A DNA stretch of 64,000 nt from Microcoleus sp. (GTDB lineage: Bacteria > Cyanobacteriota > Cyanobacteriia > Cyanobacteriales > Microcoleaceae). Shown here in pieces: positions 1-64,000 of this stretch. Every line of letters begins with the position of its first letter. Position 1 is the stretch's first letter. Below the pieces are notes generated by a model, which saw only the letters and a program-made list of their open reading frames with translations, was not told the DNA's origin and did not search any database. The stretch is taken from contig JAYFMW010000015.1 of the NCBI GenBank assembly GCA_042408215.1, positions 1 to 64,000 of the forward strand, written 5' to 3'. Both the position numbers and the translations under genes were made by a program.

Positions 1-13816: not shown

Positions 13817-14926
13817 CTAAATTTCAGCAGAAAATTCAAGCTGCTCCATCACACGCACGCGAGGTACGACGTTTTTACAAAAATTTTGCATCTCAGCAAG
13901 CATTGGCCAACCTGACAAAATAAATTCACTAACACCTGCCGATTTATAAAGCATGAGTTCGTTTGCTACTTCATCAAAACTTCCTACCAGCGCCAATGCT
14001 GCTCCTCCACGATAAGGCACGGCCCCACTCCACAGATGGGGGCCGAGCCACTCTGAGTTGGCTTTTTCTGCTAATTCATAAGTAGCCTTATAAGCAACTG
14101 AATCTGACTTCTGAATCATATTGCTCATAAACTCCTTCCACTTGACATCTGAACTTTCTACAAGCCGAAATGCTGCTTCAATAGCCTCTTCACGTGTTTG
14201 ACGCGCAATGACTGACATCCGAAGTCCTGTGCGAATCATCGCTACACCGTTGCTCTGAGCGATCAAATTGTTACTTTCAGCAATTTTTTCTGGCGTATCA
14301 CCGTACCTCAGCCAACATTGTGCATGTTCAGATGCCGTATGATTGGCAATCTTGGAATTACCACTTAGGTATATTTTGGGCTGACGGACTCCCAAACGAA
14401 GCGAGGTAAACTTGGTGCTTAGCTGAGCGTCTTTTAGTTGGTAATACTTTCCTGCATAGTTCAATGAGCTTGTCGCATTCCAAAGACCTGAGCAAATTTC
14501 GAGATACTCGGCTGCTCGCTCGAATCGCTCATCATGCGAAAGCAAGTCCCCATAATACGCTTGCTCAATAGGATAGGAGCCACATATTATGTTGAGGCTG
14601 ATCCGACCATTTAAAAGATGCGAGAGCGTATTGACTTGCTGAACAAAAAGTGTTGGCGACATCAGACCCGGACGATAAGCCAGCATGAATCCTACTCGCT
14701 CGGTATGCGCTGATAGCCTTCCTAAAAGTACCATCGGATCAGGTATGTGAAAACTAAAGGCTGTTAATAAAGACTCGATTGGGAGTTTGTCAGCGCAACT
14801 GACAAACTCCAGATGAGTCTCAAGATTAATTCCGCCCGAACTATTTGCCTGAGATTCATTTTTCTTGGCTAGTTCAAGGGATAATAACCAATGAAATTCT
14901 AATTGATTCGACATATTTGATAGCAC
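13817..14926 (-). CDS. LLM-class (SsuD/luciferase-like) flavin-dependent monooxygenase
   Basis: AYRPGLMSPT, GRISLNII, ALVGSFDEVA, EFILSGWP; likely start ATG 14914. Confidence 0.88.
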   Translation of the reverse strand: MLSNMSNQLEFHWLLSLELAKKNESQANSSGGINLETHLEFVSCADKLPIESLLTAFSFHIPDPMVLLGRLSAHTERVGFMLAYRPGLMSPTLFVQQVNTLSHLLNGRISLNIICGSYPIEQAYYGDLLSHDERFERAAEYLEICSGLWNATSSLNYAGKYYQLKDAQLSTKFTSLRLGVRQPKIYLSGNSKIANHTASEHAQCWLRYGDTPEKIAESNNLIAQSNGVAMIRTGLRMSVIARQTREEAIEAAFRLVESSDVKWKEFMSNMIQKSDSVAYKATYELAEKANSEWLGPHLWSGAVPYRGGAALALVGSFDEVANELMLYKSAGVSEFILSGWPMLAEMQNFCKNVVPRVRVMEQLEFSAEI

Positions 14927-15003
14927 CTTCAGAAATTAGTTTCACAGGATTTATATAGGTCTAAGAGGATGTTTGGAAAGTCAAATGTTCTTTTGCTCAA
15001 CTC

Positions 15004-15978
15004 TCATAGGGATTTATCGCTCACGTTTTGAGTCTGCCATTCATACACCCAATACTCCAGTTCTTCAGCTCGCTGGTATCCTGCGATATCCAGGGACTCA
15101 AAGATGCGATCGCTAATAGGAAACATCCCACCAACCGCCAGATAACCCTTGCAATAAGCAAAGGAGCGTAACTCGCGCAGGAGAGTCGTTAAACCTTCAT
15201 CCGTGCCATTGGCATAACCAAGCCACAAAGTTTGATGAGCGCCTTTCCACAATGCTTCATTAACTCCTTCAAGGTAATCAATGGTATGGACAGGCATCTG
15301 AATAGCTAAAGCGAACATTTCATTGCCACGCTTTAGTCCCCATACTCGTCCTTCGTTGAGGTGATTCTTCAGTTGCTCGCAAGTTAGTTCTTGCCACTTA
15401 GTGGGGTCATTAAGGTAAAGATACGACTCTCGTGTAAACAAGTTAGAACTTGTGACTAATGCCCAAGCCGAATCAAAATCATCAATATCTAGATGTAACA
15501 GTTGTTTTACAGGAGAGTTTAGAGAGTCAGCTTTATAAGGAAAATAGCGACCGACTTTTTGACGACGTTGCCACTTACTATACTTGTCTATGAAAACATT
15601 ACTGGAGCAGGTGGAATAGCGTAAAACATTGATGTTTGTTTCTACAAAGAATCGCTCTATATGCTGCTCCAAAGTCAATAGCAGATGCAAACCTAGACCC
15701 TGCTGTCGATAATGAGGAGCTACTCGCAGACCTTGATACCAAGCTTCTCGCTCAGACATCAAGACGAATCCTAAAATGCCTATCGGTAAACTATCTACTT
15801 CAACTACAAAGACCCGACTGTTGGGGTCAGCTAACCACTTGTTCCAACCCAAGGGGAGAAAGTCTGATGAGTGTTGCCATGTCTGTTGGCAAATAGCCAG
15901 CACCGCCTCTTTGTCTTCAGCTCGTGCTAGGCGCACTTCTACGTCAGTAATTGTTTCTGTCTTAGCTTTTAATTCCAT
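15004..15978 (-). CDS. GNAT-family N-acetyltransferase
   Basis: GLRVAPHYRQQGLG acetyl-CoA motif A; start overlaps the upstream stop. Confidence 0.85.
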   Translation of the reverse strand: MELKAKTETITDVEVRLARAEDKEAVLAICQQTWQHSSDFLPLGWNKWLADPNSRVFVVEVDSLPIGILGFVLMSEREAWYQGLRVAPHYRQQGLGLHLLLTLEQHIERFFVETNINVLRYSTCSSNVFIDKYSKWQRRQKVGRYFPYKADSLNSPVKQLLHLDIDDFDSAWALVTSSNLFTRESYLYLNDPTKWQELTCEQLKNHLNEGRVWGLKRGNEMFALAIQMPVHTIDYLEGVNEALWKGAHQTLWLGYANGTDEGLTTLLRELRSFAYCKGYLAVGGMFPISDRIFESLDIAGYQRAEELEYWVYEWQTQNVSDKSL

Positions 15979-17099
15979 TTTCGCAATGCTTTCTTAAGTA
16001 ATTCAATTCCCTCAAGGATAGTTTCAGTTGGATAGCCAAGAGGAATTCTGACGTACCCGTCAGGAGAGGCTCTAAAAGTTCCAGAAGTTACCAGAACCAG
16101 CCCAAATTCAGTCAACATAAAGTCGGCAAATTCTTCAATATCTCGAACGGGAAGTTTGACAAAATACTGAAGTCCCCCTGCGGGATGCTCAAAGGCAATT
16201 TCAATCATCTGCGATAAAGCAGCACCAACAATTTCTCTATTCTTAACTACCCGTTCCACTAAGGATGGATTGCCTCGTTTCAGAATTTTTAGCGCTTGTT
16301 GTTGAGCGGGAGAGCAGATCCCTAGGCTTTCAATCGTTAACAAAGCTGTTAACGATTGAATGTTATCCGAACTAGAAATAATCCAACCAATTCTAAGCCC
16401 AGGAGCGGAAAAATTTTTACTCATCGAGTTGACTACATAAAGATTTTTCCAATTCCCTTGCAGGGATAGAGGCTGGATGAGCTGATTTTCTTCAAAAACA
16501 AACTCATCATAAACTAGGTCTGCAATTAAACTAGCTTGACAGCTTTGGGCTAACTGCAAAAGCTTTCTAAGGCAATCTTCTGAAAGAATTTCTCCTGTGG
16601 GATTGTTCGGGGTGTTGACAAATATGACTCGAAGATTGTCTGTGACTTTTTCTTGTAAGCTAGACCAGTCTATCTGATTGTTTTCTACCGAGAAGTATTC
16701 AACCCTATAACCGCACGTTTGTAATAGTTCTGCAATGCACCAAAATATAGGTGCTTGACACAGTGCTACAGCACCGGGACGGTAGAGAGAACGAAAGATG
16801 AGAGACAATCCATGTAAAGCACCATTGGTTACTAGCGCTTCCGAAGGTTGTACGTTGAGGTGATACTTAGAAAATTCCCGGTAACAAATGGCTTCGATGA
16901 GTTGGGAACTTCCCTGAGTCAATGGGTAATTTCCTACAAATGATAATTCACAGTTAAAATCATCAAACTCCGTTTCTAACCATTGAGACGTGTTGCCAGT
17001 TATATTTATGGGATGTTTAATGAAACGATGAGCGTACTGGAGTCTTTGTACGACCAGAGAGGTAGGGGAATTTAAATCAACAACTCTAGTTTTTACCAT
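15969..17099 (-). CDS. Fold-type-I PLP enzyme, GntC-like (gamma-hydroxyarginine cyclodehydratase-like)
   Basis: NTPNNPTG, DLVYD, NSMSKNFSAPGLRIGW are direct. The N-terminus LVVQRL...HPINITG...WLE and TNGALHGLSLIFR...PGAVAL.QAP match my recollection of GntC. Confidence 0.75.
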   Translation of the reverse strand: MVKTRVVDLNSPTSLVVQRLQYAHRFIKHPINITGNTSQWLETEFDDFNCELSFVGNYPLTQGSSQLIEAICYREFSKYHLNVQPSEALVTNGALHGLSLIFRSLYRPGAVALCQAPIFWCIAELLQTCGYRVEYFSVENNQIDWSSLQEKVTDNLRVIFVNTPNNPTGEILSEDCLRKLLQLAQSCQASLIADLVYDEFVFEENQLIQPLSLQGNWKNLYVVNSMSKNFSAPGLRIGWIISSSDNIQSLTALLTIESLGICSPAQQQALKILKRGNPSLVERVVKNREIVGAALSQMIEIAFEHPAGGLQYFVKLPVRDIEEFADFMLTEFGLVLVTSGTFRASPDGYVRIPLGYPTETILEGIELLKKALRKWN

Positions 17100-17131
17100 T
17101 TTATGAGCCTTATAATAGTTGCCTCAATCAC

Positions 17132-17402
17132 TTTCTTGGCGTAAATACGAGTGCTAGTTGTGGCAATTCGTCCATTCAACCCCCATCGTGGTTTATCAGT
17201 CTTATTTTCCATAGTACACTGTTTTTCCGCCGGATTTAAAAGCTACCCAGAACATCTGATTATTCCAACCAGTCGGTAATTGTTCTCTCCAGGTTTCTGG
17301 CAACCAACCATGAACAAACTTGAGTTTTGCCAGGATATAAAAGAAAGCCAGTTTAAGAGAAAACCTCCAATCAAATAAGGAAGAACTTGTTGTTGCTGTC
17401 AT
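17132..17402 (-). pseudogene. Internally deleted third copy of the halogenase gene
   Basis: The first 64 codons are nearly identical to 21279-22493 and are joined out of frame at 17210/17209 to the ENKTDK.RWGLNGRIATTSTRIY.KK segment. Confidence 0.9.
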
Positions 17403-17672
17403 GTGTAAGTATCTTATATTTTATAGCTAGCAGGGCGACGAAAGAGGCTGAAAAGCATCCGTTGTTTTGGGTTTATATGTTTCGTATGCCTTCGGTCTAC
17501 CTAAAATTTATAGAAACAACTTTATTCTCTAAGACTTCCCCTTCGGAACCGGGAAAAGGCACCTAAATCCTATGTGCCTTTTCCAGAAAGAATTTCAAAA
17601 TTTTAAAAACCTAAACAATGGACGAAACCTTTGGCCAGTACGCATTAGCAAAAATAAGGTGCGGTTGCCCTA

Positions 17673-18824
17673 TTAATCCTCGTCAATTGGATTGTCAAAT
17701 CCGTAGTCTTCAAGTTGGCTATCCCGTCGTATATCGCAGGTGACGCAGTGAAATGAGCCGCCAAAACTATAGACATGACGAAAAGCAACCGGAATGACTT
17801 CAAATCCTAAATCTTTGAATAATTTATGCATTGGCTCTTCTTGCTTTTCCACGATTACCCGCTTGGGATCTAAGATCAAGATATTCATGGACAACCACGG
17901 GCCCGAACTATAAAGTGGATAATTATCGGGAATAGTGGGTTGCACGGCTGTCACAACATCCCATCCGGCTTTCTTAAAAATGTCGATTTGATAACAGGGT
18001 CTGTCGGGATTGGTTAAAACTAATCCAGGTCTTAGGGGTACAAATGTAGCATCTATATGGATTGGGTTTGAATCTCGGAACTTCAGTATATGAACCCGAA
18101 AGCGTTCACCCAGATGATTTCTGAGCCAAGTAATGCCTAGTTTATTGGTAACTTGACTGCGCTGAACAAATAAGTCTCGTCCGCAACGAGTAATATCAGC
18201 AGCATCAAAGCAAGGTTCAAACTCAGTTGTTACAAAACGCCCAACTTCTGCTAGTGCGTACCGATCTTCAACAGTTTCCATAGGATAGTCAAAGTCATAC
18301 AATTCATCGCTCATTAAAGGTTTGGGAGCTGTCGTCCATTTAGCACCCTGTTTCAAATATTCCTTCATTAAAGACCGATAAGCTCGATATTCAAAAAACC
18401 TTGATCGCCACGCCATTGGCGCTTCAATAATCTCATTGCCGATAACAGTTAGTATATCTCGCGGCATAACGGCATGCAGACCTGTGGCTTCAAAATCTGG
18501 AGTTTTATAGCTCTCAGAAAAATCAATAATATCCGGTCGCCTTACAGTTACCCCTTCTCCTTCCAAAACCCGGCAAAACTCCTCCAATTCCTTTGATGCT
18601 GGTTCTATCATTTCTTGAGGGTATGGACAACCACCATACTTTTGGAAAAACCACCAGTTTTTAGGATTTGAACTTGCTTTGAGGGGAACATCGAACTGAG
18701 GAACACAGGCTCCCTCAACGCGACCCACAATAATTTCTTGCAGCGTATCCCATTCATTGTAGCTATTAACTATTGGCAGGGTTTTAGTGGAAGTCAAGCT
18801 TTTGGGATGATTGTTTTTCAACAT
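17673..18824 (-). CDS. L-arginine amidinotransferase (AGAT/CyrA-like)
   Basis: [38 protein letters not shown] (Asp-His-Cys). Confidence 0.93.
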
Positions 18825-18915
18825 TATATTGTCCTCGTAATAAAATACATTTGCAAAAACTGGGCTTAAAAATGCTCATGTCTTACGGAAGCATGAATAT
18901 TTTCTATTTCTCAAA

Positions 18916-19989
18916 TTAGAGGTTTTTCTTAACATCTAACCTGGCAGTTTTCTTGCCCCTATCTAACTGATTTACTTGCCGAATTTCTAGCATTTTTGCT
19001 AACGCTATAACTTGCCTAAATAAACTAACCCAACCCTTTTCTTTATTTCGAGAGGCGTAAACTTTATCTTTCAGCAAAATCTGGTGCGCTTGCTTGTACT
19101 GCCACGAAGGAATACCAGGAAAAAGATGATGCAATAAGTGATAACCTTCCCAATGCATTCCTAAGAAAAAATTAGCCACGGGAGAACAAAGCCGATTTCG
19201 GGACATAAACAAATCAACCAATTTTAGATTTTCCATCCTGCCTTCAGTTTCCTCCGGAGTTACTTCCATTAACGGGTAATGCTCGAACAACTCAATAAAC
19301 GCTCCAATCCAATTAGCCGTTGTTAGCAGAGGAACCCACCAAAACAGCAGTAACAACCACCCCCAGCCCAGCCAGATAAACAGTGAATTCAACACAATCA
19401 TATAGACTAGGCGCACTAGCTTCTCTCGAAATTCCTCCTGCGAATTCAAGATTCTGTTTTTGAGTAAATAGCGCAGGTAAATCAGAGTGGTTGCTGGGTG
19501 AACAATGTTCCATAAATAGCGGCGCACGTTGTTAGCTTCTAAATTCGCTCCGTACAACCCACTCTCCTGTAACCCAACGTAATCTGGGTCTAGCTTGGAG
19601 TGCCCCAAATGACCGTGATGCTGGAAAACGTGGGAGGAGCGATAACCTGAATAACTTTGCAACACCAGATAACCCGAAGGAAACGTCCCCAAGACAAAAT
19701 TGAGTGCTTTATTCTTTGCCAAGGTTTTGTGCGTTGACTGGTGGAGTAAATCTGCTAAAGCACGCATCCTGCCACCAATGATCAAAATCGCAACTAAGTA
19801 AACCATTTCGCCTACGACTCGTGGCCAGTGCTGCCACGTTAACCAAGAAGCAAGCGTTGCAAGAGCAATAATCGCCCAATCTTCAGCGAGTTGCACGAAC
19901 CCGTGCCAATTATCAAGCTCAAAGCAACAACTTAACTCTCTGAAGATTGCGGCGTCGAAGCGATAACGCTTAATTTTTATCATTAGCAA
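18916..19989 (-). CDS. Membrane fatty-acid-desaturase-fold di-iron enzyme, GntB-like hydroxylase
   Basis: His boxes LHQSTH, HVFQHH, EH, YHLLHH; LDNWHG and NFVLGTF.SGYL.LQ motifs recalled from GntB-type proteins. Confidence 0.75.
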   Translation of the reverse strand: MLMIKIKRYRFDAAIFRELSCCFELDNWHGFVQLAEDWAIIALATLASWLTWQHWPRVVGEMVYLVAILIIGGRMRALADLLHQSTHKTLAKNKALNFVLGTFPSGYLVLQSYSGYRSSHVFQHHGHLGHSKLDPDYVGLQESGLYGANLEANNVRRYLWNIVHPATTLIYLRYLLKNRILNSQEEFREKLVRLVYMIVLNSLFIWLGWGWLLLLFWWVPLLTTANWIGAFIELFEHYPLMEVTPEETEGRMENLKLVDLFMSRNRLCSPVANFFLGMHWEGYHLLHHLFPGIPSWQYKQAHQILLKDKVYASRNKEKGWVSLFRQVIALAKMLEIRQVNQLDRGKKTARLDVKKNL

Positions 19990-19995
19990 CAGTTC

Positions 19996-21195
19996 CTATT
20001 TAGTCGAAGCAGAGTCAAGCCTCTTTTCTAATTTTTCTGTGTATCTGTTATATCCAAAACGATCTTCACCTCTGAGCAGAACTGCTCTCCACTTGTCCAA
20101 ATTAATGTTTTTGAGATGTAAGTACTTGTTATGATGCAACCCTCCTAACATTTTCTTGGTGTAAATACGAGTGCTAGTTGTGGCAATCCGCCCATTCAAT
20201 CCCCATCGTGATTTATCAGTCTTATTTTTGAGGGAACCGTGAATCACTCGCTCAGTAAACAGATAAAACTGCCCAGCTTTCATTTCGATGTAATGGGGTT
20301 GTGGCAACTCGCCTGGGTAATCGATCTGAAGATCCGGCGCACCCTCTAGGTTGGCTGTCTCTACGTTGATCGGATAAATTTCATTAGTTCCGGGCAGAAT
20401 CATCATGCAGCCATTCTCTTTGTTGGCATCGGTTAAAGCAATCCAGCAGGTTAGTTGGTAAAGCTCCTCATGGTCTTCTGGAGTCACTATCGATTCTTGC
20501 TGATTTAGCAAAAACCAAGTGCTGGCTTGATGTAATGTTGTTTCCTGACCGGGCTGAACTTCAAAAAATTTAGTTCTCCACAAAAGAAGATTCGGTCCTA
20601 AAAGTTGAGCCGCTCGTTCAGTAATCGCAGGATGTTTAAACAGATTTAATAATCGATTGTTATCTAAATGACGATCGATTTTATTGATCGTATAGAAAAA
20701 ATGTTTTTTATATTCTTCTGTCAATTCTAGTTTCCAAGGTGTCACTTCTAAACCACTTCTACCAGTCGTGTCAAATTCATAATCTCCGGCAGTGAAAGAA
20801 AAATGTTGTGATTCAGTTTCCAGCAAGAAATTGACGAGATATTGCTGCAACTCCTCCATTTCATCTGAAGGTAGTAAATCGAATGGGCCGACATAGCCAT
20901 TCTCATAGAAACCACGGATCTGTTCCTCAGTCATCTGAAATTCAGGGGCAACCGATGCTTTAGGTTTGTAAGATTTCGGTTCTTTTAATCGGCAATAGTA
21001 ATCATAGTATGCTGTTTTCCCGCCGGATTTAAAAGCCACCCAGAACATCTGATTATTCCAACCAGTCGGTAATTGTTCTCTCATTTTTTCTGGCAACCAA
21101 CCATGAATAAACTTGAGGTTGGCCAGGATATAAAAAACACCCAGTTTAAGGGAAAACTTCCAATTAAATAAGGAAAAATTTGTTGTTGCAGTCAT
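19996..21195 (-). CDS. Fe(II)/2-oxoglutarate enzyme with the halogenase HxA motif (SyrB2/BarB-like), paralog 2
   Basis: LHQASTW, WIALTDANKENGC, MKAGQF...IHGS, RWGLNGR. Confidence 0.85.
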   Translation of the reverse strand: MTATTNFSLFNWKFSLKLGVFYILANLKFIHGWLPEKMREQLPTGWNNQMFWVAFKSGGKTAYYDYYCRLKEPKSYKPKASVAPEFQMTEEQIRGFYENGYVGPFDLLPSDEMEELQQYLVNFLLETESQHFSFTAGDYEFDTTGRSGLEVTPWKLELTEEYKKHFFYTINKIDRHLDNNRLLNLFKHPAITERAAQLLGPNLLLWRTKFFEVQPGQETTLHQASTWFLLNQQESIVTPEDHEELYQLTCWIALTDANKENGCMMILPGTNEIYPINVETANLEGAPDLQIDYPGELPQPHYIEMKAGQFYLFTERVIHGSLKNKTDKSRWGLNGRIATTSTRIYTKKMLGGLHHNKYLHLKNINLDKWRAVLLRGEDRFGYNRYTEKLEKRLDSASTK

Positions 21196-21278
21196 GTGTC
21201 AGTCTCCTATATTTTCTAGTTAATGGGCGATGAAAAGGCTGAAAAGCTTACGAAGTAATCAAGTATCGATATCATTTC

Positions 21279-22493
21279 CTACTTAGTCGAAGCAGAGGCA
21301 AGCTTTTTCTCCAATTTTTCTGTGTATCTGTTGTATCCCAAACTATCTTCACCTCTTAGCAGAACAACTTTCCACTTATCCAAATTAATGTTCTTCACCT
21401 TTGAGTACCTGTTGCGATAGAATCCTTCTAACATTTTCTTGGTGTAAATGCGAGTGCTAGTTGTAGCAATCCGTCCATTCAATCCCCATCGTGATTTATC
21501 AGTCTTATTTTCGACGGAACCGTGAATCACTCGCTCAGTAAACAGATAAAACTGCCCAGCTTTCATTTCGATGTAATGGGGTTGTGGCAACTCGCCTGGG
21601 TAATCGAGCTTGGCATCCCGATTGCCATAAATACCACTCATCCCATCCTGGGTGACTTCCCCTACCTTGATGGGATAAATCTCCTTATGAGTCCCTGGGA
21701 AAATCATCATGCACCCATTCTCTTTGTTGGCATCGGTTACAGCAATCCAGCAGGTTAATTGGTACAGATACTCATGGTCTTCTGGATACATTATCGATTC
21801 TTGCTGATTGGCAAAAAACGTGCTGGCTTGATGTAATTTTGTTGCCAAACCGGGTTGAATTCCAAAAAATTTAGTTCTCCACAAAAGAAGATTCGGTCCT
21901 AAAAGTTGAGCCGCTCGTTCAGTAATCGCCGGATGCTTAAACAAATTCATTAATCGATCTTCTTCTAAATGACGATCAAACTCATTCATCGCATTGACAA
22001 TATATTTTTGATAGTCTTCAGTGATTTCTTGATTCCAAGCTGTCAATAAATCATCTTTCTTAGTCGTGTCAAATTCATAATCTCCTGCCGTGAAAGAAAA
22101 ACATTTTGATTCAGTTTTCAGCAATGAATTGACGAGATATTCCCGCAAATTATCCATTTCATCTGGAGGTAGTAAATCGAATGGGCCGACATAGCCATTC
22201 TCATAGAAACCACGGATCTGTTTCTCAGTGAGCTGAAATTCGGGGGCTACCGATGCTCTAGGTTTGTAAGATTTTGGTTCTTTCAACCGACAATAGTACT
22301 CATAGTACACTGTTTTCCCGCCGGATTTAAAAGCCACCCAGAACATCTGATTATTCCAACCAGTCGGTAATTGTTCTCTCCAGGTTTCTGGCAACCAACC
22401 ATGAATAAACTTGATTTTTGCCAGAATATAAAAGAAAGCCAGTTTTAGAGAAAAATTCCAATCAAAGAAGGAAGAAGTTGTTGTTGCAGTCAT
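21279..22493 (-). CDS. Fe(II)/2-oxoglutarate enzyme with the halogenase HxA motif (SyrB2/BarB-like), paralog 1
   Basis: LHQASTF, WIAVTDANKENGC, MKAGQF...IHGS. Confidence 0.85.
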   Translation of the reverse strand: MTATTTSSFFDWNFSLKLAFFYILAKIKFIHGWLPETWREQLPTGWNNQMFWVAFKSGGKTVYYEYYCRLKEPKSYKPRASVAPEFQLTEKQIRGFYENGYVGPFDLLPPDEMDNLREYLVNSLLKTESKCFSFTAGDYEFDTTKKDDLLTAWNQEITEDYQKYIVNAMNEFDRHLEEDRLMNLFKHPAITERAAQLLGPNLLLWRTKFFGIQPGLATKLHQASTFFANQQESIMYPEDHEYLYQLTCWIAVTDANKENGCMMIFPGTHKEIYPIKVGEVTQDGMSGIYGNRDAKLDYPGELPQPHYIEMKAGQFYLFTERVIHGSVENKTDKSRWGLNGRIATTSTRIYTKKMLEGFYRNRYSKVKNINLDKWKVVLLRGEDSLGYNRYTEKLEKKLASASTK

Positions 22494-22546
22494 GTGTAAT
22501 TCTCCTAAATTTTATATCTAGCGGGGCAATTTGTTCATGTTGGAAT

Positions 22547-23896
22547 TCATTGAAGAACTTCCTGTTCTAAAAGATACTGAAGCGCCTCAATGACTCGGTA
22601 GGCTGAAAGCTTGCGCGAGGTTTGGGTGAGAAATTCAGAAACCACATCGCTGGCTTTTTTGGAGGCGGTACACAACTGACAAAGCAATCGCAAATCTTTG
22701 GCTGGTAAATACATATTTAACCTTAATTTGCTGGCGATTTGAGGCGATTCTCGAAAACTCAGGAGTTTTGAGGGTGAAAGTGTAATTTGACCTCTTCTTG
22801 GTTGCCAGAAAGGGGAGTTGGGCCAACGGGTTTCTTGGGCATAGTATTTGCACCTATCTTGCAAATAAACTTCAAACTGATGCAGAGTTTGAGATTCGTA
22901 TGCGGCAAGAGCGTCCCGATCGCCGTCAAAATAACGGGCGATCGCAAAGGCAGCCTTAATTCCTGACTGTAAAGCCTTGTAAATGCCAGCAGAAGAAAGC
23001 GGGTCAAGAGTACAAGCCGCATCTCCAACAGCCAGCCAGCCATGACCTGTCATCCGATCTAAGTACTGGGAAAAGGCGGGCTGAATCAAAAGCCTGGATT
23101 GAGAAGAGGCGTGAGAGGTTAACTCCTGAATATACTGCGTTTTCTTTAAATAAGCTGTCCAGGTTTCTGGCCGGAAGAGCTTATGTTTTCGCAGCAGTTC
23201 GCTATCGGTCATTAAGGTGATGATCGCACGGTCATTAGGCAGACGGGCGGCGTACCACCAGCCAAATTCCGTTGCTTCTACCAAAGTGTGGTAATTTTTT
23301 GGAGCCTCTTTTTCCCAGGTAAACACTGAGGCAACAGCGAGCAGGCGATCCATCCTGACTTTGTGTGCCCCAACCCTGGTGGCTAAAATACTTCGATGTC
23401 CGCTCGCATCGACTACGAAGGTCGTTGTCACCTGGAATTGGCAACCGTTTTTGGTTCGCAGTGTCAGTCTCCATTTGCGATCGGCAAGTTGGTTACAGCC
23501 TACCACTGTTGTCTCCCGCATTAAAATCGTACCACATTCCTCTGCTGCATTAGCCAGCGCTTTATTGAATCTTGCCCGATTCAGATGCCAACCGTTCCCC
23601 CCAGGATAGAAAAAGAAATCCTGAAATCCCAATTGGGTTCCACCCCATGCAGAACTATTTCCCAATGAGGGGAGGTGACCATCTCGTTCAAAGGAATCAA
23701 GCACTCCTAATTGCCCTAAAACAGTTCGTATATTGGGGGGAACTGTTTCACCAATGCGAAAGTCATCCAGGCGGGATTTTTCTAGGAGGGCAACGCGCTT
23801 TTCCCCTTGCTTTTGCAGAGCGATCGCGGTTGCTGCTCCGGCGACACCACCACCGACGATCGCCAGATCGATTTCTGGTGGCAGATTGTTATTCAT
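22547..23896 (-). CDS. lodB: LodB/GoxB-type FAD-dependent CTQ-maturation flavoprotein
   Basis: GGGVAG, RIGETVPP, GWHLNRARF, VDASG, GDAAC.LDPLSSAG; overlaps the end of the lodA-like gene. Confidence 0.85.
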   Translation of the reverse strand: MNNNLPPEIDLAIVGGGVAGAATAIALQKQGEKRVALLEKSRLDDFRIGETVPPNIRTVLGQLGVLDSFERDGHLPSLGNSSAWGGTQLGFQDFFFYPGGNGWHLNRARFNKALANAAEECGTILMRETTVVGCNQLADRKWRLTLRTKNGCQFQVTTTFVVDASGHRSILATRVGAHKVRMDRLLAVASVFTWEKEAPKNYHTLVEATEFGWWYAARLPNDRAIITLMTDSELLRKHKLFRPETWTAYLKKTQYIQELTSHASSQSRLLIQPAFSQYLDRMTGHGWLAVGDAACTLDPLSSAGIYKALQSGIKAAFAIARYFDGDRDALAAYESQTLHQFEVYLQDRCKYYAQETRWPNSPFWQPRRGQITLSPSKLLSFRESPQIASKLRLNMYLPAKDLRLLCQLCTASKKASDVVSEFLTQTSRKLSAYRVIEALQYLLEQEVLQ

Positions 23897-25796
23897 AAGG
23901 CAAATTTCTTTTTAGTTCGGTCAAATCTGAACTGTCCCGACTGCGGTATCCCTGTGGGCTATCGAAGACTTCGTTTCCGGCTGTTGGTGTTGGTCGAAGA
24001 GGCAAAGTTCTTTCTACTTCTGCGAAATAGGAACCTTCCCAATTGATTGCTTCTAGGGCTTCCTTGTATTCTTCTACTGTTGAGATATCAAAAACGAATC
24101 CGAGTTGATGCCACTTCTCTACCATCTCTAAATCATCGGCAAATGCAATGTAATCGGGGGCTTGCTGGTCGTAGTCGGTTCCCAGCCAAGGAACTTGTTC
24201 ATTTTTGATTTTTTCGGAAGGAGCGTCTCTTAGCTGGGGATTGGGTGGCAAATACACAAACTCCGGTCGTTGGGCAGGCCACCACCAGACAAAACGGCCA
24301 TCAATGGGTTGGGAGGAACATTCATTGAAATCTGCCTGCCAAGGCAATGCCATGAACTTGCTGATATCTCCTGGCTCTAGCCCTTCTTCCAAATTCATGT
24401 CTAAACTAAGCCGAGCCATTGGCTTCATTTTTTTATGTTTGATGCGGAAGAGTTCCGAGTATATCTTGGGGTTGCGTGAAATCCAAGTCATTTCAATACC
24501 AGGAGAAAAAGCTCCCCCTACACAGTTTTCCAAAGTGGCACGAGTTAGATGTTCGCCAGGATCTTCTTCCTGAGAATTAATTTCGTTGTTTGTAAACTTC
24601 CCCTTTGCCCACTGTTCAAGCAGAAAATATTGGGTCTGGGTCAAGGTCAGAAATTTGGCTGATTTCTGGCTTGCCCCGGTCGCATCATCCCCCGCTAAAT
24701 ACGGCATCATAGGATAGCCCGTTGTGGGAGATTTCAAAGTATTGTTCATACTCGGCGGTCGGACTTGGCTAAAGAAGTATTGCCGCATACTGTTGTAGCG
24801 TTTATCGGAATTTCCCAACAAATCGTAGTCAAAGGTGTGAGGTTTGGGCGGCATGGCGGCAACCCAAGGAAATAGGGAAGCACGTTCTAAGATGGGTCGG
24901 ATTTCCTGGTTGAAATCTGGGTGATAATCCTGATTCCAAAAACCATTTTTATAAATATAATTATCCCCATCCTGACGATATCCCATCTGCCGAACTGCGA
25001 CATCAAATATGGTGTCGTAAAGCGTAACCAGATTGAGAAGCTGCGGGGCATAGGCAGGGGGGGCAACTAAGACCCAAGCAGGGACAACTTCAATCGTTTG
25101 GCCATTATCGAACATCACTGTTGCTGTAACTGGTCCATCGGAGGTGTCATCCCACCAGCCATCATTATTGGCATAATCGGTGATAACAGGATTTTGGTTT
25201 GAACCGGAATGACCGAATCCTCCCACTACAATCAGGCGTCCTTGAGAATCGGTATGTATCTTTCCTAGAGAGTCGATCCCATCGGGTTTTAAACCCTTCG
25301 GAGGGAAGGTCATGGGATATTCAGTTTGAGAAGATCGGGAGAAATTGGCAGATTGATTTGGTCCGGTCAAAATCCTGCCACCCGGATCGATAATAAGTTC
25401 GTACCTTTGTGCGGGATCGGAAATACTGCTGTTGCGTAAAGGATGGTTGGAAGCATACCCCTGTTCGCCGTTTTTGGTCTGGAACTCATACCAGATAGCT
25501 TTTTTATTTGCCAAGCGAACAGTCCATATAATTTTGCTTACCTCAAGCTGTCCAATCTTCTCCCCAACCACAATTTCTTGCGGTTCACCACCTGACTCAG
25601 GGTAGCGATAAATACGAAAACGCGCTCCTTGCCGACGTAGATTTTTGTCGCTATCTCGGAAGTCACTGGGTTGAAACTCGCAGCCATCGAGCCGAATGGG
25701 AAGTCCCCCTGCTTCTTCTGGGGCTAGATAATACTCTTCACTATTTCCAACGCGGGCAACACCAATGGAAGGAAAAATTTTATAAGTATCTGCCAT
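23889..25796 (-). CDS. lodA: LodA/GoxA-family cysteine tryptophylquinone amino-acid oxidase
   Basis: IFPSIGVARVGNS, NNDGWWDDTSDGPV, GGAFSPGIE, MALPWQADFNEC (CTQ Cys), WWPAQRP (CTQ Trp). Confidence 0.92.
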   Translation of the reverse strand: MADTYKIFPSIGVARVGNSEEYYLAPEEAGGLPIRLDGCEFQPSDFRDSDKNLRRQGARFRIYRYPESGGEPQEIVVGEKIGQLEVSKIIWTVRLANKKAIWYEFQTKNGEQGYASNHPLRNSSISDPAQRYELIIDPGGRILTGPNQSANFSRSSQTEYPMTFPPKGLKPDGIDSLGKIHTDSQGRLIVVGGFGHSGSNQNPVITDYANNDGWWDDTSDGPVTATVMFDNGQTIEVVPAWVLVAPPAYAPQLLNLVTLYDTIFDVAVRQMGYRQDGDNYIYKNGFWNQDYHPDFNQEIRPILERASLFPWVAAMPPKPHTFDYDLLGNSDKRYNSMRQYFFSQVRPPSMNNTLKSPTTGYPMMPYLAGDDATGASQKSAKFLTLTQTQYFLLEQWAKGKFTNNEINSQEEDPGEHLTRATLENCVGGAFSPGIEMTWISRNPKIYSELFRIKHKKMKPMARLSLDMNLEEGLEPGDISKFMALPWQADFNECSSQPIDGRFVWWWPAQRPEFVYLPPNPQLRDAPSEKIKNEQVPWLGTDYDQQAPDYIAFADDLEMVEKWHQLGFVFDISTVEEYKEALEAINWEGSYFAEVERTLPLRPTPTAGNEVFDSPQGYRSRDSSDLTELKRNLPYE

Positions 25797-25881
25797 GTCT
25801 GCCTCCTTTTCTTATGATTTTTGTCAACAGTTTGCCAATTGCTGTTTCACTCTGATGCAAGCGAGGGCTTCTTTAAGGATT

Positions 25882-27147
25882 TCACAAACGCTCTCTCAGG
25901 GAGCTTCCTTGAGTTTTTTGGTTGATGTCTTGAAGGGTGTTATCAACTGCGCTTACAGTAGCTGCAATGGGTCGTAAATCAACATCTAGACTAGCGGCTG
26001 AATCTAACTCTTTTTTTAACTGCTCTACTTTGAGGATAAGCTCATCCAAAGAAGTCGAACTGTACTGAAAACAGGGACCCGCATTCGGACCAAGAGTTCC
26101 AGCTTTTTCCTGAATGGGAATTTGCATTAACTGAGTGGCTAGTGTGGTAAAGATGCTTTGCATTATGGGGACAATCACTGCAAAGTAGGGGTCAGTTTCT
26201 ATTACTTTGTCTGGACCAAAGGTCTCTTGCAATGCTCTGACTAAAAGACCATAACAGTCGTTGAAGACTTCTGCAAGCCTTATAGCCCACTGGTTTTGAA
26301 ACTTTTCTGGCGAGGGATTGGGCAGCATGGGATAAGTTTCTCCAATAGGAATCGTCCCGTCTGCCAAGTCTTTGAATTTAAAGAAATGGGACATATCGAA
26401 GGGAGTTCCTAGTATCGGACCGTAGGTTTCATCGTTACGAAGACCATAGTAGTTATAGGTTCCCCAAGGTTGGTCGGGTTGATACTCTCGGTTCGGGGGT
26501 ACTGCACCCTCTCCCTGTTGCATGATTTGATTAATCGCCTCTTTCGCCGTGTCCAAATTCTCGACAAGGATGGCTTTTCCACCGCCACTGCCAAAGTATA
26601 AGTTGGTTCGCTGCAATTCAGTTTGGTACTTAAAGTCCGGTGGAAGCTTTTCAAACTCCTTTTTAATGGCTTCATAGAATTGCCCAATTGTCTGAGATTT
26701 ATCGTCGTCTACTGTTGTGTCCAACGGTGCGGGTCTTTCGATAGTCATAAAGGTTTGTAGCATCAATTCCGGTGATGCTGCCATAAGTTGGACATAAACA
26801 CCACCTGCCACTTGATAAGGCATAGAGTTGGGATAGTCCCAAATCTCGCCTACTAACTTGGGAATACCCCCAACGGAATTCATCAGGTTACAGGCAAGGT
26901 TAAGGTGTAGCATTTCTTCCAATACCACACTTCTGAATGTCTGATAAGCCTGAGAAGTTTTATCTTTAATAGAATATAGAGCTGTGAGGTAGGGAGGAAT
27001 GGTAAAAAACTCTATGATTAATGCCTTCTGAAGCATCGTCTTTATCGTCTTTACCGTCTCGTCAGGAGAATCGCCGGAAGAAGGGTTTACCTTCTCAATT
27101 CGCGGTTGGCGTTGAGAAAAAATCGCTTGGCGTTTAGAAGTAGTCAT
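25882..27147 (-). CDS. Ferritin-like di-iron domain protein (VioB/PF12902 type)
   Basis: IEFFTIPPYLTALYSI, EEMLHL...NL, TIGQFY, QGEG, SHF.KF. Confidence 0.85.
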   Translation of the reverse strand: MTTSKRQAIFSQRQPRIEKVNPSSGDSPDETVKTIKTMLQKALIIEFFTIPPYLTALYSIKDKTSQAYQTFRSVVLEEMLHLNLACNLMNSVGGIPKLVGEIWDYPNSMPYQVAGGVYVQLMAASPELMLQTFMTIERPAPLDTTVDDDKSQTIGQFYEAIKKEFEKLPPDFKYQTELQRTNLYFGSGGGKAILVENLDTAKEAINQIMQQGEGAVPPNREYQPDQPWGTYNYYGLRNDETYGPILGTPFDMSHFFKFKDLADGTIPIGETYPMLPNPSPEKFQNQWAIRLAEVFNDCYGLLVRALQETFGPDKVIETDPYFAVIVPIMQSIFTTLATQLMQIPIQEKAGTLGPNAGPCFQYSSTSLDELILKVEQLKKELDSAASLDVDLRPIAATVSAVDNTLQDINQKTQGSSLRERL

Positions 27148-27262
27148 TGTATTGTTCCTTTGTGTTGCAAACAGTCAAGATACTCGTTATTAGGCGGGAT
27201 AACTTGGCCCCATAAGCTAGAGCAACCCCTCCCTAAGAATTGCGCCGTCAAAGCGATAACGC

Positions 27263-28808
27263 TCAACCCTTGACATTAACCGCACTCTTGGCAACGCTGT
27301 CAGCTTTACCATTGATTGATTGGGGGTTAACTTGCGGCACAGAGGAAGGCACGGCTGTTTTGATAAATTCGTAATAAATCGACAAGAACACCTCATCTAG
27401 CGGCACATCGCGCATCATCTGCTTCGCCTTTTCCCGCAGCTTTTCGTGTGCCGAGTTGTCGAGAACTGCCATTTCAAACAGCAGGCGAAGATAGGACTCT
27501 AGTTCGCGGGTACGGTTGTAAGGCAAAAAGCCACCGGGTTCCCGTACTGTTGCCATCAAATCGCGGGCACCCACCTCCAGCAACCGCTGGAACGGATTTT
27601 CATTGCGACGACGTTCAATCATCGGCGAGAACACATTCTCCGTGGGGGGTTGTTTGCCAAGTAGCTCTGCCGTCACAACCTGAGCAACTAACGGAGCCAT
27701 CAGCATCCCATTCCTGTAGGTTCCCGTCGCCACGAACAACCCTGGAAATGCAGTTTTTCCAACTAAAGGAATCCCATCAGCGGGAATGGGACGCAATCCA
27801 TAACGCATTTCTTCGATTCTGGTATTTCGCAGCGCAGTATTGAACTGGCTAGCCCCATCACCAAGAATATAGAGGAGGTCTTGAGGTTGAACTCCCAAAC
27901 TCATTTGGGCAGTCAAGCTCAAAGAATTGGTTGCCCCCCACGTATAAGCGTCCCTCACTGCGAGGAACAACGTGCAATCCGCACGCAAAGGAACGATTGG
28001 GGGTGCGAAGCGTGTGGGGAAAATGGGGAGCATCTGCCAGAATACAACTGGTGCCTTTGCCAAATAACACCGCAGGCAGCTTCAGCTTGGAAAACAGCGT
28101 CTCACCGATAACTTCTGGGACTTTCGCTCCCGCACATACCACCACATGAGGCGTGGAAATGCAACCGTGGTTTTCGGTTTGGATGTTCCATGTGCCTTCA
28201 GTGTCCCCAAAATTGATCGAAACAACTTTATCATCTAAGACTTCCCCTTTGGGGTGTAGTGCGATCGCCACCTCAAGGGCTGATAGTAAGTTGTGAGAAT
28301 CAACTGACCCTTCACCAGGGATAAACAACGCTTGGTAAGCCGGACAGGAATTGTTGGCATCTAAACCGGGAACGTCGTCTGGATCGACCCACTCATGGGG
28401 TTCATTATAGGTTTCTAGTTGGGCTTTCATGCGCTTGAGATTGGCCCGATCGCGATCGCCTGCACTGTTGCCAATAATAAATGTTCCTTGTGTGGTAAAT
28501 ATCTCTTGCCCCGATGCCTCCCTCACGCTAGAGAGCCAATCTGGGTAAATCTTCTGCGCTTTGATCCGAAACTCCAGTTCAAGGCGTTCTTCAAGAGTCT
28601 CCTGGTCGGCAGTAATCTCGCCGTATGCGCCCAACATAGCACCACTAGCCAGCGAGGCTCCATCACTATTCTGCTGCTGGGGATAGATCAGCACAACCTT
28701 CAAACCGGAACGGGCTAGTTCAAAGGCGATGGATTTACCAATAATTCCACCACCAACAACTACGGCATCATATGAATGATGGCTGGTGACGTTGTTCTGT
28801 AAAGTCAT
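27263..28808 (-). pseudogene. ThiO/DAO-family FAD amino-acid oxidase split by a +1 frameshift (real or sequencing error)
   Basis: The ORF 27858-28808 has GGGIIG and ASLASGAML; the ORF 27263-28063 has GLRP and ATGTYRNG. Removing one base of the C6 run at 27934-27939 joins them as RLYVGATN. Confidence 0.85.
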
Positions 28809-28865
28809 TTCTTTTCTGCCAATTCTGTGAAACCTTTCTAGTTACTTAAAATAAAACACTGTTCA

Positions 28866-28896
28866 ATCTTACGGGATTGTTGAAGGCATTTGTCAA
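28866..28896 (-). promoter_or_regulatory. Candidate sigma70-type promoter of the biosynthetic operon
   Basis: TTGACA-19 nt-TAAGAT, about 60 bp before the first ATG; the spacer is long. Confidence 0.35.
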
Positions 28897-28923
28897 AAAT
28901 ACTAATCCTTATTTTCCAATAAA

Positions 28924-29592
28924 TCAAGTAGGAAAAGTAGGAAGATTTATCAGGAGAGCTATAAAACCCATTTGACATCTTTTAGCGATCGCCCACAACG
29001 GTCGAGCGGTCATAACAGTCGATCGGTCATAACGGTCGATCGCCCGCACAAGCTGTTTTTTGAGGTCATTATTATCTGTAGAAGTTTGGCACTCCTGCGG
29101 CGCTCTCTCTAGCTGCGAACTATCTTCATTTACCAGAAAGCCGCGATCGCAAATCAGTGATAATTGCTCGCTATCCCCTGAGTAGGAAGCCTCCACAAAA
29201 TCAGTGGCAACAGGTAACTGATTAGTGGTAGGCGTTAGTGGTGTGTCTATTACTTCTACTAATTCTAAGGTAACAGATAACTGGTCACTAGCCACTGTTT
29301 CACCTGTCCGGGAGAACAGATATTGCTTGAGCACTAAAAACAGATTTTTTTTCCTCACTCTCTCCCCTAATGCTTTTGAAAAAGCCTGCCACAACTGGGA
29401 GCCAATTTCTTTGATGTGAGCGATACTATAGGCACTATCGGCTGCCATCTCGCTATAACCGCGTCCGAGCCATGAGTGACACAGGATTAAGCGCTCAAGA
29501 GAACTCAGTTGCTTAGAGAGCAGACTTTGTTCTACAGTGTCCAGAACTTCGTCAACATTCATGTAGTGACTCCATTTGAGTAGTATGCACAC
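28924..29592 (-). CDS. Winged-HTH domain of the type found N-terminal to cyanobacterial AAA_35 proteins; no ATPase, probably truncated
   Basis: LSSLERLIL..SW.G..YSEMA...YS..HIKEIGSQLW..FS.ALGERV.KKN; homologous to the N-terminus of 38918-40267. Confidence 0.7.
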   Translation of the reverse strand: MCILLKWSHYMNVDEVLDTVEQSLLSKQLSSLERLILCHSWLGRGYSEMAADSAYSIAHIKEIGSQLWQAFSKALGERVRKKNLFLVLKQYLFSRTGETVASDQLSVTLELVEVIDTPLTPTTNQLPVATDFVEASYSGDSEQLSLICDRGFLVNEDSSQLERAPQECQTSTDNNDLKKQLVRAIDRYDRSTVMTARPLWAIAKRCQMGFIALLINLPTFPT

Positions 29593-29892
29593 AGCAAGGA
29601 ACGCTCTAGATTCTTAGACCCCAAAACAGGCAGTTAATAAAAGAAGGCTTTTATGCAGATAGCAGAGGGGAGAAGGACAAGGGCTCAATTACTGTCAGCG
29701 GACATTCACCAAACAACTTCACTATTAATTATTCAGTTGTTTAGCTCAACGAGAAATAGATAAAGTTGGTATGTTTGTGTAAAGTTATATTGCTGCGATC
29801 CTCTTACTGCACAAGTAGTTGATTTTGTCAATATACTAAATTGGTCAATTAATTGCCCAACTAGAGCTAAAGATTGGTTCCAAGAGGCGCGA

Positions 29893-30100
29893 CTATTGAC
29901 AAAGTTGTCGATCGCCCTCTTCCACCTCTGCATTAGTCCGCAGATAATCTCGCACCCAATTACAGCCATATTCCAGCAGGTCAAGTTTGAGTATGCGCGC
30001 TAAATCCCAGACAACGAGAGTATTATCTTCACCTACAGAAGCTAAAAAACTGCCATCAGGCGCGATCGCCACATTCCAAACTGAAGTCCTATGTTTTTCG
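29893..30100 (-). pseudogene. Orphan C-terminal fragment of a paralogous WD40 protein
   Basis: Encodes one WD40 repeat plus [23 protein letters not shown]; 29907-29960 matches 30133-30186 at 51 of 54 nt. Confidence 0.8.
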
Positions 30101-30106
30101 AGAGGT

Positions 30107-33100
30107 CTATTGGGGAGATCGATCGCACAAATGTCGATCGCCCTCCACCACCTCCGCATTAGTCCGCAGATAATCTCGCACCCAATCGCAGCCCGCCGCT
30201 ACCACCCGATCTAGCTCTACAGACTGCTCTAAATTCCACAAAATTACCGTTTTGTCCTCAGAAGCCGAAGCCAGAGTTTTGCCATCAGGAGCGAAAGCTA
30301 ATCCCTTAACCCCAGCACTATGTCCAATCAGATTTGCCAGGAATGTGCCGTCAGACTTCCAGAGTTTAATTATTCCATCATTACTCCCTGTAGCGATCGT
30401 CTGACTGTCAGGGCTAAACGCTACACTCCAAATCCCAGAATCATGTCCCTTAAGAGTATGCAGTAACTTTCCATCACGACTCCAAAGTTTAGCCGTCTTG
30501 TCTTCACTTACCGAAGCAATCAATTCGCCATTAGGACTGAAAGCTGCGTTCATAACTGTACTATTATGAGCTTGAATAGTCTTGAATAAGCTATCCTCAC
30601 TTTTGACTTTTGATCGAGAATCTAACTTGCGCTTTTGATTCAAAACTGAAGCCAAACGCCAAAACTTTAGTGTCTTGTCGCCACTGCTCGATACAAGTGT
30701 CGAACCATCGGGACTAAAAGCCAGTCCCCAAGTCCCCGCCTTGTGTCCTCTAAAAGTAGCGATTTCGGTGCCATCGACGCGCCAAAGTCTGACTGTGCGA
30801 TCGCTACTCGAAGATGCAACCATATTACTGTCAGGGCTAAAAGCGACTTTCCTAATATCACCCTGATGTCCTTTGAGACTATGAAGCAATGTACCGTTTG
30901 GACTCCAAAGCTTGATTGATTGGTCAGCACTAACAGTAGCAATTGTTTTACCATCTGCACTAATAGCAACTGAGCTAAACTGAGGATTTTGCCCTTGTAA
31001 GCGCCGATTGCTAATCCCGTCCTTGCCCCAGAGGATAACCTCCTTTGGACTCGATGAAGCCACTAACCGTCCGTCATTGCTCAAAGCCACTCCCCAAACT
31101 CCAGCCGTATGTCCCCGCAGAATTGTCAGCAACCGATTGCGTAATTTCCAGGCTTTGATAGTGCCATCCCAAGAAGCAGAATATAGTGTGTCGCCCTTGG
31201 AACTAAATGCAATATCTTTAATGGCACTGTCATGGCCTTTAATAGCATTCAAAGAAGTACCATCGAGACTCCAGAATTTTAGCATCTTGTCGTCAGAGCC
31301 AGAGACGATTATTTGCCCATTCCGGCTGAAAGCTAGTGCATTAATTGCAGCATCGTGTGCGGTAAAAGTCCTTAACAAAGTGCCGTCACGCTGCCACAGT
31401 TGCAGCTTGCCGTCTCCATTGCCGGTTGCCAGGATTTTGCTATCAGGAGTAAAGGCAAGTGAGAAAACAGGAGATTGAATATCTGAAAGTGTTTTCAGCA
31501 ATCTGCCATCCCGCTGCCAGAGTTTTACAGTGCCGTTATCAGAAGCCGAAGCAATCAACTCTCCATCTGGGCTAAAAACTACTTGCGTAACGATCGCCCC
31601 ATGCCCTATCAATGTCTTTAGCAATGTGCCATCGACGCGCCAGAGTTGGAGCGTACTGTCCGCACCGGATGCAACAATCAGTTCTCCGTCAGGACTAAAC
31701 TTGACTTTGCTAGCTGAAGCTGTAAACCCTTTCAAAGTTTTCAACAAAGTGCCGTCACGTCGCCAGAGTTTGACGGTTGTGTCTCCGCTTCCTGAAGCAA
31801 TAAGCTGACCGTTGGGGCTGATGTCTACTCCTAGAACTGGACCTTGATGTCCTTTGAGGGTGCCCAGCAATCTGCCATCGCGGTGCCAAATTTGGATGCC
31901 ATCTTGCAAGGTTGCCACAGCAATCATCTCGCCATCAGAACTGACATCTAAGGCGTTATTGGCGGAATCATAACCGGAAAAGCGGTTAAATTCAACAGCT
32001 CCATAAATTGACCGCCGCAAAGCTAATTCCACCATTGCTTCTGTCTGCGGATCGGTTAAGGCCAAGTGTTTGAGTTCTTTTCTTGCCCTCAGCGCTTCAA
32101 TTAAAGCATCTAACCTTTTATCTAAGGCAAAGAGGGCTGACGAATATCTAGCCATGCCTTGAATTTTTTGTATTTCCTCATTGCGTTGGCTAACGATCGC
32201 TTTTTGGTACTGGAAGAAAGCGAATATTCCCGCTGCGATCGCGATTGCTAAAGCGATCGAAAGTCCCGCAATCAAATAAGTTTGGCGTTGGGCGCTTTTT
32301 TTCTTGAGTGCCAGCCTAGCTTCTATTTCTTTAAGACGTTCTGCTTCTAAAAATAACTGCAATTCTTGTCTGTCTACTTCTTGGCTAGCGGCTAAAAATA
32401 AATAATCTAAATCGCTCAAACTTTTACCTTGCGCCCACATTTGAGCGTCTTTTAAGGCTTGTCCGCGCAAGAGACGGGAATTATCCTGTTGCCCTGAAGC
32501 TACCCAAGCATCAAACACCTGCGAGTAAGGCCGCAGGTTCCCTAATTTTTTTTCAACCCATTGCAGATTAAATACTTGTTGATAGATGGGATTTTTGACC
32601 TTTAATATTCCCTCGTGTCTGACGACTAAGCCACTCAGTAACAATTCAATCTGTTCTTGACTATCATCACTTTTTATTTCAATTCCTTGCAAAACTTTTT
32701 GATAAATGCCGAGAATTCTACCAGCCCGTTGACCGTTACGTTCAATGCGATCGCGTATAGTTCTCAGGTGTTCCGGTTCATCCTGGGATTCCCAACGTTC
32801 AATAATGCGAGTTTTAACTAAATTCTCAATCCAGAACGATTCCGTACCAGGTGGAATACTCATCTTGCCACCATTTCCCATTGTCTGCTGACTCAATTGC
32901 ACGACTAAATGACACAACTTCTGAGTCAAAAACGGTTGTCCAGCCGTCCAGTCTATAATCGCCCTCACAACCGATGCAGGCTGTTCCACCGTCTTTTCTA
33001 ACCCTTGAATTAAGGGAGTCACTTCCGACCACTCAAACCCTTTTAGTGCGATCGCTTGCCCAATATTAAACGGTGTTTTCGTTCTATCTCGAATTAAATC

Positions 33101-33766
33101 CGAGGGAGTTGCTACCCCAAAAATCGCAAAGGTAATGCGTTGATATTCTGGGTTGATTGCCCGTTGGTTATAGCAGAAGCGAATGAAAGCAAAGAAGTCA
33201 TCAATAGAAAAGTTAAGACCTAGCAAACTATCGATTTCATCGACAAAAATAAACAACCGTTCTTGGGGAAACTGCACCAGTAACAATTCCTCAATAAACC
33301 ACCGCAAACGTTGCAATAAACCGAGATCGTTGCGTTCTTGCCACCAAGTTTTCAGGTTCAAGGTTTCCAGTAACCCCAACTGTCGCCATAAGTCACCTAC
33401 AAATCCCTTGTACCATTGCAGTGGAGTAATTTGTTCGCTCCCCACCACACTCAAATCCACCGCAGCGCAGTGAAAGCCATCTTGCTGGAGGCGATGCTTG
33501 GTTCGCACCAGCAGCGAGGATTTGCCCATTTGTCGGGAGTTGAGGACATAGCAGAACTCTCCTCGCTTCAGGGCTTCATACAGTTGCGAGTCGGCTTGTC
33601 GCTGTACGTAACTAGGTGCATCAATAGTTAAACTGCCGCCGAGTTGATAGTTATATGGGGGCATAAAAAGTTGATTATTCAAATCAATTATCTTAGAGGA
33701 TGTAGATTTTTCGTTTCGCTTTGTTCCACTCATTAATGACAAATCATACCTTCTTGGACTTTTCAA
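30107..33766 (-). CDS. AAA_35 ATPase - transmembrane helix - WD40 repeat protein
   Basis: [21 protein letters not shown]; many GH...FSPDG...W repeats. Confidence 0.92.
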
Positions 33767-33880
33767 ACATCCTCTGAGAGTGATGAAAGAGTGTTAATCA
33801 TTTATTGAATGACCAGTAAGTAAGCATATTTTACCACAAAACGCAATATATAAAGTTGGTATCTATCAAGTATGGAATCT

Positions 33881-33988
33881 TACAGCAGATTCCACACTTA
33901 TCAAGTACGGTAGGGACACGGCAATGCCTTGTCCCTAGGAGGGTTGAGCGATAAGTTTGTGTACCTCATAACAGCGGAAACCGCTGTA
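33881..33988. repeat. Small MITE-like element containing a REP-like hairpin
   Basis: Imperfect ends TACAGCAGATTCC/GGAAACCGCTGTA; internal TAGGGACACGGCAATGCCTTGTCCCTA at 33911-33937. Confidence 0.55.
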
Positions 33989-34156
33989 AATATTTGTCAA
34001 TCCAATCTAGCCAACTTTATTATATTGACAAACCTAAACTTCTCGGATTTAATTGTGGTATGGCTAGATAGTTAAGCTGTTCATCGAATAAAGTTGTCTG
34101 CCTCACTGCCTAACTACAATCTTTGATGTTAAATATTGCTGAGGATTATATAATTT

Positions 34157-35308
34157 ATGAAAGCTTTACTGGCTGAGGCTAAATGGGAGCCTAAAATGCA
34201 AGGTTTAGATAAAAATCAAGCTATTCCCGGGACACTTGCTTGGAAAGATCCTATATTCCATATTGTTGATAAAAATATACCTGAGCCTAAACCCGATGAA
34301 CTTTTAATCAGAGTGAAATATTGTGGTATCTGTGGCTCAGATATTCATGTTTATGAAAAAAATGCAGCCGGTTATATTCTATTTTCTGGTCCGACAAAGT
34401 TACCCTGTGTGTTAGGACATGAGTTTTCAGGTGAAGTGGTTGAAGTTGGGAAAGAAGTTAAAGATTTTTGCCAGGGTGATCTTGTCACAGCAGAAAGCGT
34501 TTTGTGGTGTGGGCACTGCATACCTTGCCGCATGGGAATGTTGAATCAGTGTAAAAATGTGGAATTGTTGGGATTAACAACAGATGGTGCTTTTGCTGAG
34601 CATATTGCTATCAAAGCAAAATATTGTTGGAAACTTAATCACTTGAAGGAAACGTTTCCCATTGAAGATATTTATAAGATAAGTACCTTAATAGAACCTA
34701 TTGGTTGTGCTTATAACGGTATCTTTATATCAGGAGGCGGTTTTTTACCCGGTGCGTCGGCTATAGTTTATGGTGCAGGGCCAATTGGACTAGGTGCTGT
34801 AATGTTACTTAAATCAGCAGGTGCAGCAACAATAATAGCAGTTGATACTATGGAAGAAAGACTCACAATTGCCAAATCAGTTGGGGCTGATTATGTTTAC
34901 AACATAAGGAATACAAAAGATTTTCCTGAAATAGTTCAAGAAATTACTGGTGGTTGGGGAGCTGACATACAAGTTGAAGCCGCTGGAAGCCCTAACCATA
35001 CTGTTCCAATGATGCAAAAGAACATTGCTACAAGGGGGAAAATTATTTATCTAGGCCGAGGCGAATTAAATACATCCATAGACTTAAATAGTATCGTCAG
35101 TGGTGCTTGTACAATAGTAGGGGCGCGTGGACACTCCGGATATGGGATATTTAATAACATCATCACTATGATTCAGAGAGGCAAACTTCTTGGGATTGAA
35201 AATATCATAACTTCAGTTTTCTCTTTTAGAGACATTTTGGATGCTTTTGAGTCTTCGCGTTCCAGAAAAGATGCAAAAATACTTATTGACATACATGGGT
35301 TAAAATGA
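34157..35308 (+). CDS. Zn-dependent medium-chain dehydrogenase (IolM/threonine-sorbitol dehydrogenase-like)
   Basis: CGICGSD, GHEFSG, C-x2-C-x2-C-x7-C, GAGPIG. Confidence 0.9.
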   Translation: MKALLAEAKWEPKMQGLDKNQAIPGTLAWKDPIFHIVDKNIPEPKPDELLIRVKYCGICGSDIHVYEKNAAGYILFSGPTKLPCVLGHEFSGEVVEVGKEVKDFCQGDLVTAESVLWCGHCIPCRMGMLNQCKNVELLGLTTDGAFAEHIAIKAKYCWKLNHLKETFPIEDIYKISTLIEPIGCAYNGIFISGGGFLPGASAIVYGAGPIGLGAVMLLKSAGAATIIAVDTMEERLTIAKSVGADYVYNIRNTKDFPEIVQEITGGWGADIQVEAAGSPNHTVPMMQKNIATRGKIIYLGRGELNTSIDLNSIVSGACTIVGARGHSGYGIFNNIITMIQRGKLLGIENIITSVFSFRDILDAFESSRSRKDAKILIDIHGLK

Positions 35309-35349
35309 TACTCTTAAGAAGAGTTTTGTAATTTATTTGGTAAACACAA

Positions 35350-35841
35350 ATGTCTAGTGATGTTAGCTCAATCATTGCCAAATGGGCCTATAAATACTTT
35401 CGGGACTTCGATGGAGTACCTCCAGATAGTGACAAGCTGACCTATGCAAAAGCACTTCTAATTTGTGCGAAGGGAGATGGGGAATTAACAGCAAAAGAAA
35501 GAGACTGGGTGATTGGTTTTACTGCGCTCAAAGGAGTCCCAGCTTCCGTTATTGAAGAACTGAAAAATTACCCGGCTACAGAGAATTTGCAAGAAGTTCT
35601 GGCTACTAGCCAGTCGATTTTCCAGACATCAACACATAACCTGATTTATGATGCAATACAAGCTTCTGCTGCTGATGGTGAATATGCTGAAGGAGAAAAA
35701 GAAGCGATTCGTGAAGCAGCATCTATCCTAGGAATTTCTGAGGATGCAGTTAAGCAGCTTGAGGAACTATACGAAGAGGAACAGAAATTGTTTGCCAAGA
35801 AAATTCAGTTGTTTTTTCCCAAAGGGAAGCCTCAGTATTGA
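35350..35841 (+). CDS. TerB-like helical protein
   Basis: AKGDGELT..ER and SAADGEY...E..AI..AA..LGI repeats. Confidence 0.7.
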   Translation: MSSDVSSIIAKWAYKYFRDFDGVPPDSDKLTYAKALLICAKGDGELTAKERDWVIGFTALKGVPASVIEELKNYPATENLQEVLATSQSIFQTSTHNLIYDAIQASAADGEYAEGEKEAIREAASILGISEDAVKQLEELYEEEQKLFAKKIQLFFPKGKPQY

Positions 35842-35894
35842 CAGATGGATTCCTCATGCCATTTTCAATCGCAAATGTATCTTCCGTAACCCTA

Positions 35895-36061
35895 ATACCC
35901 ATTTTTTGTGAGGCTGCATAGAATTTGATCCCCCCTAACCCCCCTTAGTAAGGGTGGGACAAGAGCGCGATCTTTCGTCAACCCCTACTCACACCCTACT
36001 CCCTTATTAAGGGGGATGCGAGGGGGATCAGAATATGTGCAACTTCACATTAAATTGGTAT
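35895..36061. mobile_element. MITE family A, copy 2 (inverted)
   Basis: Shares GAGGCTGCATAGAAT and GTCAACCCCTACTCACACCCTACTCCCTT with the reverse complement of 11028-11185. Confidence 0.75.
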
Positions 36062-36177
36062 AATCCTTAGTTTTTTCTAGAGCTACTGCCTCCTTAAGCG
36101 GAACTTCCCTGGCGAGGGAACTTCCGCTTGAACATATTACCCGCTGTGACTTTCCAGAATTCTGGAAAATCTGTTAC

Positions 36178-37537
36178 CAAGCGATTGGGTCTAAAGCCCC
36201 GTCCTTCTAGGACGGCTTTAATTTATGTAATTTGTAAATAATTGTTAAACAAATAGAGCTTGTGGGTAAAAGTTTTAGTAAAAATGATAAACTAATCCCA
36301 TGATAGTTTTAGAGTTCAAGTTGAAAGGCAAAGCGGAGCAATATCGGATCATCGACGACATGATCAGGACAGCTCAGTTTGTCCGAAACAAAACTCTTAG
36401 ACATTGGATAGACAATCAAGGAATTAAGCTGGTTGACCTGTACAAACAATGCGCCATTATGGCAAAAGAGTTTGAATGGGCAGGCAAACTTAATTCGATG
36501 GCACGTCAAGCTTCCGCTGAACGTGCCATTTTTGCTATCCAACGTTTCTTTGCTAATTGCAAAGCAAAGAAGCCAGGAAAAAAGGGGTATCCACAGTTCA
36601 AGAAGCATACCCGATCGGTTGAATATAAAACTTCGGGTTGGTCACTTTCTACTGACAAAAGATGCTTGACGCTTCAAGACGGCTTTGCTGCTGGCAAGTT
36701 CAAGTTGATCGGTAGTCGAGACTTGCATTTCTATGCACCGGGTGAGATAAAACGAATCAGAATTGTGCGTCGTGCCGACGGCTACTATGCACAATTTTGT
36801 ATCAACGTGGAGCGAAAAGAGGAGCCTATTCTCAATGGCAAGACTATTGGGATAGACGTTGGGTTAAACCATTTCTATACTGATAGCGATGGCGAAACAG
36901 TTCCGAATCCTCGGCATCTCCGCAAAAGCGAAAAAGCTTTGAAGAGATTGCAAAAGCGAGTTTCCCGGAAGAAGAAAGGTTCTAAAAACCGAAAGAAAGC
37001 GATAAACAAGTTAGGAAGAAAGCACTTAAAAGTCAGTCGGCAGCGTAAAAACTTCGCCATAAAGACGGCGTTGTGCGCGGTAAAATCTAACGATTTTGTA
37101 GCCTACGAAGACCTTCAAGTGCGGAACATGGTTAAGAATCACAAGCTTGCTAAATCAATTGGCGATGCAGCGTGGGCACAGTTTGCTCAATGGTTAGAAT
37201 ATTTTGGAGAAGTGTACGGCAAAACAGTTATTGCTGTTGCTCCTCAGTACACCTCGCAAAATTGTTCAAACTGCGGCAATCTGGTTAAGAAAACTCTGTC
37301 AAATCGAACCCATATTTGCGGTTGTGGAGCGATATTAGATCGCGATCACAACGCCGCGAAAAACATTTTAACGAAAGGGTTGAAGGAAGCAGGAATTAAT
37401 TTCAATTTAAATACGGTGGGACACACCGAAATTCACGCTTGGGGACAGACCGATCTCTACTCTTTGATGGCAGCATCAACGAGCAAATCGACTGTATGAT
37501 CCAAGAATCCCTGCGCCTTCAGGCCAGGGAGTGTCAA
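36178..37537 (+). mobile_element. IS200/IS605-family (IS1341/IS891-like) tnpB-only element
   Basis: TTAC target at 36174-36177, left hairpin AAAGCCCCGTCCTTCTAGGACGGCTTT, right end AAGAATCCCTG...GGGAGTGTCAA; no tnpA. Confidence 0.88.
36300..37499 (+). CDS. tnpB: RNA-guided endonuclease TnpB
   Basis: RuvC motifs IGIDVG, YEDL, DRDHNAA and Zn ribbon CSNC...CGC all present. Confidence 0.95.
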   Translation: MIVLEFKLKGKAEQYRIIDDMIRTAQFVRNKTLRHWIDNQGIKLVDLYKQCAIMAKEFEWAGKLNSMARQASAERAIFAIQRFFANCKAKKPGKKGYPQFKKHTRSVEYKTSGWSLSTDKRCLTLQDGFAAGKFKLIGSRDLHFYAPGEIKRIRIVRRADGYYAQFCINVERKEEPILNGKTIGIDVGLNHFYTDSDGETVPNPRHLRKSEKALKRLQKRVSRKKKGSKNRKKAINKLGRKHLKVSRQRKNFAIKTALCAVKSNDFVAYEDLQVRNMVKNHKLAKSIGDAAWAQFAQWLEYFGEVYGKTVIAVAPQYTSQNCSNCGNLVKKTLSNRTHICGCGAILDRDHNAAKNILTKGLKEAGINFNLNTVGHTEIHAWGQTDLYSLMAASTSKSTV

Positions 37538-37557
37538 AAGTTTAAAGAATTCCTTGT

Positions 37558-38760
37558 ATGCCAATCAAACCTAACTCTCTGAGCTTCACGGTGCTTCTTG
37601 GCATACTTGCTGCACTGCCACCTTTATCAATAGATATGGCACTACCAGCATTTCCCACTATTGCCACTTCACTAGATACCTCCCCTGCTGCTGTGGGACT
37701 AACACTTAGTCTGTTCATGGTTGGCTATGCTACGTCACAGCTTGCCTTTGGTCCGTTCTCCGATCGCTATGGACGTAAACCAGCCTTGCTAATAGGATGC
37801 GGACTCTTTGCGCTTGCGGGTGCTGGTTGCGCTATGGCACCATCAATTAATGCACTTTTGGCTTGGCGCTTCTTTCAGGGCGCAGGTGCAGGTGCAGGTA
37901 TGACGTTGATGCTAGCGATAGTCCGCGATCTGTTTGAGAATGCTGCCGCCCGTGCCCAGCTCTCCTACGTTAACCTGGTGATGACCGTAGCGCCAATGAT
38001 TGCACCCACAATTGGCGGGGGATTACTGGCGATCGCGGGTTGGCGTGTAATCTATGGATTATTGGCTGTGGGAGGGCTGGTACTCCTGCTGACTGTTGCA
38101 CTCGGACTGAGCGAGTCTATTAAAAGCAGAGATCTAAATGCCATTAAACCACGTCGGTTTATCAAGAATTATGTCAGCGTTCTTAGTAATCGGATTTGCC
38201 TTAGCTATGCTCTAGTCAATGCTCTGAGTTTTGGGTGCATGTTCGCCTACGTTGCGGGTTCACCACTTGTGATGCTGAAGGTCTTAGGTCTCTCGACCAC
38301 AACCTATGGTTTGCTCTTCGCATTGACTGCTTTCGGTATCATGGCAGGCTCCTTCCTCAACGGACAGTTGAACACTCGCGGTATATCATCGGCAGGCTTG
38401 CTCAGCTTTGGGTTAGTGCTTGCTGCTACCTCAGCGGTTGCACTTGTAATAGTGTCGGGGAGTGGTGTGGCACAGGTGATGACACTGATGCCGCTACTCA
38501 TACTTAATACTTTTGGTTATGGGCTGATTGCACCCAACGCTATCCATCATGCACTGGAGCCAGTGCCAGAAATTACTGGAGTTGCTGCTGCATTAGTGGG
38601 ATTTCTGCGAATGCTAGCTGGTGCCATAGCAAGTGCGCTGATTGGCTTTCTCTTTGACGGACACACTGCCTTTGCCATGTCTGCTGTGATGGCACTGTTT
38701 GCGATCGCCTCGCTCGCTACCTATGCCAGACTTCGTTTTCTGAACTCGATTAAGCTGTAA
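37558..38760 (+). CDS. Bcr/CflA-family MFS efflux transporter
   Basis: LPPLSIDMALPAFP, GPFSDRYGRKP; about 12 hydrophobic helices. Confidence 0.92.
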   Translation: MPIKPNSLSFTVLLGILAALPPLSIDMALPAFPTIATSLDTSPAAVGLTLSLFMVGYATSQLAFGPFSDRYGRKPALLIGCGLFALAGAGCAMAPSINALLAWRFFQGAGAGAGMTLMLAIVRDLFENAAARAQLSYVNLVMTVAPMIAPTIGGGLLAIAGWRVIYGLLAVGGLVLLLTVALGLSESIKSRDLNAIKPRRFIKNYVSVLSNRICLSYALVNALSFGCMFAYVAGSPLVMLKVLGLSTTTYGLLFALTAFGIMAGSFLNGQLNTRGISSAGLLSFGLVLAATSAVALVIVSGSGVAQVMTLMPLLILNTFGYGLIAPNAIHHALEPVPEITGVAAALVGFLRMLAGAIASALIGFLFDGHTAFAMSAVMALFAIASLATYARLRFLNSIKL

Positions 38761-38917
38761 AAAATCATCGTCAACAGTGAAATGAGTTACGGTTCACTAA
38801 TCACAGTAAAAGCGGATTAAAATCGTCGCTTGGAAACTAAAGATCTACGCAGAAACCCGCTTTCTAGGCTCGTAGTGCGTAAGTCCTGAGACATATTGCA
38901 ATACTGTTTGACGACAA

Positions 38918-40267
38918 TTAAGAAAAATAATTGCGGAAGTAATCTCGATATAGTTCACAGCTAACAGTCGATTTATCGTCTGTAAGATGCGCCAATCCTA
39001 AACTTTTTAACTTAAACGCCACCTCTTTCTCTAAGGAAGTTGGAACCCTTAAAACCAGTTCAAAAGCATCAGCTAATTTAGGATATTGCTGAAGGTTCCA
39101 TAACTGAGACTGAAGATGTTGTTGATAGATTCCACTATTTTTCGTAGCATCTTGCATTAAGGTTTGCACGGGAACTTTCCAGCGGGCACTTTGATACAAT
39201 GTCAGTCGGATCAAATACGGAAAGCCACCAGTAAGCTCCATTAACTGCTCGATTTCAGGCTTCGCGAGTTGAAGCCCGTGACGTTTGGCTAAATCCTGTA
39301 CCTGTTCAGGGCTAAATGTCGGCAGTTCGATCGCCAATCCCACATTAAACGGAGAGCGATGGGTGGGTAATGGAATGTAAACTTCAACTGCATAAGCTAT
39401 GACAACTCGTAACTTCTGCCAAACTGAAATGTCTTTTGTTTCCTCATACCAGGAACGCAACAAAACGAAAAAATCGCTAGCGATTTCTGGGTACTCAAAT
39501 AATTGGTCGATGCCATCTAATGCTAGAACGATCGGGTTAGATATTTCCTTGAGGAGATAGCCCTGAAAATAAATCGTGGTGTTAATCAAGGCTCCCATAT
39601 CCTCGTCCCAGTAGTCATTTATTTTAGATGCTAAACCCAACTGCTGAGTGACATTTGTACAGAACCAGCGTAAAAAGCGATCGCTCGAAGCAAATACCTG
39701 TGTGCCGGCGCGATGCAAGCTGAGTCTTACTGTGTGGTAATTCTGACTGCTTGCATAATCCAGAATTCGGGCGATTAGGGAAGTCTTCCCCATCTTCCGA
39801 GGTGCAAAGATGCGAATGAATGCACGGGGTTGGAGAATTTCTTGATAGCAGATTTGTTCGATATTCTGGCGCTCAACGTACAGACAGGAAGAGAGGGGAA
39901 CCTGTCCTTCTGGAGATTCTAAAACGTAGCGTTCTCCAGTCAAGCCTACCCCAAGCATCGCTGTTATTGTTTGAGTCTGCTGAGGATTTTTCCGATAGAT
40001 AAACTGCTGTTCTAGCAGCGCTGGAAGATTTGTTTTATTAACTTTTTCGCCGATCGCCTGTGAAAGCAACTGCCATAATTTAGGCGCAACTGTGAACTTA
40101 ATATAGCTTTCAGAATAGTTATTTTCTTCAGCAATTTGAGCGTAAGTTTTTTTGTCTTCTAGTAGAGATTCTCGCAAGATTACCTTTTGAATATAGTTAA
40201 GCGAAACCCCTGTTTCTGTAGCCACTAAAAGGAGCGCAAGTTCAACAAGTTTTTCAATATTTTTCAT
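38918..40267 (-). CDS. Winged-HTH + AAA_35 ATPase protein
   Basis: TYAQIA...YSESYIK...LW..LS; PEGQVPL.S..YVER, APRKMGKTSL, SPFNVG. Confidence 0.88.
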   Translation of the reverse strand: MKNIEKLVELALLLVATETGVSLNYIQKVILRESLLEDKKTYAQIAEENNYSESYIKFTVAPKLWQLLSQAIGEKVNKTNLPALLEQQFIYRKNPQQTQTITAMLGVGLTGERYVLESPEGQVPLSSCLYVERQNIEQICYQEILQPRAFIRIFAPRKMGKTSLIARILDYASSQNYHTVRLSLHRAGTQVFASSDRFLRWFCTNVTQQLGLASKINDYWDEDMGALINTTIYFQGYLLKEISNPIVLALDGIDQLFEYPEIASDFFVLLRSWYEETKDISVWQKLRVVIAYAVEVYIPLPTHRSPFNVGLAIELPTFSPEQVQDLAKRHGLQLAKPEIEQLMELTGGFPYLIRLTLYQSARWKVPVQTLMQDATKNSGIYQQHLQSQLWNLQQYPKLADAFELVLRVPTSLEKEVAFKLKSLGLAHLTDDKSTVSCELYRDYFRNYFS

Positions 40268-40282
40268 TCAAATAGCAAGTTG

Positions 40283-41305
40283 CTAGATTGGGATATTCAA
40301 TGCTCCATTAGCTCTGAGCCAATGCTTCTGTTGGCAAGTTAACCCTTGAGCGTCTGTAAAGCAGGCTTTTTTGACGCGACAACCAGAGAAATCAGCACCC
40401 ATTAGCTGAGTATCTTTCAAGTTGGCGTGTCTCAGATCGGCCTCAACCAGATTGGTATCTCGCAAGACTGATCCCTCTAGATCGGCTTGAAATAGAGAAG
40501 CTCGCTTTAGATTAGCACGGCTTAAGTCAGCGCCAACTAAGTTGGCTAATTCTAGAGCAACTCGGCACAAAATTGCTTCTGTCAAATCAGCATATCTCAG
40601 GTCTGCCCCAACCAAATCCGCCTCGGTCAAATCAGCTCTCCTGAGAATTGTCTCATTAAGCTGGCTCTCTTCGAGATCGACTCGCTGCAACGAGGCTTGG
40701 CTTAAGATGGCACCTTCCCAATTTGTCTGACGCAGATTTGCTTCATCGAGGTTGGCTGCCGTAAAATCCGCCCCTTTCAAGTTTGCTTTCAATAAATTGG
40801 CTTCACTCAGAGTTGCTTGAAGCAAACAAGCACCTTCTAAAGACGCTTCAGTTAAATTAGCACCCTTTAAACAGGCAGAAGTTAGATTTGCATGATTTAG
40901 GAGAGCATGACTCAGGTTGGCGTTAACTAATGTGACTTCCTTTAAATCCGCCCAAAAAAGGCTGCTGTGGAGCAGAGAGGCTTGACTTAAGTTTGCCTGT
41001 CTTAAGTTCGCTCGATTCAAATCTGTCCAAATCAGATTTGTGCCGCTTAAGTTGGTGAAACTCAGATCGGCACTATTGAGGTTGGCATGACTAAAATCAA
41101 TTCCATTTAGGTCAGCGCCCTTCAGGTAAATTCGACTAAGGTTAAGATTTTGAAAATTTCGTTCCTCCTCGGCATACCGCTTCAGAATGTCACTGGCATT
41201 AATTATTTTCATGAGCATTAACGAGGCATTGCTCGACTTAACGATTGTTTTTGAGCCGGCTCGGTTGTGATGCGCTGTATTCATGTTTTTGCCATCTCTA
41301 CCCAT
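40283..41305 (-). CDS. Pentapeptide repeat protein
   Basis: Long A(D/N)Lxx repeat run. Confidence 0.92.
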   Translation of the reverse strand: MGRDGKNMNTAHHNRAGSKTIVKSSNASLMLMKIINASDILKRYAEEERNFQNLNLSRIYLKGADLNGIDFSHANLNSADLSFTNLSGTNLIWTDLNRANLRQANLSQASLLHSSLFWADLKEVTLVNANLSHALLNHANLTSACLKGANLTEASLEGACLLQATLSEANLLKANLKGADFTAANLDEANLRQTNWEGAILSQASLQRVDLEESQLNETILRRADLTEADLVGADLRYADLTEAILCRVALELANLVGADLSRANLKRASLFQADLEGSVLRDTNLVEADLRHANLKDTQLMGADFSGCRVKKACFTDAQGLTCQQKHWLRANGALNIPI

Positions 41306-41372
41306 CCTCCATTTTCGCTAATCCTTATCTATCTTAATAAAATATTCTAAGTGGCAAGCTGTAATTTGTAAA

Positions 41373-41435
41373 TTTCCCTACTTTCCCTACTTTCCCTACT
41401 TTTCCTACTTTTCCTACTTTTCCTACTTTTCCTAC
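41373..41435. repeat. Seven tandem 9-bp repeats TTT(C/T)CCTAC in a divergent intergenic region
   Basis: 3x TTTCCCTAC followed by 4x TTTTCCTAC. Confidence 0.9.
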
Positions 41436-41539
41436 TTTAAATTCACGGATGATAATTGAGCTGCAAAAAACTTGTAAAACTGCTTGACTTAAACAGCTTA
41501 ATCTGATATATATATATAGTAACCAATATAAATTCCATA

Positions 41540-43285
41540 ATGAAAAAATTAAGGAATCCTAAAAATAGTAGATATATTGGCTTATTGGTATCTACAGCAC
41601 TATGTCTGGTTAGTGGACAGGGAAAAGCTGCTGAACGGGTTTCTCAAGACTTTTACGCTTTTAATAAAACTACTCAGGAAGTCGCTCAATTAACCCAGCG
41701 ATCGCCAACCATAGTTCTTAATGGCAATAATCTAACGCCCTCTGATGTTATAAAAGTGGCGAGAATCGGTGTCAAAGTGAGCATTAGTGATGCTGCTTTA
41801 AAACGGCTTAAAACTGCCCATGAATTGCTGCTTCTTGCTGCTAAAAATGGTCGAGCAATTTATGGTCTGACTCAAGGCGTAGGCTTAAATAAAGATCGGA
41901 CTTTGGTTGATGCAAAGGGAAATTTGAGTCAAGAGGTAATCCGACGCTCTCAAGAATTTAACCGAGGCCTAATTTACGCTCACAGTGCAGGTGCTAGTCC
42001 CCAAATGAGCAAAGATGTGGTGCGAGCCATCATGGCGGTTCGCCTCAACTCTATTTTGTTTGGTTCAACAGGAGTTCAGCCGAAAGTTGCCGAATTGTAC
42101 CGCGATTTCTTAAACAACGACATTGTTCCGATAATTCCCTCTAGAGGCTCTGTGGGACAAGCTGATATTACCCTGATTACCCATATTGGTCTGGCGATGA
42201 TTGGCGAGGGAGAAGTGTATTACCAAGATAAAAAGATGCCTGCCAGTCAAGCCTTGAAAATGGCTGGGCTTGAGCCTTTAGTTCCCTTTGGTAAAGATGC
42301 GCTGTCAATTCTCAGTTCCAATGCCTACTCAGCAGCCTTGGGTGCATTAGCAGTAGCCGAGCTTGAACACGCATTAAAGATGTCGAAACTAATCTTTGCT
42401 ATAAGTCTTGAAGCATTGGACGGTAATATTGAACCTTTCTTAGAAGATGCTAACAAAATTCGACCTTTCCCAGAGGCGAATCAGGTATCGAGAGACATCC
42501 GAGAAATGCTCAGTGGTAGCTATCTCTGGGAAAAGTCAGAAGAGAGAGCACTTCAAGATCCTTTAAGTTATCGCACAGGTGCTTATATACTAGGCGCGGG
42601 CGAACATTCTTTAAAGCAACTACAGGAACAACTCAAGATTCAACTCAATTCCTCGGATGATAATCCGGCAGTTGTACTCGATGTTGTGCCACCATCAAAT
42701 CGATCTGAGGAAGCATCTCACTATGTTAATGAGGGAGGAATTCGAGGCGCAGTTATGCCAACTGCTAACTTTTCGCCCTTACCTTGGGTGATTTCGTTTC
42801 AAGAAGCGGCGATCGCTTTGAGCTACCTTTCAAGCGCATCTGCCCAACGAACAATTAAGCTTGGCGACCCGCATTTTACCCACTTGTCCCGATTTTTAGG
42901 AACAGAAAATACCGTTCATGCCTATGGTGCAATTCAGAAAACTTTCGTGGCTTTAGCCGTAGAAAATCAGGAACTAGCAGCACCAGTAATGGATAATTTT
43001 GCCATTGCTGGCAATATTGAAGATGTGTCAACAAATGCTCCAAGAACTGTGCAGCGTGTTATGACACAGACTGACACTCTCTATTACATCTTAGGAATCG
43101 AAATGATGCACGCCGCACAAGCTATTGACTTAAGATTACAAAAAAATCCTAATTTGAAATTATCGAGAGTCACCAAAGAATTCTTTGAACAGTACAGACA
43201 GGTTGTTCCTTTTCTGAAAAGCGATCGGGTGTTAACCTATGACATTGAAAAGTCGTATTCATTCTTGAAAGCCTACCCCAAATAG
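41540..43285 (+). CDS. HAL/PAL-superfamily ammonia-lyase lacking the MIO triad (ergothionase-like), with a signal peptide
   Basis: IYGLT, GSVGQAD in place of GSVGASGD, LQDPLS.R, NSSDDNP, NIEDV; Sec-like N-terminus ending GKAAE. Confidence 0.82.
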   Translation: MKKLRNPKNSRYIGLLVSTALCLVSGQGKAAERVSQDFYAFNKTTQEVAQLTQRSPTIVLNGNNLTPSDVIKVARIGVKVSISDAALKRLKTAHELLLLAAKNGRAIYGLTQGVGLNKDRTLVDAKGNLSQEVIRRSQEFNRGLIYAHSAGASPQMSKDVVRAIMAVRLNSILFGSTGVQPKVAELYRDFLNNDIVPIIPSRGSVGQADITLITHIGLAMIGEGEVYYQDKKMPASQALKMAGLEPLVPFGKDALSILSSNAYSAALGALAVAELEHALKMSKLIFAISLEALDGNIEPFLEDANKIRPFPEANQVSRDIREMLSGSYLWEKSEERALQDPLSYRTGAYILGAGEHSLKQLQEQLKIQLNSSDDNPAVVLDVVPPSNRSEEASHYVNEGGIRGAVMPTANFSPLPWVISFQEAAIALSYLSSASAQRTIKLGDPHFTHLSRFLGTENTVHAYGAIQKTFVALAVENQELAAPVMDNFAIAGNIEDVSTNAPRTVQRVMTQTDTLYYILGIEMMHAAQAIDLRLQKNPNLKLSRVTKEFFEQYRQVVPFLKSDRVLTYDIEKSYSFLKAYPK

Positions 43286-43340
43286 GTTAATCAAGTTTAA
43301 AACAGGAAATCAAATTCCTCGTTCAAGATTAATAAAAAAG

Positions 43341-45923
43341 ATGTTAAATCCCCTAAATCGTTTACGTAATTTCCGTAATGGCTCCCTAAGTAATCTCAAA
43401 CTGGGCCACTGGACAATTCAATCCAAGCTGCAAGCGTTGCTCCTAGGAGTTAGCCTCGGTTCTGTAGTGGTAGTTAGTGGAATTGGTTGGTATCAAACAC
43501 AAGCCACCCTCAGAAGCAAAATCGCCGAACAACTTGCAGGTATAAGCAGTACCAAAGCCGAGCAGTTTGAGTCCTACTTTGAAAATTTGAACAATCAAGT
43601 GGGGATGCTGGCATCAGACAGCAACGTTGTGAAAGCGATGGTGGATTTCAATGGAAGTTTCCGCAACCTCGATCGCAACTTTATTCCCGCCGAATGGGAT
43701 ACAGCTTTGGATACTTACTACACCGAGCAATTTTTCCCTCGGTTGCAAAAGAATCTATCCCCACAAGAACTGAACCCCAGTGTCTATCGTCCCACCGGAC
43801 AAGCGACTCGCTATCTCCAGTATCACTACATTGCTGCTAATCCCAATCCAATCGGCAAAAAAGACAAGCTACTTGATGCTGGTGATGGCAGCGATTACAG
43901 CAAAGCTCATGCCAAATATCAAAAATTCTTTGCAGGAATTGTCCAAAAATTTGGTTATTACGATTTATTTTTGATTAACCCTAAAACTGGGGATATCATC
44001 TATTCCTATTTTAAAGAGACAGATTTTGCCACTAATCGACTACAGGGTTTTTACGCCCAGAGTTCACTGACGGACTTGCTGCAGAAAGTCCAGGCAAATC
44101 CAACACAAGGTAGCATTCAGGTTGCTGATTTCCAACCTTACCGACCCTCTTATAACGCTCCCGCCGCTTTCGTAGCAACACCCATTTATAGCGGTTCTAA
44201 CATGATTGGCATCTTGGCAGTGCAAATTCCCATTGACAAGATAGACGAGGCTATTAACCGGAGTAATAATTGGGAAGGTAGTGGTTTGCAGAAAACGGGA
44301 GAAGCTTATTTAGTCGGGCCAGATTTCTTAATGCGTTCGACATCCCGTTTTTGGGTTGAAGACCCCAAAAAATATCAAAATGTTGTTCGTTACACGGGGA
44401 CTGACCAAAGAACTCTGGAACTGATGGAGAACTTCAACACTACCATTGGCTTACAGAAAATCAACAGTCCAGCCGCCTTAGCCGCCTTAGCAGGGAAACA
44501 AGGCATGATGGTAGACCGCAACTATCGGGGGGCAGAGGTATTGAGTTCTTACGCTCCTTTGAAGTTGAACGGCTTAAATTGGGCGATTCTGGCAGAGATG
44601 GAGGTGGGGGAAGCTTATCGTCCGCTTTACACGTTGCAGGTAATTCTGTTGATTGCGGCGGTGCTTTTCCTACTAGGAACAGCGTTTTTAGCGGCAATTG
44701 CTGCCAGGATTTTTACCTCTCCCCTAAGTCGTTTGACTGAAAACGCCCGGAAACTTGTGGCCGGGGAACTAGATGTGGAAGTTGAGGTAACGTCGCAAGA
44801 CGAGTTTGGAGAATTAGCCACAGAGTTCAAAGAGGTGGCGAACAAATTACGCCAAAGTCAGGAAGAACTGGAAACCAAGAAACAGGAGAACGATATTCTG
44901 TTACAGAATATCTTACCCAAGGCGATCGCCGATCGTCGGAAACAAGGAGAAGTATCCATTGCTGACAACTTCAAACAAGTAACCATCCTCAATGCTCATC
45001 TGGCTGGTCTTTCTCAGTTGAACAAACGGCTTTCACCGCAAGAGATGAGAAAATTGCTCACCGAGCTATTTGATGAATTTGACGACTCTGCAGAACGCTA
45101 CGGGTTGGAACGACAGAACTCCGCGACTACAAGCTATATGGCGGTGTGCGGACTCAGCGAAGTTAGATTTGACCACAGCAAGCGAACTGTTGATTTTGCC
45201 CTAGTCATGTTAGAGATTATCCAGCGTCTGAATGTTAAGTATAATTCTGCCTTAGCTTTACGCATCAGCATTCATGCAGGTTCTGTGACAGCAGGGGTAG
45301 TAGGAACAGAGAGATTTGGCTACAGGATTTGGGGAGAAACAGCCTATATAGCAAGTAGTCTCCAGAACCAAGCTGATTTGAACTATATTTTACTGACTCA
45401 AAGTGTCTACGAACGGATCGCAGATAGCTACACTTTCATCCAAAACCCGCCAGTGAAAATTCAAGGACTGGGAGAAGTAGAAACCTGGACGTTGGTAAGC
45501 ACCAGGAAATTAGTTCTGAGTCAGGTGGAGTTGGTTCAGTCATCCTTTGAAAAAGTGAAGCCCATAGCCGATAAGACTGCCGAAGTTTTCTACCAACGAC
45601 TGTTTGAATTAAGCCCTTCCCTGCGTCCTCTGTTTAAAGGGGAGATGAAACAACAGGAGGGTAAGCTAATGGCTACGCTTGCTCTCGCAGTCGATGGTTT
45701 GCGTCAGCCAGAGAAGATTATCCCAGCCATTCAAAATTTGGGTCGTCGTCATGTGGGCTATGGTATCAAGGCTGAATACTACGATATTGTCGGCGAAGCT
45801 TTGCTGTGGGCCTTGGCGCAAGGACTGGGTGTAGAGTTTACTACGCCAGTCCGCAAAGCATGGGAAGAAGCTTACACGTTCCTGAGCGAAATTATGAAAG
45901 AAGCAGGAGAACTTGAGTTGTAA
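43341..45923 (+). CDS. TM - Cache - TM - HAMP - degenerate class III cyclase - globin fusion
   Basis: YYDLFLI/KETDFAT Cache region, DEFGELA HAMP, LLQNILP..IA cyclase linker, C-terminal globin FYQRLF...PLF...LGRRHVGYG. Confidence 0.85.
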   Translation: MLNPLNRLRNFRNGSLSNLKLGHWTIQSKLQALLLGVSLGSVVVVSGIGWYQTQATLRSKIAEQLAGISSTKAEQFESYFENLNNQVGMLASDSNVVKAMVDFNGSFRNLDRNFIPAEWDTALDTYYTEQFFPRLQKNLSPQELNPSVYRPTGQATRYLQYHYIAANPNPIGKKDKLLDAGDGSDYSKAHAKYQKFFAGIVQKFGYYDLFLINPKTGDIIYSYFKETDFATNRLQGFYAQSSLTDLLQKVQANPTQGSIQVADFQPYRPSYNAPAAFVATPIYSGSNMIGILAVQIPIDKIDEAINRSNNWEGSGLQKTGEAYLVGPDFLMRSTSRFWVEDPKKYQNVVRYTGTDQRTLELMENFNTTIGLQKINSPAALAALAGKQGMMVDRNYRGAEVLSSYAPLKLNGLNWAILAEMEVGEAYRPLYTLQVILLIAAVLFLLGTAFLAAIAARIFTSPLSRLTENARKLVAGELDVEVEVTSQDEFGELATEFKEVANKLRQSQEELETKKQENDILLQNILPKAIADRRKQGEVSIADNFKQVTILNAHLAGLSQLNKRLSPQEMRKLLTELFDEFDDSAERYGLERQNSATTSYMAVCGLSEVRFDHSKRTVDFALVMLEIIQRLNVKYNSALALRISIHAGSVTAGVVGTERFGYRIWGETAYIASSLQNQADLNYILLTQSVYERIADSYTFIQNPPVKIQGLGEVETWTLVSTRKLVLSQVELVQSSFEKVKPIADKTAEVFYQRLFELSPSLRPLFKGEMKQQEGKLMATLALAVDGLRQPEKIIPAIQNLGRRHVGYGIKAEYYDIVGEALLWALAQGLGVEFTTPVRKAWEEAYTFLSEIMKEAGELEL

Positions 45924-45985
45924 AATATCGGTGTATAAGGCAATTTTCTGTTTTGAAAATAGGGGGTAGGCGGTAGGGTGTGGGG

Positions 45986-46371
45986 ATTGGTGTCAACTTA
46001 AGGTCAAAGGTAGTTACAGACTGCTGTCTGACGATTAAAAATTCGATCCCCCCTAGCCCCCCTTAAGAAGGGGGGGATTGGAACTAACTTAAAGTTCCCT
46101 TTTACAAGGCGGGGATTGGAAGTAATTTAAAGTTCCCTTTTACAAGGCGGGGATTGGAAGTAATTTAAAGTTCCCCTTTACAAGGCGGGGATTGGAAGTA
46201 ATTTAAAGTTCCCCTTTACAAGGCGGGGACTGAAAGTAACTTAAAGTTCCCTTTTACAAGGCGGGGACTGAAAGTAACTCAAAGTCCCCCGACCTAAGGG
46301 GGATTTAGGGGTATCTAAATTCTGAAACAAGCAAGATTTATCAATGATTTCAGTCTTACGTTGACACCAAT
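45986..46371. mobile_element. MITE family B, copy 2, with internal tandem expansion
   Basis: TIR ATTGGTGTCAAC/GTTGACACCAAT; same internal layout as 12288-12482. Confidence 0.8.
46068..46290. repeat. About six tandem 38-bp repeats (LTRR-like)
   Basis: Unit AAGGCGGGGATTGGAAGTAATTTAAAGTTCCCTTTTAC starting at 46068, 46106, 46144, 46182, 46220 and 46258. Confidence 0.9.
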
Positions 46372-46630
46372 AGGGTGTGGGGTGTGGGAAAAATCCTAGC
46401 ACTTTCGTCATTAGATTTTAGGAGATTGAGACCAGCCGAGGGAATATTACCCCCTAATATGATTAGCTCTCAACCGCCAGATAGCTGGGATCAATTTTCC
46501 CTACACCCGACCCCCTACACCCCACACCCAGCCTCCTTTTTTAGTCCCTTGTCACCCCGTCAAGCACGGGCATCTAACTAATCGAATTGGCTGACAAATA
46601 CTTACTACGTTTATTCGTTAAAAAACAGTC

Positions 46631-48118
46631 ATGGATAAATCACTTCTGGGATGGTTATTGCTTTTAGGGCTGGGATTTCCCTTGTTTGGTATATTGCTTG
46701 GTGAAGCCGCCTCAAGATTGGAACGCGAGCAACACCCCTTAGCAATTGGTCTGCGTCAAGTGCGCGAGTATCTGTTACCGCCGTTAGCGGTGCTATTGAT
46801 AATGCGGCAGCTTTTGAGCGTCGCTGGCAAAGATTCCTGGGCGCGTTTTGCAGAAACGCTAACTTGGGTTGCCGTTATTGTAGCGGGACTTTCTTTGATC
46901 AACGCCCTGTTGACCACAAAAAAGCAACCAATTAAATGGCAAATTCACGTACCTAACCTGTTTTTTCAGGTAGCTAGGGCGTTAGTAATCTTAGGCATTG
47001 GCTATCACATTCTTAATGGAGTTTGGGATATAAGTTTTAGTGGTTTGGGCAGCAGTGTAGGGATAGCTTCAGCGGTAATTGCCCTCGCGCTGCAAGATAC
47101 CCTCAGCAACTTGGTATCAGGATTGCTGCTGCTATTTGCTAAACCGTTCAGAACGGGTGACTGGATTGAGGTAGACGGAAAGCAGGGGCGGGTACTAGAG
47201 CAAAACTGGTGGTCGGTCACCATAGGAACTCCTGCCTGGAAGTTAAACGTTCCCAATGGGGTATTGTCGAAGGCAAGGATTATCAATTACGGTCAGGGAG
47301 CAATTTGGAAAAATATTTCTGCCAGCTTTTCTTACGACGACTCTCCTAATCAGGTGATTCCAGCATTAAGTAGCTTGTTGGAGGGTATAGATATGATCGA
47401 AGGTAAAGGTTTTGCTGAAGTTAGTTCCTATGGAGACTCCAGTATCACCTACGACCTTTGGTATAAGGTGCTGCCTGAAAAATCTATTCTCGTTGCTCCG
47501 GAACTCAAATCCCGACTTTACTATCTGACCAAACGTTATGGTTTTACCGCCCCCTATCCGATTCAAATGCATTACAACGTCGATGCGAAACAAGGAATAC
47601 CGAGCCAAATTCCCCAAGCATTAGAAAACCGCCAACAGGAATTGGTAACTTATTTGCGATCGCTCCCATATTTCCTAACGCTCAATGATAATCAGATTGA
47701 AACATTGGCTGAAAAGGCGAGATTTAAAAGCTACGGCCAAGGTGAGCTAATTATTCAGGAAGGTAAAGAAGACGAGGGACTTTATCTTATGTTCAAGGGT
47801 AGGGGACAGGCTTACCTAAAAGATGAAAAAGGCGATCGCAAGGTAGTGGACGAGCTGGAACTTAACGAAGCCTTTGGTGAAATGGCTATCTTTCCCGGAG
47901 AGTTAAGTCCAGTTACAGCCATCGCCAAGGAAGATGTTGAAGTTGTCGTCATTCCAGCCGCACAGATTGTCGAAGCAATTGAATCTAACAACAAATTTGC
48001 ATCAGAACTTCTAGAATATATCGAAGAACGCAAAAAAATGGTTCTACTTGCCAAAGGAATTAAGGAGGATGTGAAGCCGCCGAGCAACAACGGTAGCCGA
48101 GTGCAAGTGAGAAAATAG
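46631..48118 (+). CDS. MscS-family channel with a C-terminal cyclic-nucleotide-binding domain
   Basis: LALQDTLSNLVSG, PFRTGDWI, VPN; IIQEG...FGEMA. Confidence 0.9.
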   Translation: MDKSLLGWLLLLGLGFPLFGILLGEAASRLEREQHPLAIGLRQVREYLLPPLAVLLIMRQLLSVAGKDSWARFAETLTWVAVIVAGLSLINALLTTKKQPIKWQIHVPNLFFQVARALVILGIGYHILNGVWDISFSGLGSSVGIASAVIALALQDTLSNLVSGLLLLFAKPFRTGDWIEVDGKQGRVLEQNWWSVTIGTPAWKLNVPNGVLSKARIINYGQGAIWKNISASFSYDDSPNQVIPALSSLLEGIDMIEGKGFAEVSSYGDSSITYDLWYKVLPEKSILVAPELKSRLYYLTKRYGFTAPYPIQMHYNVDAKQGIPSQIPQALENRQQELVTYLRSLPYFLTLNDNQIETLAEKARFKSYGQGELIIQEGKEDEGLYLMFKGRGQAYLKDEKGDRKVVDELELNEAFGEMAIFPGELSPVTAIAKEDVEVVVIPAAQIVEAIESNNKFASELLEYIEERKKMVLLAKGIKEDVKPPSNNGSRVQVRK

Positions 48119-48236
48119 TTGAGCAACCGCCAAGAGCGTTCCCTCCGCTACGCTTCGCCCAACGAGCCTCCCGGTAATGGTCATAAAATTCCTTAAATTA
48201 TGGGTAGAAAGAGTGAGATTTTTTGTATTTTTAGGC

Positions 48237-48265
48237 TTGACTTATCAGGGGAATTAGTGTATATT
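48237..48265 (+). promoter_or_regulatory. Sigma70-type promoter candidate
   Basis: TTGACT-17 nt-TATATT. Confidence 0.5.
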
Positions 48266-48410
48266 TTTTCTAGGGTAAATCGTAAATTTTACCTCAACTA
48301 AATACGCTAAATTCAGGTAAGTCAAACACTACATTTTCCAGTAAAATAGACTAAAATATTTCCTCGTTGTTTTTCAATTTCAGTCCCAACCACCTTGGCG
48401 GTTCCCATAT

Positions 48411-49502
48411 ATGTCATCAATCAGCATGAGGATAAGCAGAGCAAAAAAATACATAAATTACTTATTTTTGCTCAACCTAGTTTTACTGTTAACAGCCTGC
48501 GCTGGTCAATCAAAAACCTCACAAGCAAATATTGACAATAAAGCTAGTGCAGACAAATCTTCAAAAGAAAACTTGGGTATTCAGAAAGTCGAGGGGAAAT
48601 TAGTTAAATCACCCTCAACTCAAAACTCAGCTAAACAGGGTATTGTGTTACCCGAAGTAAACCCCCTGGAACTGGAGGGAACACTGGCGATATCGGGAAG
48701 CCAGGTAGTTTTGCCGATTAGTCAGGCTATTGCTCAACGCTTTATCCAAGACGGCTATCCCAGCAAGATTAATCTCGCTGGTATTGATACTCAGGTTGGC
48801 TTCAAGCTATTTTGCGAGGATAAAAAGGTAGATATTGTCAATGCGGTTCGCCCGATTACCAGTCAGGAGTTAGCAGCCTGTGCGAAGTCAGGTGTTGAGC
48901 CGATAGACTTTCAAATAGCCACCGATGCTGTCACCATTGTAGTCAGTTCTCAGAATACTTTCCTCCCAAACAGTCTGACCCGCGATGAACTAGCAAAGGT
49001 ATTTACTGTTCAAAAGTGGTCAGATGTCAATCCCAAATGGCCAAAAGAGCTGATTAAACGCATTATCCCAGCGGGGGCTACTACTGGCGGCTCTGTTGAC
49101 CTGCTTTCCCAAGCTATTTTCCAAGGGAACGTTAGCCAACTTACTAATGCTCCCAATACGACATTTTATGACTTTGTAGAGCAGTTGCACTCAGAGGCTT
49201 TAATTAATCCCTACATGGTTGGCTTTTTAGAGTATGCTTCCTATAAACAAAACAGCGACAAAGTGAGGGCGATCGCGATTGATAAAGTAGAGCCTTTCCT
49301 ATCAACATATCCGATCACTCGTCCGCTGTATATTTATGCGGATGCCAAAGCGATGCGGCAACGACCGGAAGTAGAAGGATTTGTTAACTATTACTTGACC
49401 TATGTGAACGAAGAAATTTCTGGTTTGGGCTACTTCCCAGTTAAACCAACCGTATTGGATGAGTCAAAAACTAAGTTTTTACAAGTGAAGGGTAATAAAT
49501 AG
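48411..49502 (+). CDS. PstS-like (PBP_like_2) substrate-binding lipoprotein, divergent
   Basis: Lipobox LTAC; GFKLFC, DAVTIVV, YPITRPLYIY. Confidence 0.8.
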   Translation: MSSISMRISRAKKYINYLFLLNLVLLLTACAGQSKTSQANIDNKASADKSSKENLGIQKVEGKLVKSPSTQNSAKQGIVLPEVNPLELEGTLAISGSQVVLPISQAIAQRFIQDGYPSKINLAGIDTQVGFKLFCEDKKVDIVNAVRPITSQELAACAKSGVEPIDFQIATDAVTIVVSSQNTFLPNSLTRDELAKVFTVQKWSDVNPKWPKELIKRIIPAGATTGGSVDLLSQAIFQGNVSQLTNAPNTTFYDFVEQLHSEALINPYMVGFLEYASYKQNSDKVRAIAIDKVEPFLSTYPITRPLYIYADAKAMRQRPEVEGFVNYYLTYVNEEISGLGYFPVKPTVLDESKTKFLQVKGNK

Positions 49503-49561
49503 TTGTTGAAGTAAGCAAGTCGGAAAAATTAGTCGATCGGAAAATTATCAACATTTAAATC

Positions 49562-50396
49562 ATGAAAGAAAACAGAAATTCAGGCGAGTCTGACAAGCAA
49601 GTACCAAATTATTACGACCAAATTGATACTGATAACTTCTATCAAAAGGTCAGTGGTGGCGAACACGTTCATATAGGTTTATTTAAACACCCCAATGAAG
49701 ACTTGGAATCTGCTAAGAAGCGTACCACAGAATATATGGCTTCTCTACTCAATATAGATGATAACTGTCGGATTCTAGACCTCGGTGCAGGGATATGGAG
49801 GTGCAGCCAGATACCTAGCCAAAACCTATTCTTGTCGAGTCTCTTGCTTAAATATTAGCCAAACGCAAAATGCCATTAACATTCAGCGCAATCAAGACCA
49901 AGGATTAACAGATTTAATCGAGGTTGAAGAGGGAAGTTTTGAGCAATTACCCTACTCAAATTCTAGTTTTGATGTGATTTGGTCGCAAGATGCTATCTTC
50001 CACAGCAATACGCCCGAAAAGGTTTTTCAGGAGTGTATTAGGGTATTAGGCGATGAAGGTGAGTTCATCTTCAGTGCTGTCATGCTTGACGATAGCATTT
50101 CTCAGGAAGAGCAGCAGAAGTTAACTAAATATTACTCGCTGAACCTGCAATATTTACAGACCTATCGCCATCTGGCTAATCAGATGGGTTTATGCGAACT
50201 AAAAATAATTGATTTGTCTGAGAACATTCAAATCAACTATTCAAGATTGCTGGAAAGAATGGAAGTTTTACAAGCAGAAAACGATCGACTTTGGAGTTTT
50301 GAGTTCTACACAAACATGAAACGGAGGTTACTTGACTGGGTTGATGCTGGAGAGAAGGGACTGATTAGCTGGAAAATTTTGCACTTTCAAAAATAA
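49562..50396 (+). pseudogene. Sarcosine/dimethylglycine N-methyltransferase-like SAM methyltransferase with a +1 frameshift
   Basis: GGEHVHIG, ILDLGAG|YGGAARYLA split at the G run 49790-49792, SFDVIWSQDA. Confidence 0.82.
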
Positions 50397-50971
50397 TGAA
50401 CAACCAACAAAAAGGTAAAAAACTGATGATTTTCTACACAAATACTTGGCGGAAAATTTTAACAATTACAGGAATAGCAGTCCTCACCTCCTCTGTTTAT
50501 TTGGGTGATGCTCTGGCTCAATCTTTCACTGACAGTGGAAGTTTATTAATCTCCCAAAATCTAGGGGGAATAGTCCGAAAAATACCCCTGGAAGAAGTAG
50601 CAATTCCAGCAATGTCTTCAGCAAAGACGGCGACTAATGCTGCATTTAACCAAGCCAGAATTGAACTGAAGTCAGATGGTTCGTTAATATACATACTCAG
50701 AGGTAAAAACCAACAAGGCTTTGAAGTTGAAGTACAAGTTACTCCCAGTGGCACTCTTATCCAAGTTGACGAGCAAATAGAACTCAGTGGAGTTCCTGAA
50801 GTTGCTGTAAAATCTTTCAAAAAATGGGCACCAAATGACCCACTTATCAGCACTTGGCGGAGTACCCGTCTTGGCGAATTTTTCTATCAATTTGTCATTC
50901 GGGATTTTTGGTTAGAAATTGCTGCTGATGGTAATAAAGTCGTCATTTACCGCAAAAAAATTAATATTTAG
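50396..50971 (+). CDS. Secreted hypothetical protein (PepSY-like beta repeats)
   Basis: Signal peptide ending ALA; two EV/VP..A repeats; start may be 50425. Confidence 0.6.
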   Translation: MNNQQKGKKLMIFYTNTWRKILTITGIAVLTSSVYLGDALAQSFTDSGSLLISQNLGGIVRKIPLEEVAIPAMSSAKTATNAAFNQARIELKSDGSLIYILRGKNQQGFEVEVQVTPSGTLIQVDEQIELSGVPEVAVKSFKKWAPNDPLISTWRSTRLGEFFYQFVIRDFWLEIAADGNKVVIYRKKINI

Positions 50972-51012
50972 CAAATCAACAGTCAAAATATGCAATTCGG
51001 CGGCACAGAGCT

Positions 51013-52029
51013 ATGAAAACATTTACGATCGGTAATTGGCAGAGAATTGTCGCGGCCACACTAACTGCAACAACAATTGCTTTCACTACTAATGCTGCTT
51101 TTGCTCAATTACTTAAGGGTAGTGGTGCTTCTTTTTCCGAACCTCTTTATCAGCGCTATAGCGCAGAATACGAACGGGAAACAGGCGTCAAGTTCCAATA
51201 CACTGCCATTGGCAGTGGTGGTGGCATTCGGCTGTTCATGAATAAAACTGTGGACTTCGGAGGTACTACTTTAATTCCTACCCCAATTGAGAAAAATCAA
51301 ATGAAAGATGGGTTGCTGATGGTGCCGACAGGAGGAGGGGCAATAGCCATTGTTTACAACCTTGAAGATGCGACTGCCGATGTCAAGTTATCTCGCGAGC
51401 AACTGGCACAAATATTTACAGGTAAAATTTCTAATTGGAACCAGGTTGATTCCCGTTTTCCTAACAAAAAGATTCAAGTTGTAGTTCAATCCGATAGTAG
51501 CGGTGCTACCTTGACTCTCACTAAATACTTGCGAAAAATTACGGGTGGAAAGATAGAAGCAGCGCGGGAACCTAATTGGGGATTTCAGGTTTTCGCTGCC
51601 CTTCCCCAAGATAGTGCAGTGGCGGGAGAAGTACGAAGAATTGATGGTGCGATCGGCTATGTTCAAACAAGCTTTGCTCGTAAGAACAATCTGGCTACAG
51701 CTAGGATTGAAAATCGGACTGGTCGTTACGTGGAACCGACTTTGGCAGAGACTGAAAAAGCCCTAGCCAATATCAAGTTTAACGATGACTTCACGACGGG
51801 CGATATTGATGACCCAGAAGATGGCTACCCCTTGGTTAGTTTGAGTTGGCTACTGTTCTATGAAAAGTATCCCAACGAAACTCTTGTCCAAGCTAATAAG
51901 AACTTGTTGACATGGATTTTAACTAAGGGTCAAGCATTTAATCGAGAGCTAGGATACACGAAAATTCCCGAAGATGTAGCTAATAAAGTGATTGAAACTG
52001 CCAATAATGAATTGAGGGTTCGTCCCTAA
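51013..52029 (+). CDS. PstS-family periplasmic binding protein with altered phosphate ligands
   Basis: GSGASF, YTAIGSGGG, IAIVYNL, GAIGYV, GYPLVS.SW. Confidence 0.85.
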   Translation: MKTFTIGNWQRIVAATLTATTIAFTTNAAFAQLLKGSGASFSEPLYQRYSAEYERETGVKFQYTAIGSGGGIRLFMNKTVDFGGTTLIPTPIEKNQMKDGLLMVPTGGGAIAIVYNLEDATADVKLSREQLAQIFTGKISNWNQVDSRFPNKKIQVVVQSDSSGATLTLTKYLRKITGGKIEAAREPNWGFQVFAALPQDSAVAGEVRRIDGAIGYVQTSFARKNNLATARIENRTGRYVEPTLAETEKALANIKFNDDFTTGDIDDPEDGYPLVSLSWLLFYEKYPNETLVQANKNLLTWILTKGQAFNRELGYTKIPEDVANKVIETANNELRVRP

Positions 52030-52075
52030 TAAAAAGGCTTGTTATCCATTGTCTGTCTGAGAAAAAGGAAAAATT

Positions 52076-54145
52076 GTGATAAAATTGAGTCTGTCTTTGC
52101 CGCTAACCTCATTAATATTGGGTTGTAATTTGTTAATATTAGCTCCGGTCTTGGGGCAAGCAAATATTGCCGAGCCTCCAGAACCCGAATTTCAAACAAC
52201 TATAAATGCAAACTTGCCAGAGAAGAATGAGGCTACTGAGCAAGTTATTAGATTGGCAGAAACTCCAGGTGTTGCGGTTGCATCAACTGATGAAATTAAC
52301 ACGACTAACGAAACTCTGCGTCCATCACCTGTAACAACTTTCAACTCCAATGATTTTGGGGAAGAATCCCAAGACTTGTCGGTTAGTAATATTGAATCCG
52401 CGAATATCCCCCCAACCTCTATTGAAAAGGATGAGGGCTATGTTCCCTCCTTTTTAAGCCCGATTGAAGGTGAGAAAGTTAGGGGCGATCGAGTCTTGTC
52501 CGAGAAGTATTGGGAAGAATTATTGAGTAATTCAAATGCGATTTCTCGCACCTTGGAAAACCCAGTAGCTTCTGGTAATAGCTTGACCTCAGTCAACTCT
52601 AATGATGAACCTCAAGTCCAAGAAATTCCTGCTAATCAATTACAGTCGCCCCAACTATATAGCCAACCACCAGATGTTATGGAGGAAGTTACCAGTGTCA
52701 CAGATTTGCGAGATGTTAGTCCTGGGGATTGGGCTTATGAAGCGCTGCGAAGCTTGGTAGAAAAATATCGTTGCATTGCTGGTTCTGGCCAAGGTAATTT
52801 CGAGGGTAATCGTGCTATAAACCGTTATGAATTTGCTGCTGCATTGAATAGTTGCTTGATAAAGATTGGGCGTACAATTTATAGCTTGAGCAATACATTC
52901 CCGGATCGAGAAGAGTTGGCAGTTGTACAAAGGCTACAAGCAGAGTTTGCTACAGAACTGAAAACCCTCACCGCTCAAATAGATAATTTAGAACAGCGAG
53001 TAACCTCTCTAAACGACAATCAGTTTAGCACTACTACAGTGCTCCGGGGAACAGTAGATTTTAATTTAATTAGTGCTTTTGGAGACCAGAAAGCTGTTTC
53101 TTCTGGGGAAAAGCCAAGGGACGATTTGAATGAAAATCTCACCTTATCAACGCGGATAAATCTCAACTTTGATACCAGTTTTACAGGTCGAGACAGATTA
53201 CGCACTAGCATTCGGGCGGGAAATGTCAGCAATTTTGGTAGTAGTATTACTGGAACAGATATGACTCGCCTGATTGGTGCCGTTGACACTACCAATAATG
53301 TTAGGCTAGGCTCGTTGTTTTATGAGTTTCCTATAGGTAAACGTGGTAAAGTAGCGATCGCACCTCTTGCAGACTTTCCTACTCGCATTTTCCCTGCACT
53401 TAATCCTGTTTCTTCTATTTCTAATTTTGGTGCTGAAAGTCCTATCTATTCGTTTGCTTTTGGTACTGGTGCTGTAGTTTATTATAATTTTACTGATAAA
53501 ATTGCCGCTGGTGTCAGTTATTTAACTACGAGTGGTAGCAATCCAGTTGAGGGACTATTTGGCGGTCAATATACTGCTTTAACTCAGTTAACTTATACTC
53601 CATCTAATCGGTTAGCGATCGCTTTTACCTACGGTCATTACTACGCTTTGGGTTCAAGTGTTAATGTAACTGGGGGTAAGGGCAGTAGATTTGCTCAGTT
53701 GCCTTTTGGAGGAAGTACGGCGACTTCTTCTAATGCTTATGGCTTACAATCTACTTATAAGTTGAGCAATAAGTTGATTTTAGGCGCTTGGGTTAGCTAT
53801 TTTAATGCTAGGGCTGAGTCTTCGCCTCGCGTTAATGGTTTAGATGGTTCACAGGGATCTAGTGCGGACATCTGGAGTTGGGCCGTTACTGCGGTAGTGC
53901 CAGATTTGGGTAAGTTGGGGAGTCAGTTAAATTTTGTCTTTGGTATGCCTCCGAAGGTTACAAGTAATGATGTTTCTTCTCGCTTAGACCGCGATAGTTC
54001 GCTGCATTTTGAGCTATCTTATCGTTATCCACTTACTAACAACATATTTCTTACTCCGGGAGTTTTGTTGATTACTAATCCCGATCATAATGCTGCTAAT
54101 GATAGTATTTGGATTGGCTTATTCCGAACTACTTTTACGTTTTAA
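52076..54145 (+). CDS. Cyanobacterial SLH-domain OprB-type (Som/iron-uptake) porin
   Basis: LRDVSPGDWAYEALRSLVEKY, RYEFAAALN, QFSTTT.L.G, C-terminal RTTFTF. Confidence 0.92.
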   Translation: MIKLSLSLPLTSLILGCNLLILAPVLGQANIAEPPEPEFQTTINANLPEKNEATEQVIRLAETPGVAVASTDEINTTNETLRPSPVTTFNSNDFGEESQDLSVSNIESANIPPTSIEKDEGYVPSFLSPIEGEKVRGDRVLSEKYWEELLSNSNAISRTLENPVASGNSLTSVNSNDEPQVQEIPANQLQSPQLYSQPPDVMEEVTSVTDLRDVSPGDWAYEALRSLVEKYRCIAGSGQGNFEGNRAINRYEFAAALNSCLIKIGRTIYSLSNTFPDREELAVVQRLQAEFATELKTLTAQIDNLEQRVTSLNDNQFSTTTVLRGTVDFNLISAFGDQKAVSSGEKPRDDLNENLTLSTRINLNFDTSFTGRDRLRTSIRAGNVSNFGSSITGTDMTRLIGAVDTTNNVRLGSLFYEFPIGKRGKVAIAPLADFPTRIFPALNPVSSISNFGAESPIYSFAFGTGAVVYYNFTDKIAAGVSYLTTSGSNPVEGLFGGQYTALTQLTYTPSNRLAIAFTYGHYYALGSSVNVTGGKGSRFAQLPFGGSTATSSNAYGLQSTYKLSNKLILGAWVSYFNARAESSPRVNGLDGSQGSSADIWSWAVTAVVPDLGKLGSQLNFVFGMPPKVTSNDVSSRLDRDSSLHFELSYRYPLTNNIFLTPGVLLITNPDHNAANDSIWIGLFRTTFTF

Positions 54146-54147
54146 TT

Positions 54148-54321
54148 TCAACCAAAGCGTTGCAAATGCTGAATTTCGATAGTCGCTACAGCGGCGAGTT
54201 CTCCTGCTACTCGTTCATGGGTTCCTGTTGGTTGCATTTGGACAGCTACTCTATCACGTAATTCAAAGCGGTCGTAACCGTCTGGATACCAGTCCATAAA
54301 ATCTTCTAAGGTAATTGTCAT
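54148..54321 (-). pseudogene. Truncated Uma2-family endonuclease fragment
   Basis: My translation: MTITLEDFMDWYPDGYDRFELRDRVAVQMQPTGTHERVAGELA..., stop after 57 aa. Confidence 0.65.
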
Positions 54322-54462
54322 TAATTTTGGTAGGGCTTAAATCATCTGTCATTCCTTCGAGCGTTGATGTCTTTTATTTTACCGACTGGGAGGGCGGCTC
54401 AAATGTTTAGCGCGCCCTGAGAGAGGTTGAACAATCAACATTGTACCTATACGCTCGGATGA

Positions 54463-54620
54463 AACTTGACTATTAATTCAATTCAGATGCCACAACTTGA
54501 CTATTAAATCAATCCAGTCTTTGTTAAAAACGCTAAAAAATCACTAATTTTTGTGGAGCGCTAAAGTCAGGCAAGTGCCGTATAAAGTCAGGTATTTGCA
54601 GTATAAAATCAGTGAGATTA
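54463..54620. repeat. Iteron-like direct repeats
   Basis: AACTTGACTATTAA(T/A)TCAAT(T/C)CAG at 54463 and 54494; TAAAGTCAGG/TAAAATCAGT with a 21-bp period at 54562, 54583 and 54604. Confidence 0.6.
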
Positions 54621-55235
54621 CAGGCATTTGCAGGGGCTGCACTCTACCTGTATTTACCCGAAAATATCCTGCTTTCCGTCTGAATTTTTCTGTCAAATTG
54701 CTGCTTTTTTGTGCTGTTCGTGCCTTTGCTTGTTGAGGCTGCTTTTGGCTGTTCTCTCTCGGTAGCAAGCAATGTTTTTGCGATCGCAAACCCTGACTAA
54801 TGCGTGCCGACAAAAAATAATACACCCTCATGAATGGGGAATCCTAGGTGTCAAGTAGCTTGATTTTTACCCGATATCCAACTGTGCCGATTGCTCGCAT
54901 TGCTCCTGCTGTTGTGGCGGCTTTTGTGGCAGCACAGGCATCAATTGCCACAACTTTCCCATCGCGCCTGGGTAGCGATCGCTCGCATTGTTCGCTCTCT
55001 TGTTAACCAGCCCTCGCCGTCAGACGTTTAATCGTCCTTCCACTGCGATCGCCTCCCAAGCCAGAATTTATACAAACAAATTAAATTAAGTTAGAGTTGG
55101 GTAGGGGTCAGTCTCACTTTGATAAACCCTCTAATAGCCCTCTCCAATTGGAGGGGATAAAATCACCTGATTAGCGGTTTTTAATTACAGTTGTTAACTT
55201 GTATCTTGGCAAGAGGTTTTTACTGATTAAAAACT

Positions 55236-55637
55236 ATGAAAACTTTATCGGAAGTCAAACCTAGAGAGCTGCTATCCAACCATATTCACATTCGCCTCAC
55301 TGACTCTGACTACAATCAAATTAAAGCCAGAGCAGAGCAAGTAAATTTAAGCATGAGCGACTTCATGCGCCGTGCAGCATTGAAGAGAGCCATGCCGCGC
55401 CCTCTAGCTGCATTTGAATTAAAAGCCTATCAAGTTTTGTGCAAGATTGATGCCCAATTTAGAATTGCAGGAAACAACCTCAATCAGATTGCTAAAGCTT
55501 GCAATAGTGCTGTAATATTGGGAGAACCAGTTGTTGTCAATACAGGACTCTTAGAAAGCGTACAGCGACTCATTCGAGAAAACGGGAAGGCAATTAAAAC
55601 AATAGTTGCAAACCTCGCCAAATCTACAGTACGCTAA
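55236..55637 (+). CDS. mobC: Plasmid mobilisation relaxosome accessory protein
   Basis: RHH N-terminus IHIRLT...MSDFMRR; GNNLNQIAK. Confidence 0.9.
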   Translation: MKTLSEVKPRELLSNHIHIRLTDSDYNQIKARAEQVNLSMSDFMRRAALKRAMPRPLAAFELKAYQVLCKIDAQFRIAGNNLNQIAKACNSAVILGEPVVVNTGLLESVQRLIRENGKAIKTIVANLAKSTVR

Positions 55638-55702
55638 TTATTAACAAGCCTGGGCTTTACCGCCTGAGCAATCGATTCTGTGCAACTGACGGCTTTTCGG
55701 TT

Positions 55703-56554
55703 ATGATCGGCAAACAAATCAAAGGTACAGGCTTTAGGGGCTGTTTGAACTACGTGCTGGGCAAAAAAGACGCTTATCTGATTGGCGGCACTATGTGCGG
55801 ACAGACTCCTGAAGAACTTGCTGCTGAATTTGCGATCGCCCGACAACTAAGACCTAACCTGAAAGTAGCAGTTTTTCACGCCACTTTATCTGTCGATCGC
55901 ACCGAGAGACTGGAAGATTCTGAAGAGAATGACCAGCGCTGGCTGGCGATCGCAGCCAACTACATGAAAGCGATGGAATTTGACAACAACCAGTACGCAG
56001 TTGTCAAGCACAGCGATACAGAACACGACCACATTCACATCGTCGCCAGTCGCATTCGCCTAGATGGAAGTGTCGTTGACGATAGCTGGGATTATTACAC
56101 AAGCCAAGAAACTATTCGCCAGCTCGAACAGGACTATAATCTAGAAATTGTCGCGCCGAGTTGGGAAACAGACAAGCGAGCTCCGACTACAGGAGAACAC
56201 AGGCACTTACAAAGCAAGGGAAACAAGAGCGTCAGGGTGCAATTACAAGACCTAATTGATGAAGTTACCCAAGATAACTCAACTATGCCAGAATTCGTTG
56301 AGCGGTTGCAGCAACAAGGCGTAGAGGTGCAAGTCAGACTGACTCGAACTGGGTTCAGTAAAGGGATTTCTTACAACTTAAATGGAGTCGCTTTCAGCGG
56401 CACTCAGTTGGGTAAAGCTTACACTTTTTATGGATTGCAGAAGCATCGAGGCGTTAGCTATGACAAAGGGCGAGATAACGCCTTAATTGAGGCTTTAATG
56501 CAGCCACAAATTTTAGCTATTGCCCCCAGCGAGGGTTACGTTTTCTCGTACTAA
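55703..56554 (+). CDS. MOB-P/VirD2-type relaxase, possibly C-terminally truncated
   Basis: KG.GFRGCLNYV (Tyr), VFHATLS, HSDTEHDHIHIV (HUH). Confidence 0.92.
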   Translation: MIGKQIKGTGFRGCLNYVLGKKDAYLIGGTMCGQTPEELAAEFAIARQLRPNLKVAVFHATLSVDRTERLEDSEENDQRWLAIAANYMKAMEFDNNQYAVVKHSDTEHDHIHIVASRIRLDGSVVDDSWDYYTSQETIRQLEQDYNLEIVAPSWETDKRAPTTGEHRHLQSKGNKSVRVQLQDLIDEVTQDNSTMPEFVERLQQQGVEVQVRLTRTGFSKGISYNLNGVAFSGTQLGKAYTFYGLQKHRGVSYDKGRDNALIEALMQPQILAIAPSEGYVFSY

Positions 56555-56696
56555 ATTTCACGAAAAAAACAAATTTATGAGCGCTGTCGCGCCCAAAAAT
56601 AAAGCATCGGACAAAAAAATAGAACTATCACAAACCTACACCTATTACTTCAATATTTTAACCTGCGTCCACCAAACATAAAACGAACTGTACATC

Positions 56697-56933
56697 ATGG
56701 GCATAAAAACAACACTTGTACTAAATTTTCAACAAACAAGCTATCAAACGCTCGACCAAATAATCCACGCTCTACGACTTGTGAGAGACCAAAAAGTCCA
56801 AGAGAGAAAGTCAATTATCGAGCAAGAACTGCTGGGATTAAACTTCCAAATTCCTCACGAAAGCAGCAACCGTAGCAACAACGACAGCAGCAACGGCAGC
56901 AACAAAAACTGCGAGCTAAAAATCGACTGGTAA
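56697..56933 (+). CDS. Small hypothetical protein
   Basis: ATG-started ORF co-oriented with the mob genes; low-complexity S/N tail. Confidence 0.35.
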   Translation: MGIKTTLVLNFQQTSYQTLDQIIHALRLVRDQKVQERKSIIEQELLGLNFQIPHESSNRSNNDSSNGSNKNCELKIDW

Positions 56934-57000
56934 TTCAATTATGCCGGAGAGACAAGTTTGTTTCTCCGGCAGCCGCAAACATCTTTCACCACATTCAAAA

Positions 57001-57277
57001 ATGGCAAACAAAATGGCAGGATACCTGTATCTTCTGCACTTTGAAAAGCCGATATGTTCAACTCATCCAGCCCAACACTACGTCGGCTGGACAATCATAT
57101 TTGGACGAAAGGCTTTGGAAACATAAAAAAGGCAGAGGTGCTAAATTTTGCGCCGCTGCCCGAGAACGCGGAATAAACTTTGTCTTGGCAGAATGCTGGG
57201 TTGCAGACAAAAGTTTTGAGAGGAGAATCAAAAGGCAAAAAAACCACAAACGTTTTTGCCCTCTTTGCAAAAACTGA
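57001..57277 (+). pseudogene. Small GIY-YIG-like nuclease with a frameshift
   Basis: YLYLLHF...HYVGWT in one frame continues as SYLDERLWKHKKGRGAKF...ERRIK...CPLC in another; shift at about 57093. Confidence 0.72.
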
Positions 57278-57442
57278 ACTGAAAGGAAAAATCAGCTTTT
57301 TTGTAGGAAATGCAATCCCACTAGGACGAAACATAACAGTTTTCAAACATTGTGAGATACAGTTGACCGATTACCTTTTTCCCCATTACCAAGAAGCCAA
57401 TTTTCCGATCTACACCGCTTTCATTAGCTTGCATAAATAGTT

Positions 57443-57486
57443 GCAACTGGGTGTTAAGTTTCGTACTTAAACTCAACACCCAGTTG
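57443..57486. terminator. Bidirectional hairpin between convergent genes
   Basis: CAACTGGGTGTT.AGTTT...AAACT.AACACCCAGTTG. Confidence 0.6.
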
Positions 57487-57510
57487 TTTGTGCGTAATTC
57501 CTGTATCTAT

Positions 57511-57582
57511 TAGACATCTCCCATAAGGATTGTGGAACAGGCCCAACGGCCTGTTCTGAACTGTCTTTTTGGGAGATATCTA
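57511..57582. repeat. Short inverted-repeat element at the fic stop codon
   Basis: TAGACATCTCCCA...TGGGAGATATCTA with an internal GAACAGGCC/GGCCTGTTC hairpin. Confidence 0.55.
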
Positions 57583-58626
57583 TTGCTTTCGCCAATGCGC
57601 CTCCACCCCTCGTCCCCGACATTGCAAATGCCCAGCATCTCTTTCCCGGCGCAATAGACGGCGAATCAAATCAATTCCCACTGTTGGACACCGTTCCTGC
57701 AATTCCCTAATCGAGAATTCTTGAGGCAAATTGTTAATCGCATCCAATACGATCGCCGTTTTAGTTCCTTTTGCAGAAGTAACATATCCCACCCGCTGCT
57801 CAAACTCCCGATAAGCTGATAGCAGCATGACTCCCAAGAAATACTCCCACCAAGGTAATAAGTTATGCTGCCCTTCATGCCATCCTTGGGAAGATTGGTA
57901 AAGCGTATCATAATAGCTTTCCTTAGTTCTCTCCACAATCCGTTCCAAACTAATAAATTGCCCTACCTCATAACCAGCTTTGTATAGCAGCAACAAAGTC
58001 AGCAACCTTGCCATTCGCCCGTTTCCATCTAAAAAGGGATGAATGCATAAGAAATCCAAAATATAAGTTGGAATCAGCAATAAAGGTTCTATTTCGCCCG
58101 ATTCCCAGAGGCGATTAAACCGTTCTTGCAGGCGTTCCATTGCCGCAGGAGTAGCATAAGCGGGAGTAGGTTGAAACCTCACCACTTTAGTCCCGTCAGG
58201 ATAAGTAGCGCTAATTTCATTATCCACTGTTTTCCAGCGCCCGCCTGTATTAACAGCAAATTGGTAAAGGTCGCGGTGCAGTTGTAAAATCACCCCTGTA
58301 CTAAAAGGAATGTGGGTATAACTGGTGTGAATTGTAGTTAGCACGTCCCGATAACCCGCAATTTCTTGTTCTGAACGATCGCGCGGCGTTGTTTTTTCTG
58401 TTACTAATTTCTTAATCCGTTCTAGTGGCACTGTAATGCCTTCAATGCGGTTAGAAGATTCGGTGCTCTGAATAACCGCAGCTTGGCGCAAAGTGCCTAA
58501 AACTTGGGGGGCTTGTTGTTTGAATAACTCTTGCTTTCCCTTGTACTCTCCAAGCAAACGAATTGTTTGCAGAAGTCTTTGGTTGAGCTGTTGACTTTCA
58601 ATGAACCCCTTTTCAAATGACAGCAT
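57580..58626 (-). CDS. Fic-family protein with an inhibitory helix and a C-terminal HTH
   Basis: HPFLDGNGRMAR; SSNRIEG. Confidence 0.93.
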   Translation of the reverse strand: MLSFEKGFIESQQLNQRLLQTIRLLGEYKGKQELFKQQAPQVLGTLRQAAVIQSTESSNRIEGITVPLERIKKLVTEKTTPRDRSEQEIAGYRDVLTTIHTSYTHIPFSTGVILQLHRDLYQFAVNTGGRWKTVDNEISATYPDGTKVVRFQPTPAYATPAAMERLQERFNRLWESGEIEPLLLIPTYILDFLCIHPFLDGNGRMARLLTLLLLYKAGYEVGQFISLERIVERTKESYYDTLYQSSQGWHEGQHNLLPWWEYFLGVMLLSAYREFEQRVGYVTSAKGTKTAIVLDAINNLPQEFSIRELQERCPTVGIDLIRRLLRRERDAGHLQCRGRGVEAHWRKQ

Positions 58627-58773
58627 ATCTATTTTTTATCCTTTGTATTAATTATAAACATTTATCGCAGTCAATAACTCGGATATTGCGTGCGCTCGCA
58701 TCAAAACTTTGAAAGCCGATCGCAAGCAGAACCGACGCCAAATCCAGATAAATAAGTAAGGCGATAGTTGCTT

Positions 58774-59667
58774 TTAGCCATAGCCTTCTACCGCCAGTAA
58801 TTCTTTAGCTTCTTGATGCTTCCCTATTTCTAGGAGAAGATTCGCTTCTGTTGCTGTGGCTACAGCCCAACCTTGAATAGAAACATCAGCATTGAGCATG
58901 ATTGCAGCATCTAATTCTGGGGTAGCTTGCATTGCTTGATTACTGAGAAATAGTCGCACTCTGGAAGCTGTTTTAATCGCAGCTCTCGGTGATTTATCAG
59001 GAAAACGAGAACGATCGTCAAGTTCAGCTTTTAAAGCAGCAATTTCTTTAATTAGCATTGCTTGATGAAGATGAGAAATAGCTTTGGCGAGGCTTCGTTG
59101 CTTTTGGCGGCTATCTTCTACCAATAAGTACAGATATGCTAATTGTCCAGAGATAATCTCTAAGCGATTATCAACACGATTTAAACCAGCTTCAACCAAA
59201 TTAAAGCCTGTTATTAAGCTATTATCAATACGATTTAAGCCAGCTTCAACTCGGTTAAAGCCTTCTTCCATTGACTGTTGAAGATGACCTAAACTTTTTT
59301 GTATTTGGTGCAGTTTATAGCCCATATAAGCAAAGCCAGCAATACTGACACCAAGGTTTAAAACACTTGCACCCGCTGCAATTTGAGTTATTCCCATTAC
59401 TGAGGATAAGGTTTGTTCGATACCTATTAATTTATGATAGGTAAGCCCATGACCAATAATGTCAATTCCTCCCAAAATGGGGGAAAAGGGAATACCCATC
59501 AGTTTGTTAGTCAGTCCGGGAGTTTCAGCTAAATGGCGGACAATTTGACCAGCATTTTCTGTACCCGCAGCCCATCTAATAACGCTTCCGTAGCGTTGCA
59601 TTGAGCCATTTAACAAACCTTGGATGATTTCGGGATTGTCAACTAAAAGAGTGGTATTAATTAACAT
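58774..59667 (-). CDS. Hypothetical membrane/coiled-coil protein of the dynamin-like operon; may be truncated
   Basis: Hydrophobic IAAGASVLNLGVSIAGFAYM followed by repeated GFN.VEAGLNR.DN. Confidence 0.7.
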   Translation of the reverse strand: MLINTTLLVDNPEIIQGLLNGSMQRYGSVIRWAAGTENAGQIVRHLAETPGLTNKLMGIPFSPILGGIDIIGHGLTYHKLIGIEQTLSSVMGITQIAAGASVLNLGVSIAGFAYMGYKLHQIQKSLGHLQQSMEEGFNRVEAGLNRIDNSLITGFNLVEAGLNRVDNRLEIISGQLAYLYLLVEDSRQKQRSLAKAISHLHQAMLIKEIAALKAELDDRSRFPDKSPRAAIKTASRVRLFLSNQAMQATPELDAAIMLNADVSIQGWAVATATEANLLLEIGKHQEAKELLAVEGYG

Positions 59668-59681
59668 TTGAATTACTATGT

Positions 59682-60404
59682 TTAGCGATTATAAACGTCA
59701 AAGTTTCCGTAGGCTTCCATTTGCAATCTAGGCGATATTTTCAACTTATTTACTAAATCAGCTAAGTTACGAAAAGCGTCATATCTATCGAGTTGATTTA
59801 CATTTGGATTAAATCCTTCATCAGCTTGATTTAGTTCAATATAGACTAAGTAAATTTCATATTCTGATTCTTCTCCTTTTGATACTGAATACTGATTGAT
59901 ACTAGCTCTTCTTTGATTTAAATCAGTTTTAGAACCTAGCCATAAATATTTCGTGATTTCGTAAAGTGCTTCTCCATCACTAAAATCAATTCGTCTTTTT
60001 GTTTGGAGTGATTCAAGTAAATCTGCTTGTGACGCAGAAACTACTAAAACTAAATATTGTTTAGTAATTCTTTGAGTTGGAGGAGCTTGAACTGTGGAAG
60101 ATTGAGGATGAGGATAAGACTGTCTAGGTTCTTCTCTAGGAGTTGTCTGTGTCTGTTGTTGTCTTTGAACTGTGCGCTCTTGAACTGTAGAAGATGGATG
60201 AAGATCGGGGTTATATTCTATAGATTCTTCCCTACGATTCGTCAGTAGTAATTGTTCCTCTTGTTGCTTTTTGAGATAATGTACTCCTGCCCCTGCTGCT
60301 CCTGCTCCTGCTAATAACCCTCCTACTGATCCTGCTACTGCTGTTCCTACTGCTACTGCTGTTCCTACTACTACTGCTACTTCTAACAATTCCCTAGGCT
60401 CCAT
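59682..60404 (-). CDS. Hypothetical protein with an N-terminal Gly/Ala-rich hydrophobic segment
   Basis: ORF with an AGGAG RBS, in an operon with the dynamin-like gene. Confidence 0.7.
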   Translation of the reverse strand: MEPRELLEVAVVVGTAVAVGTAVAGSVGGLLAGAGAAGAGVHYLKKQQEEQLLLTNRREESIEYNPDLHPSSTVQERTVQRQQQTQTTPREEPRQSYPHPQSSTVQAPPTQRITKQYLVLVVSASQADLLESLQTKRRIDFSDGEALYEITKYLWLGSKTDLNQRRASINQYSVSKGEESEYEIYLVYIELNQADEGFNPNVNQLDRYDAFRNLADLVNKLKISPRLQMEAYGNFDVYNR

Positions 60405-60442
60405 TTTTTAACTCCTGAATTTTACTATGTTTAAAACCTACT

Positions 60443-62950
60443 TTACTGACGACAATCTTCTGCTAACTTTTGACAAATTGCTGTTGCATTATCTTTTTGC
60501 ACTTCAAAATCGCGCCAAAACTGTTTTTCCTGTTCAAAGTTATCCTCAATAAAACTTAATTGTTGTTGCAAAGCACGTTCAGCTAGATTGGTAATCTCAT
60601 CAACGGATTCTTCAAAGATACTGCTAACATAATCTAATCGTTTGAAAATCCAGCCACATAAAATATCCCATAAACTTGCTTTGTTTTTCGCAATTCCACT
60701 TGACCATTGTTTTGCCATTAAGTCTGGAGAAGGAAGAAAAAGTTCAACATACTCGATATCTTCGTAAATATTCCTAGTTACAGCTTCTTCGTAATTACGG
60801 GTTACGGGTCGTGTTTTTGTTCTCGTTTTCGTGCTAAAGAAACAAGAACCATCTTTATAAGATTCTGTATAACTTTGATCTTCAGTTTTTGTGCGAGTTT
60901 CATATTCTGTTTTCGTACCAACTACTTCTCTTTGTTGGGAGCGATTTTGCTTAATAGCGTCTGGAAGCTCAAAAAACTTCTCCGGTAAAGTTGGCAAGTT
61001 TTGAGCTAACTTTTTGCGTAAATTACTGATGGCTGCTTTTTCAATATTAATCGCAGAAAAATTTGAGGCGGACAAACAAACTTTTAAGCTATTAACTTGT
61101 ACATCAACTAATGATTCTAAAGCTTGTTCAAACTGTTGAGCTTTTCCTTGTAAAACAAACTCTGCTCTTTTGGTGATAGCTTCTCTCATATTGTAATACA
61201 GGATACGAACATAACGCTCATCATGTTCAAGTTCTTTTGTCCCTTTATCATCATCAGCTCTTACACGCTTAACTAAATATTCTGACTGTTGAGAAAATTT
61301 GCTGAGTCTTCGACTAACATTATCATAAGCTTTTGAAATATTATCCGCTAATGAAGGTAATGTGACTTCCCGTAGTTTATCTCTCAGTTCAAAAGCTCCT
61401 TGGTTCTTCTTAAGAGAATCGCGAACTGGAACAATTAGAACTTTGGTTAAGTCTCCTTCCACCTCAGCGACAGCATCAAAAATTATAGAAAACCCCTTAC
61501 GTCCTTTTTTGTCAGCATCTTGTTTAATCTTAATCCGACTTTTAGGATCGTCGTTTTTCAATCCTTCTATTAATTGCTCAATCTCGGTCTTAAATTCTTT
61601 CCCAAGTTTTTTGATGTTTTTTTGCAAGTCTTGACGAATTTGAGCAATCTTTTCTCTTTCTTGTTCAACCTGTTCTTGATTATTAATCTTTCGTGTTTTA
61701 ATCAGAATATCTAGATTATCTGACAAAGACTCATAGTTATTGAATACTTCCAACAACGCAGGAAGTATTACCAGTTCAGCAAATGATTTTTGAACCCGTC
61801 TACGGAAGCAATCCCAAAGTTCTTTACCGCCACTCCATTCTAAAGAATAGTGGAGAATTTTTCGCAGGGTTTCATCATCAATAGCCTCATTGTCTTCAAC
61901 TCGATCTTCAATATCACGAAACCAATTCTTTAAATCTCGGTTCTCTTTAGTATTTAACTTAATAACTCCTGCACAATCTTGAAACATAGCTTTAAGAAGT
62001 TTTAAGCGTAGTTCCTGATTTATCAGTGATGGTTCGTTAAAAGATCCTGAACCCCAAGCACACTGGGCATAATATAAAATACGAGCATTAAAAGGGAGAA
62101 CATCAGGAAGTTCTGGAAGTGATAAAACGTCTTTAATTTCTTCTCTTAATTTATCAACACGTACTGACAAAGGTAAATCATCTGCTCCTCGGTTATCTAC
62201 TCGATTTAAGATAAAAATCATCGAATCTGTGCGTCCCTGTAGGTATTCGACAATTTTCTTTAATTCTTCCAATAGGCGTTTTCTGTGGACATCATCTACC
62301 TGCATATAGTCCAAAGCTACTAAACTAAAAGCTTTATTAACTTGCTTTTGAATAGTTGCTAAGTTAGTCCGGTCTTGAACTGATTTCAATCCAGGTAAAT
62401 CAATCAATTCAACTCCTATATTGTTTGGTAAACCCAGTAAAGAAGCATCACAAGCAGGTAAAATAGGAACATAAGCTGTTAGTTGTGGCGCAACATATTC
62501 CCGTTTTTTCCGCGCATCGTGATAGGAGTGCATCACGGTGCGAATTCGCTGATATAAATCCTCATCACTTAAGTTCGTCCATTCTCCAGTATCCCAAGCC
62601 GCATCCTCTGTTTCTGCAATTATTAATTTCTGTTCTTGGGAATGTTTGATGGTTAATACACCCCCACTCATTTCCCCTGCTTCAATAGGCGCAATTTTCC
62701 GACCAATAAGCGCATTAACAATCGTTGACTTTCCCGAGGAAGTTGTTCCCAGAGTAGCAATCCGAAAACTAGGATTTTCTAGCCGTTGGACAGCTTCTTG
62801 ATAAACAGTTAAAAAATCCTGTAGGGAAGATTGAATCCCTGAATCAGCAAAAACATCAGGGGACGAGTTGACTAAGCTAGAGACTGAAGTCCCTAATTAT
62901 TGTAAGAGGTTGCGGGTGTTGTTTAACTTAGATTCAATATTTAGTTCCAC
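60443..62950 (-). pseudogene. Dynamin-like GTPase with an early nonsense codon
   Basis: The frame extends upstream of the tracked ORF through G1 LGTTSSGKSTIVNALIG to GTG 62950, with in-frame TAA at 62897-62899; G3 DLPG and G4 NRVD lie downstream. Confidence 0.82.
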
Positions 62951-63268
62951 TGGAAGCCTCTGTAATTAATACTTTGGGTTAATTCCACTAATTTATTAAA
63001 AAATCAACGGTTTGCTTTCCAGCAAATCCTCCCCGCGCTAGCGAAGTATGCTGCTGTTGCTTATCGTGTTTACTATTTCTTGGTTAAGCGCGATCGCTCT
63101 TTGAACAATCAACAGCATATCACTTTTACTATATTACTGCATTAACAAGTTATAACACCTTAACAAATTCCCCTACCGTGGAACAAGTAAACTCCCCAGG
63201 GCAAAAGGCATTTTCAACCGCACGCCCAAAACGGACTCAACCTCTCAAACAGCTCAGGTTCCCCTTGA

Positions 63269-64000
63269 CACCACGGCAATTGGCTGATTGTGGCAGTTGT
63301 ACCCGAAACCGACTTCACGGGCAAAGTTCAGGCCAATACTCGCAACACTATTTTGCTCGTGCTGCTGGCTTTGGTTCTTTCTATCTGCCTTTTGCTGTCT
63401 ATTTCCCTAAGAATAGAACAGCGGCTGCTGCGGTTAATTTCGGCAACAGAGGCGATAGCTGGTGGCGACTTCGACTCAACAGTTTCAGGTAGCGGCGTTG
63501 CCGAACTCGAAGCCCTAGCCTGTGCTTTCGAGCGCATGAATTGCCAGTTAAAAGCATCTCGCCAGCGGTTAAAAGAATATTCAGGCGATTTAAAGCGGCA
63601 AGTTGCACAGAAAACGAAGGAACTAAAGCAAGCTAAAATTGCAGCCGAAAGTGCCAATCGCGCTAAAAGTACCTTTCTGGCCAATATGAGCCACGAATTG
63701 AGAACGCCTCTGAATGCGATTATCGGCTTTGCTCACCTCCTTGTGCACTCTAAAAAAACTGCACCGGAACAGCAGTCGAGTTTAGATATTATCAATCGCA
63801 GTGGCGAGCATTTGTTGAAACTAATCAACGATATTTTGTCGCTGTCTAAGATTGAAGCCGGTCAAATTACCCTCGAATCAAATGCTTTTGATTTGTACGG
63901 TTTGCTCTCGGACATCGAAGGGATGTTCCAACTCAAAACTCAATCTAAAGGGTTGCAACTTGTTTTTGAACGCAGTTCAGATGTACCGCAATACGTCCGA
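63269..64000 (+). CDS. TM - HAMP - HisKA sensor histidine kinase, apparently 5'-truncated; runs off the window
   Basis: My translation: [23 protein letters not shown]...[26 protein letters not shown]...[14 protein letters not shown]; in-frame TGA at 63266-63268. Confidence 0.85.

What the first reader, a model, noticed from the sequence alone, without database searches (positions are those of the whole stretch)
13817..28808. NRPS-free operon predicted to make a halogenated cyclic-guanidine metabolite (guanitoxin-related early steps, different tailoring)
Seen: ten co-oriented enzyme genes (one frameshifted) plus a gene remnant, with tight coupling (lodA/lodB overlap, PLP enzyme/GNAT overlap, 6 bp between halogenase and desaturase). 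No adenylation, carrier, PKS or obvious precursor-peptide gene is present. Known: GntB and GntC convert L-arginine to L-enduracididine in guanitoxin biosynthesis; amidinotransferases make guanidino compounds; HxA Fe/2OG enzymes halogenate. Inferred: the product is a small chlorinated, N-acylated cyclic guanidine. I recognise no published cluster with this combination, and I see no kinase, aldolase or heme N-hydroxylase of the gnt pathway here.
Basis: partly seen in the sequence, partly recalled or inferred. Interest (0 to 1): 0.92.

Follow-up and report, generated by a model that had tools for sequence, protein, structure and literature searches.

The report
Orphan chlorinating guanidine/amidine gene cluster, Microcoleus
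A strain-variable row of enzyme genes in a mat-forming cyanobacterium probably makes a small chlorinated, nitrogen-rich amino-acid derivative without any peptide- or polyketide-assembly machinery, but it is a mosaic, it is not a guanitoxin-type pathway, and its product is unknown.

Summary
Eleven co-oriented minus-strand genes and a halogenase remnant lie at 13817-28808, with the stated overlaps. No NRPS, PKS or carrier gene lies in the 64-kb window.

- The desaturase-like gene is a sister-clade relative of GntB (261 bits, cut-off 380).
- The PLP enzyme is not GntC. It passes the MrsB/ArgM arginine-aminotransferase model and lacks five GntC signature residues.
- The frameshifted "DAO" belongs to the Orf1 family, FAD enzymes that add a glycine-derived N-formimidoyl or iminoacetyl group to an amine.
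- Both PhyH genes are SyrB2-type HxA halogenases of a small, N-terminally extended cyanobacterial clade.
- The amidinotransferase is AGAT-like (E 2e-160).
- The ferritin-like/LodA/LodB block is a separable module. It was lost by independent deletions in both syntenic genome records, but is present in contigs of two sequencing runs.
- The frameshift is one extra G, private to this assembly.

The cluster is rare: GntB-like genes were found in 4 of 401 cyanobacterial genomes. It sits in a hypervariable locus. My literature searches found no described equivalent.

Best reading: an orphan, carrier-free pathway to a hydroxylated or chlorinated, N-acetylated guanidino/amidino amino-acid derivative. 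A cyclic guanidine is not supported.

The parts
27263..28808 (-). Orf1-family FAD enzyme (glycine-oxidase-like, predicted N-formimidoyl/iminoacetyl transferase). It is broken here by one extra G at about 27939.
   Evidence: Pfam DAO on both pieces. Intact 514-aa orthologues exist in L017 and L018. The indel was located. The best PDB match is Orf1 7xqa, E 2.6e-59 over residues 13-440. The Orf1 C281 motif is conserved in 115 of 115 family members. Contigs of runs X1 and X2 lack the extra base.
25882..27147 (-). Ferritin-like protein (PF12902), part of the separable three-gene oxidase module.
   Evidence: Pfam 2e-44. The Atlas gives generic PF12902 clusters. PDB 3hl1 matches at 1e-10. The gene is absent from L017 and L018.
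23889..25796 (-). LodA-like quinoprotein amine/amino-acid oxidase.
   Evidence: LodA_N 1.6e-68 and LodA_C 8.9e-47. NF038172 scores 392.7 bits, below its cut-off of 600. LodA-LodB pairs stand alone in 3 other cyanobacteria.
22547..23896 (-). LodB-like flavoprotein maturase. It overlaps lodA by 8 bp.
   Evidence: NF038171 scores 311.3 bits, below its cut-off of 400. Its last 237 bp survive in L018 next to the FAD gene.
21279..22493 (-). Halogenase 1: SyrB2-type Fe/2OG enzyme with an HQA motif and an N-terminal extension of about 90 aa.
   Evidence: PhyH 1.8e-25. SyrB2 2fct matches at 1.8e-31, with H-Q-A aligned to SyrB2's H-Q-A and the distal His conserved. Model pLDDT is 79.5 and the best fold match is SyrB2, E 2e-24.
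19996..21195 (-). Halogenase 2: tandem paralogue, 78% identical to halogenase 1, with the same HQA motif.
18916..19989 (-). GntB-like membrane di-iron hydroxylase of a sister clade to GntB.
   Evidence: NF041365 scores 261 bits, below its cut-off of 380. The His residues of the three boxes (H83, H87, H120, H279, H284, H287, H288) are invariant across the 8 aligned sequences. The enzyme groups with L096, L098 and L099, not with the GntB-passing proteins. It is 42% identical to the GntB of a complete gnt cluster.
17673..18824 (-). L-arginine-dependent amidinotransferase (AGAT/CyrA/SxtG family).
   Evidence: Human AGAT 1jdx E 2e-160, SxtG 6u1r 2e-104, StrB1 1bwd 8.5e-67. The residues aligned with AGAT Cys, His and Asp are conserved (read from the alignment).
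17117..17402 (-). Remnant of a third halogenase copy, with its 5' end and a 3' piece surviving and the interior deleted.
   Evidence: It is present in L017 and absent in L018, where the AMT-PLP gap is 76 bp.
15969..17099 (-). MrsB/ArgM-type class I/II PLP aminotransferase (arginine / 2-ketoarginine type).
   Evidence: TIGR04544 scores 367.8, above its cut-off of 350. GntC scores 193.9, below 415. The nearest named relatives, at 40-46% identity, are annotated as beta-methylarginine aminotransferases. The GntC signature residues are absent.
15004..15978 (-). Two-domain GNAT N-acetyltransferase. It overlaps the PLP gene by 10 bp.
   Evidence: Acetyltransf_1 1.4e-09. There are weak leads to NAT16/Hisat_C.
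13817..14926 (-). SsuD-like FMNH2-dependent luciferase-like monooxygenase.
   Evidence: Bac_luciferase 4.4e-44. SsuD 1m41 matches at 6.4e-41. All NCBIfam equivalog scores are far below their cut-offs.
9820..13625 (+). Convergent OpuA-type ABC transporter (ATPase, permease, OpuAC binding protein). It is a conserved neighbour; whether it belongs to the cluster is uncertain.
   Evidence: Pfam. It lies next to the cluster in L017 and L018 and next to the FAD-gene/GntB-like pair in L095 and L096. The 99.4%-identity block shared with L017 runs from 22530 to 12490, that is, into the OpuAC gene.

Best explanation
This is an orphan, carrier-independent specialised-metabolite gene cluster of a Microcoleus-type (Oscillatoriales) cyanobacterium. 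It sits in a hypervariable chromosomal locus.

Its conserved core has eight genes:
- an Orf1-family FAD enzyme, predicted to oxidise glycine and pass the C-N unit to an amine as a formamidine or iminoacetyl group
- two tandem SyrB2-type halogenases that work without a carrier protein
- a membrane di-iron hydroxylase of the sister clade of the arginine gamma-hydroxylase GntB
- an AGAT-type amidinotransferase, which makes a guanidino group from L-arginine plus an amine
- an arginine/2-ketoarginine-type aminotransferase
- an N-acetyltransferase
- a flavin monooxygenase

Inferred product: a small, nitrogen-rich derivative of a basic amino acid (Arg, homoarginine, Lys or Orn) that carries guanidino and/or amidino groups. 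It would be hydroxylated and/or chlorinated at unactivated carbons and N-acetylated.

The ferritin-like/LodA/LodB genes are a self-contained quinoprotein amine-oxidase module lodged inside the row. They are dispensable in relatives.

In this assembly the first gene carries a +1 frameshift, so the pathway may be incomplete here.

Shown: gene identities, motifs, synteny, and the variable presence of parts. Inferred: the substrates, the order of steps and the product.
For: Gene families and motifs.

Same gene order in other records. The FAD gene, Hal1, Hal2, GntB-like, AMT, PLP, GNAT and LLM lie in the same order, with the convergent OpuA genes beside them, in 2 of the 76 loci returned by the genome-contig scan: L017 (99%) and L018 (97%).

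Occurrence in sequencing runs. 19 of 23 listed runs, from 10 studies, hold part of the core. 12 of them hold at least half of its sampled words.

No carrier, NRPS or PKS gene in the window.

The arginine theme recurs in four independent families:
- AGAT-like AMT
- GntB-like hydroxylase
- TIGR04544-passing aminotransferase
- an argininosuccinate synthase next to a clade-mate of the hydroxylase in L098

Orf1 second-site residues are conserved in the intact orthologues: C281, T298, R342, R368 and E426 (residue roles from PMC10156733, passages read).

The FAD gene and the GntB-like gene are also adjacent, with overlapping matches, in 3 metagenome contigs that have no halogenases. This points to a functional pair.

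The halogenase clade occurs without carrier genes in several other cyanobacterial contexts.
Against: - No product is known and no enzyme was assayed.
- The locus is a mosaic. Identity to L017 jumps from 93% to 99.4% at the Hal1 border. The block contains a decayed halogenase copy, a frameshift, and, in relatives, deletions. Some genes may therefore be passengers, or the pathway may be decaying.
- Members of the same halogenase clade sit beside PKS, KASIII, desaturase and sulfotransferase genes elsewhere. A lipid-type substrate is therefore not excluded.
- The amidinotransferase resembles glycine-specific AGAT, whose product guanidinoacetate has no obvious consumer here.
- The aminotransferase family's usual methyltransferase partner is not found in the genome.
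- Transcription is not shown. RNA-library contigs lie on parts of the row, but none joins two genes, and DNA carry-over is possible.
- MIBiG and antiSMASH could not be consulted.
Confidence: 0.55

Rival explanations
1. GntB- and GntC-like enzymes convert L-arginine to L-enduracididine, which is then chlorinated and N-acylated to give a halogenated cyclic guanidine.
For: The hydroxylase is a clear GntB relative (E 1.5e-77). The PLP enzyme belongs to the broad class I/II group that also contains GntC, VioD and OrfR. A keto-acid route like MppP/R/Q (as recounted in PMC10367076) could in principle be imitated by hydroxylase plus oxidase plus aminotransferase. Chlorination could also supply a leaving group for ring closure.
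Against: - The hydroxylase scores 261 against a cut-off of 380 and lies in a different clade from the GntB-passing proteins.
- The PLP enzyme scores 193.9 against a cut-off of 415. It lacks E9, S25, S26, T84 and H250 and is only the fourth-best GntC-model match in its own genome.
- A real GntB/GntC-type pair (405 and 389 bits) exists at the same locus in the metagenome contig L100 and looks different.
- No MppR-like cyclase was seen among the cluster's Pfam and NCBIfam hits.
Confidence: 0.15
2. The row is not one pathway. It is a patchwork of cassettes piled up in a recombination hot spot: the LodAB module, a halogenase duplication, the FAD/hydroxylase pair, and the AMT-PLP-GNAT-LLM set. It is partly decayed and makes no single product in this strain. 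The halogenases and the desaturase-type enzyme might act on lipids.
For: - The gene content between the WD40/orf222 flank and the OpuA genes differs among the window, L017/L018, L038, L094, L096 and L100.
- There are independent deletions of the LodAB block, a halogenase remnant, a frameshift and an IS element cutting the L096 version.
- Minor contigs in X1 and X2 join halogenase repeats.
- Clade-mates of the halogenase lie in lipid and PKS contexts.
Against: - The eight-gene core keeps the same order and intact reading frames in L017 and L018 at 93-100% protein identity.
- Spacing is tight, with overlapping stop and start codons.
- The enzymes share a chemical theme (arginine, guanidine, amidine).
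- The hydroxylase is far closer to GntB (E 1.5e-77) than to lipid desaturases or hydroxylases (E 3e-08 at best).
Confidence: 0.2
3. The genes serve the uptake-linked metabolism of a compatible solute or nitrogen store, for example synthesis or breakdown of an N-acetylated or guanidino osmolyte together with the adjacent OpuA-type transporter, and not a bioactive secondary metabolite.
For: The OpuA-type ABC transporter is a conserved convergent neighbour and lies inside the 99.4% block shared with L017. GNAT plus aminotransferase plus PhyH-type oxygenase recalls ectoine/hydroxyectoine genes, and the ectoine hydroxylase model gives a weak hit of 1.3e-10.
Against: - The PhyH enzymes lack the carboxylate ligand (HQA), so they are halogenase-type, not hydroxylase-type.
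- The cluster is rare even within the genus, unlike a housekeeping osmolyte pathway.
- OpuA genes also flank unrelated cassettes at this locus.
Confidence: 0.07

Closest known systems
Guanitoxin (gnt) pathway, early steps GntB/GntC
   Same: A FA_desaturase-type membrane di-iron enzyme related to GntB stands in a carrier-free cyanobacterial cluster next to a class I/II PLP enzyme.
   Different: Neither protein reaches its NCBIfam equivalog cut-off (261 vs 380; 193.9 vs 415). The PLP enzyme lacks the GntC signature residues. GntA and GntD were not found in the genome. For comparison, a complete gnt-type cluster (GntA-GntI) was seen in genome G075.
MrsB/ArgM beta-methylarginine aminotransferases (TIGR04544)
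   Same: The PLP enzyme passes the curated cut-off (367.8 vs 350) and is 40-46% identical to proteins with that annotation.
   Different: The partner 2-ketoarginine methyltransferase (TIGR04543) is not in the cluster, and its best genome match scores 22.9 bits against a cut-off of 425. The enzyme therefore probably transaminates an arginine-like acid for another purpose.
Orf1 of BD-12 biosynthesis ('N-formimidoyl fortimicin A synthase', PDB 7xqa; PMC10156733)
   Same: The length (514 vs about 491 native residues) and architecture agree. E is 2.6e-59. The Cys of the 'FACGLH' motif and T298, R342, R368 and E426 are conserved.
   Different: E312 is Q, E313 is D and F316 is Y. Identity is roughly one third, as read from the alignment. 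The acceptor here cannot be an aminoglycoside or a streptothricin. The copy in the window is frameshifted.
SyrB2/CytC3/BarB-type Fe/2OG halogenases
   Same: The HxA facial-triad variant, the distal His and the fold agree. Tandem paralogues recall BarB1/BarB2 (recalled, not from a call).
   Different: There is no carrier protein partner. A conserved N-terminal helical extension of about 90 aa is found in only 34 representatives among 1.84 billion proteins. The scores against TIGR01762 (155 and 147 bits) are below its cut-off of 226.
AGAT/CyrA/SxtG amidinotransferases
   Same: The protein is very close to human AGAT (537 bits over 359 residues). The residues aligned with the catalytic Cys, His and Asp are conserved.
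   Different: It is not followed by a PKS or NRPS that would take up guanidinoacetate, as it is in cylindrospermopsin, nor by sxt genes. The acceptor amine is unknown.
LodA/LodB and GoxA/GoxB quinoprotein oxidases
   Same: Both LodA Pfam domains are present, with an overlapping downstream LodB-type flavoprotein gene. A PF12902 ferritin-like gene also accompanies fungal lodA/lodB genes (PMC4417212, passages read).
   Different: The scores are below the equivalog cut-offs (392.7 vs 600; 311.3 vs 400). The substrate is unknown. The block is embedded in a biosynthetic row and variably present.

Membership tests
Guanitoxin pathway (gnt) | GntB equivalog: L-arginine gamma-hydroxylase, NF041365 score of at least 380 | tested here: not met
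   The score is 261 bits. Clade-mates L096, L098 and L099 score 245-265. True-type proteins L093, L094, L038 and L100 score 394-495.
Guanitoxin pathway (gnt) | GntC cyclodehydratase: NF041364 score of at least 415, and residues E9, S25, S26, T84, H250 | tested here: not met
   The score is 193.9 bits. The aligned residues are V, T, G, L and L. The general PLP residues K219, D186, Y189, N158, R227 and R346 are conserved.
Guanitoxin pathway (gnt) | Late enzymes GntA (N-hydroxylase) and GntD (beta-hydroxylase) present | tested here: not met
   GntA has no match at E <= 0.001. The best GntD match scores 27.5 bits against a cut-off of 345. The genome is 99.98% complete. GntE-GntJ were not searched genome-wide, and none is in the cluster.
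SyrB2-type Fe/2OG halogenases | His-X-Ala/Gly in place of His-X-Asp/Glu, plus a distal His | tested here: met
   HQA and the distal His align with SyrB2's ligands. In the clade, 13 of 16 members have HQA, 2 have HQN and 1 has HQS. None has D or E.
SyrB2-type Fe/2OG halogenases | Substrate presented on a carrier protein encoded nearby | tested here: not met
   There is no PP-binding domain among the scanned ORFs of the window. The intergenic gaps in the row are at most 115 bp, apart from the 573-bp stretch that holds the remnant.
SyrB2-type Fe/2OG halogenases | NCBIfam TIGR01762 'chlorinating enzyme' score of at least 226.3 | tested here: not met
   The scores are 155.2 and 147.1 bits.
Amidinotransferases (AGAT family) | Full-length similarity and the catalytic Cys-His-Asp | tested here: met
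   1jdx matches at E 2e-160 over residues 16-374. The query has C, H and D at the positions aligned with AGAT C407, H303 and D254. The identity of the triad is recalled, not taken from a call.
MrsB/ArgM beta-methylarginine system | Aminotransferase above the TIGR04544 cut-off | tested here: met
   The window protein scores 367.8 against 350. The L018 orthologue scores 363.1.
MrsB/ArgM beta-methylarginine system | Partner 2-ketoarginine C-methyltransferase (TIGR04543) | tested here: not met
   The best match in the whole genome scores 22.9 bits against a cut-off of 425.
Orf1-type N-formimidoyl/iminoacetyl transferases | Second-site Cys (C281) with T298, R342, R368 and E426, on a glycine-oxidase fold of about 490-510 aa | tested here: met
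   This holds for the intact orthologues. In the window's own copy the frame breaks about 9 codons after the Cys motif. Whether classical ThiO lacks this Cys was not tested here.
LodA/LodB quinoprotein oxidase | Equivalog scores (LodA at least 600, LodB at least 400) and the CTQ-forming Cys and Trp | tested here: inconclusive
   The scores are 392.7 and 311.3 bits, below the cut-offs. Both Pfam domains are present. The CTQ residues were not checked by alignment.

The most novel reading that the evidence does not exclude
The N-terminally extended halogenase clade would be a family of carrier-independent radical halogenases. In this cluster they would chlorinate a free guanidino amino acid (arginine or homoarginine type). 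No arginine halogenase turned up in my literature search. Together with an Orf1-type amidine-forming enzyme, which would be the first outside actinomycete aminoglycoside and streptothricin pathways, the cluster would make a new class of chlorinated guanidine/formamidine metabolites in benthic Microcoleus mats.
Probability: 0.25. Interest if true: 0.8.

Novelty: new variant of a known kind. Interest (0 to 1): 0.58.

Why it matters
Carrier-free pathways to modified basic amino acids, such as guanitoxin, enduracididine, beta-methylarginine and the Bes alkyne pathway, have each yielded new enzyme chemistry. This cluster could do the same for four reasons:
- It joins four such enzyme types in a combination that I could not find described.
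- It offers two candidate free-substrate halogenases from an uncharacterised clade.
- It places an Orf1-type amidine-forming enzyme in cyanobacteria.
- It occurs in mat-forming Microcoleus, whose metabolites are of environmental interest.

The natural variants could serve as ready-made comparisons for metabolomics: with or without the LodAB block, with or without the halogenases, and with the first gene intact or frameshifted.

Tried and rejected
- **Promoter and terminator scan.** It found 21 promoter-like sites against 27.6 +/- 5.2 expected, and 26 terminator-like sites against 17.0 +/- 4.9 expected. This says nothing useful about operon structure.
- **RNA-library runs X17 and X19.** Short contigs lie on parts of Hal1, LodB, LodA, the ferritin-like gene and the FAD gene. 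X17 also shows depth in bins over GNAT, PLP and the GntB-like gene. No contig joins two genes. Many parts are uncovered, and DNA carry-over cannot be excluded. I do not count this as evidence of co-transcription, and the uncovered parts are not evidence of silence.
- **The search of earlier findings by place.** It returned nothing.
- **Atlas and PDB look-ups.** The ferritin-like protein gave only generic PF12902 matches. The GNAT gave weak NAT16/Hisat_C leads (E 0.015).
- **Search with the halogenase N-terminal 95 residues.** It found only the same halogenase family and fragments of it (34 representatives). No other domain family turned up to explain the extension.
- **tblastn of all cluster proteins against the 76 loci around halogenase relatives and against 6 loci around GntB-like relatives.** Apart from L017 and L018, no locus shares more than the query gene plus, in L095-L097, the FAD gene.
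- **Idea that the PLP enzyme works in a beta-methylarginine pathway.** Rejected, because no methyltransferase was found.
- **Idea that the frameshift is shared or programmed.** Rejected, because it is absent from L017, L018, X1 and X2. Whether it is a true mutation or a homopolymer assembly error in this genome could not be settled, because the run closest to the window (X1) differs from it in that gene.
- **Literature.** None returned a described cluster of this composition. Subscription journals and MIBiG were not searched.

Full report
**1. What is there**

Between 13817 and 28808 the minus strand carries an uninterrupted row of genes. Pfam and NCBIfam identify them, from 5' to 3', as:
- a FAD 'DAO' gene split into two overlapping ORFs
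- a PF12902 ferritin-like protein
- a LodA-like quinoprotein oxidase and its LodB-like flavoprotein (8-bp overlap)
- two PhyH-type Fe/2OG enzymes
- a FA_desaturase-type membrane enzyme, 6 bp downstream of the second PhyH gene
- an amidinotransferase
- a 573-bp gap
- a class I/II PLP aminotransferase
- a GNAT (10-bp overlap with the PLP gene)
- a luciferase-like monooxygenase

The gap holds the 5' end (residues 1-64, 92%) and a 3' piece (residues 326-358, 76%) of a third halogenase copy. None of the ORFs scanned across the 64-kb window has an adenylation, condensation, ketosynthase or carrier domain.

Other features of the window:
- an rRNA operon at 885-6020
- an integrase at 6263-6964
- an IS605-type transposase at 36300-37499

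**2.

*Halogenases.* Both PhyH proteins carry H-Q-A where hydroxylases have H-x-D/E, together with the distal His. They align best with SyrB2 (E 1.8e-31) and CytC3. An AlphaFold model built on a 16-sequence alignment has mean pLDDT 79.5. Its best fold matches are SyrB2 (E 2e-24, TM 0.76 on the target) and CytC3. The two proteins are 78% identical tandem paralogues.

They carry a conserved, largely helical N-terminal extension of about 90 residues. A search of 1.84 billion representative proteins with that extension alone found only 34 proteins at E <= 0.001, nearly all of them halogenases of this type or fragments of them. Of 16 clade members, 13 have HQA, 2 HQN and 1 HQS, and none has an acidic ligand.

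*Amidinotransferase.* It matches human L-arginine:glycine amidinotransferase at E 2e-160 over 359 residues, then SxtG (2e-104), HsvA and StrB1. The positions aligned with the AGAT catalytic Cys, His and Asp are conserved. The identity of that triad is recalled, not taken from a call.

*Hydroxylase.* The desaturase-type enzyme hits the GntB model at E 1.5e-77, but with 261 bits against a cut-off of 380. An alignment with seven relatives shows the His residues of the three boxes conserved. It also shows two clades:
- the window enzyme with L096, L098 and L099 (245-265 bits)
- a GntB-passing clade of L093, L094, L038 and L100 (394-495 bits)

*PLP enzyme.* It is not GntC. It scores 193.9 bits against GntC (cut-off 415) but 367.8 bits against TIGR04544, the MrsB/ArgM beta-methylarginine aminotransferase model (cut-off 350). 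Its nearest named relatives, at 40-46% identity, carry that annotation.

I aligned it with the GntC of a complete gnt-type cluster that I found in genome G075 (GntA-GntI all recognised). It keeps the general PLP and carboxylate residues K219, D186, Y189, N158, R227 and R346. At the positions that the GntC study singles out (E9, S25, S26, T84, H250; PMC10367076, sections 9 and 10 part 1 read) it has V, T, G, L and L.

Three other genes of the same genome match the GntC model better, at 328.7, 284.5 and 254.6 bits. The methyltransferase partner of MrsB/ArgM is not found in the genome (best 22.9 bits against 425). GntA and GntD are not found either.

*The frameshifted 'DAO'.* This is the most informative correction. 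Its intact 514-aa orthologues (L017, L018) match PDB 7xqa, 'N-formimidoyl fortimicin A synthase' (Orf1 of BD-12 biosynthesis), at E 2.6e-59 over residues 13-440. Ordinary glycine oxidases reach only 3e-27.

According to PMC10156733 (abstract and passages read), Orf1 oxidises glycine at the FAD site. It then uses a second site built around C281, with T298, E312, E313, F316 and E426, plus R342 and R368 at the glycine site. There it transfers a glycine-derived N-formimidoyl or N-iminoacetyl group to an amine.

The alignment shows the 'FACGLH' Cys motif, T298, R342, R368 and E426 conserved, with E312 as Q, E313 as D and F316 as Y. In 115 aligned family members of 440-560 aa, taken from 120 listed homologues, the counts are:
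- Cys: 115 of 115
- T298: 114 of 115
- R342: 114 of 115
- R368: 115 of 115
- E426: 102 of 115

*Remaining genes.*
- The LLM is SsuD-like (6.4e-41).
- The GNAT gives only weak leads to NAT16/histidine N-acetyltransferase.
- The ferritin-like protein is a generic PF12902 member.

**3. The frameshift**

Relative to L017 and L018, the window has one extra G in a G-run at about 27939, roughly nine codons after the Cys motif. Logan contigs of two runs from two studies (X1, X2) cover 22376-29172 and 22376-29056 in one piece each. Both lack one base at 27939 or 27935. The frameshift is therefore private to this assembly. I cannot tell whether it is a mutation or a homopolymer error.

**4. Conservation and anatomy of the locus**

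A scan of 185,579 species genomes with a halogenase alignment returned 76 loci. tblastn of all cluster proteins against them found the cluster in only two: Microcoleus sp. S13_C3 (L017, 99%) and Phormidium sp. R1S1 (L018, 97%). Both have FAD gene-Hal1-Hal2-GntB-like-AMT-PLP-GNAT-LLM and the convergent OpuA-type transporter. Both lack the ferritin-like/LodA/LodB block.

blastn shows that the two deletions have different end points:
- In L017, window 27216 joins to 22530.
- In L018, window 27240 joins to 22768, which leaves the last 237 bp of lodB.

These are independent losses of an ancestral block. That block is present, contiguous with the FAD gene and Hal1, in the X1 and X2 contigs.

LodA-LodB pairs occur in 4 of 401 sampled cyanobacterial genomes, the window's own included. 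In the three others they stand without any other cluster gene and without the ferritin-like gene. A PF12902 gene also accompanies fungal lodA/lodB (PMC4417212, passages read). I therefore treat this block as a separable oxidase module.

Further details of the locus:
- L018 lacks the halogenase remnant, and its upstream flank differs. This places the upstream border of the cluster at the FAD gene.
- Identity to L017 is 93% upstream of Hal1 and 99.4% from 22530 to 12490. This marks a recently exchanged block that reaches into the OpuAC gene.
- In three metagenome contigs (L095-L097) the FAD gene (87%) and the GntB-like gene (79%) are adjacent, with overlapping matches and no halogenases. An IS element follows, and then PKS, sulfotransferase and carnitine-acyltransferase genes.

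Other Microcoleus-type records carry different cassettes at the same WD40/orf222 flank:
- a GntB-passing hydroxylase with a cystathionine-gamma-synthase-like PLP enzyme and PKS genes (L038, L094)
- a GntB/GntC-type pair scoring 405 and 389 bits (L100)

The locus is thus a hot spot in which cassettes are exchanged.

The GntB-like gene is rare. It was found in 4 of 401 cyanobacterial genomes at E <= 1e-40, the window's own included. Among 24 same-genus genomes, only one had a halogenase of this clade, at 46% identity.

The core is nevertheless widespread in nature. 19 of 23 listed runs, from 10 studies, hold part of it, and 12 of them hold at least half of the sampled words.

**5. How it most likely works**

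*Shown:* the enzyme families, their catalytic motifs, the lack of any carrier, the conserved order of the eight-gene core, and the separability of the LodAB block.

*Inferred:* the pathway acts on a free basic amino acid.
- The amidinotransferase builds a guanidino group on an amine from arginine. Alternatively arginine itself is the skeleton.
- The GntB-like enzyme hydroxylates an unactivated carbon.
- The two halogenases chlorinate.
- The aminotransferase shuttles between the amino and the 2-keto acid.
- The Orf1-type enzyme adds a glycine-derived formamidine or iminoacetyl group to a free amine.
- The GNAT acetylates.
- The LLM oxidises.

The order of steps, the regiochemistry and the acceptor amines are unknown. 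Ring closure to a cyclic guanidine is possible chemically, by displacement of OH or Cl, but no GntC-, VioD- or MppR-type cyclase is present to support it.

The same halogenase clade also sits in lipid, PKS and sulfotransferase contexts and in asparagine-synthase/TauD contexts elsewhere. Its substrate range is therefore broad, and a non-amino-acid substrate cannot be excluded.

**6. Comparison with what is known, and novelty**

The closest systems are:
- gnt (the hydroxylase only)
- MrsB/ArgM (the aminotransferase only, without its methyltransferase)
- Orf1 of BD-12 and fortimicin
- SyrB2/CytC3/BarB halogenases (without their carrier)
- AGAT/CyrA/SxtG
- LodAB

None of my ten literature searches returned a cluster of this composition. 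A 2025 review of cyanobacterial guanidine natural products (PMC12371840; outline and term passages read) lists cyanobactins, aeruginosins, aeruginoguanidines, microguanidines, saxitoxin, cylindrospermopsin and guanitoxin, and holds no occurrence of 'halogenase' or 'Microcoleus'. MIBiG, antiSMASH and subscription journals could not be consulted.

I rate the cluster a new variant of a known kind: an orphan, carrier-free amino-acid-tailoring cluster. It is interesting mainly for its uncharacterised halogenase clade and for the Orf1-type enzyme in a cyanobacterium. The interest is tempered by the unknown product, the mosaic and partly decayed state of the locus, and the broken first gene in this assembly.

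Noticed in passing
L100:2955-5065 (metagenome contig); also L038:6864-9826 and L094:8614-10912: At the same WD40/orf222 flank, other Microcoleus-type records carry different cassettes. One is a GntB-passing hydroxylase (405 bits) with a GntC-like PLP enzyme (389 bits). The other is a GntB-passing hydroxylase with a cystathionine-gamma-synthase-like PLP enzyme next to PKS, carnitine-acyltransferase and HMG-CoA-synthase genes.
   Followed up: partly
G000:C17:640244-641296, C17:608034-609086, C28:62038-63084 (loci L107-L109): The window's genome has three further PLP enzymes that match the GntC model at 328.7, 284.5 and 254.6 bits, below the cut-off of 415. They could be arginine-cyclase-like enzymes of other clusters.
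   Followed up: no
L093 (G075:C1:3526000-3545999): A complete guanitoxin-type cluster (GntA, B, C, D, E, F, G, H, I recognised by NCBIfam) lies in a 5.25-Mb single-contig cyanobacterial genome. Its GntC scores 394 bits, just under the cut-off of 415.
   Followed up: partly
window 17385/21184 and 20107/21394: Minor contigs join halogenase repeats. In run X2 a contig skips 3798 bases, from the remnant to the Hal2 start. In run X1 a contig skips 1286 bases, from Hal2 to Hal1. These are either recombinant deletion variants in natural populations or assembly artefacts at repeats.
   Followed up: no
window 12490-22530 vs 27216-29600: Identity to Microcoleus sp. S13_C3 (L017) changes sharply, from 99.4% to 93%, at the Hal1 upstream border. 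This suggests a recent recombination tract that covers Hal1 through LLM and most of the OpuAC gene.
   Followed up: partly
L013:15512-16696, L032:10001-11224, L022:12641-13753: Three members of the N-extended halogenase clade have HQN or HQS instead of HQA. The two HQN proteins sit in asparagine-synthase/TauD-GBBH contexts.
   Followed up: no
window 885-6964 and 36300-37499: A complete rRNA operon (16S, two tRNAs, 23S, 5S) is followed by a phage-type integrase gene. An IS605 OrfB/TnpB-type transposase lies further along.
   Followed up: no
window 12330-12560: The long TTG-started ORF of the OpuAC gene begins with a stretch that reads like a translated short repeat (PLLKGDLGG-type). The true start is probably a downstream Met.
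   Followed up: no
window 41540-43285: An aromatic amino-acid ammonia-lyase (PF00221, E 8.7e-125) stands next to a pentapeptide-repeat protein, an AAA_35 protein and a globin-coupled cyclase. It is outside the cluster.
   Followed up: no

What the first reader, a model, noticed from the sequence alone, without database searches (positions are those of the whole stretch)
19996..22493. Tandem SyrB2/BarB-type halogenases with no carrier protein and a shared N-terminal extension
Seen: both proteins have H-Q-A (21833-21825 and 20532-20524) instead of HxD/E, keep the distal His and the 2OG-binding Arg, and share a near-identical extension of about 75 aa with a hydrophobic stretch (FSLKLAFFYILAK). 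They differ mainly in two loops. Known: HxA opens the chloride site in SyrB2/BarB/CytC3, which act on carrier-tethered substrates, and BarB1/B2 act in tandem to polychlorinate. Inferred: these act on a free substrate, or the extension replaces the carrier or anchors them near the membrane desaturase. Halogenation could also be cryptic, serving ring closure.
Basis: partly seen in the sequence, partly recalled or inferred. Interest (0 to 1): 0.82.

Follow-up and report, generated by a model that had tools for sequence, protein, structure and literature searches.

The report
Carrier-less SyrB2-like halogenase pair
Two neighbouring genes encode iron enzymes with the hallmark of chlorinating enzymes; their characterised relatives need a carrier protein to hold the substrate, but these have none in their gene cluster and carry an extra domain, so they may chlorinate a free amino acid, which is untested.

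Summary
Both ORFs have H-Q-A, the distal His and the 2OG Arg; SyrB2 is the nearest solved fold (Z 29.8). The ~80-residue extension is not special to this pair: it marks an uncharacterised subfamily (291 hits) in cyanobacteria, Planctomycetes, Bacteroidota and others, and shows no carrier signature. No carrier or adenylation domain lies on this contig. The cluster (ThiO-like oxidase, ferritin-like/LodA/LodB, two halogenases, GntB-like desaturase, amidinotransferase, MrsB-type aminotransferase, GNAT, LLM monooxygenase, ProVWX) points to free Lys/Arg chemistry. SyrB2's Glu102 is replaced in 40 of 40 aligned members, by Lys here. Carrier-related genes lie beside 6 of 35 examined loci, including one close sister cluster with a stand-alone adenylation enzyme and carrier, which is the main evidence against. 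A third, internally deleted halogenase copy lies at 17120-17402. The PLP enzyme lacks GntC's cyclase residues, so the enduracididine and ring-closure idea is unsupported. Best reading (0.5): carrier-independent radical chlorinases of a free guanidino or basic amino acid, the two paralogues acting at different steps. No activity is shown. New variant of a known kind; ten paper searches found no description.

The parts
21279..22493 (-). HalA, 404 aa Fe/2OG halogenase-type enzyme, SyrB2 fold plus N-terminal subdomain
   Evidence: PhyH 1.8e-25; TIGR01762 155 bits, cut-off 226
19996..21195 (-). HalB, 399 aa paralogue, 76% identical, shorter substrate-entry loop that is conserved in the L002 orthologue
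   Evidence: (147 bits)
22251..22493 (-). HalA N-terminal extension, residues 1-81: four helices (12-26, 28-33, 36-39, 48-56), then an extended linker
20953..21195 (-). HalB N-terminal extension, residues 1-81
21825..21833 (-). HalA His221-Gln-Ala223 (Ala in place of the carboxylate iron ligand)
20524..20532 (-). HalB His222-Gln-Ala224
21870..21872 (-). HalA Lys208, in the column of SyrB2 Glu102; candidate partner for a free carboxylate (inference)
   Evidence: alignments; role of Glu102 recalled
17120..17402 (-). Relic of a third halogenase copy: 5' 210 nt joined out of frame to 80 nt of the 3' part, ~790 nt deleted; gives a 66-aa ORF (17202-17402) that is extension only
   Evidence: 93% and 91% identity to halA; same in L001, absent in L002
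17425..17547 (-). Fragment of a second ThiO-like oxidase gene just upstream of the relic
   Evidence: 56% over 41 aa, E 3e-6
18916..19989 (-). GntB-like membrane desaturase-family hydroxylase
   Evidence: 261 bits, cut-off 380; 41% to a GntB-type protein, His boxes kept
17673..18824 (-). Amidinotransferase, closest solved relative human Arg:Gly amidinotransferase
   Evidence: 537 bits; SxtG 353
15969..17099 (-). MrsB-type PLP aminotransferase, not a GntC/VioD cyclase
   Evidence: (TIGR04544 367.8 > 350; GntC 193.9 < 415)
15004..15978 (-). GNAT acyltransferase, 67% identical to the GNAT of sister cluster L114
13817..14926 (-). Luciferase-like flavin monooxygenase
22547..27147 (-). Ferritin-like gene, LodA-like quinoprotein oxidase and LodB-like maturase; present here, not found in two relatives with the same cassette
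   Evidence: (both under cut-off); lodB 3' remnant in L002
27263..28808 (-). ThiO-like FAD oxidase, split by one extra base near 27935-27939 in this assembly; one 514-aa ORF in L001 and L002
9820..13625 (+). ProVWX-type (betaine/proline) ABC transporter, convergent on the cluster and kept beside it in L001, L002, L112, L114
   Evidence: for L001 and L002 from ORF position and size only

Best explanation
HalA and HalB are Fe(II)/2-oxoglutarate radical chlorinases of an uncharacterised SyrB2-clade subfamily that work without a carrier protein. Shown: fold, His-X-Ala plus distal His and Arg, an ordered four-helix N-terminal subdomain found only on this subfamily, no carrier on the contig. Established chemistry for the motif: chloride takes the place of the missing carboxylate, a chloroferryl species abstracts H from an aliphatic carbon and chlorine rebounds. 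Inferred: the substrate is a free basic or guanidino amino acid (Lys, homoarginine made by the amidinotransferase, Arg) or its 2-oxo or N-acyl derivative; Lys208 binds the free carboxylate where SyrB2 has Glu102; the extension and inserted loops close the pantetheine channel and may also seat the enzyme on a membrane; the two paralogues, whose entry loops differ, act in sequence (second chlorine or second position). The GntB-like hydroxylase, aminotransferase, oxidases, GNAT and monooxygenase then tailor a small chlorinated guanidine. Order of steps and product are not known.
For: Motif and fold. Third ligand is Ala or Gly in 29 of 40 aligned members, Ser/Thr/Asn in 10, Glu in 1 (counted by eye). 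No PP-binding or AMP-binding domain on contig C15; the genome's A and T domains belong to two NRPS/PKS clusters or to single enzymes elsewhere; the sister cluster's carrier finds no match in G000, G401, G002 or G402 (4 of 5 genomes searched). 27 of 31 genome loci scanned have no AMP-binding or PP-binding gene among the ORFs submitted; neighbours are saccharopine-dehydrogenase-type pairs (L003, L004, L021), Orn/Lys/Arg decarboxylases (L005, L008, L028, L029), TauD/GBBH oxygenases, methyltransferases, aldolases. In two single-chromosome genomes (G403, G404) the nearest PP-binding match is more than 1 Mb from the gene. Canonical chlorinating enzymes on plasmids align only from about residue 79-88 (18 of the 19 other rows listed beside H1; the Halorussus PhyH protein likewise) and the one opened has an ACP gene beside it. 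Glu102 column: Glu in 0 of 40 members, Lys/Arg in 15, against Glu in SyrB2, CytC3 and L118; the two close homologues next to a carrier or NRPS end have Tyr and Gln there (n = 2). HalB's short loop is kept in L002, so the pair is not mere decay. The whole 15.5-kb cluster is covered in three DNA runs from three studies, with the oxidase frame intact and long contigs showing no inserted carrier genes.
Against: No activity data for any member. Sister cluster L114 (80% identical halogenase, same oxidase, GNAT and transporter) has a stand-alone adenylation enzyme and carrier right after the GNAT; L113 has a thioesterase end directly upstream; L014, L022, L035, L064 have PKS, PKS-NRPS or AMP-binding genes: 6 of 35 loci in all. 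G388, with the same cassette, has an A+T pair elsewhere. Every genome has AcpP and CoA, which the context test cannot exclude. ORF scans used a 130-aa floor for most loci and not every ORF was submitted, so small carriers can be missed outside the genomes searched by profile. Homologues 77-78% identical have His-Gln-Asp (L112) or His-Gln-Glu (P0004), so the scaffold also serves hydroxylation. Lipid-type neighbours (type III PKS, desaturases, sulfotransferases) suggest other substrates in other members.
Confidence: 0.5

Rival explanations
1. They are still thioester-dependent halogenases: the substrate rides on CoA, on the housekeeping ACP or on a carrier encoded elsewhere, and this cluster has lost or never needed its own A/T pair.
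For: All solved close relatives (SyrB2, CytC3) are carrier-dependent. L114 couples an 80% identical enzyme to a stand-alone A and T. PhyH-family enzymes use CoA esters (established knowledge). The cluster family loses genes readily (relic, lodAB loss).
Against: No ligase or carrier on the contig and no match to L114's carrier in this genome; 29 of 35 loci lack such genes; the cassette is intact without A/T in three further populations and in L002. In L114 the A/T pair follows the GNAT and could serve amide formation instead (inference).
Confidence: 0.2
2. One or both enzymes give no net chlorination: they hydroxylate, desaturate or cyclise, or the chlorine is displaced in a later step.
For: His-X-Ala is necessary but not sufficient; hydroxylation competes in all iron halogenases (passage, 10.1101/2024.05.08.593161). 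Asp/Glu variants exist at 77-78% identity. PLP enzymes and oxidases downstream could eliminate chloride.
Against: Ala/Gly is kept in 29 of 40 members across 34-79% identity. The PLP enzyme lacks the cyclase residues of GntC. The cluster already holds a GntB-like hydroxylase.
Confidence: 0.15
3. The extension is a monotopic membrane anchor and the substrate is a lipid or long-chain acyl compound rather than an amino acid.
For: Helix 12-26 is hydrophobic (hand-computed Kyte-Doolittle mean about 1.5 over residues 14-30, scale recalled) and more so in Planctomycete members. Neighbours include FAAL/PKS/type III PKS, desaturases, sulfotransferases, acyltransferase and LPG synthase (L014, L015, L039, L044, L072).
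Against: Three Lys interrupt the helix, which is short for a membrane span; the model places it with confidence as part of one fold (pLDDT 89-95, pTM 0.88). This cluster has no fatty-acid enzyme; its desaturase is GntB-like, and GntB acts on free arginine.
Confidence: 0.1
4. The cluster is a decaying mobile cassette and the tandem pair is a recent duplication without distinct roles.
For: Deleted third copy, oxidase fragment, frameshifted oxidase, relaxase and integrase on the contig; patchy spread, 1 of 19 other genomes of the genus.
Against: Both ORFs are intact in L001, L002 and three runs; HalB-specific loops are conserved in L002; the oxidase frameshift is absent from 3 of 3 DNA runs laid.
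Confidence: 0.05

Closest known systems
SyrB2 / CytC3 / BarB1-BarB2 (TIGR01762 chlorinating enzymes)
   Same: Fold (Z 29.8 and 24.8), His-Gln-Ala, distal His, both conserved Arg, about 30% identity; tandem pair as in BarB1/B2.
   Different: Score 147-155 against cut-off 226; ~81-residue N-terminal subdomain and a ~25-residue insertion; Glu102 column replaced; entry loop remodelled; no carrier or adenylation gene in the cluster.
BesD family and WelO5/AmbO5 (free-standing Fe/2OG halogenases)
   Same: Proposed way of working: radical chlorination of a free substrate; BesD acts on free lysine (recalled; family named).
   Different: No BesD or WelO5 entry among 7 single-sequence or 16 profile hits to solved structures, nor among the 50 fold rows shown. 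Different lineage, so a free substrate here would be an independent solution.
Guanitoxin pathway GntB/GntC
   Same: GntB-like desaturase-family enzyme (41% to a GntB-type protein) close to a fold-type I PLP enzyme.
   Different: Both under the NCBIfam cut-offs; PLP enzyme 25% identical to the GntC-type protein and without Glu9, Ser25-Ser26; no GntA, GntD, kinase or methyltransferase among the cluster's ORFs.
beta-Methylarginine pathway MrsB/ArgM
   Same: PLP enzyme passes the TIGR04544 cut-off; nearest named homologues carry that name at 38-45%.
   Different: No methyltransferase partner in the cluster.
LodA/LodB lysine epsilon-oxidase
   Same: LodA_N and LodA_C domains, LodB-like maturase, E 5e-80 to solved LodA, with the motif around the cofactor Cys aligned (cofactor role recalled).
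   Different: 393 against cut-off 600; substrate unknown; not found in two relatives that keep the halogenase cassette.

Membership tests
SyrB2-type (carrier-dependent) Fe/2OG halogenases | 2OG-oxygenase fold closest to SyrB2/CytC3 | tested here: met
   Z 29.8, rmsd 2.4, 272 aligned
SyrB2-type (carrier-dependent) Fe/2OG halogenases | His-X-Ala/Gly, distal His, 2OG Arg | tested here: met
SyrB2-type (carrier-dependent) Fe/2OG halogenases | TIGR01762 curated cut-off (226.3) | tested here: not met
   155.2 and 147.1; five further members 128-165
SyrB2-type (carrier-dependent) Fe/2OG halogenases | Co-encoded adenylation domain and carrier protein | tested here: not met
   none on contig C15; present in sister locus L114
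SyrB2-type (carrier-dependent) Fe/2OG halogenases | Activity only on a phosphopantetheine-tethered substrate | not testable with these tools
   needs an assay
SyrB2-type (carrier-dependent) Fe/2OG halogenases | Placement inside the clade in a rooted tree | not tested
   script machine lost; no tree was built
BesD family (free amino-acid halogenases) | Sequence kinship to BesD | tested here: not met
   no BesD entry at E<=0.001 (single) or E<=0.01 (profile)
BesD family (free amino-acid halogenases) | Chlorination of a free amino acid | not testable with these tools
   inferred from context only
Acyl/peptidyl carrier protein (for the extension) | PP-binding profile match with the attachment Ser | tested here: not met
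   no Pfam match at E<=0.05 for residues 1-85; L114's carrier matched at 1e-6 in the same call (125)
Acyl/peptidyl carrier protein (for the extension) | Carrier-type helical fold | tested here: inconclusive
   model of the extension alone has pTM 0.57; see Tried and rejected for the fold search
GntC/VioD/OrfR PLP cyclases (for the neighbour) | Glu9, Ser25-Ser26 and model cut-off | tested here: not met
GntB arginine gamma-hydroxylase (for the neighbour) | NF041365 cut-off 380; His boxes | tested here: inconclusive
   261 bits, His boxes kept, 41% identity

The most novel reading that the evidence does not exclude
A widespread, unstudied branch of the SyrB2 clade has shed carrier dependence by gaining an N-terminal capping subdomain and reversing the charge at the Glu102 site. 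It supplies free-standing chlorinases for many small-molecule pathways (Lys/Arg, betaine, sulfated and lipid metabolites), switches naturally between halogenase (Ala/Gly) and hydroxylase (Asp/Glu) at about 78% identity, and in this cluster makes an undescribed polychlorinated guanidino metabolite.
Probability: 0.45. Interest if true: 0.8.

Novelty: new variant of a known kind. Interest (0 to 1): 0.62.

Why it matters
Carrier dependence is the main limit on using SyrB2-type halogenases and the line along which the class is divided. A free-standing branch with hundreds of members would give new C-H chlorination catalysts and a direct way to ask what makes SyrB2 need its carrier. Natural Ala/Asp/Glu variants at 77-78% identity give matched pairs for the halogenation-versus-hydroxylation question. 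The clusters also point to small chlorinated metabolites of mat-forming and sponge-associated cyanobacteria that NRPS-centred mining would pass over. All of it is testable with two genes and a substrate panel.

Tried and rejected
(1) 66-aa ORF at 17202-17402 as a precursor peptide or stand-alone partner: rejected; the DNA after it is the 3' part of a halogenase gene out of frame, and L002 lacks it; similar internal deletions occur elsewhere (P0148, P0150). (2) Extension as a mobile module: profile search gave 62 hits; of 26 scanned, 19 carry PhyH, 6 have no Pfam match (three of these were read and are broken halogenase genes, three not read), 1 looks chimeric. (3) Fold search of the extension alone: no match at Z>=5 among 48,161 chains, best 3.5; this shows neither a new fold nor absence of likeness. 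Atlas search of residues 8-85: best 0.86, a lead only. (4) HalA homodimer prediction: no verdict, score 0.00, not evidence either way. (5) Plasmid hit H1 reaching back to residue 60 crosses into an upstream ACP gene; taken as chance extension of the alignment. (6) Girolline-type or enduracididine product: no decarboxylase or cyclase in the cluster; no paper found. (7) RNA: run X16 gave 8 short contigs over the oxidase genes and none over the halogenases; no conclusion on expression. (8) No tree, no structure measurements and no automated scan of all 73 loci: the script machine was lost; 31 of 73 genome loci and 4 of 6 metagenome loci were read by hand. (9) Earlier findings of the scan: three look-ups, nothing. 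(10) Searches for papers on SyrB2 active-site residues and on MrsB found none, so those roles are recalled.
Full report
Observation. Two intact minus-strand ORFs, HalA (21279-22493, 404 aa) and HalB (19996-21195, 399 aa), carry His-Gln-Ala at the stated places, with distal His324/319 and Arg335/330. They are 76% identical (308 of 406 columns). The first 85 residues are 84% identical, so the extension is no more alike than the catalytic core; differences cluster near residues 144-170, 276-296 and 359-366. The best solved relatives are SyrB2 (E 1.8e-31) and CytC3. The AlphaFold model (pLDDT 88.9, pTM 0.88) matches SyrB2 at Z 29.8 from residue 82 on. Both score under the TIGR01762 cut-off.

A subfamily, not a peculiarity of this pair. 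The protein search gave 291 hits at E<=0.001, the best 120 listed, most 370-410 aa and covered over more than 90% of the query. All 40 aligned members have the extension, one of them in part. Loci come from cyanobacteria, Tenacibaculum, a myxobacterium, Planctomycetes, Acidobacteria and Hydrocarboniphaga; the Atlas holds several unnamed PhyH clusters of this kind. It is rare: 6 of 401 genomes of the phylum at E<=1e-30, the own genome included, and 1 of 19 others in the genus. The nearest named loci are Microcoleus and Phormidium, so the host is a filamentous cyanobacterium (inference). A profile of the extension found 62 proteins, and those checked are halogenase-core proteins or their fragments. 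It forms four helices, the first hydrophobic but broken by three Lys, and has no carrier signature. The third iron-ligand position is Ala in 26, Gly in 3, Ser/Thr/Asn in 10 and Glu in 1 of 40 (counted by eye); L112, 78% identical, has Asp.

The cluster. In gene order: ThiO-like oxidase, ferritin-like protein, LodA-like, LodB-like, HalA, HalB, GntB-like desaturase, amidinotransferase, relic, PLP enzyme, GNAT, LLM monooxygenase, then a convergent ProVWX transporter. The amidinotransferase is closest to human Arg:Gly amidinotransferase. The PLP enzyme passes the beta-methylarginine aminotransferase cut-off and lacks the Glu9 and Ser25-Ser26 that PMC10367076 (passages read) gives for GntC, VioD and OrfR; I compared it with a protein from locus L111 that has these residues at these numbers. 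The desaturase is 41% identical to L111's GntB-type protein. At 17120-17402 lies a third halogenase copy with about 790 nt deleted, preceded by an oxidase fragment. L001 and L002 have the same cassette by ORF order and size without LodA/B; L002 keeps a lodB remnant and lacks the relic. The window's oxidase has one extra base; three DNA runs from three studies cover all 30 bins of 13500-29000 and all lack that base. Relaxase, MobC and integrase genes on the 78.7-kb contig suggest a mobile element.

Is there a carrier? In this genome PF00501 matches 6 places and PF00550 7, none on C15; those opened are two NRPS/PKS clusters. Of 31 genome loci scanned (of 73), 27 show no AMP-binding or PP-binding gene and 4 do (L014, L022, L035, L064). 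The scan used a 130-aa floor for most loci and a selection of ORFs. Common neighbours act on free amino acids and amines: saccharopine-dehydrogenase-type pairs, Orn/Lys/Arg decarboxylases, GBBH/TauD oxygenases, aspartate decarboxylase, methyltransferases, class II aldolases; others are lipid- or sulfate-related. In G403 and G404 the nearest PP-binding match is over 1 Mb from the gene, but all five genomes so searched have carriers somewhere. Against this stands L114, one of 4 metagenome loci read (of 6): oxidase, halogenase (80%), GNAT (67%), a stand-alone adenylation enzyme, a stand-alone carrier, ProXWV. L113 has a thioesterase end, a halogenase, an amidinotransferase and a second halogenase. 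L114's carrier has no match in this genome, in L002's genome or in two others, and one in G388 away from the cassette. As a control, canonical chlorinating enzymes on plasmids lack the extension and the one opened sits beside an ACP gene.

Active site. The column of SyrB2 Glu102 (numbering derived; its contact with the tethered substrate's amine is recalled) is Lys in both window enzymes, Glu in 0 of 40 members and Glu in SyrB2, CytC3 and L118. The homologues beside a carrier or NRPS end have Tyr and Gln. A Lys suits a free carboxylate, which a thioester lacks; this is inference from two cases. The loop that holds SyrB2's Phe-Phe gate (role recalled) differs between HalA and HalB, and HalB's form recurs in L002, which argues for two substrates or two positions. 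BarB2 and BarB1 split di- and trichlorination in this way on a tethered leucine (10.1101/2024.05.08.593161, passages).

Mechanism. Best reading (0.5): chloroferryl H-abstraction and chlorine rebound on a free basic or guanidino amino acid or its close derivative, the extension closing the site. Fold, motif and absence of a local carrier are shown; chlorination follows from the motif by established chemistry; substrate, role of the extension, order and product are inferred. Rivals: thioester-dependent (0.2), no net chlorination (0.15), lipid substrate with membrane anchor (0.1), decay (0.05).

Novelty. Searches aimed at this subfamily or cluster returned no paper describing it; the library lacks most subscription papers. 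I read passages of 10.64898/2026.01.20.700248, which lists free-standing iron halogenases for nucleotides, indole alkaloids and small amino acids and did not mention such a clade in those passages; its supplements, not seen, may hold these sequences. Of PMC12371840 I read part 1 of 5 and passages: 'halogen' occurs 0 times in this review of cyanobacterial guanidines. PMC12101540, PMC10673588, PMC11871015, PMC9775415 and 10.1101/2022.07.19.500721 were seen as search listings only. One member (AGH69809.1, Nostoc cyanobiont of Peltigera) is already labelled 'halogenase' by its depositors, and JGI labels others 'chlorinating enzyme'. Verdict: works like SyrB2 in chemistry, fails two tests of membership in the carrier-dependent family, and is not a BesD. 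New variant of a known kind, interest 0.62.

Noticed in passing
L112:3170-4387 and protein P0004: Homologues 77-78% identical to HalA with His-Gln-Asp and His-Gln-Glu: natural hydroxylase-type variants of the same scaffold.
   Followed up: partly
L003:2869-16562, L004:4479-11136, L021:4148-13087: Recurring cluster of two halogenases with an AlaDh/PNT-type and a saccharopine-dehydrogenase-type enzyme, in L003 and L021 also a cupin and a TPP enzyme; L003 adds a KamA-like radical SAM protein. Suggests chlorinated lysine or piperideine chemistry.
   Followed up: partly
L008:9141-17880, L028:8619-20990, L029:8492-18156: Halogenase beside DUF3326 and an Orn/Lys/Arg decarboxylase in Rivularia, Moorena and Okeania; L008 also has DUF6421, a sulfotransferase and a second PhyH enzyme. 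DUF3326 may be a small-molecule tailoring enzyme.
   Followed up: no
L020:4310-12548, L025:4473-12548, L026:387-11224: Loci (L020 Hormoscilla, L025 Paraprochloron, L026) with halogenase, TauD/GBBH oxygenases and asparagine synthase-like gene; L020 and L025 add a double methyltransferase and aspartate decarboxylase, a betaine-like pathway. The L020 halogenase ORF is interrupted.
   Followed up: no
L014:20-17521: FAAL, PKS, type III PKS, this halogenase type, ICMT, flavin halogenase and two sulfotransferases: a candidate chlorinated, sulfated alkylresorcinol cluster.
   Followed up: no
L114:4688-6584: Stand-alone adenylation enzyme and carrier after the GNAT in a sister cluster; a related pair lies in G388:C285 away from its halogenase cassette.
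   Followed up: partly
window 18916-19989: The desaturase's first His box has Gln-Ser-Thr where the GntB-type proteins have Glu-Ala-Ala/Ser, and a 13-residue insertion before the last box.
   Followed up: no
window 27230-27262 and 19958-19984: The bases just after the oxidase stop resemble the start of the desaturase gene, a further trace of rearrangement in the cluster.
   Followed up: no
window 25882-27147: Ferritin-like (PF12902) gene directly upstream of lodA/lodB; role unknown.
   Followed up: no
window 41540-54145: Aromatic amino-acid lyase, a Cache-HAMP-cyclase-globin fusion, MscS-cNMP, phosphate-binding proteins and an OprB porin; several of these sit directly upstream of the oxidase gene in L002.
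   Followed up: no
window 1-6000: GC 51-54% with strong purine skew and few long ORFs, unlike the rest of the window; possibly a repeat-rich gene running off the contig end.
   Followed up: no
window 36300-38760 and 55236-58626: TnpB gene, Bcr/CflA-type MFS exporter, MobC, relaxase and a Fic protein: mobile-element cargo.
   Followed up: no
L074:7409-15205 (G000:C7): An NRPS region in three ORFs, the first A domain separated from its T by a methyltransferase ORF; may be broken.
   Followed up: no
L104:5656-9382 (G298): Amidinotransferase 67% identical to the window's, two genes from a GntD-type arginine hydroxylase over its cut-off; no halogenase match in that genome at E<=1e-30.
   Followed up: partly
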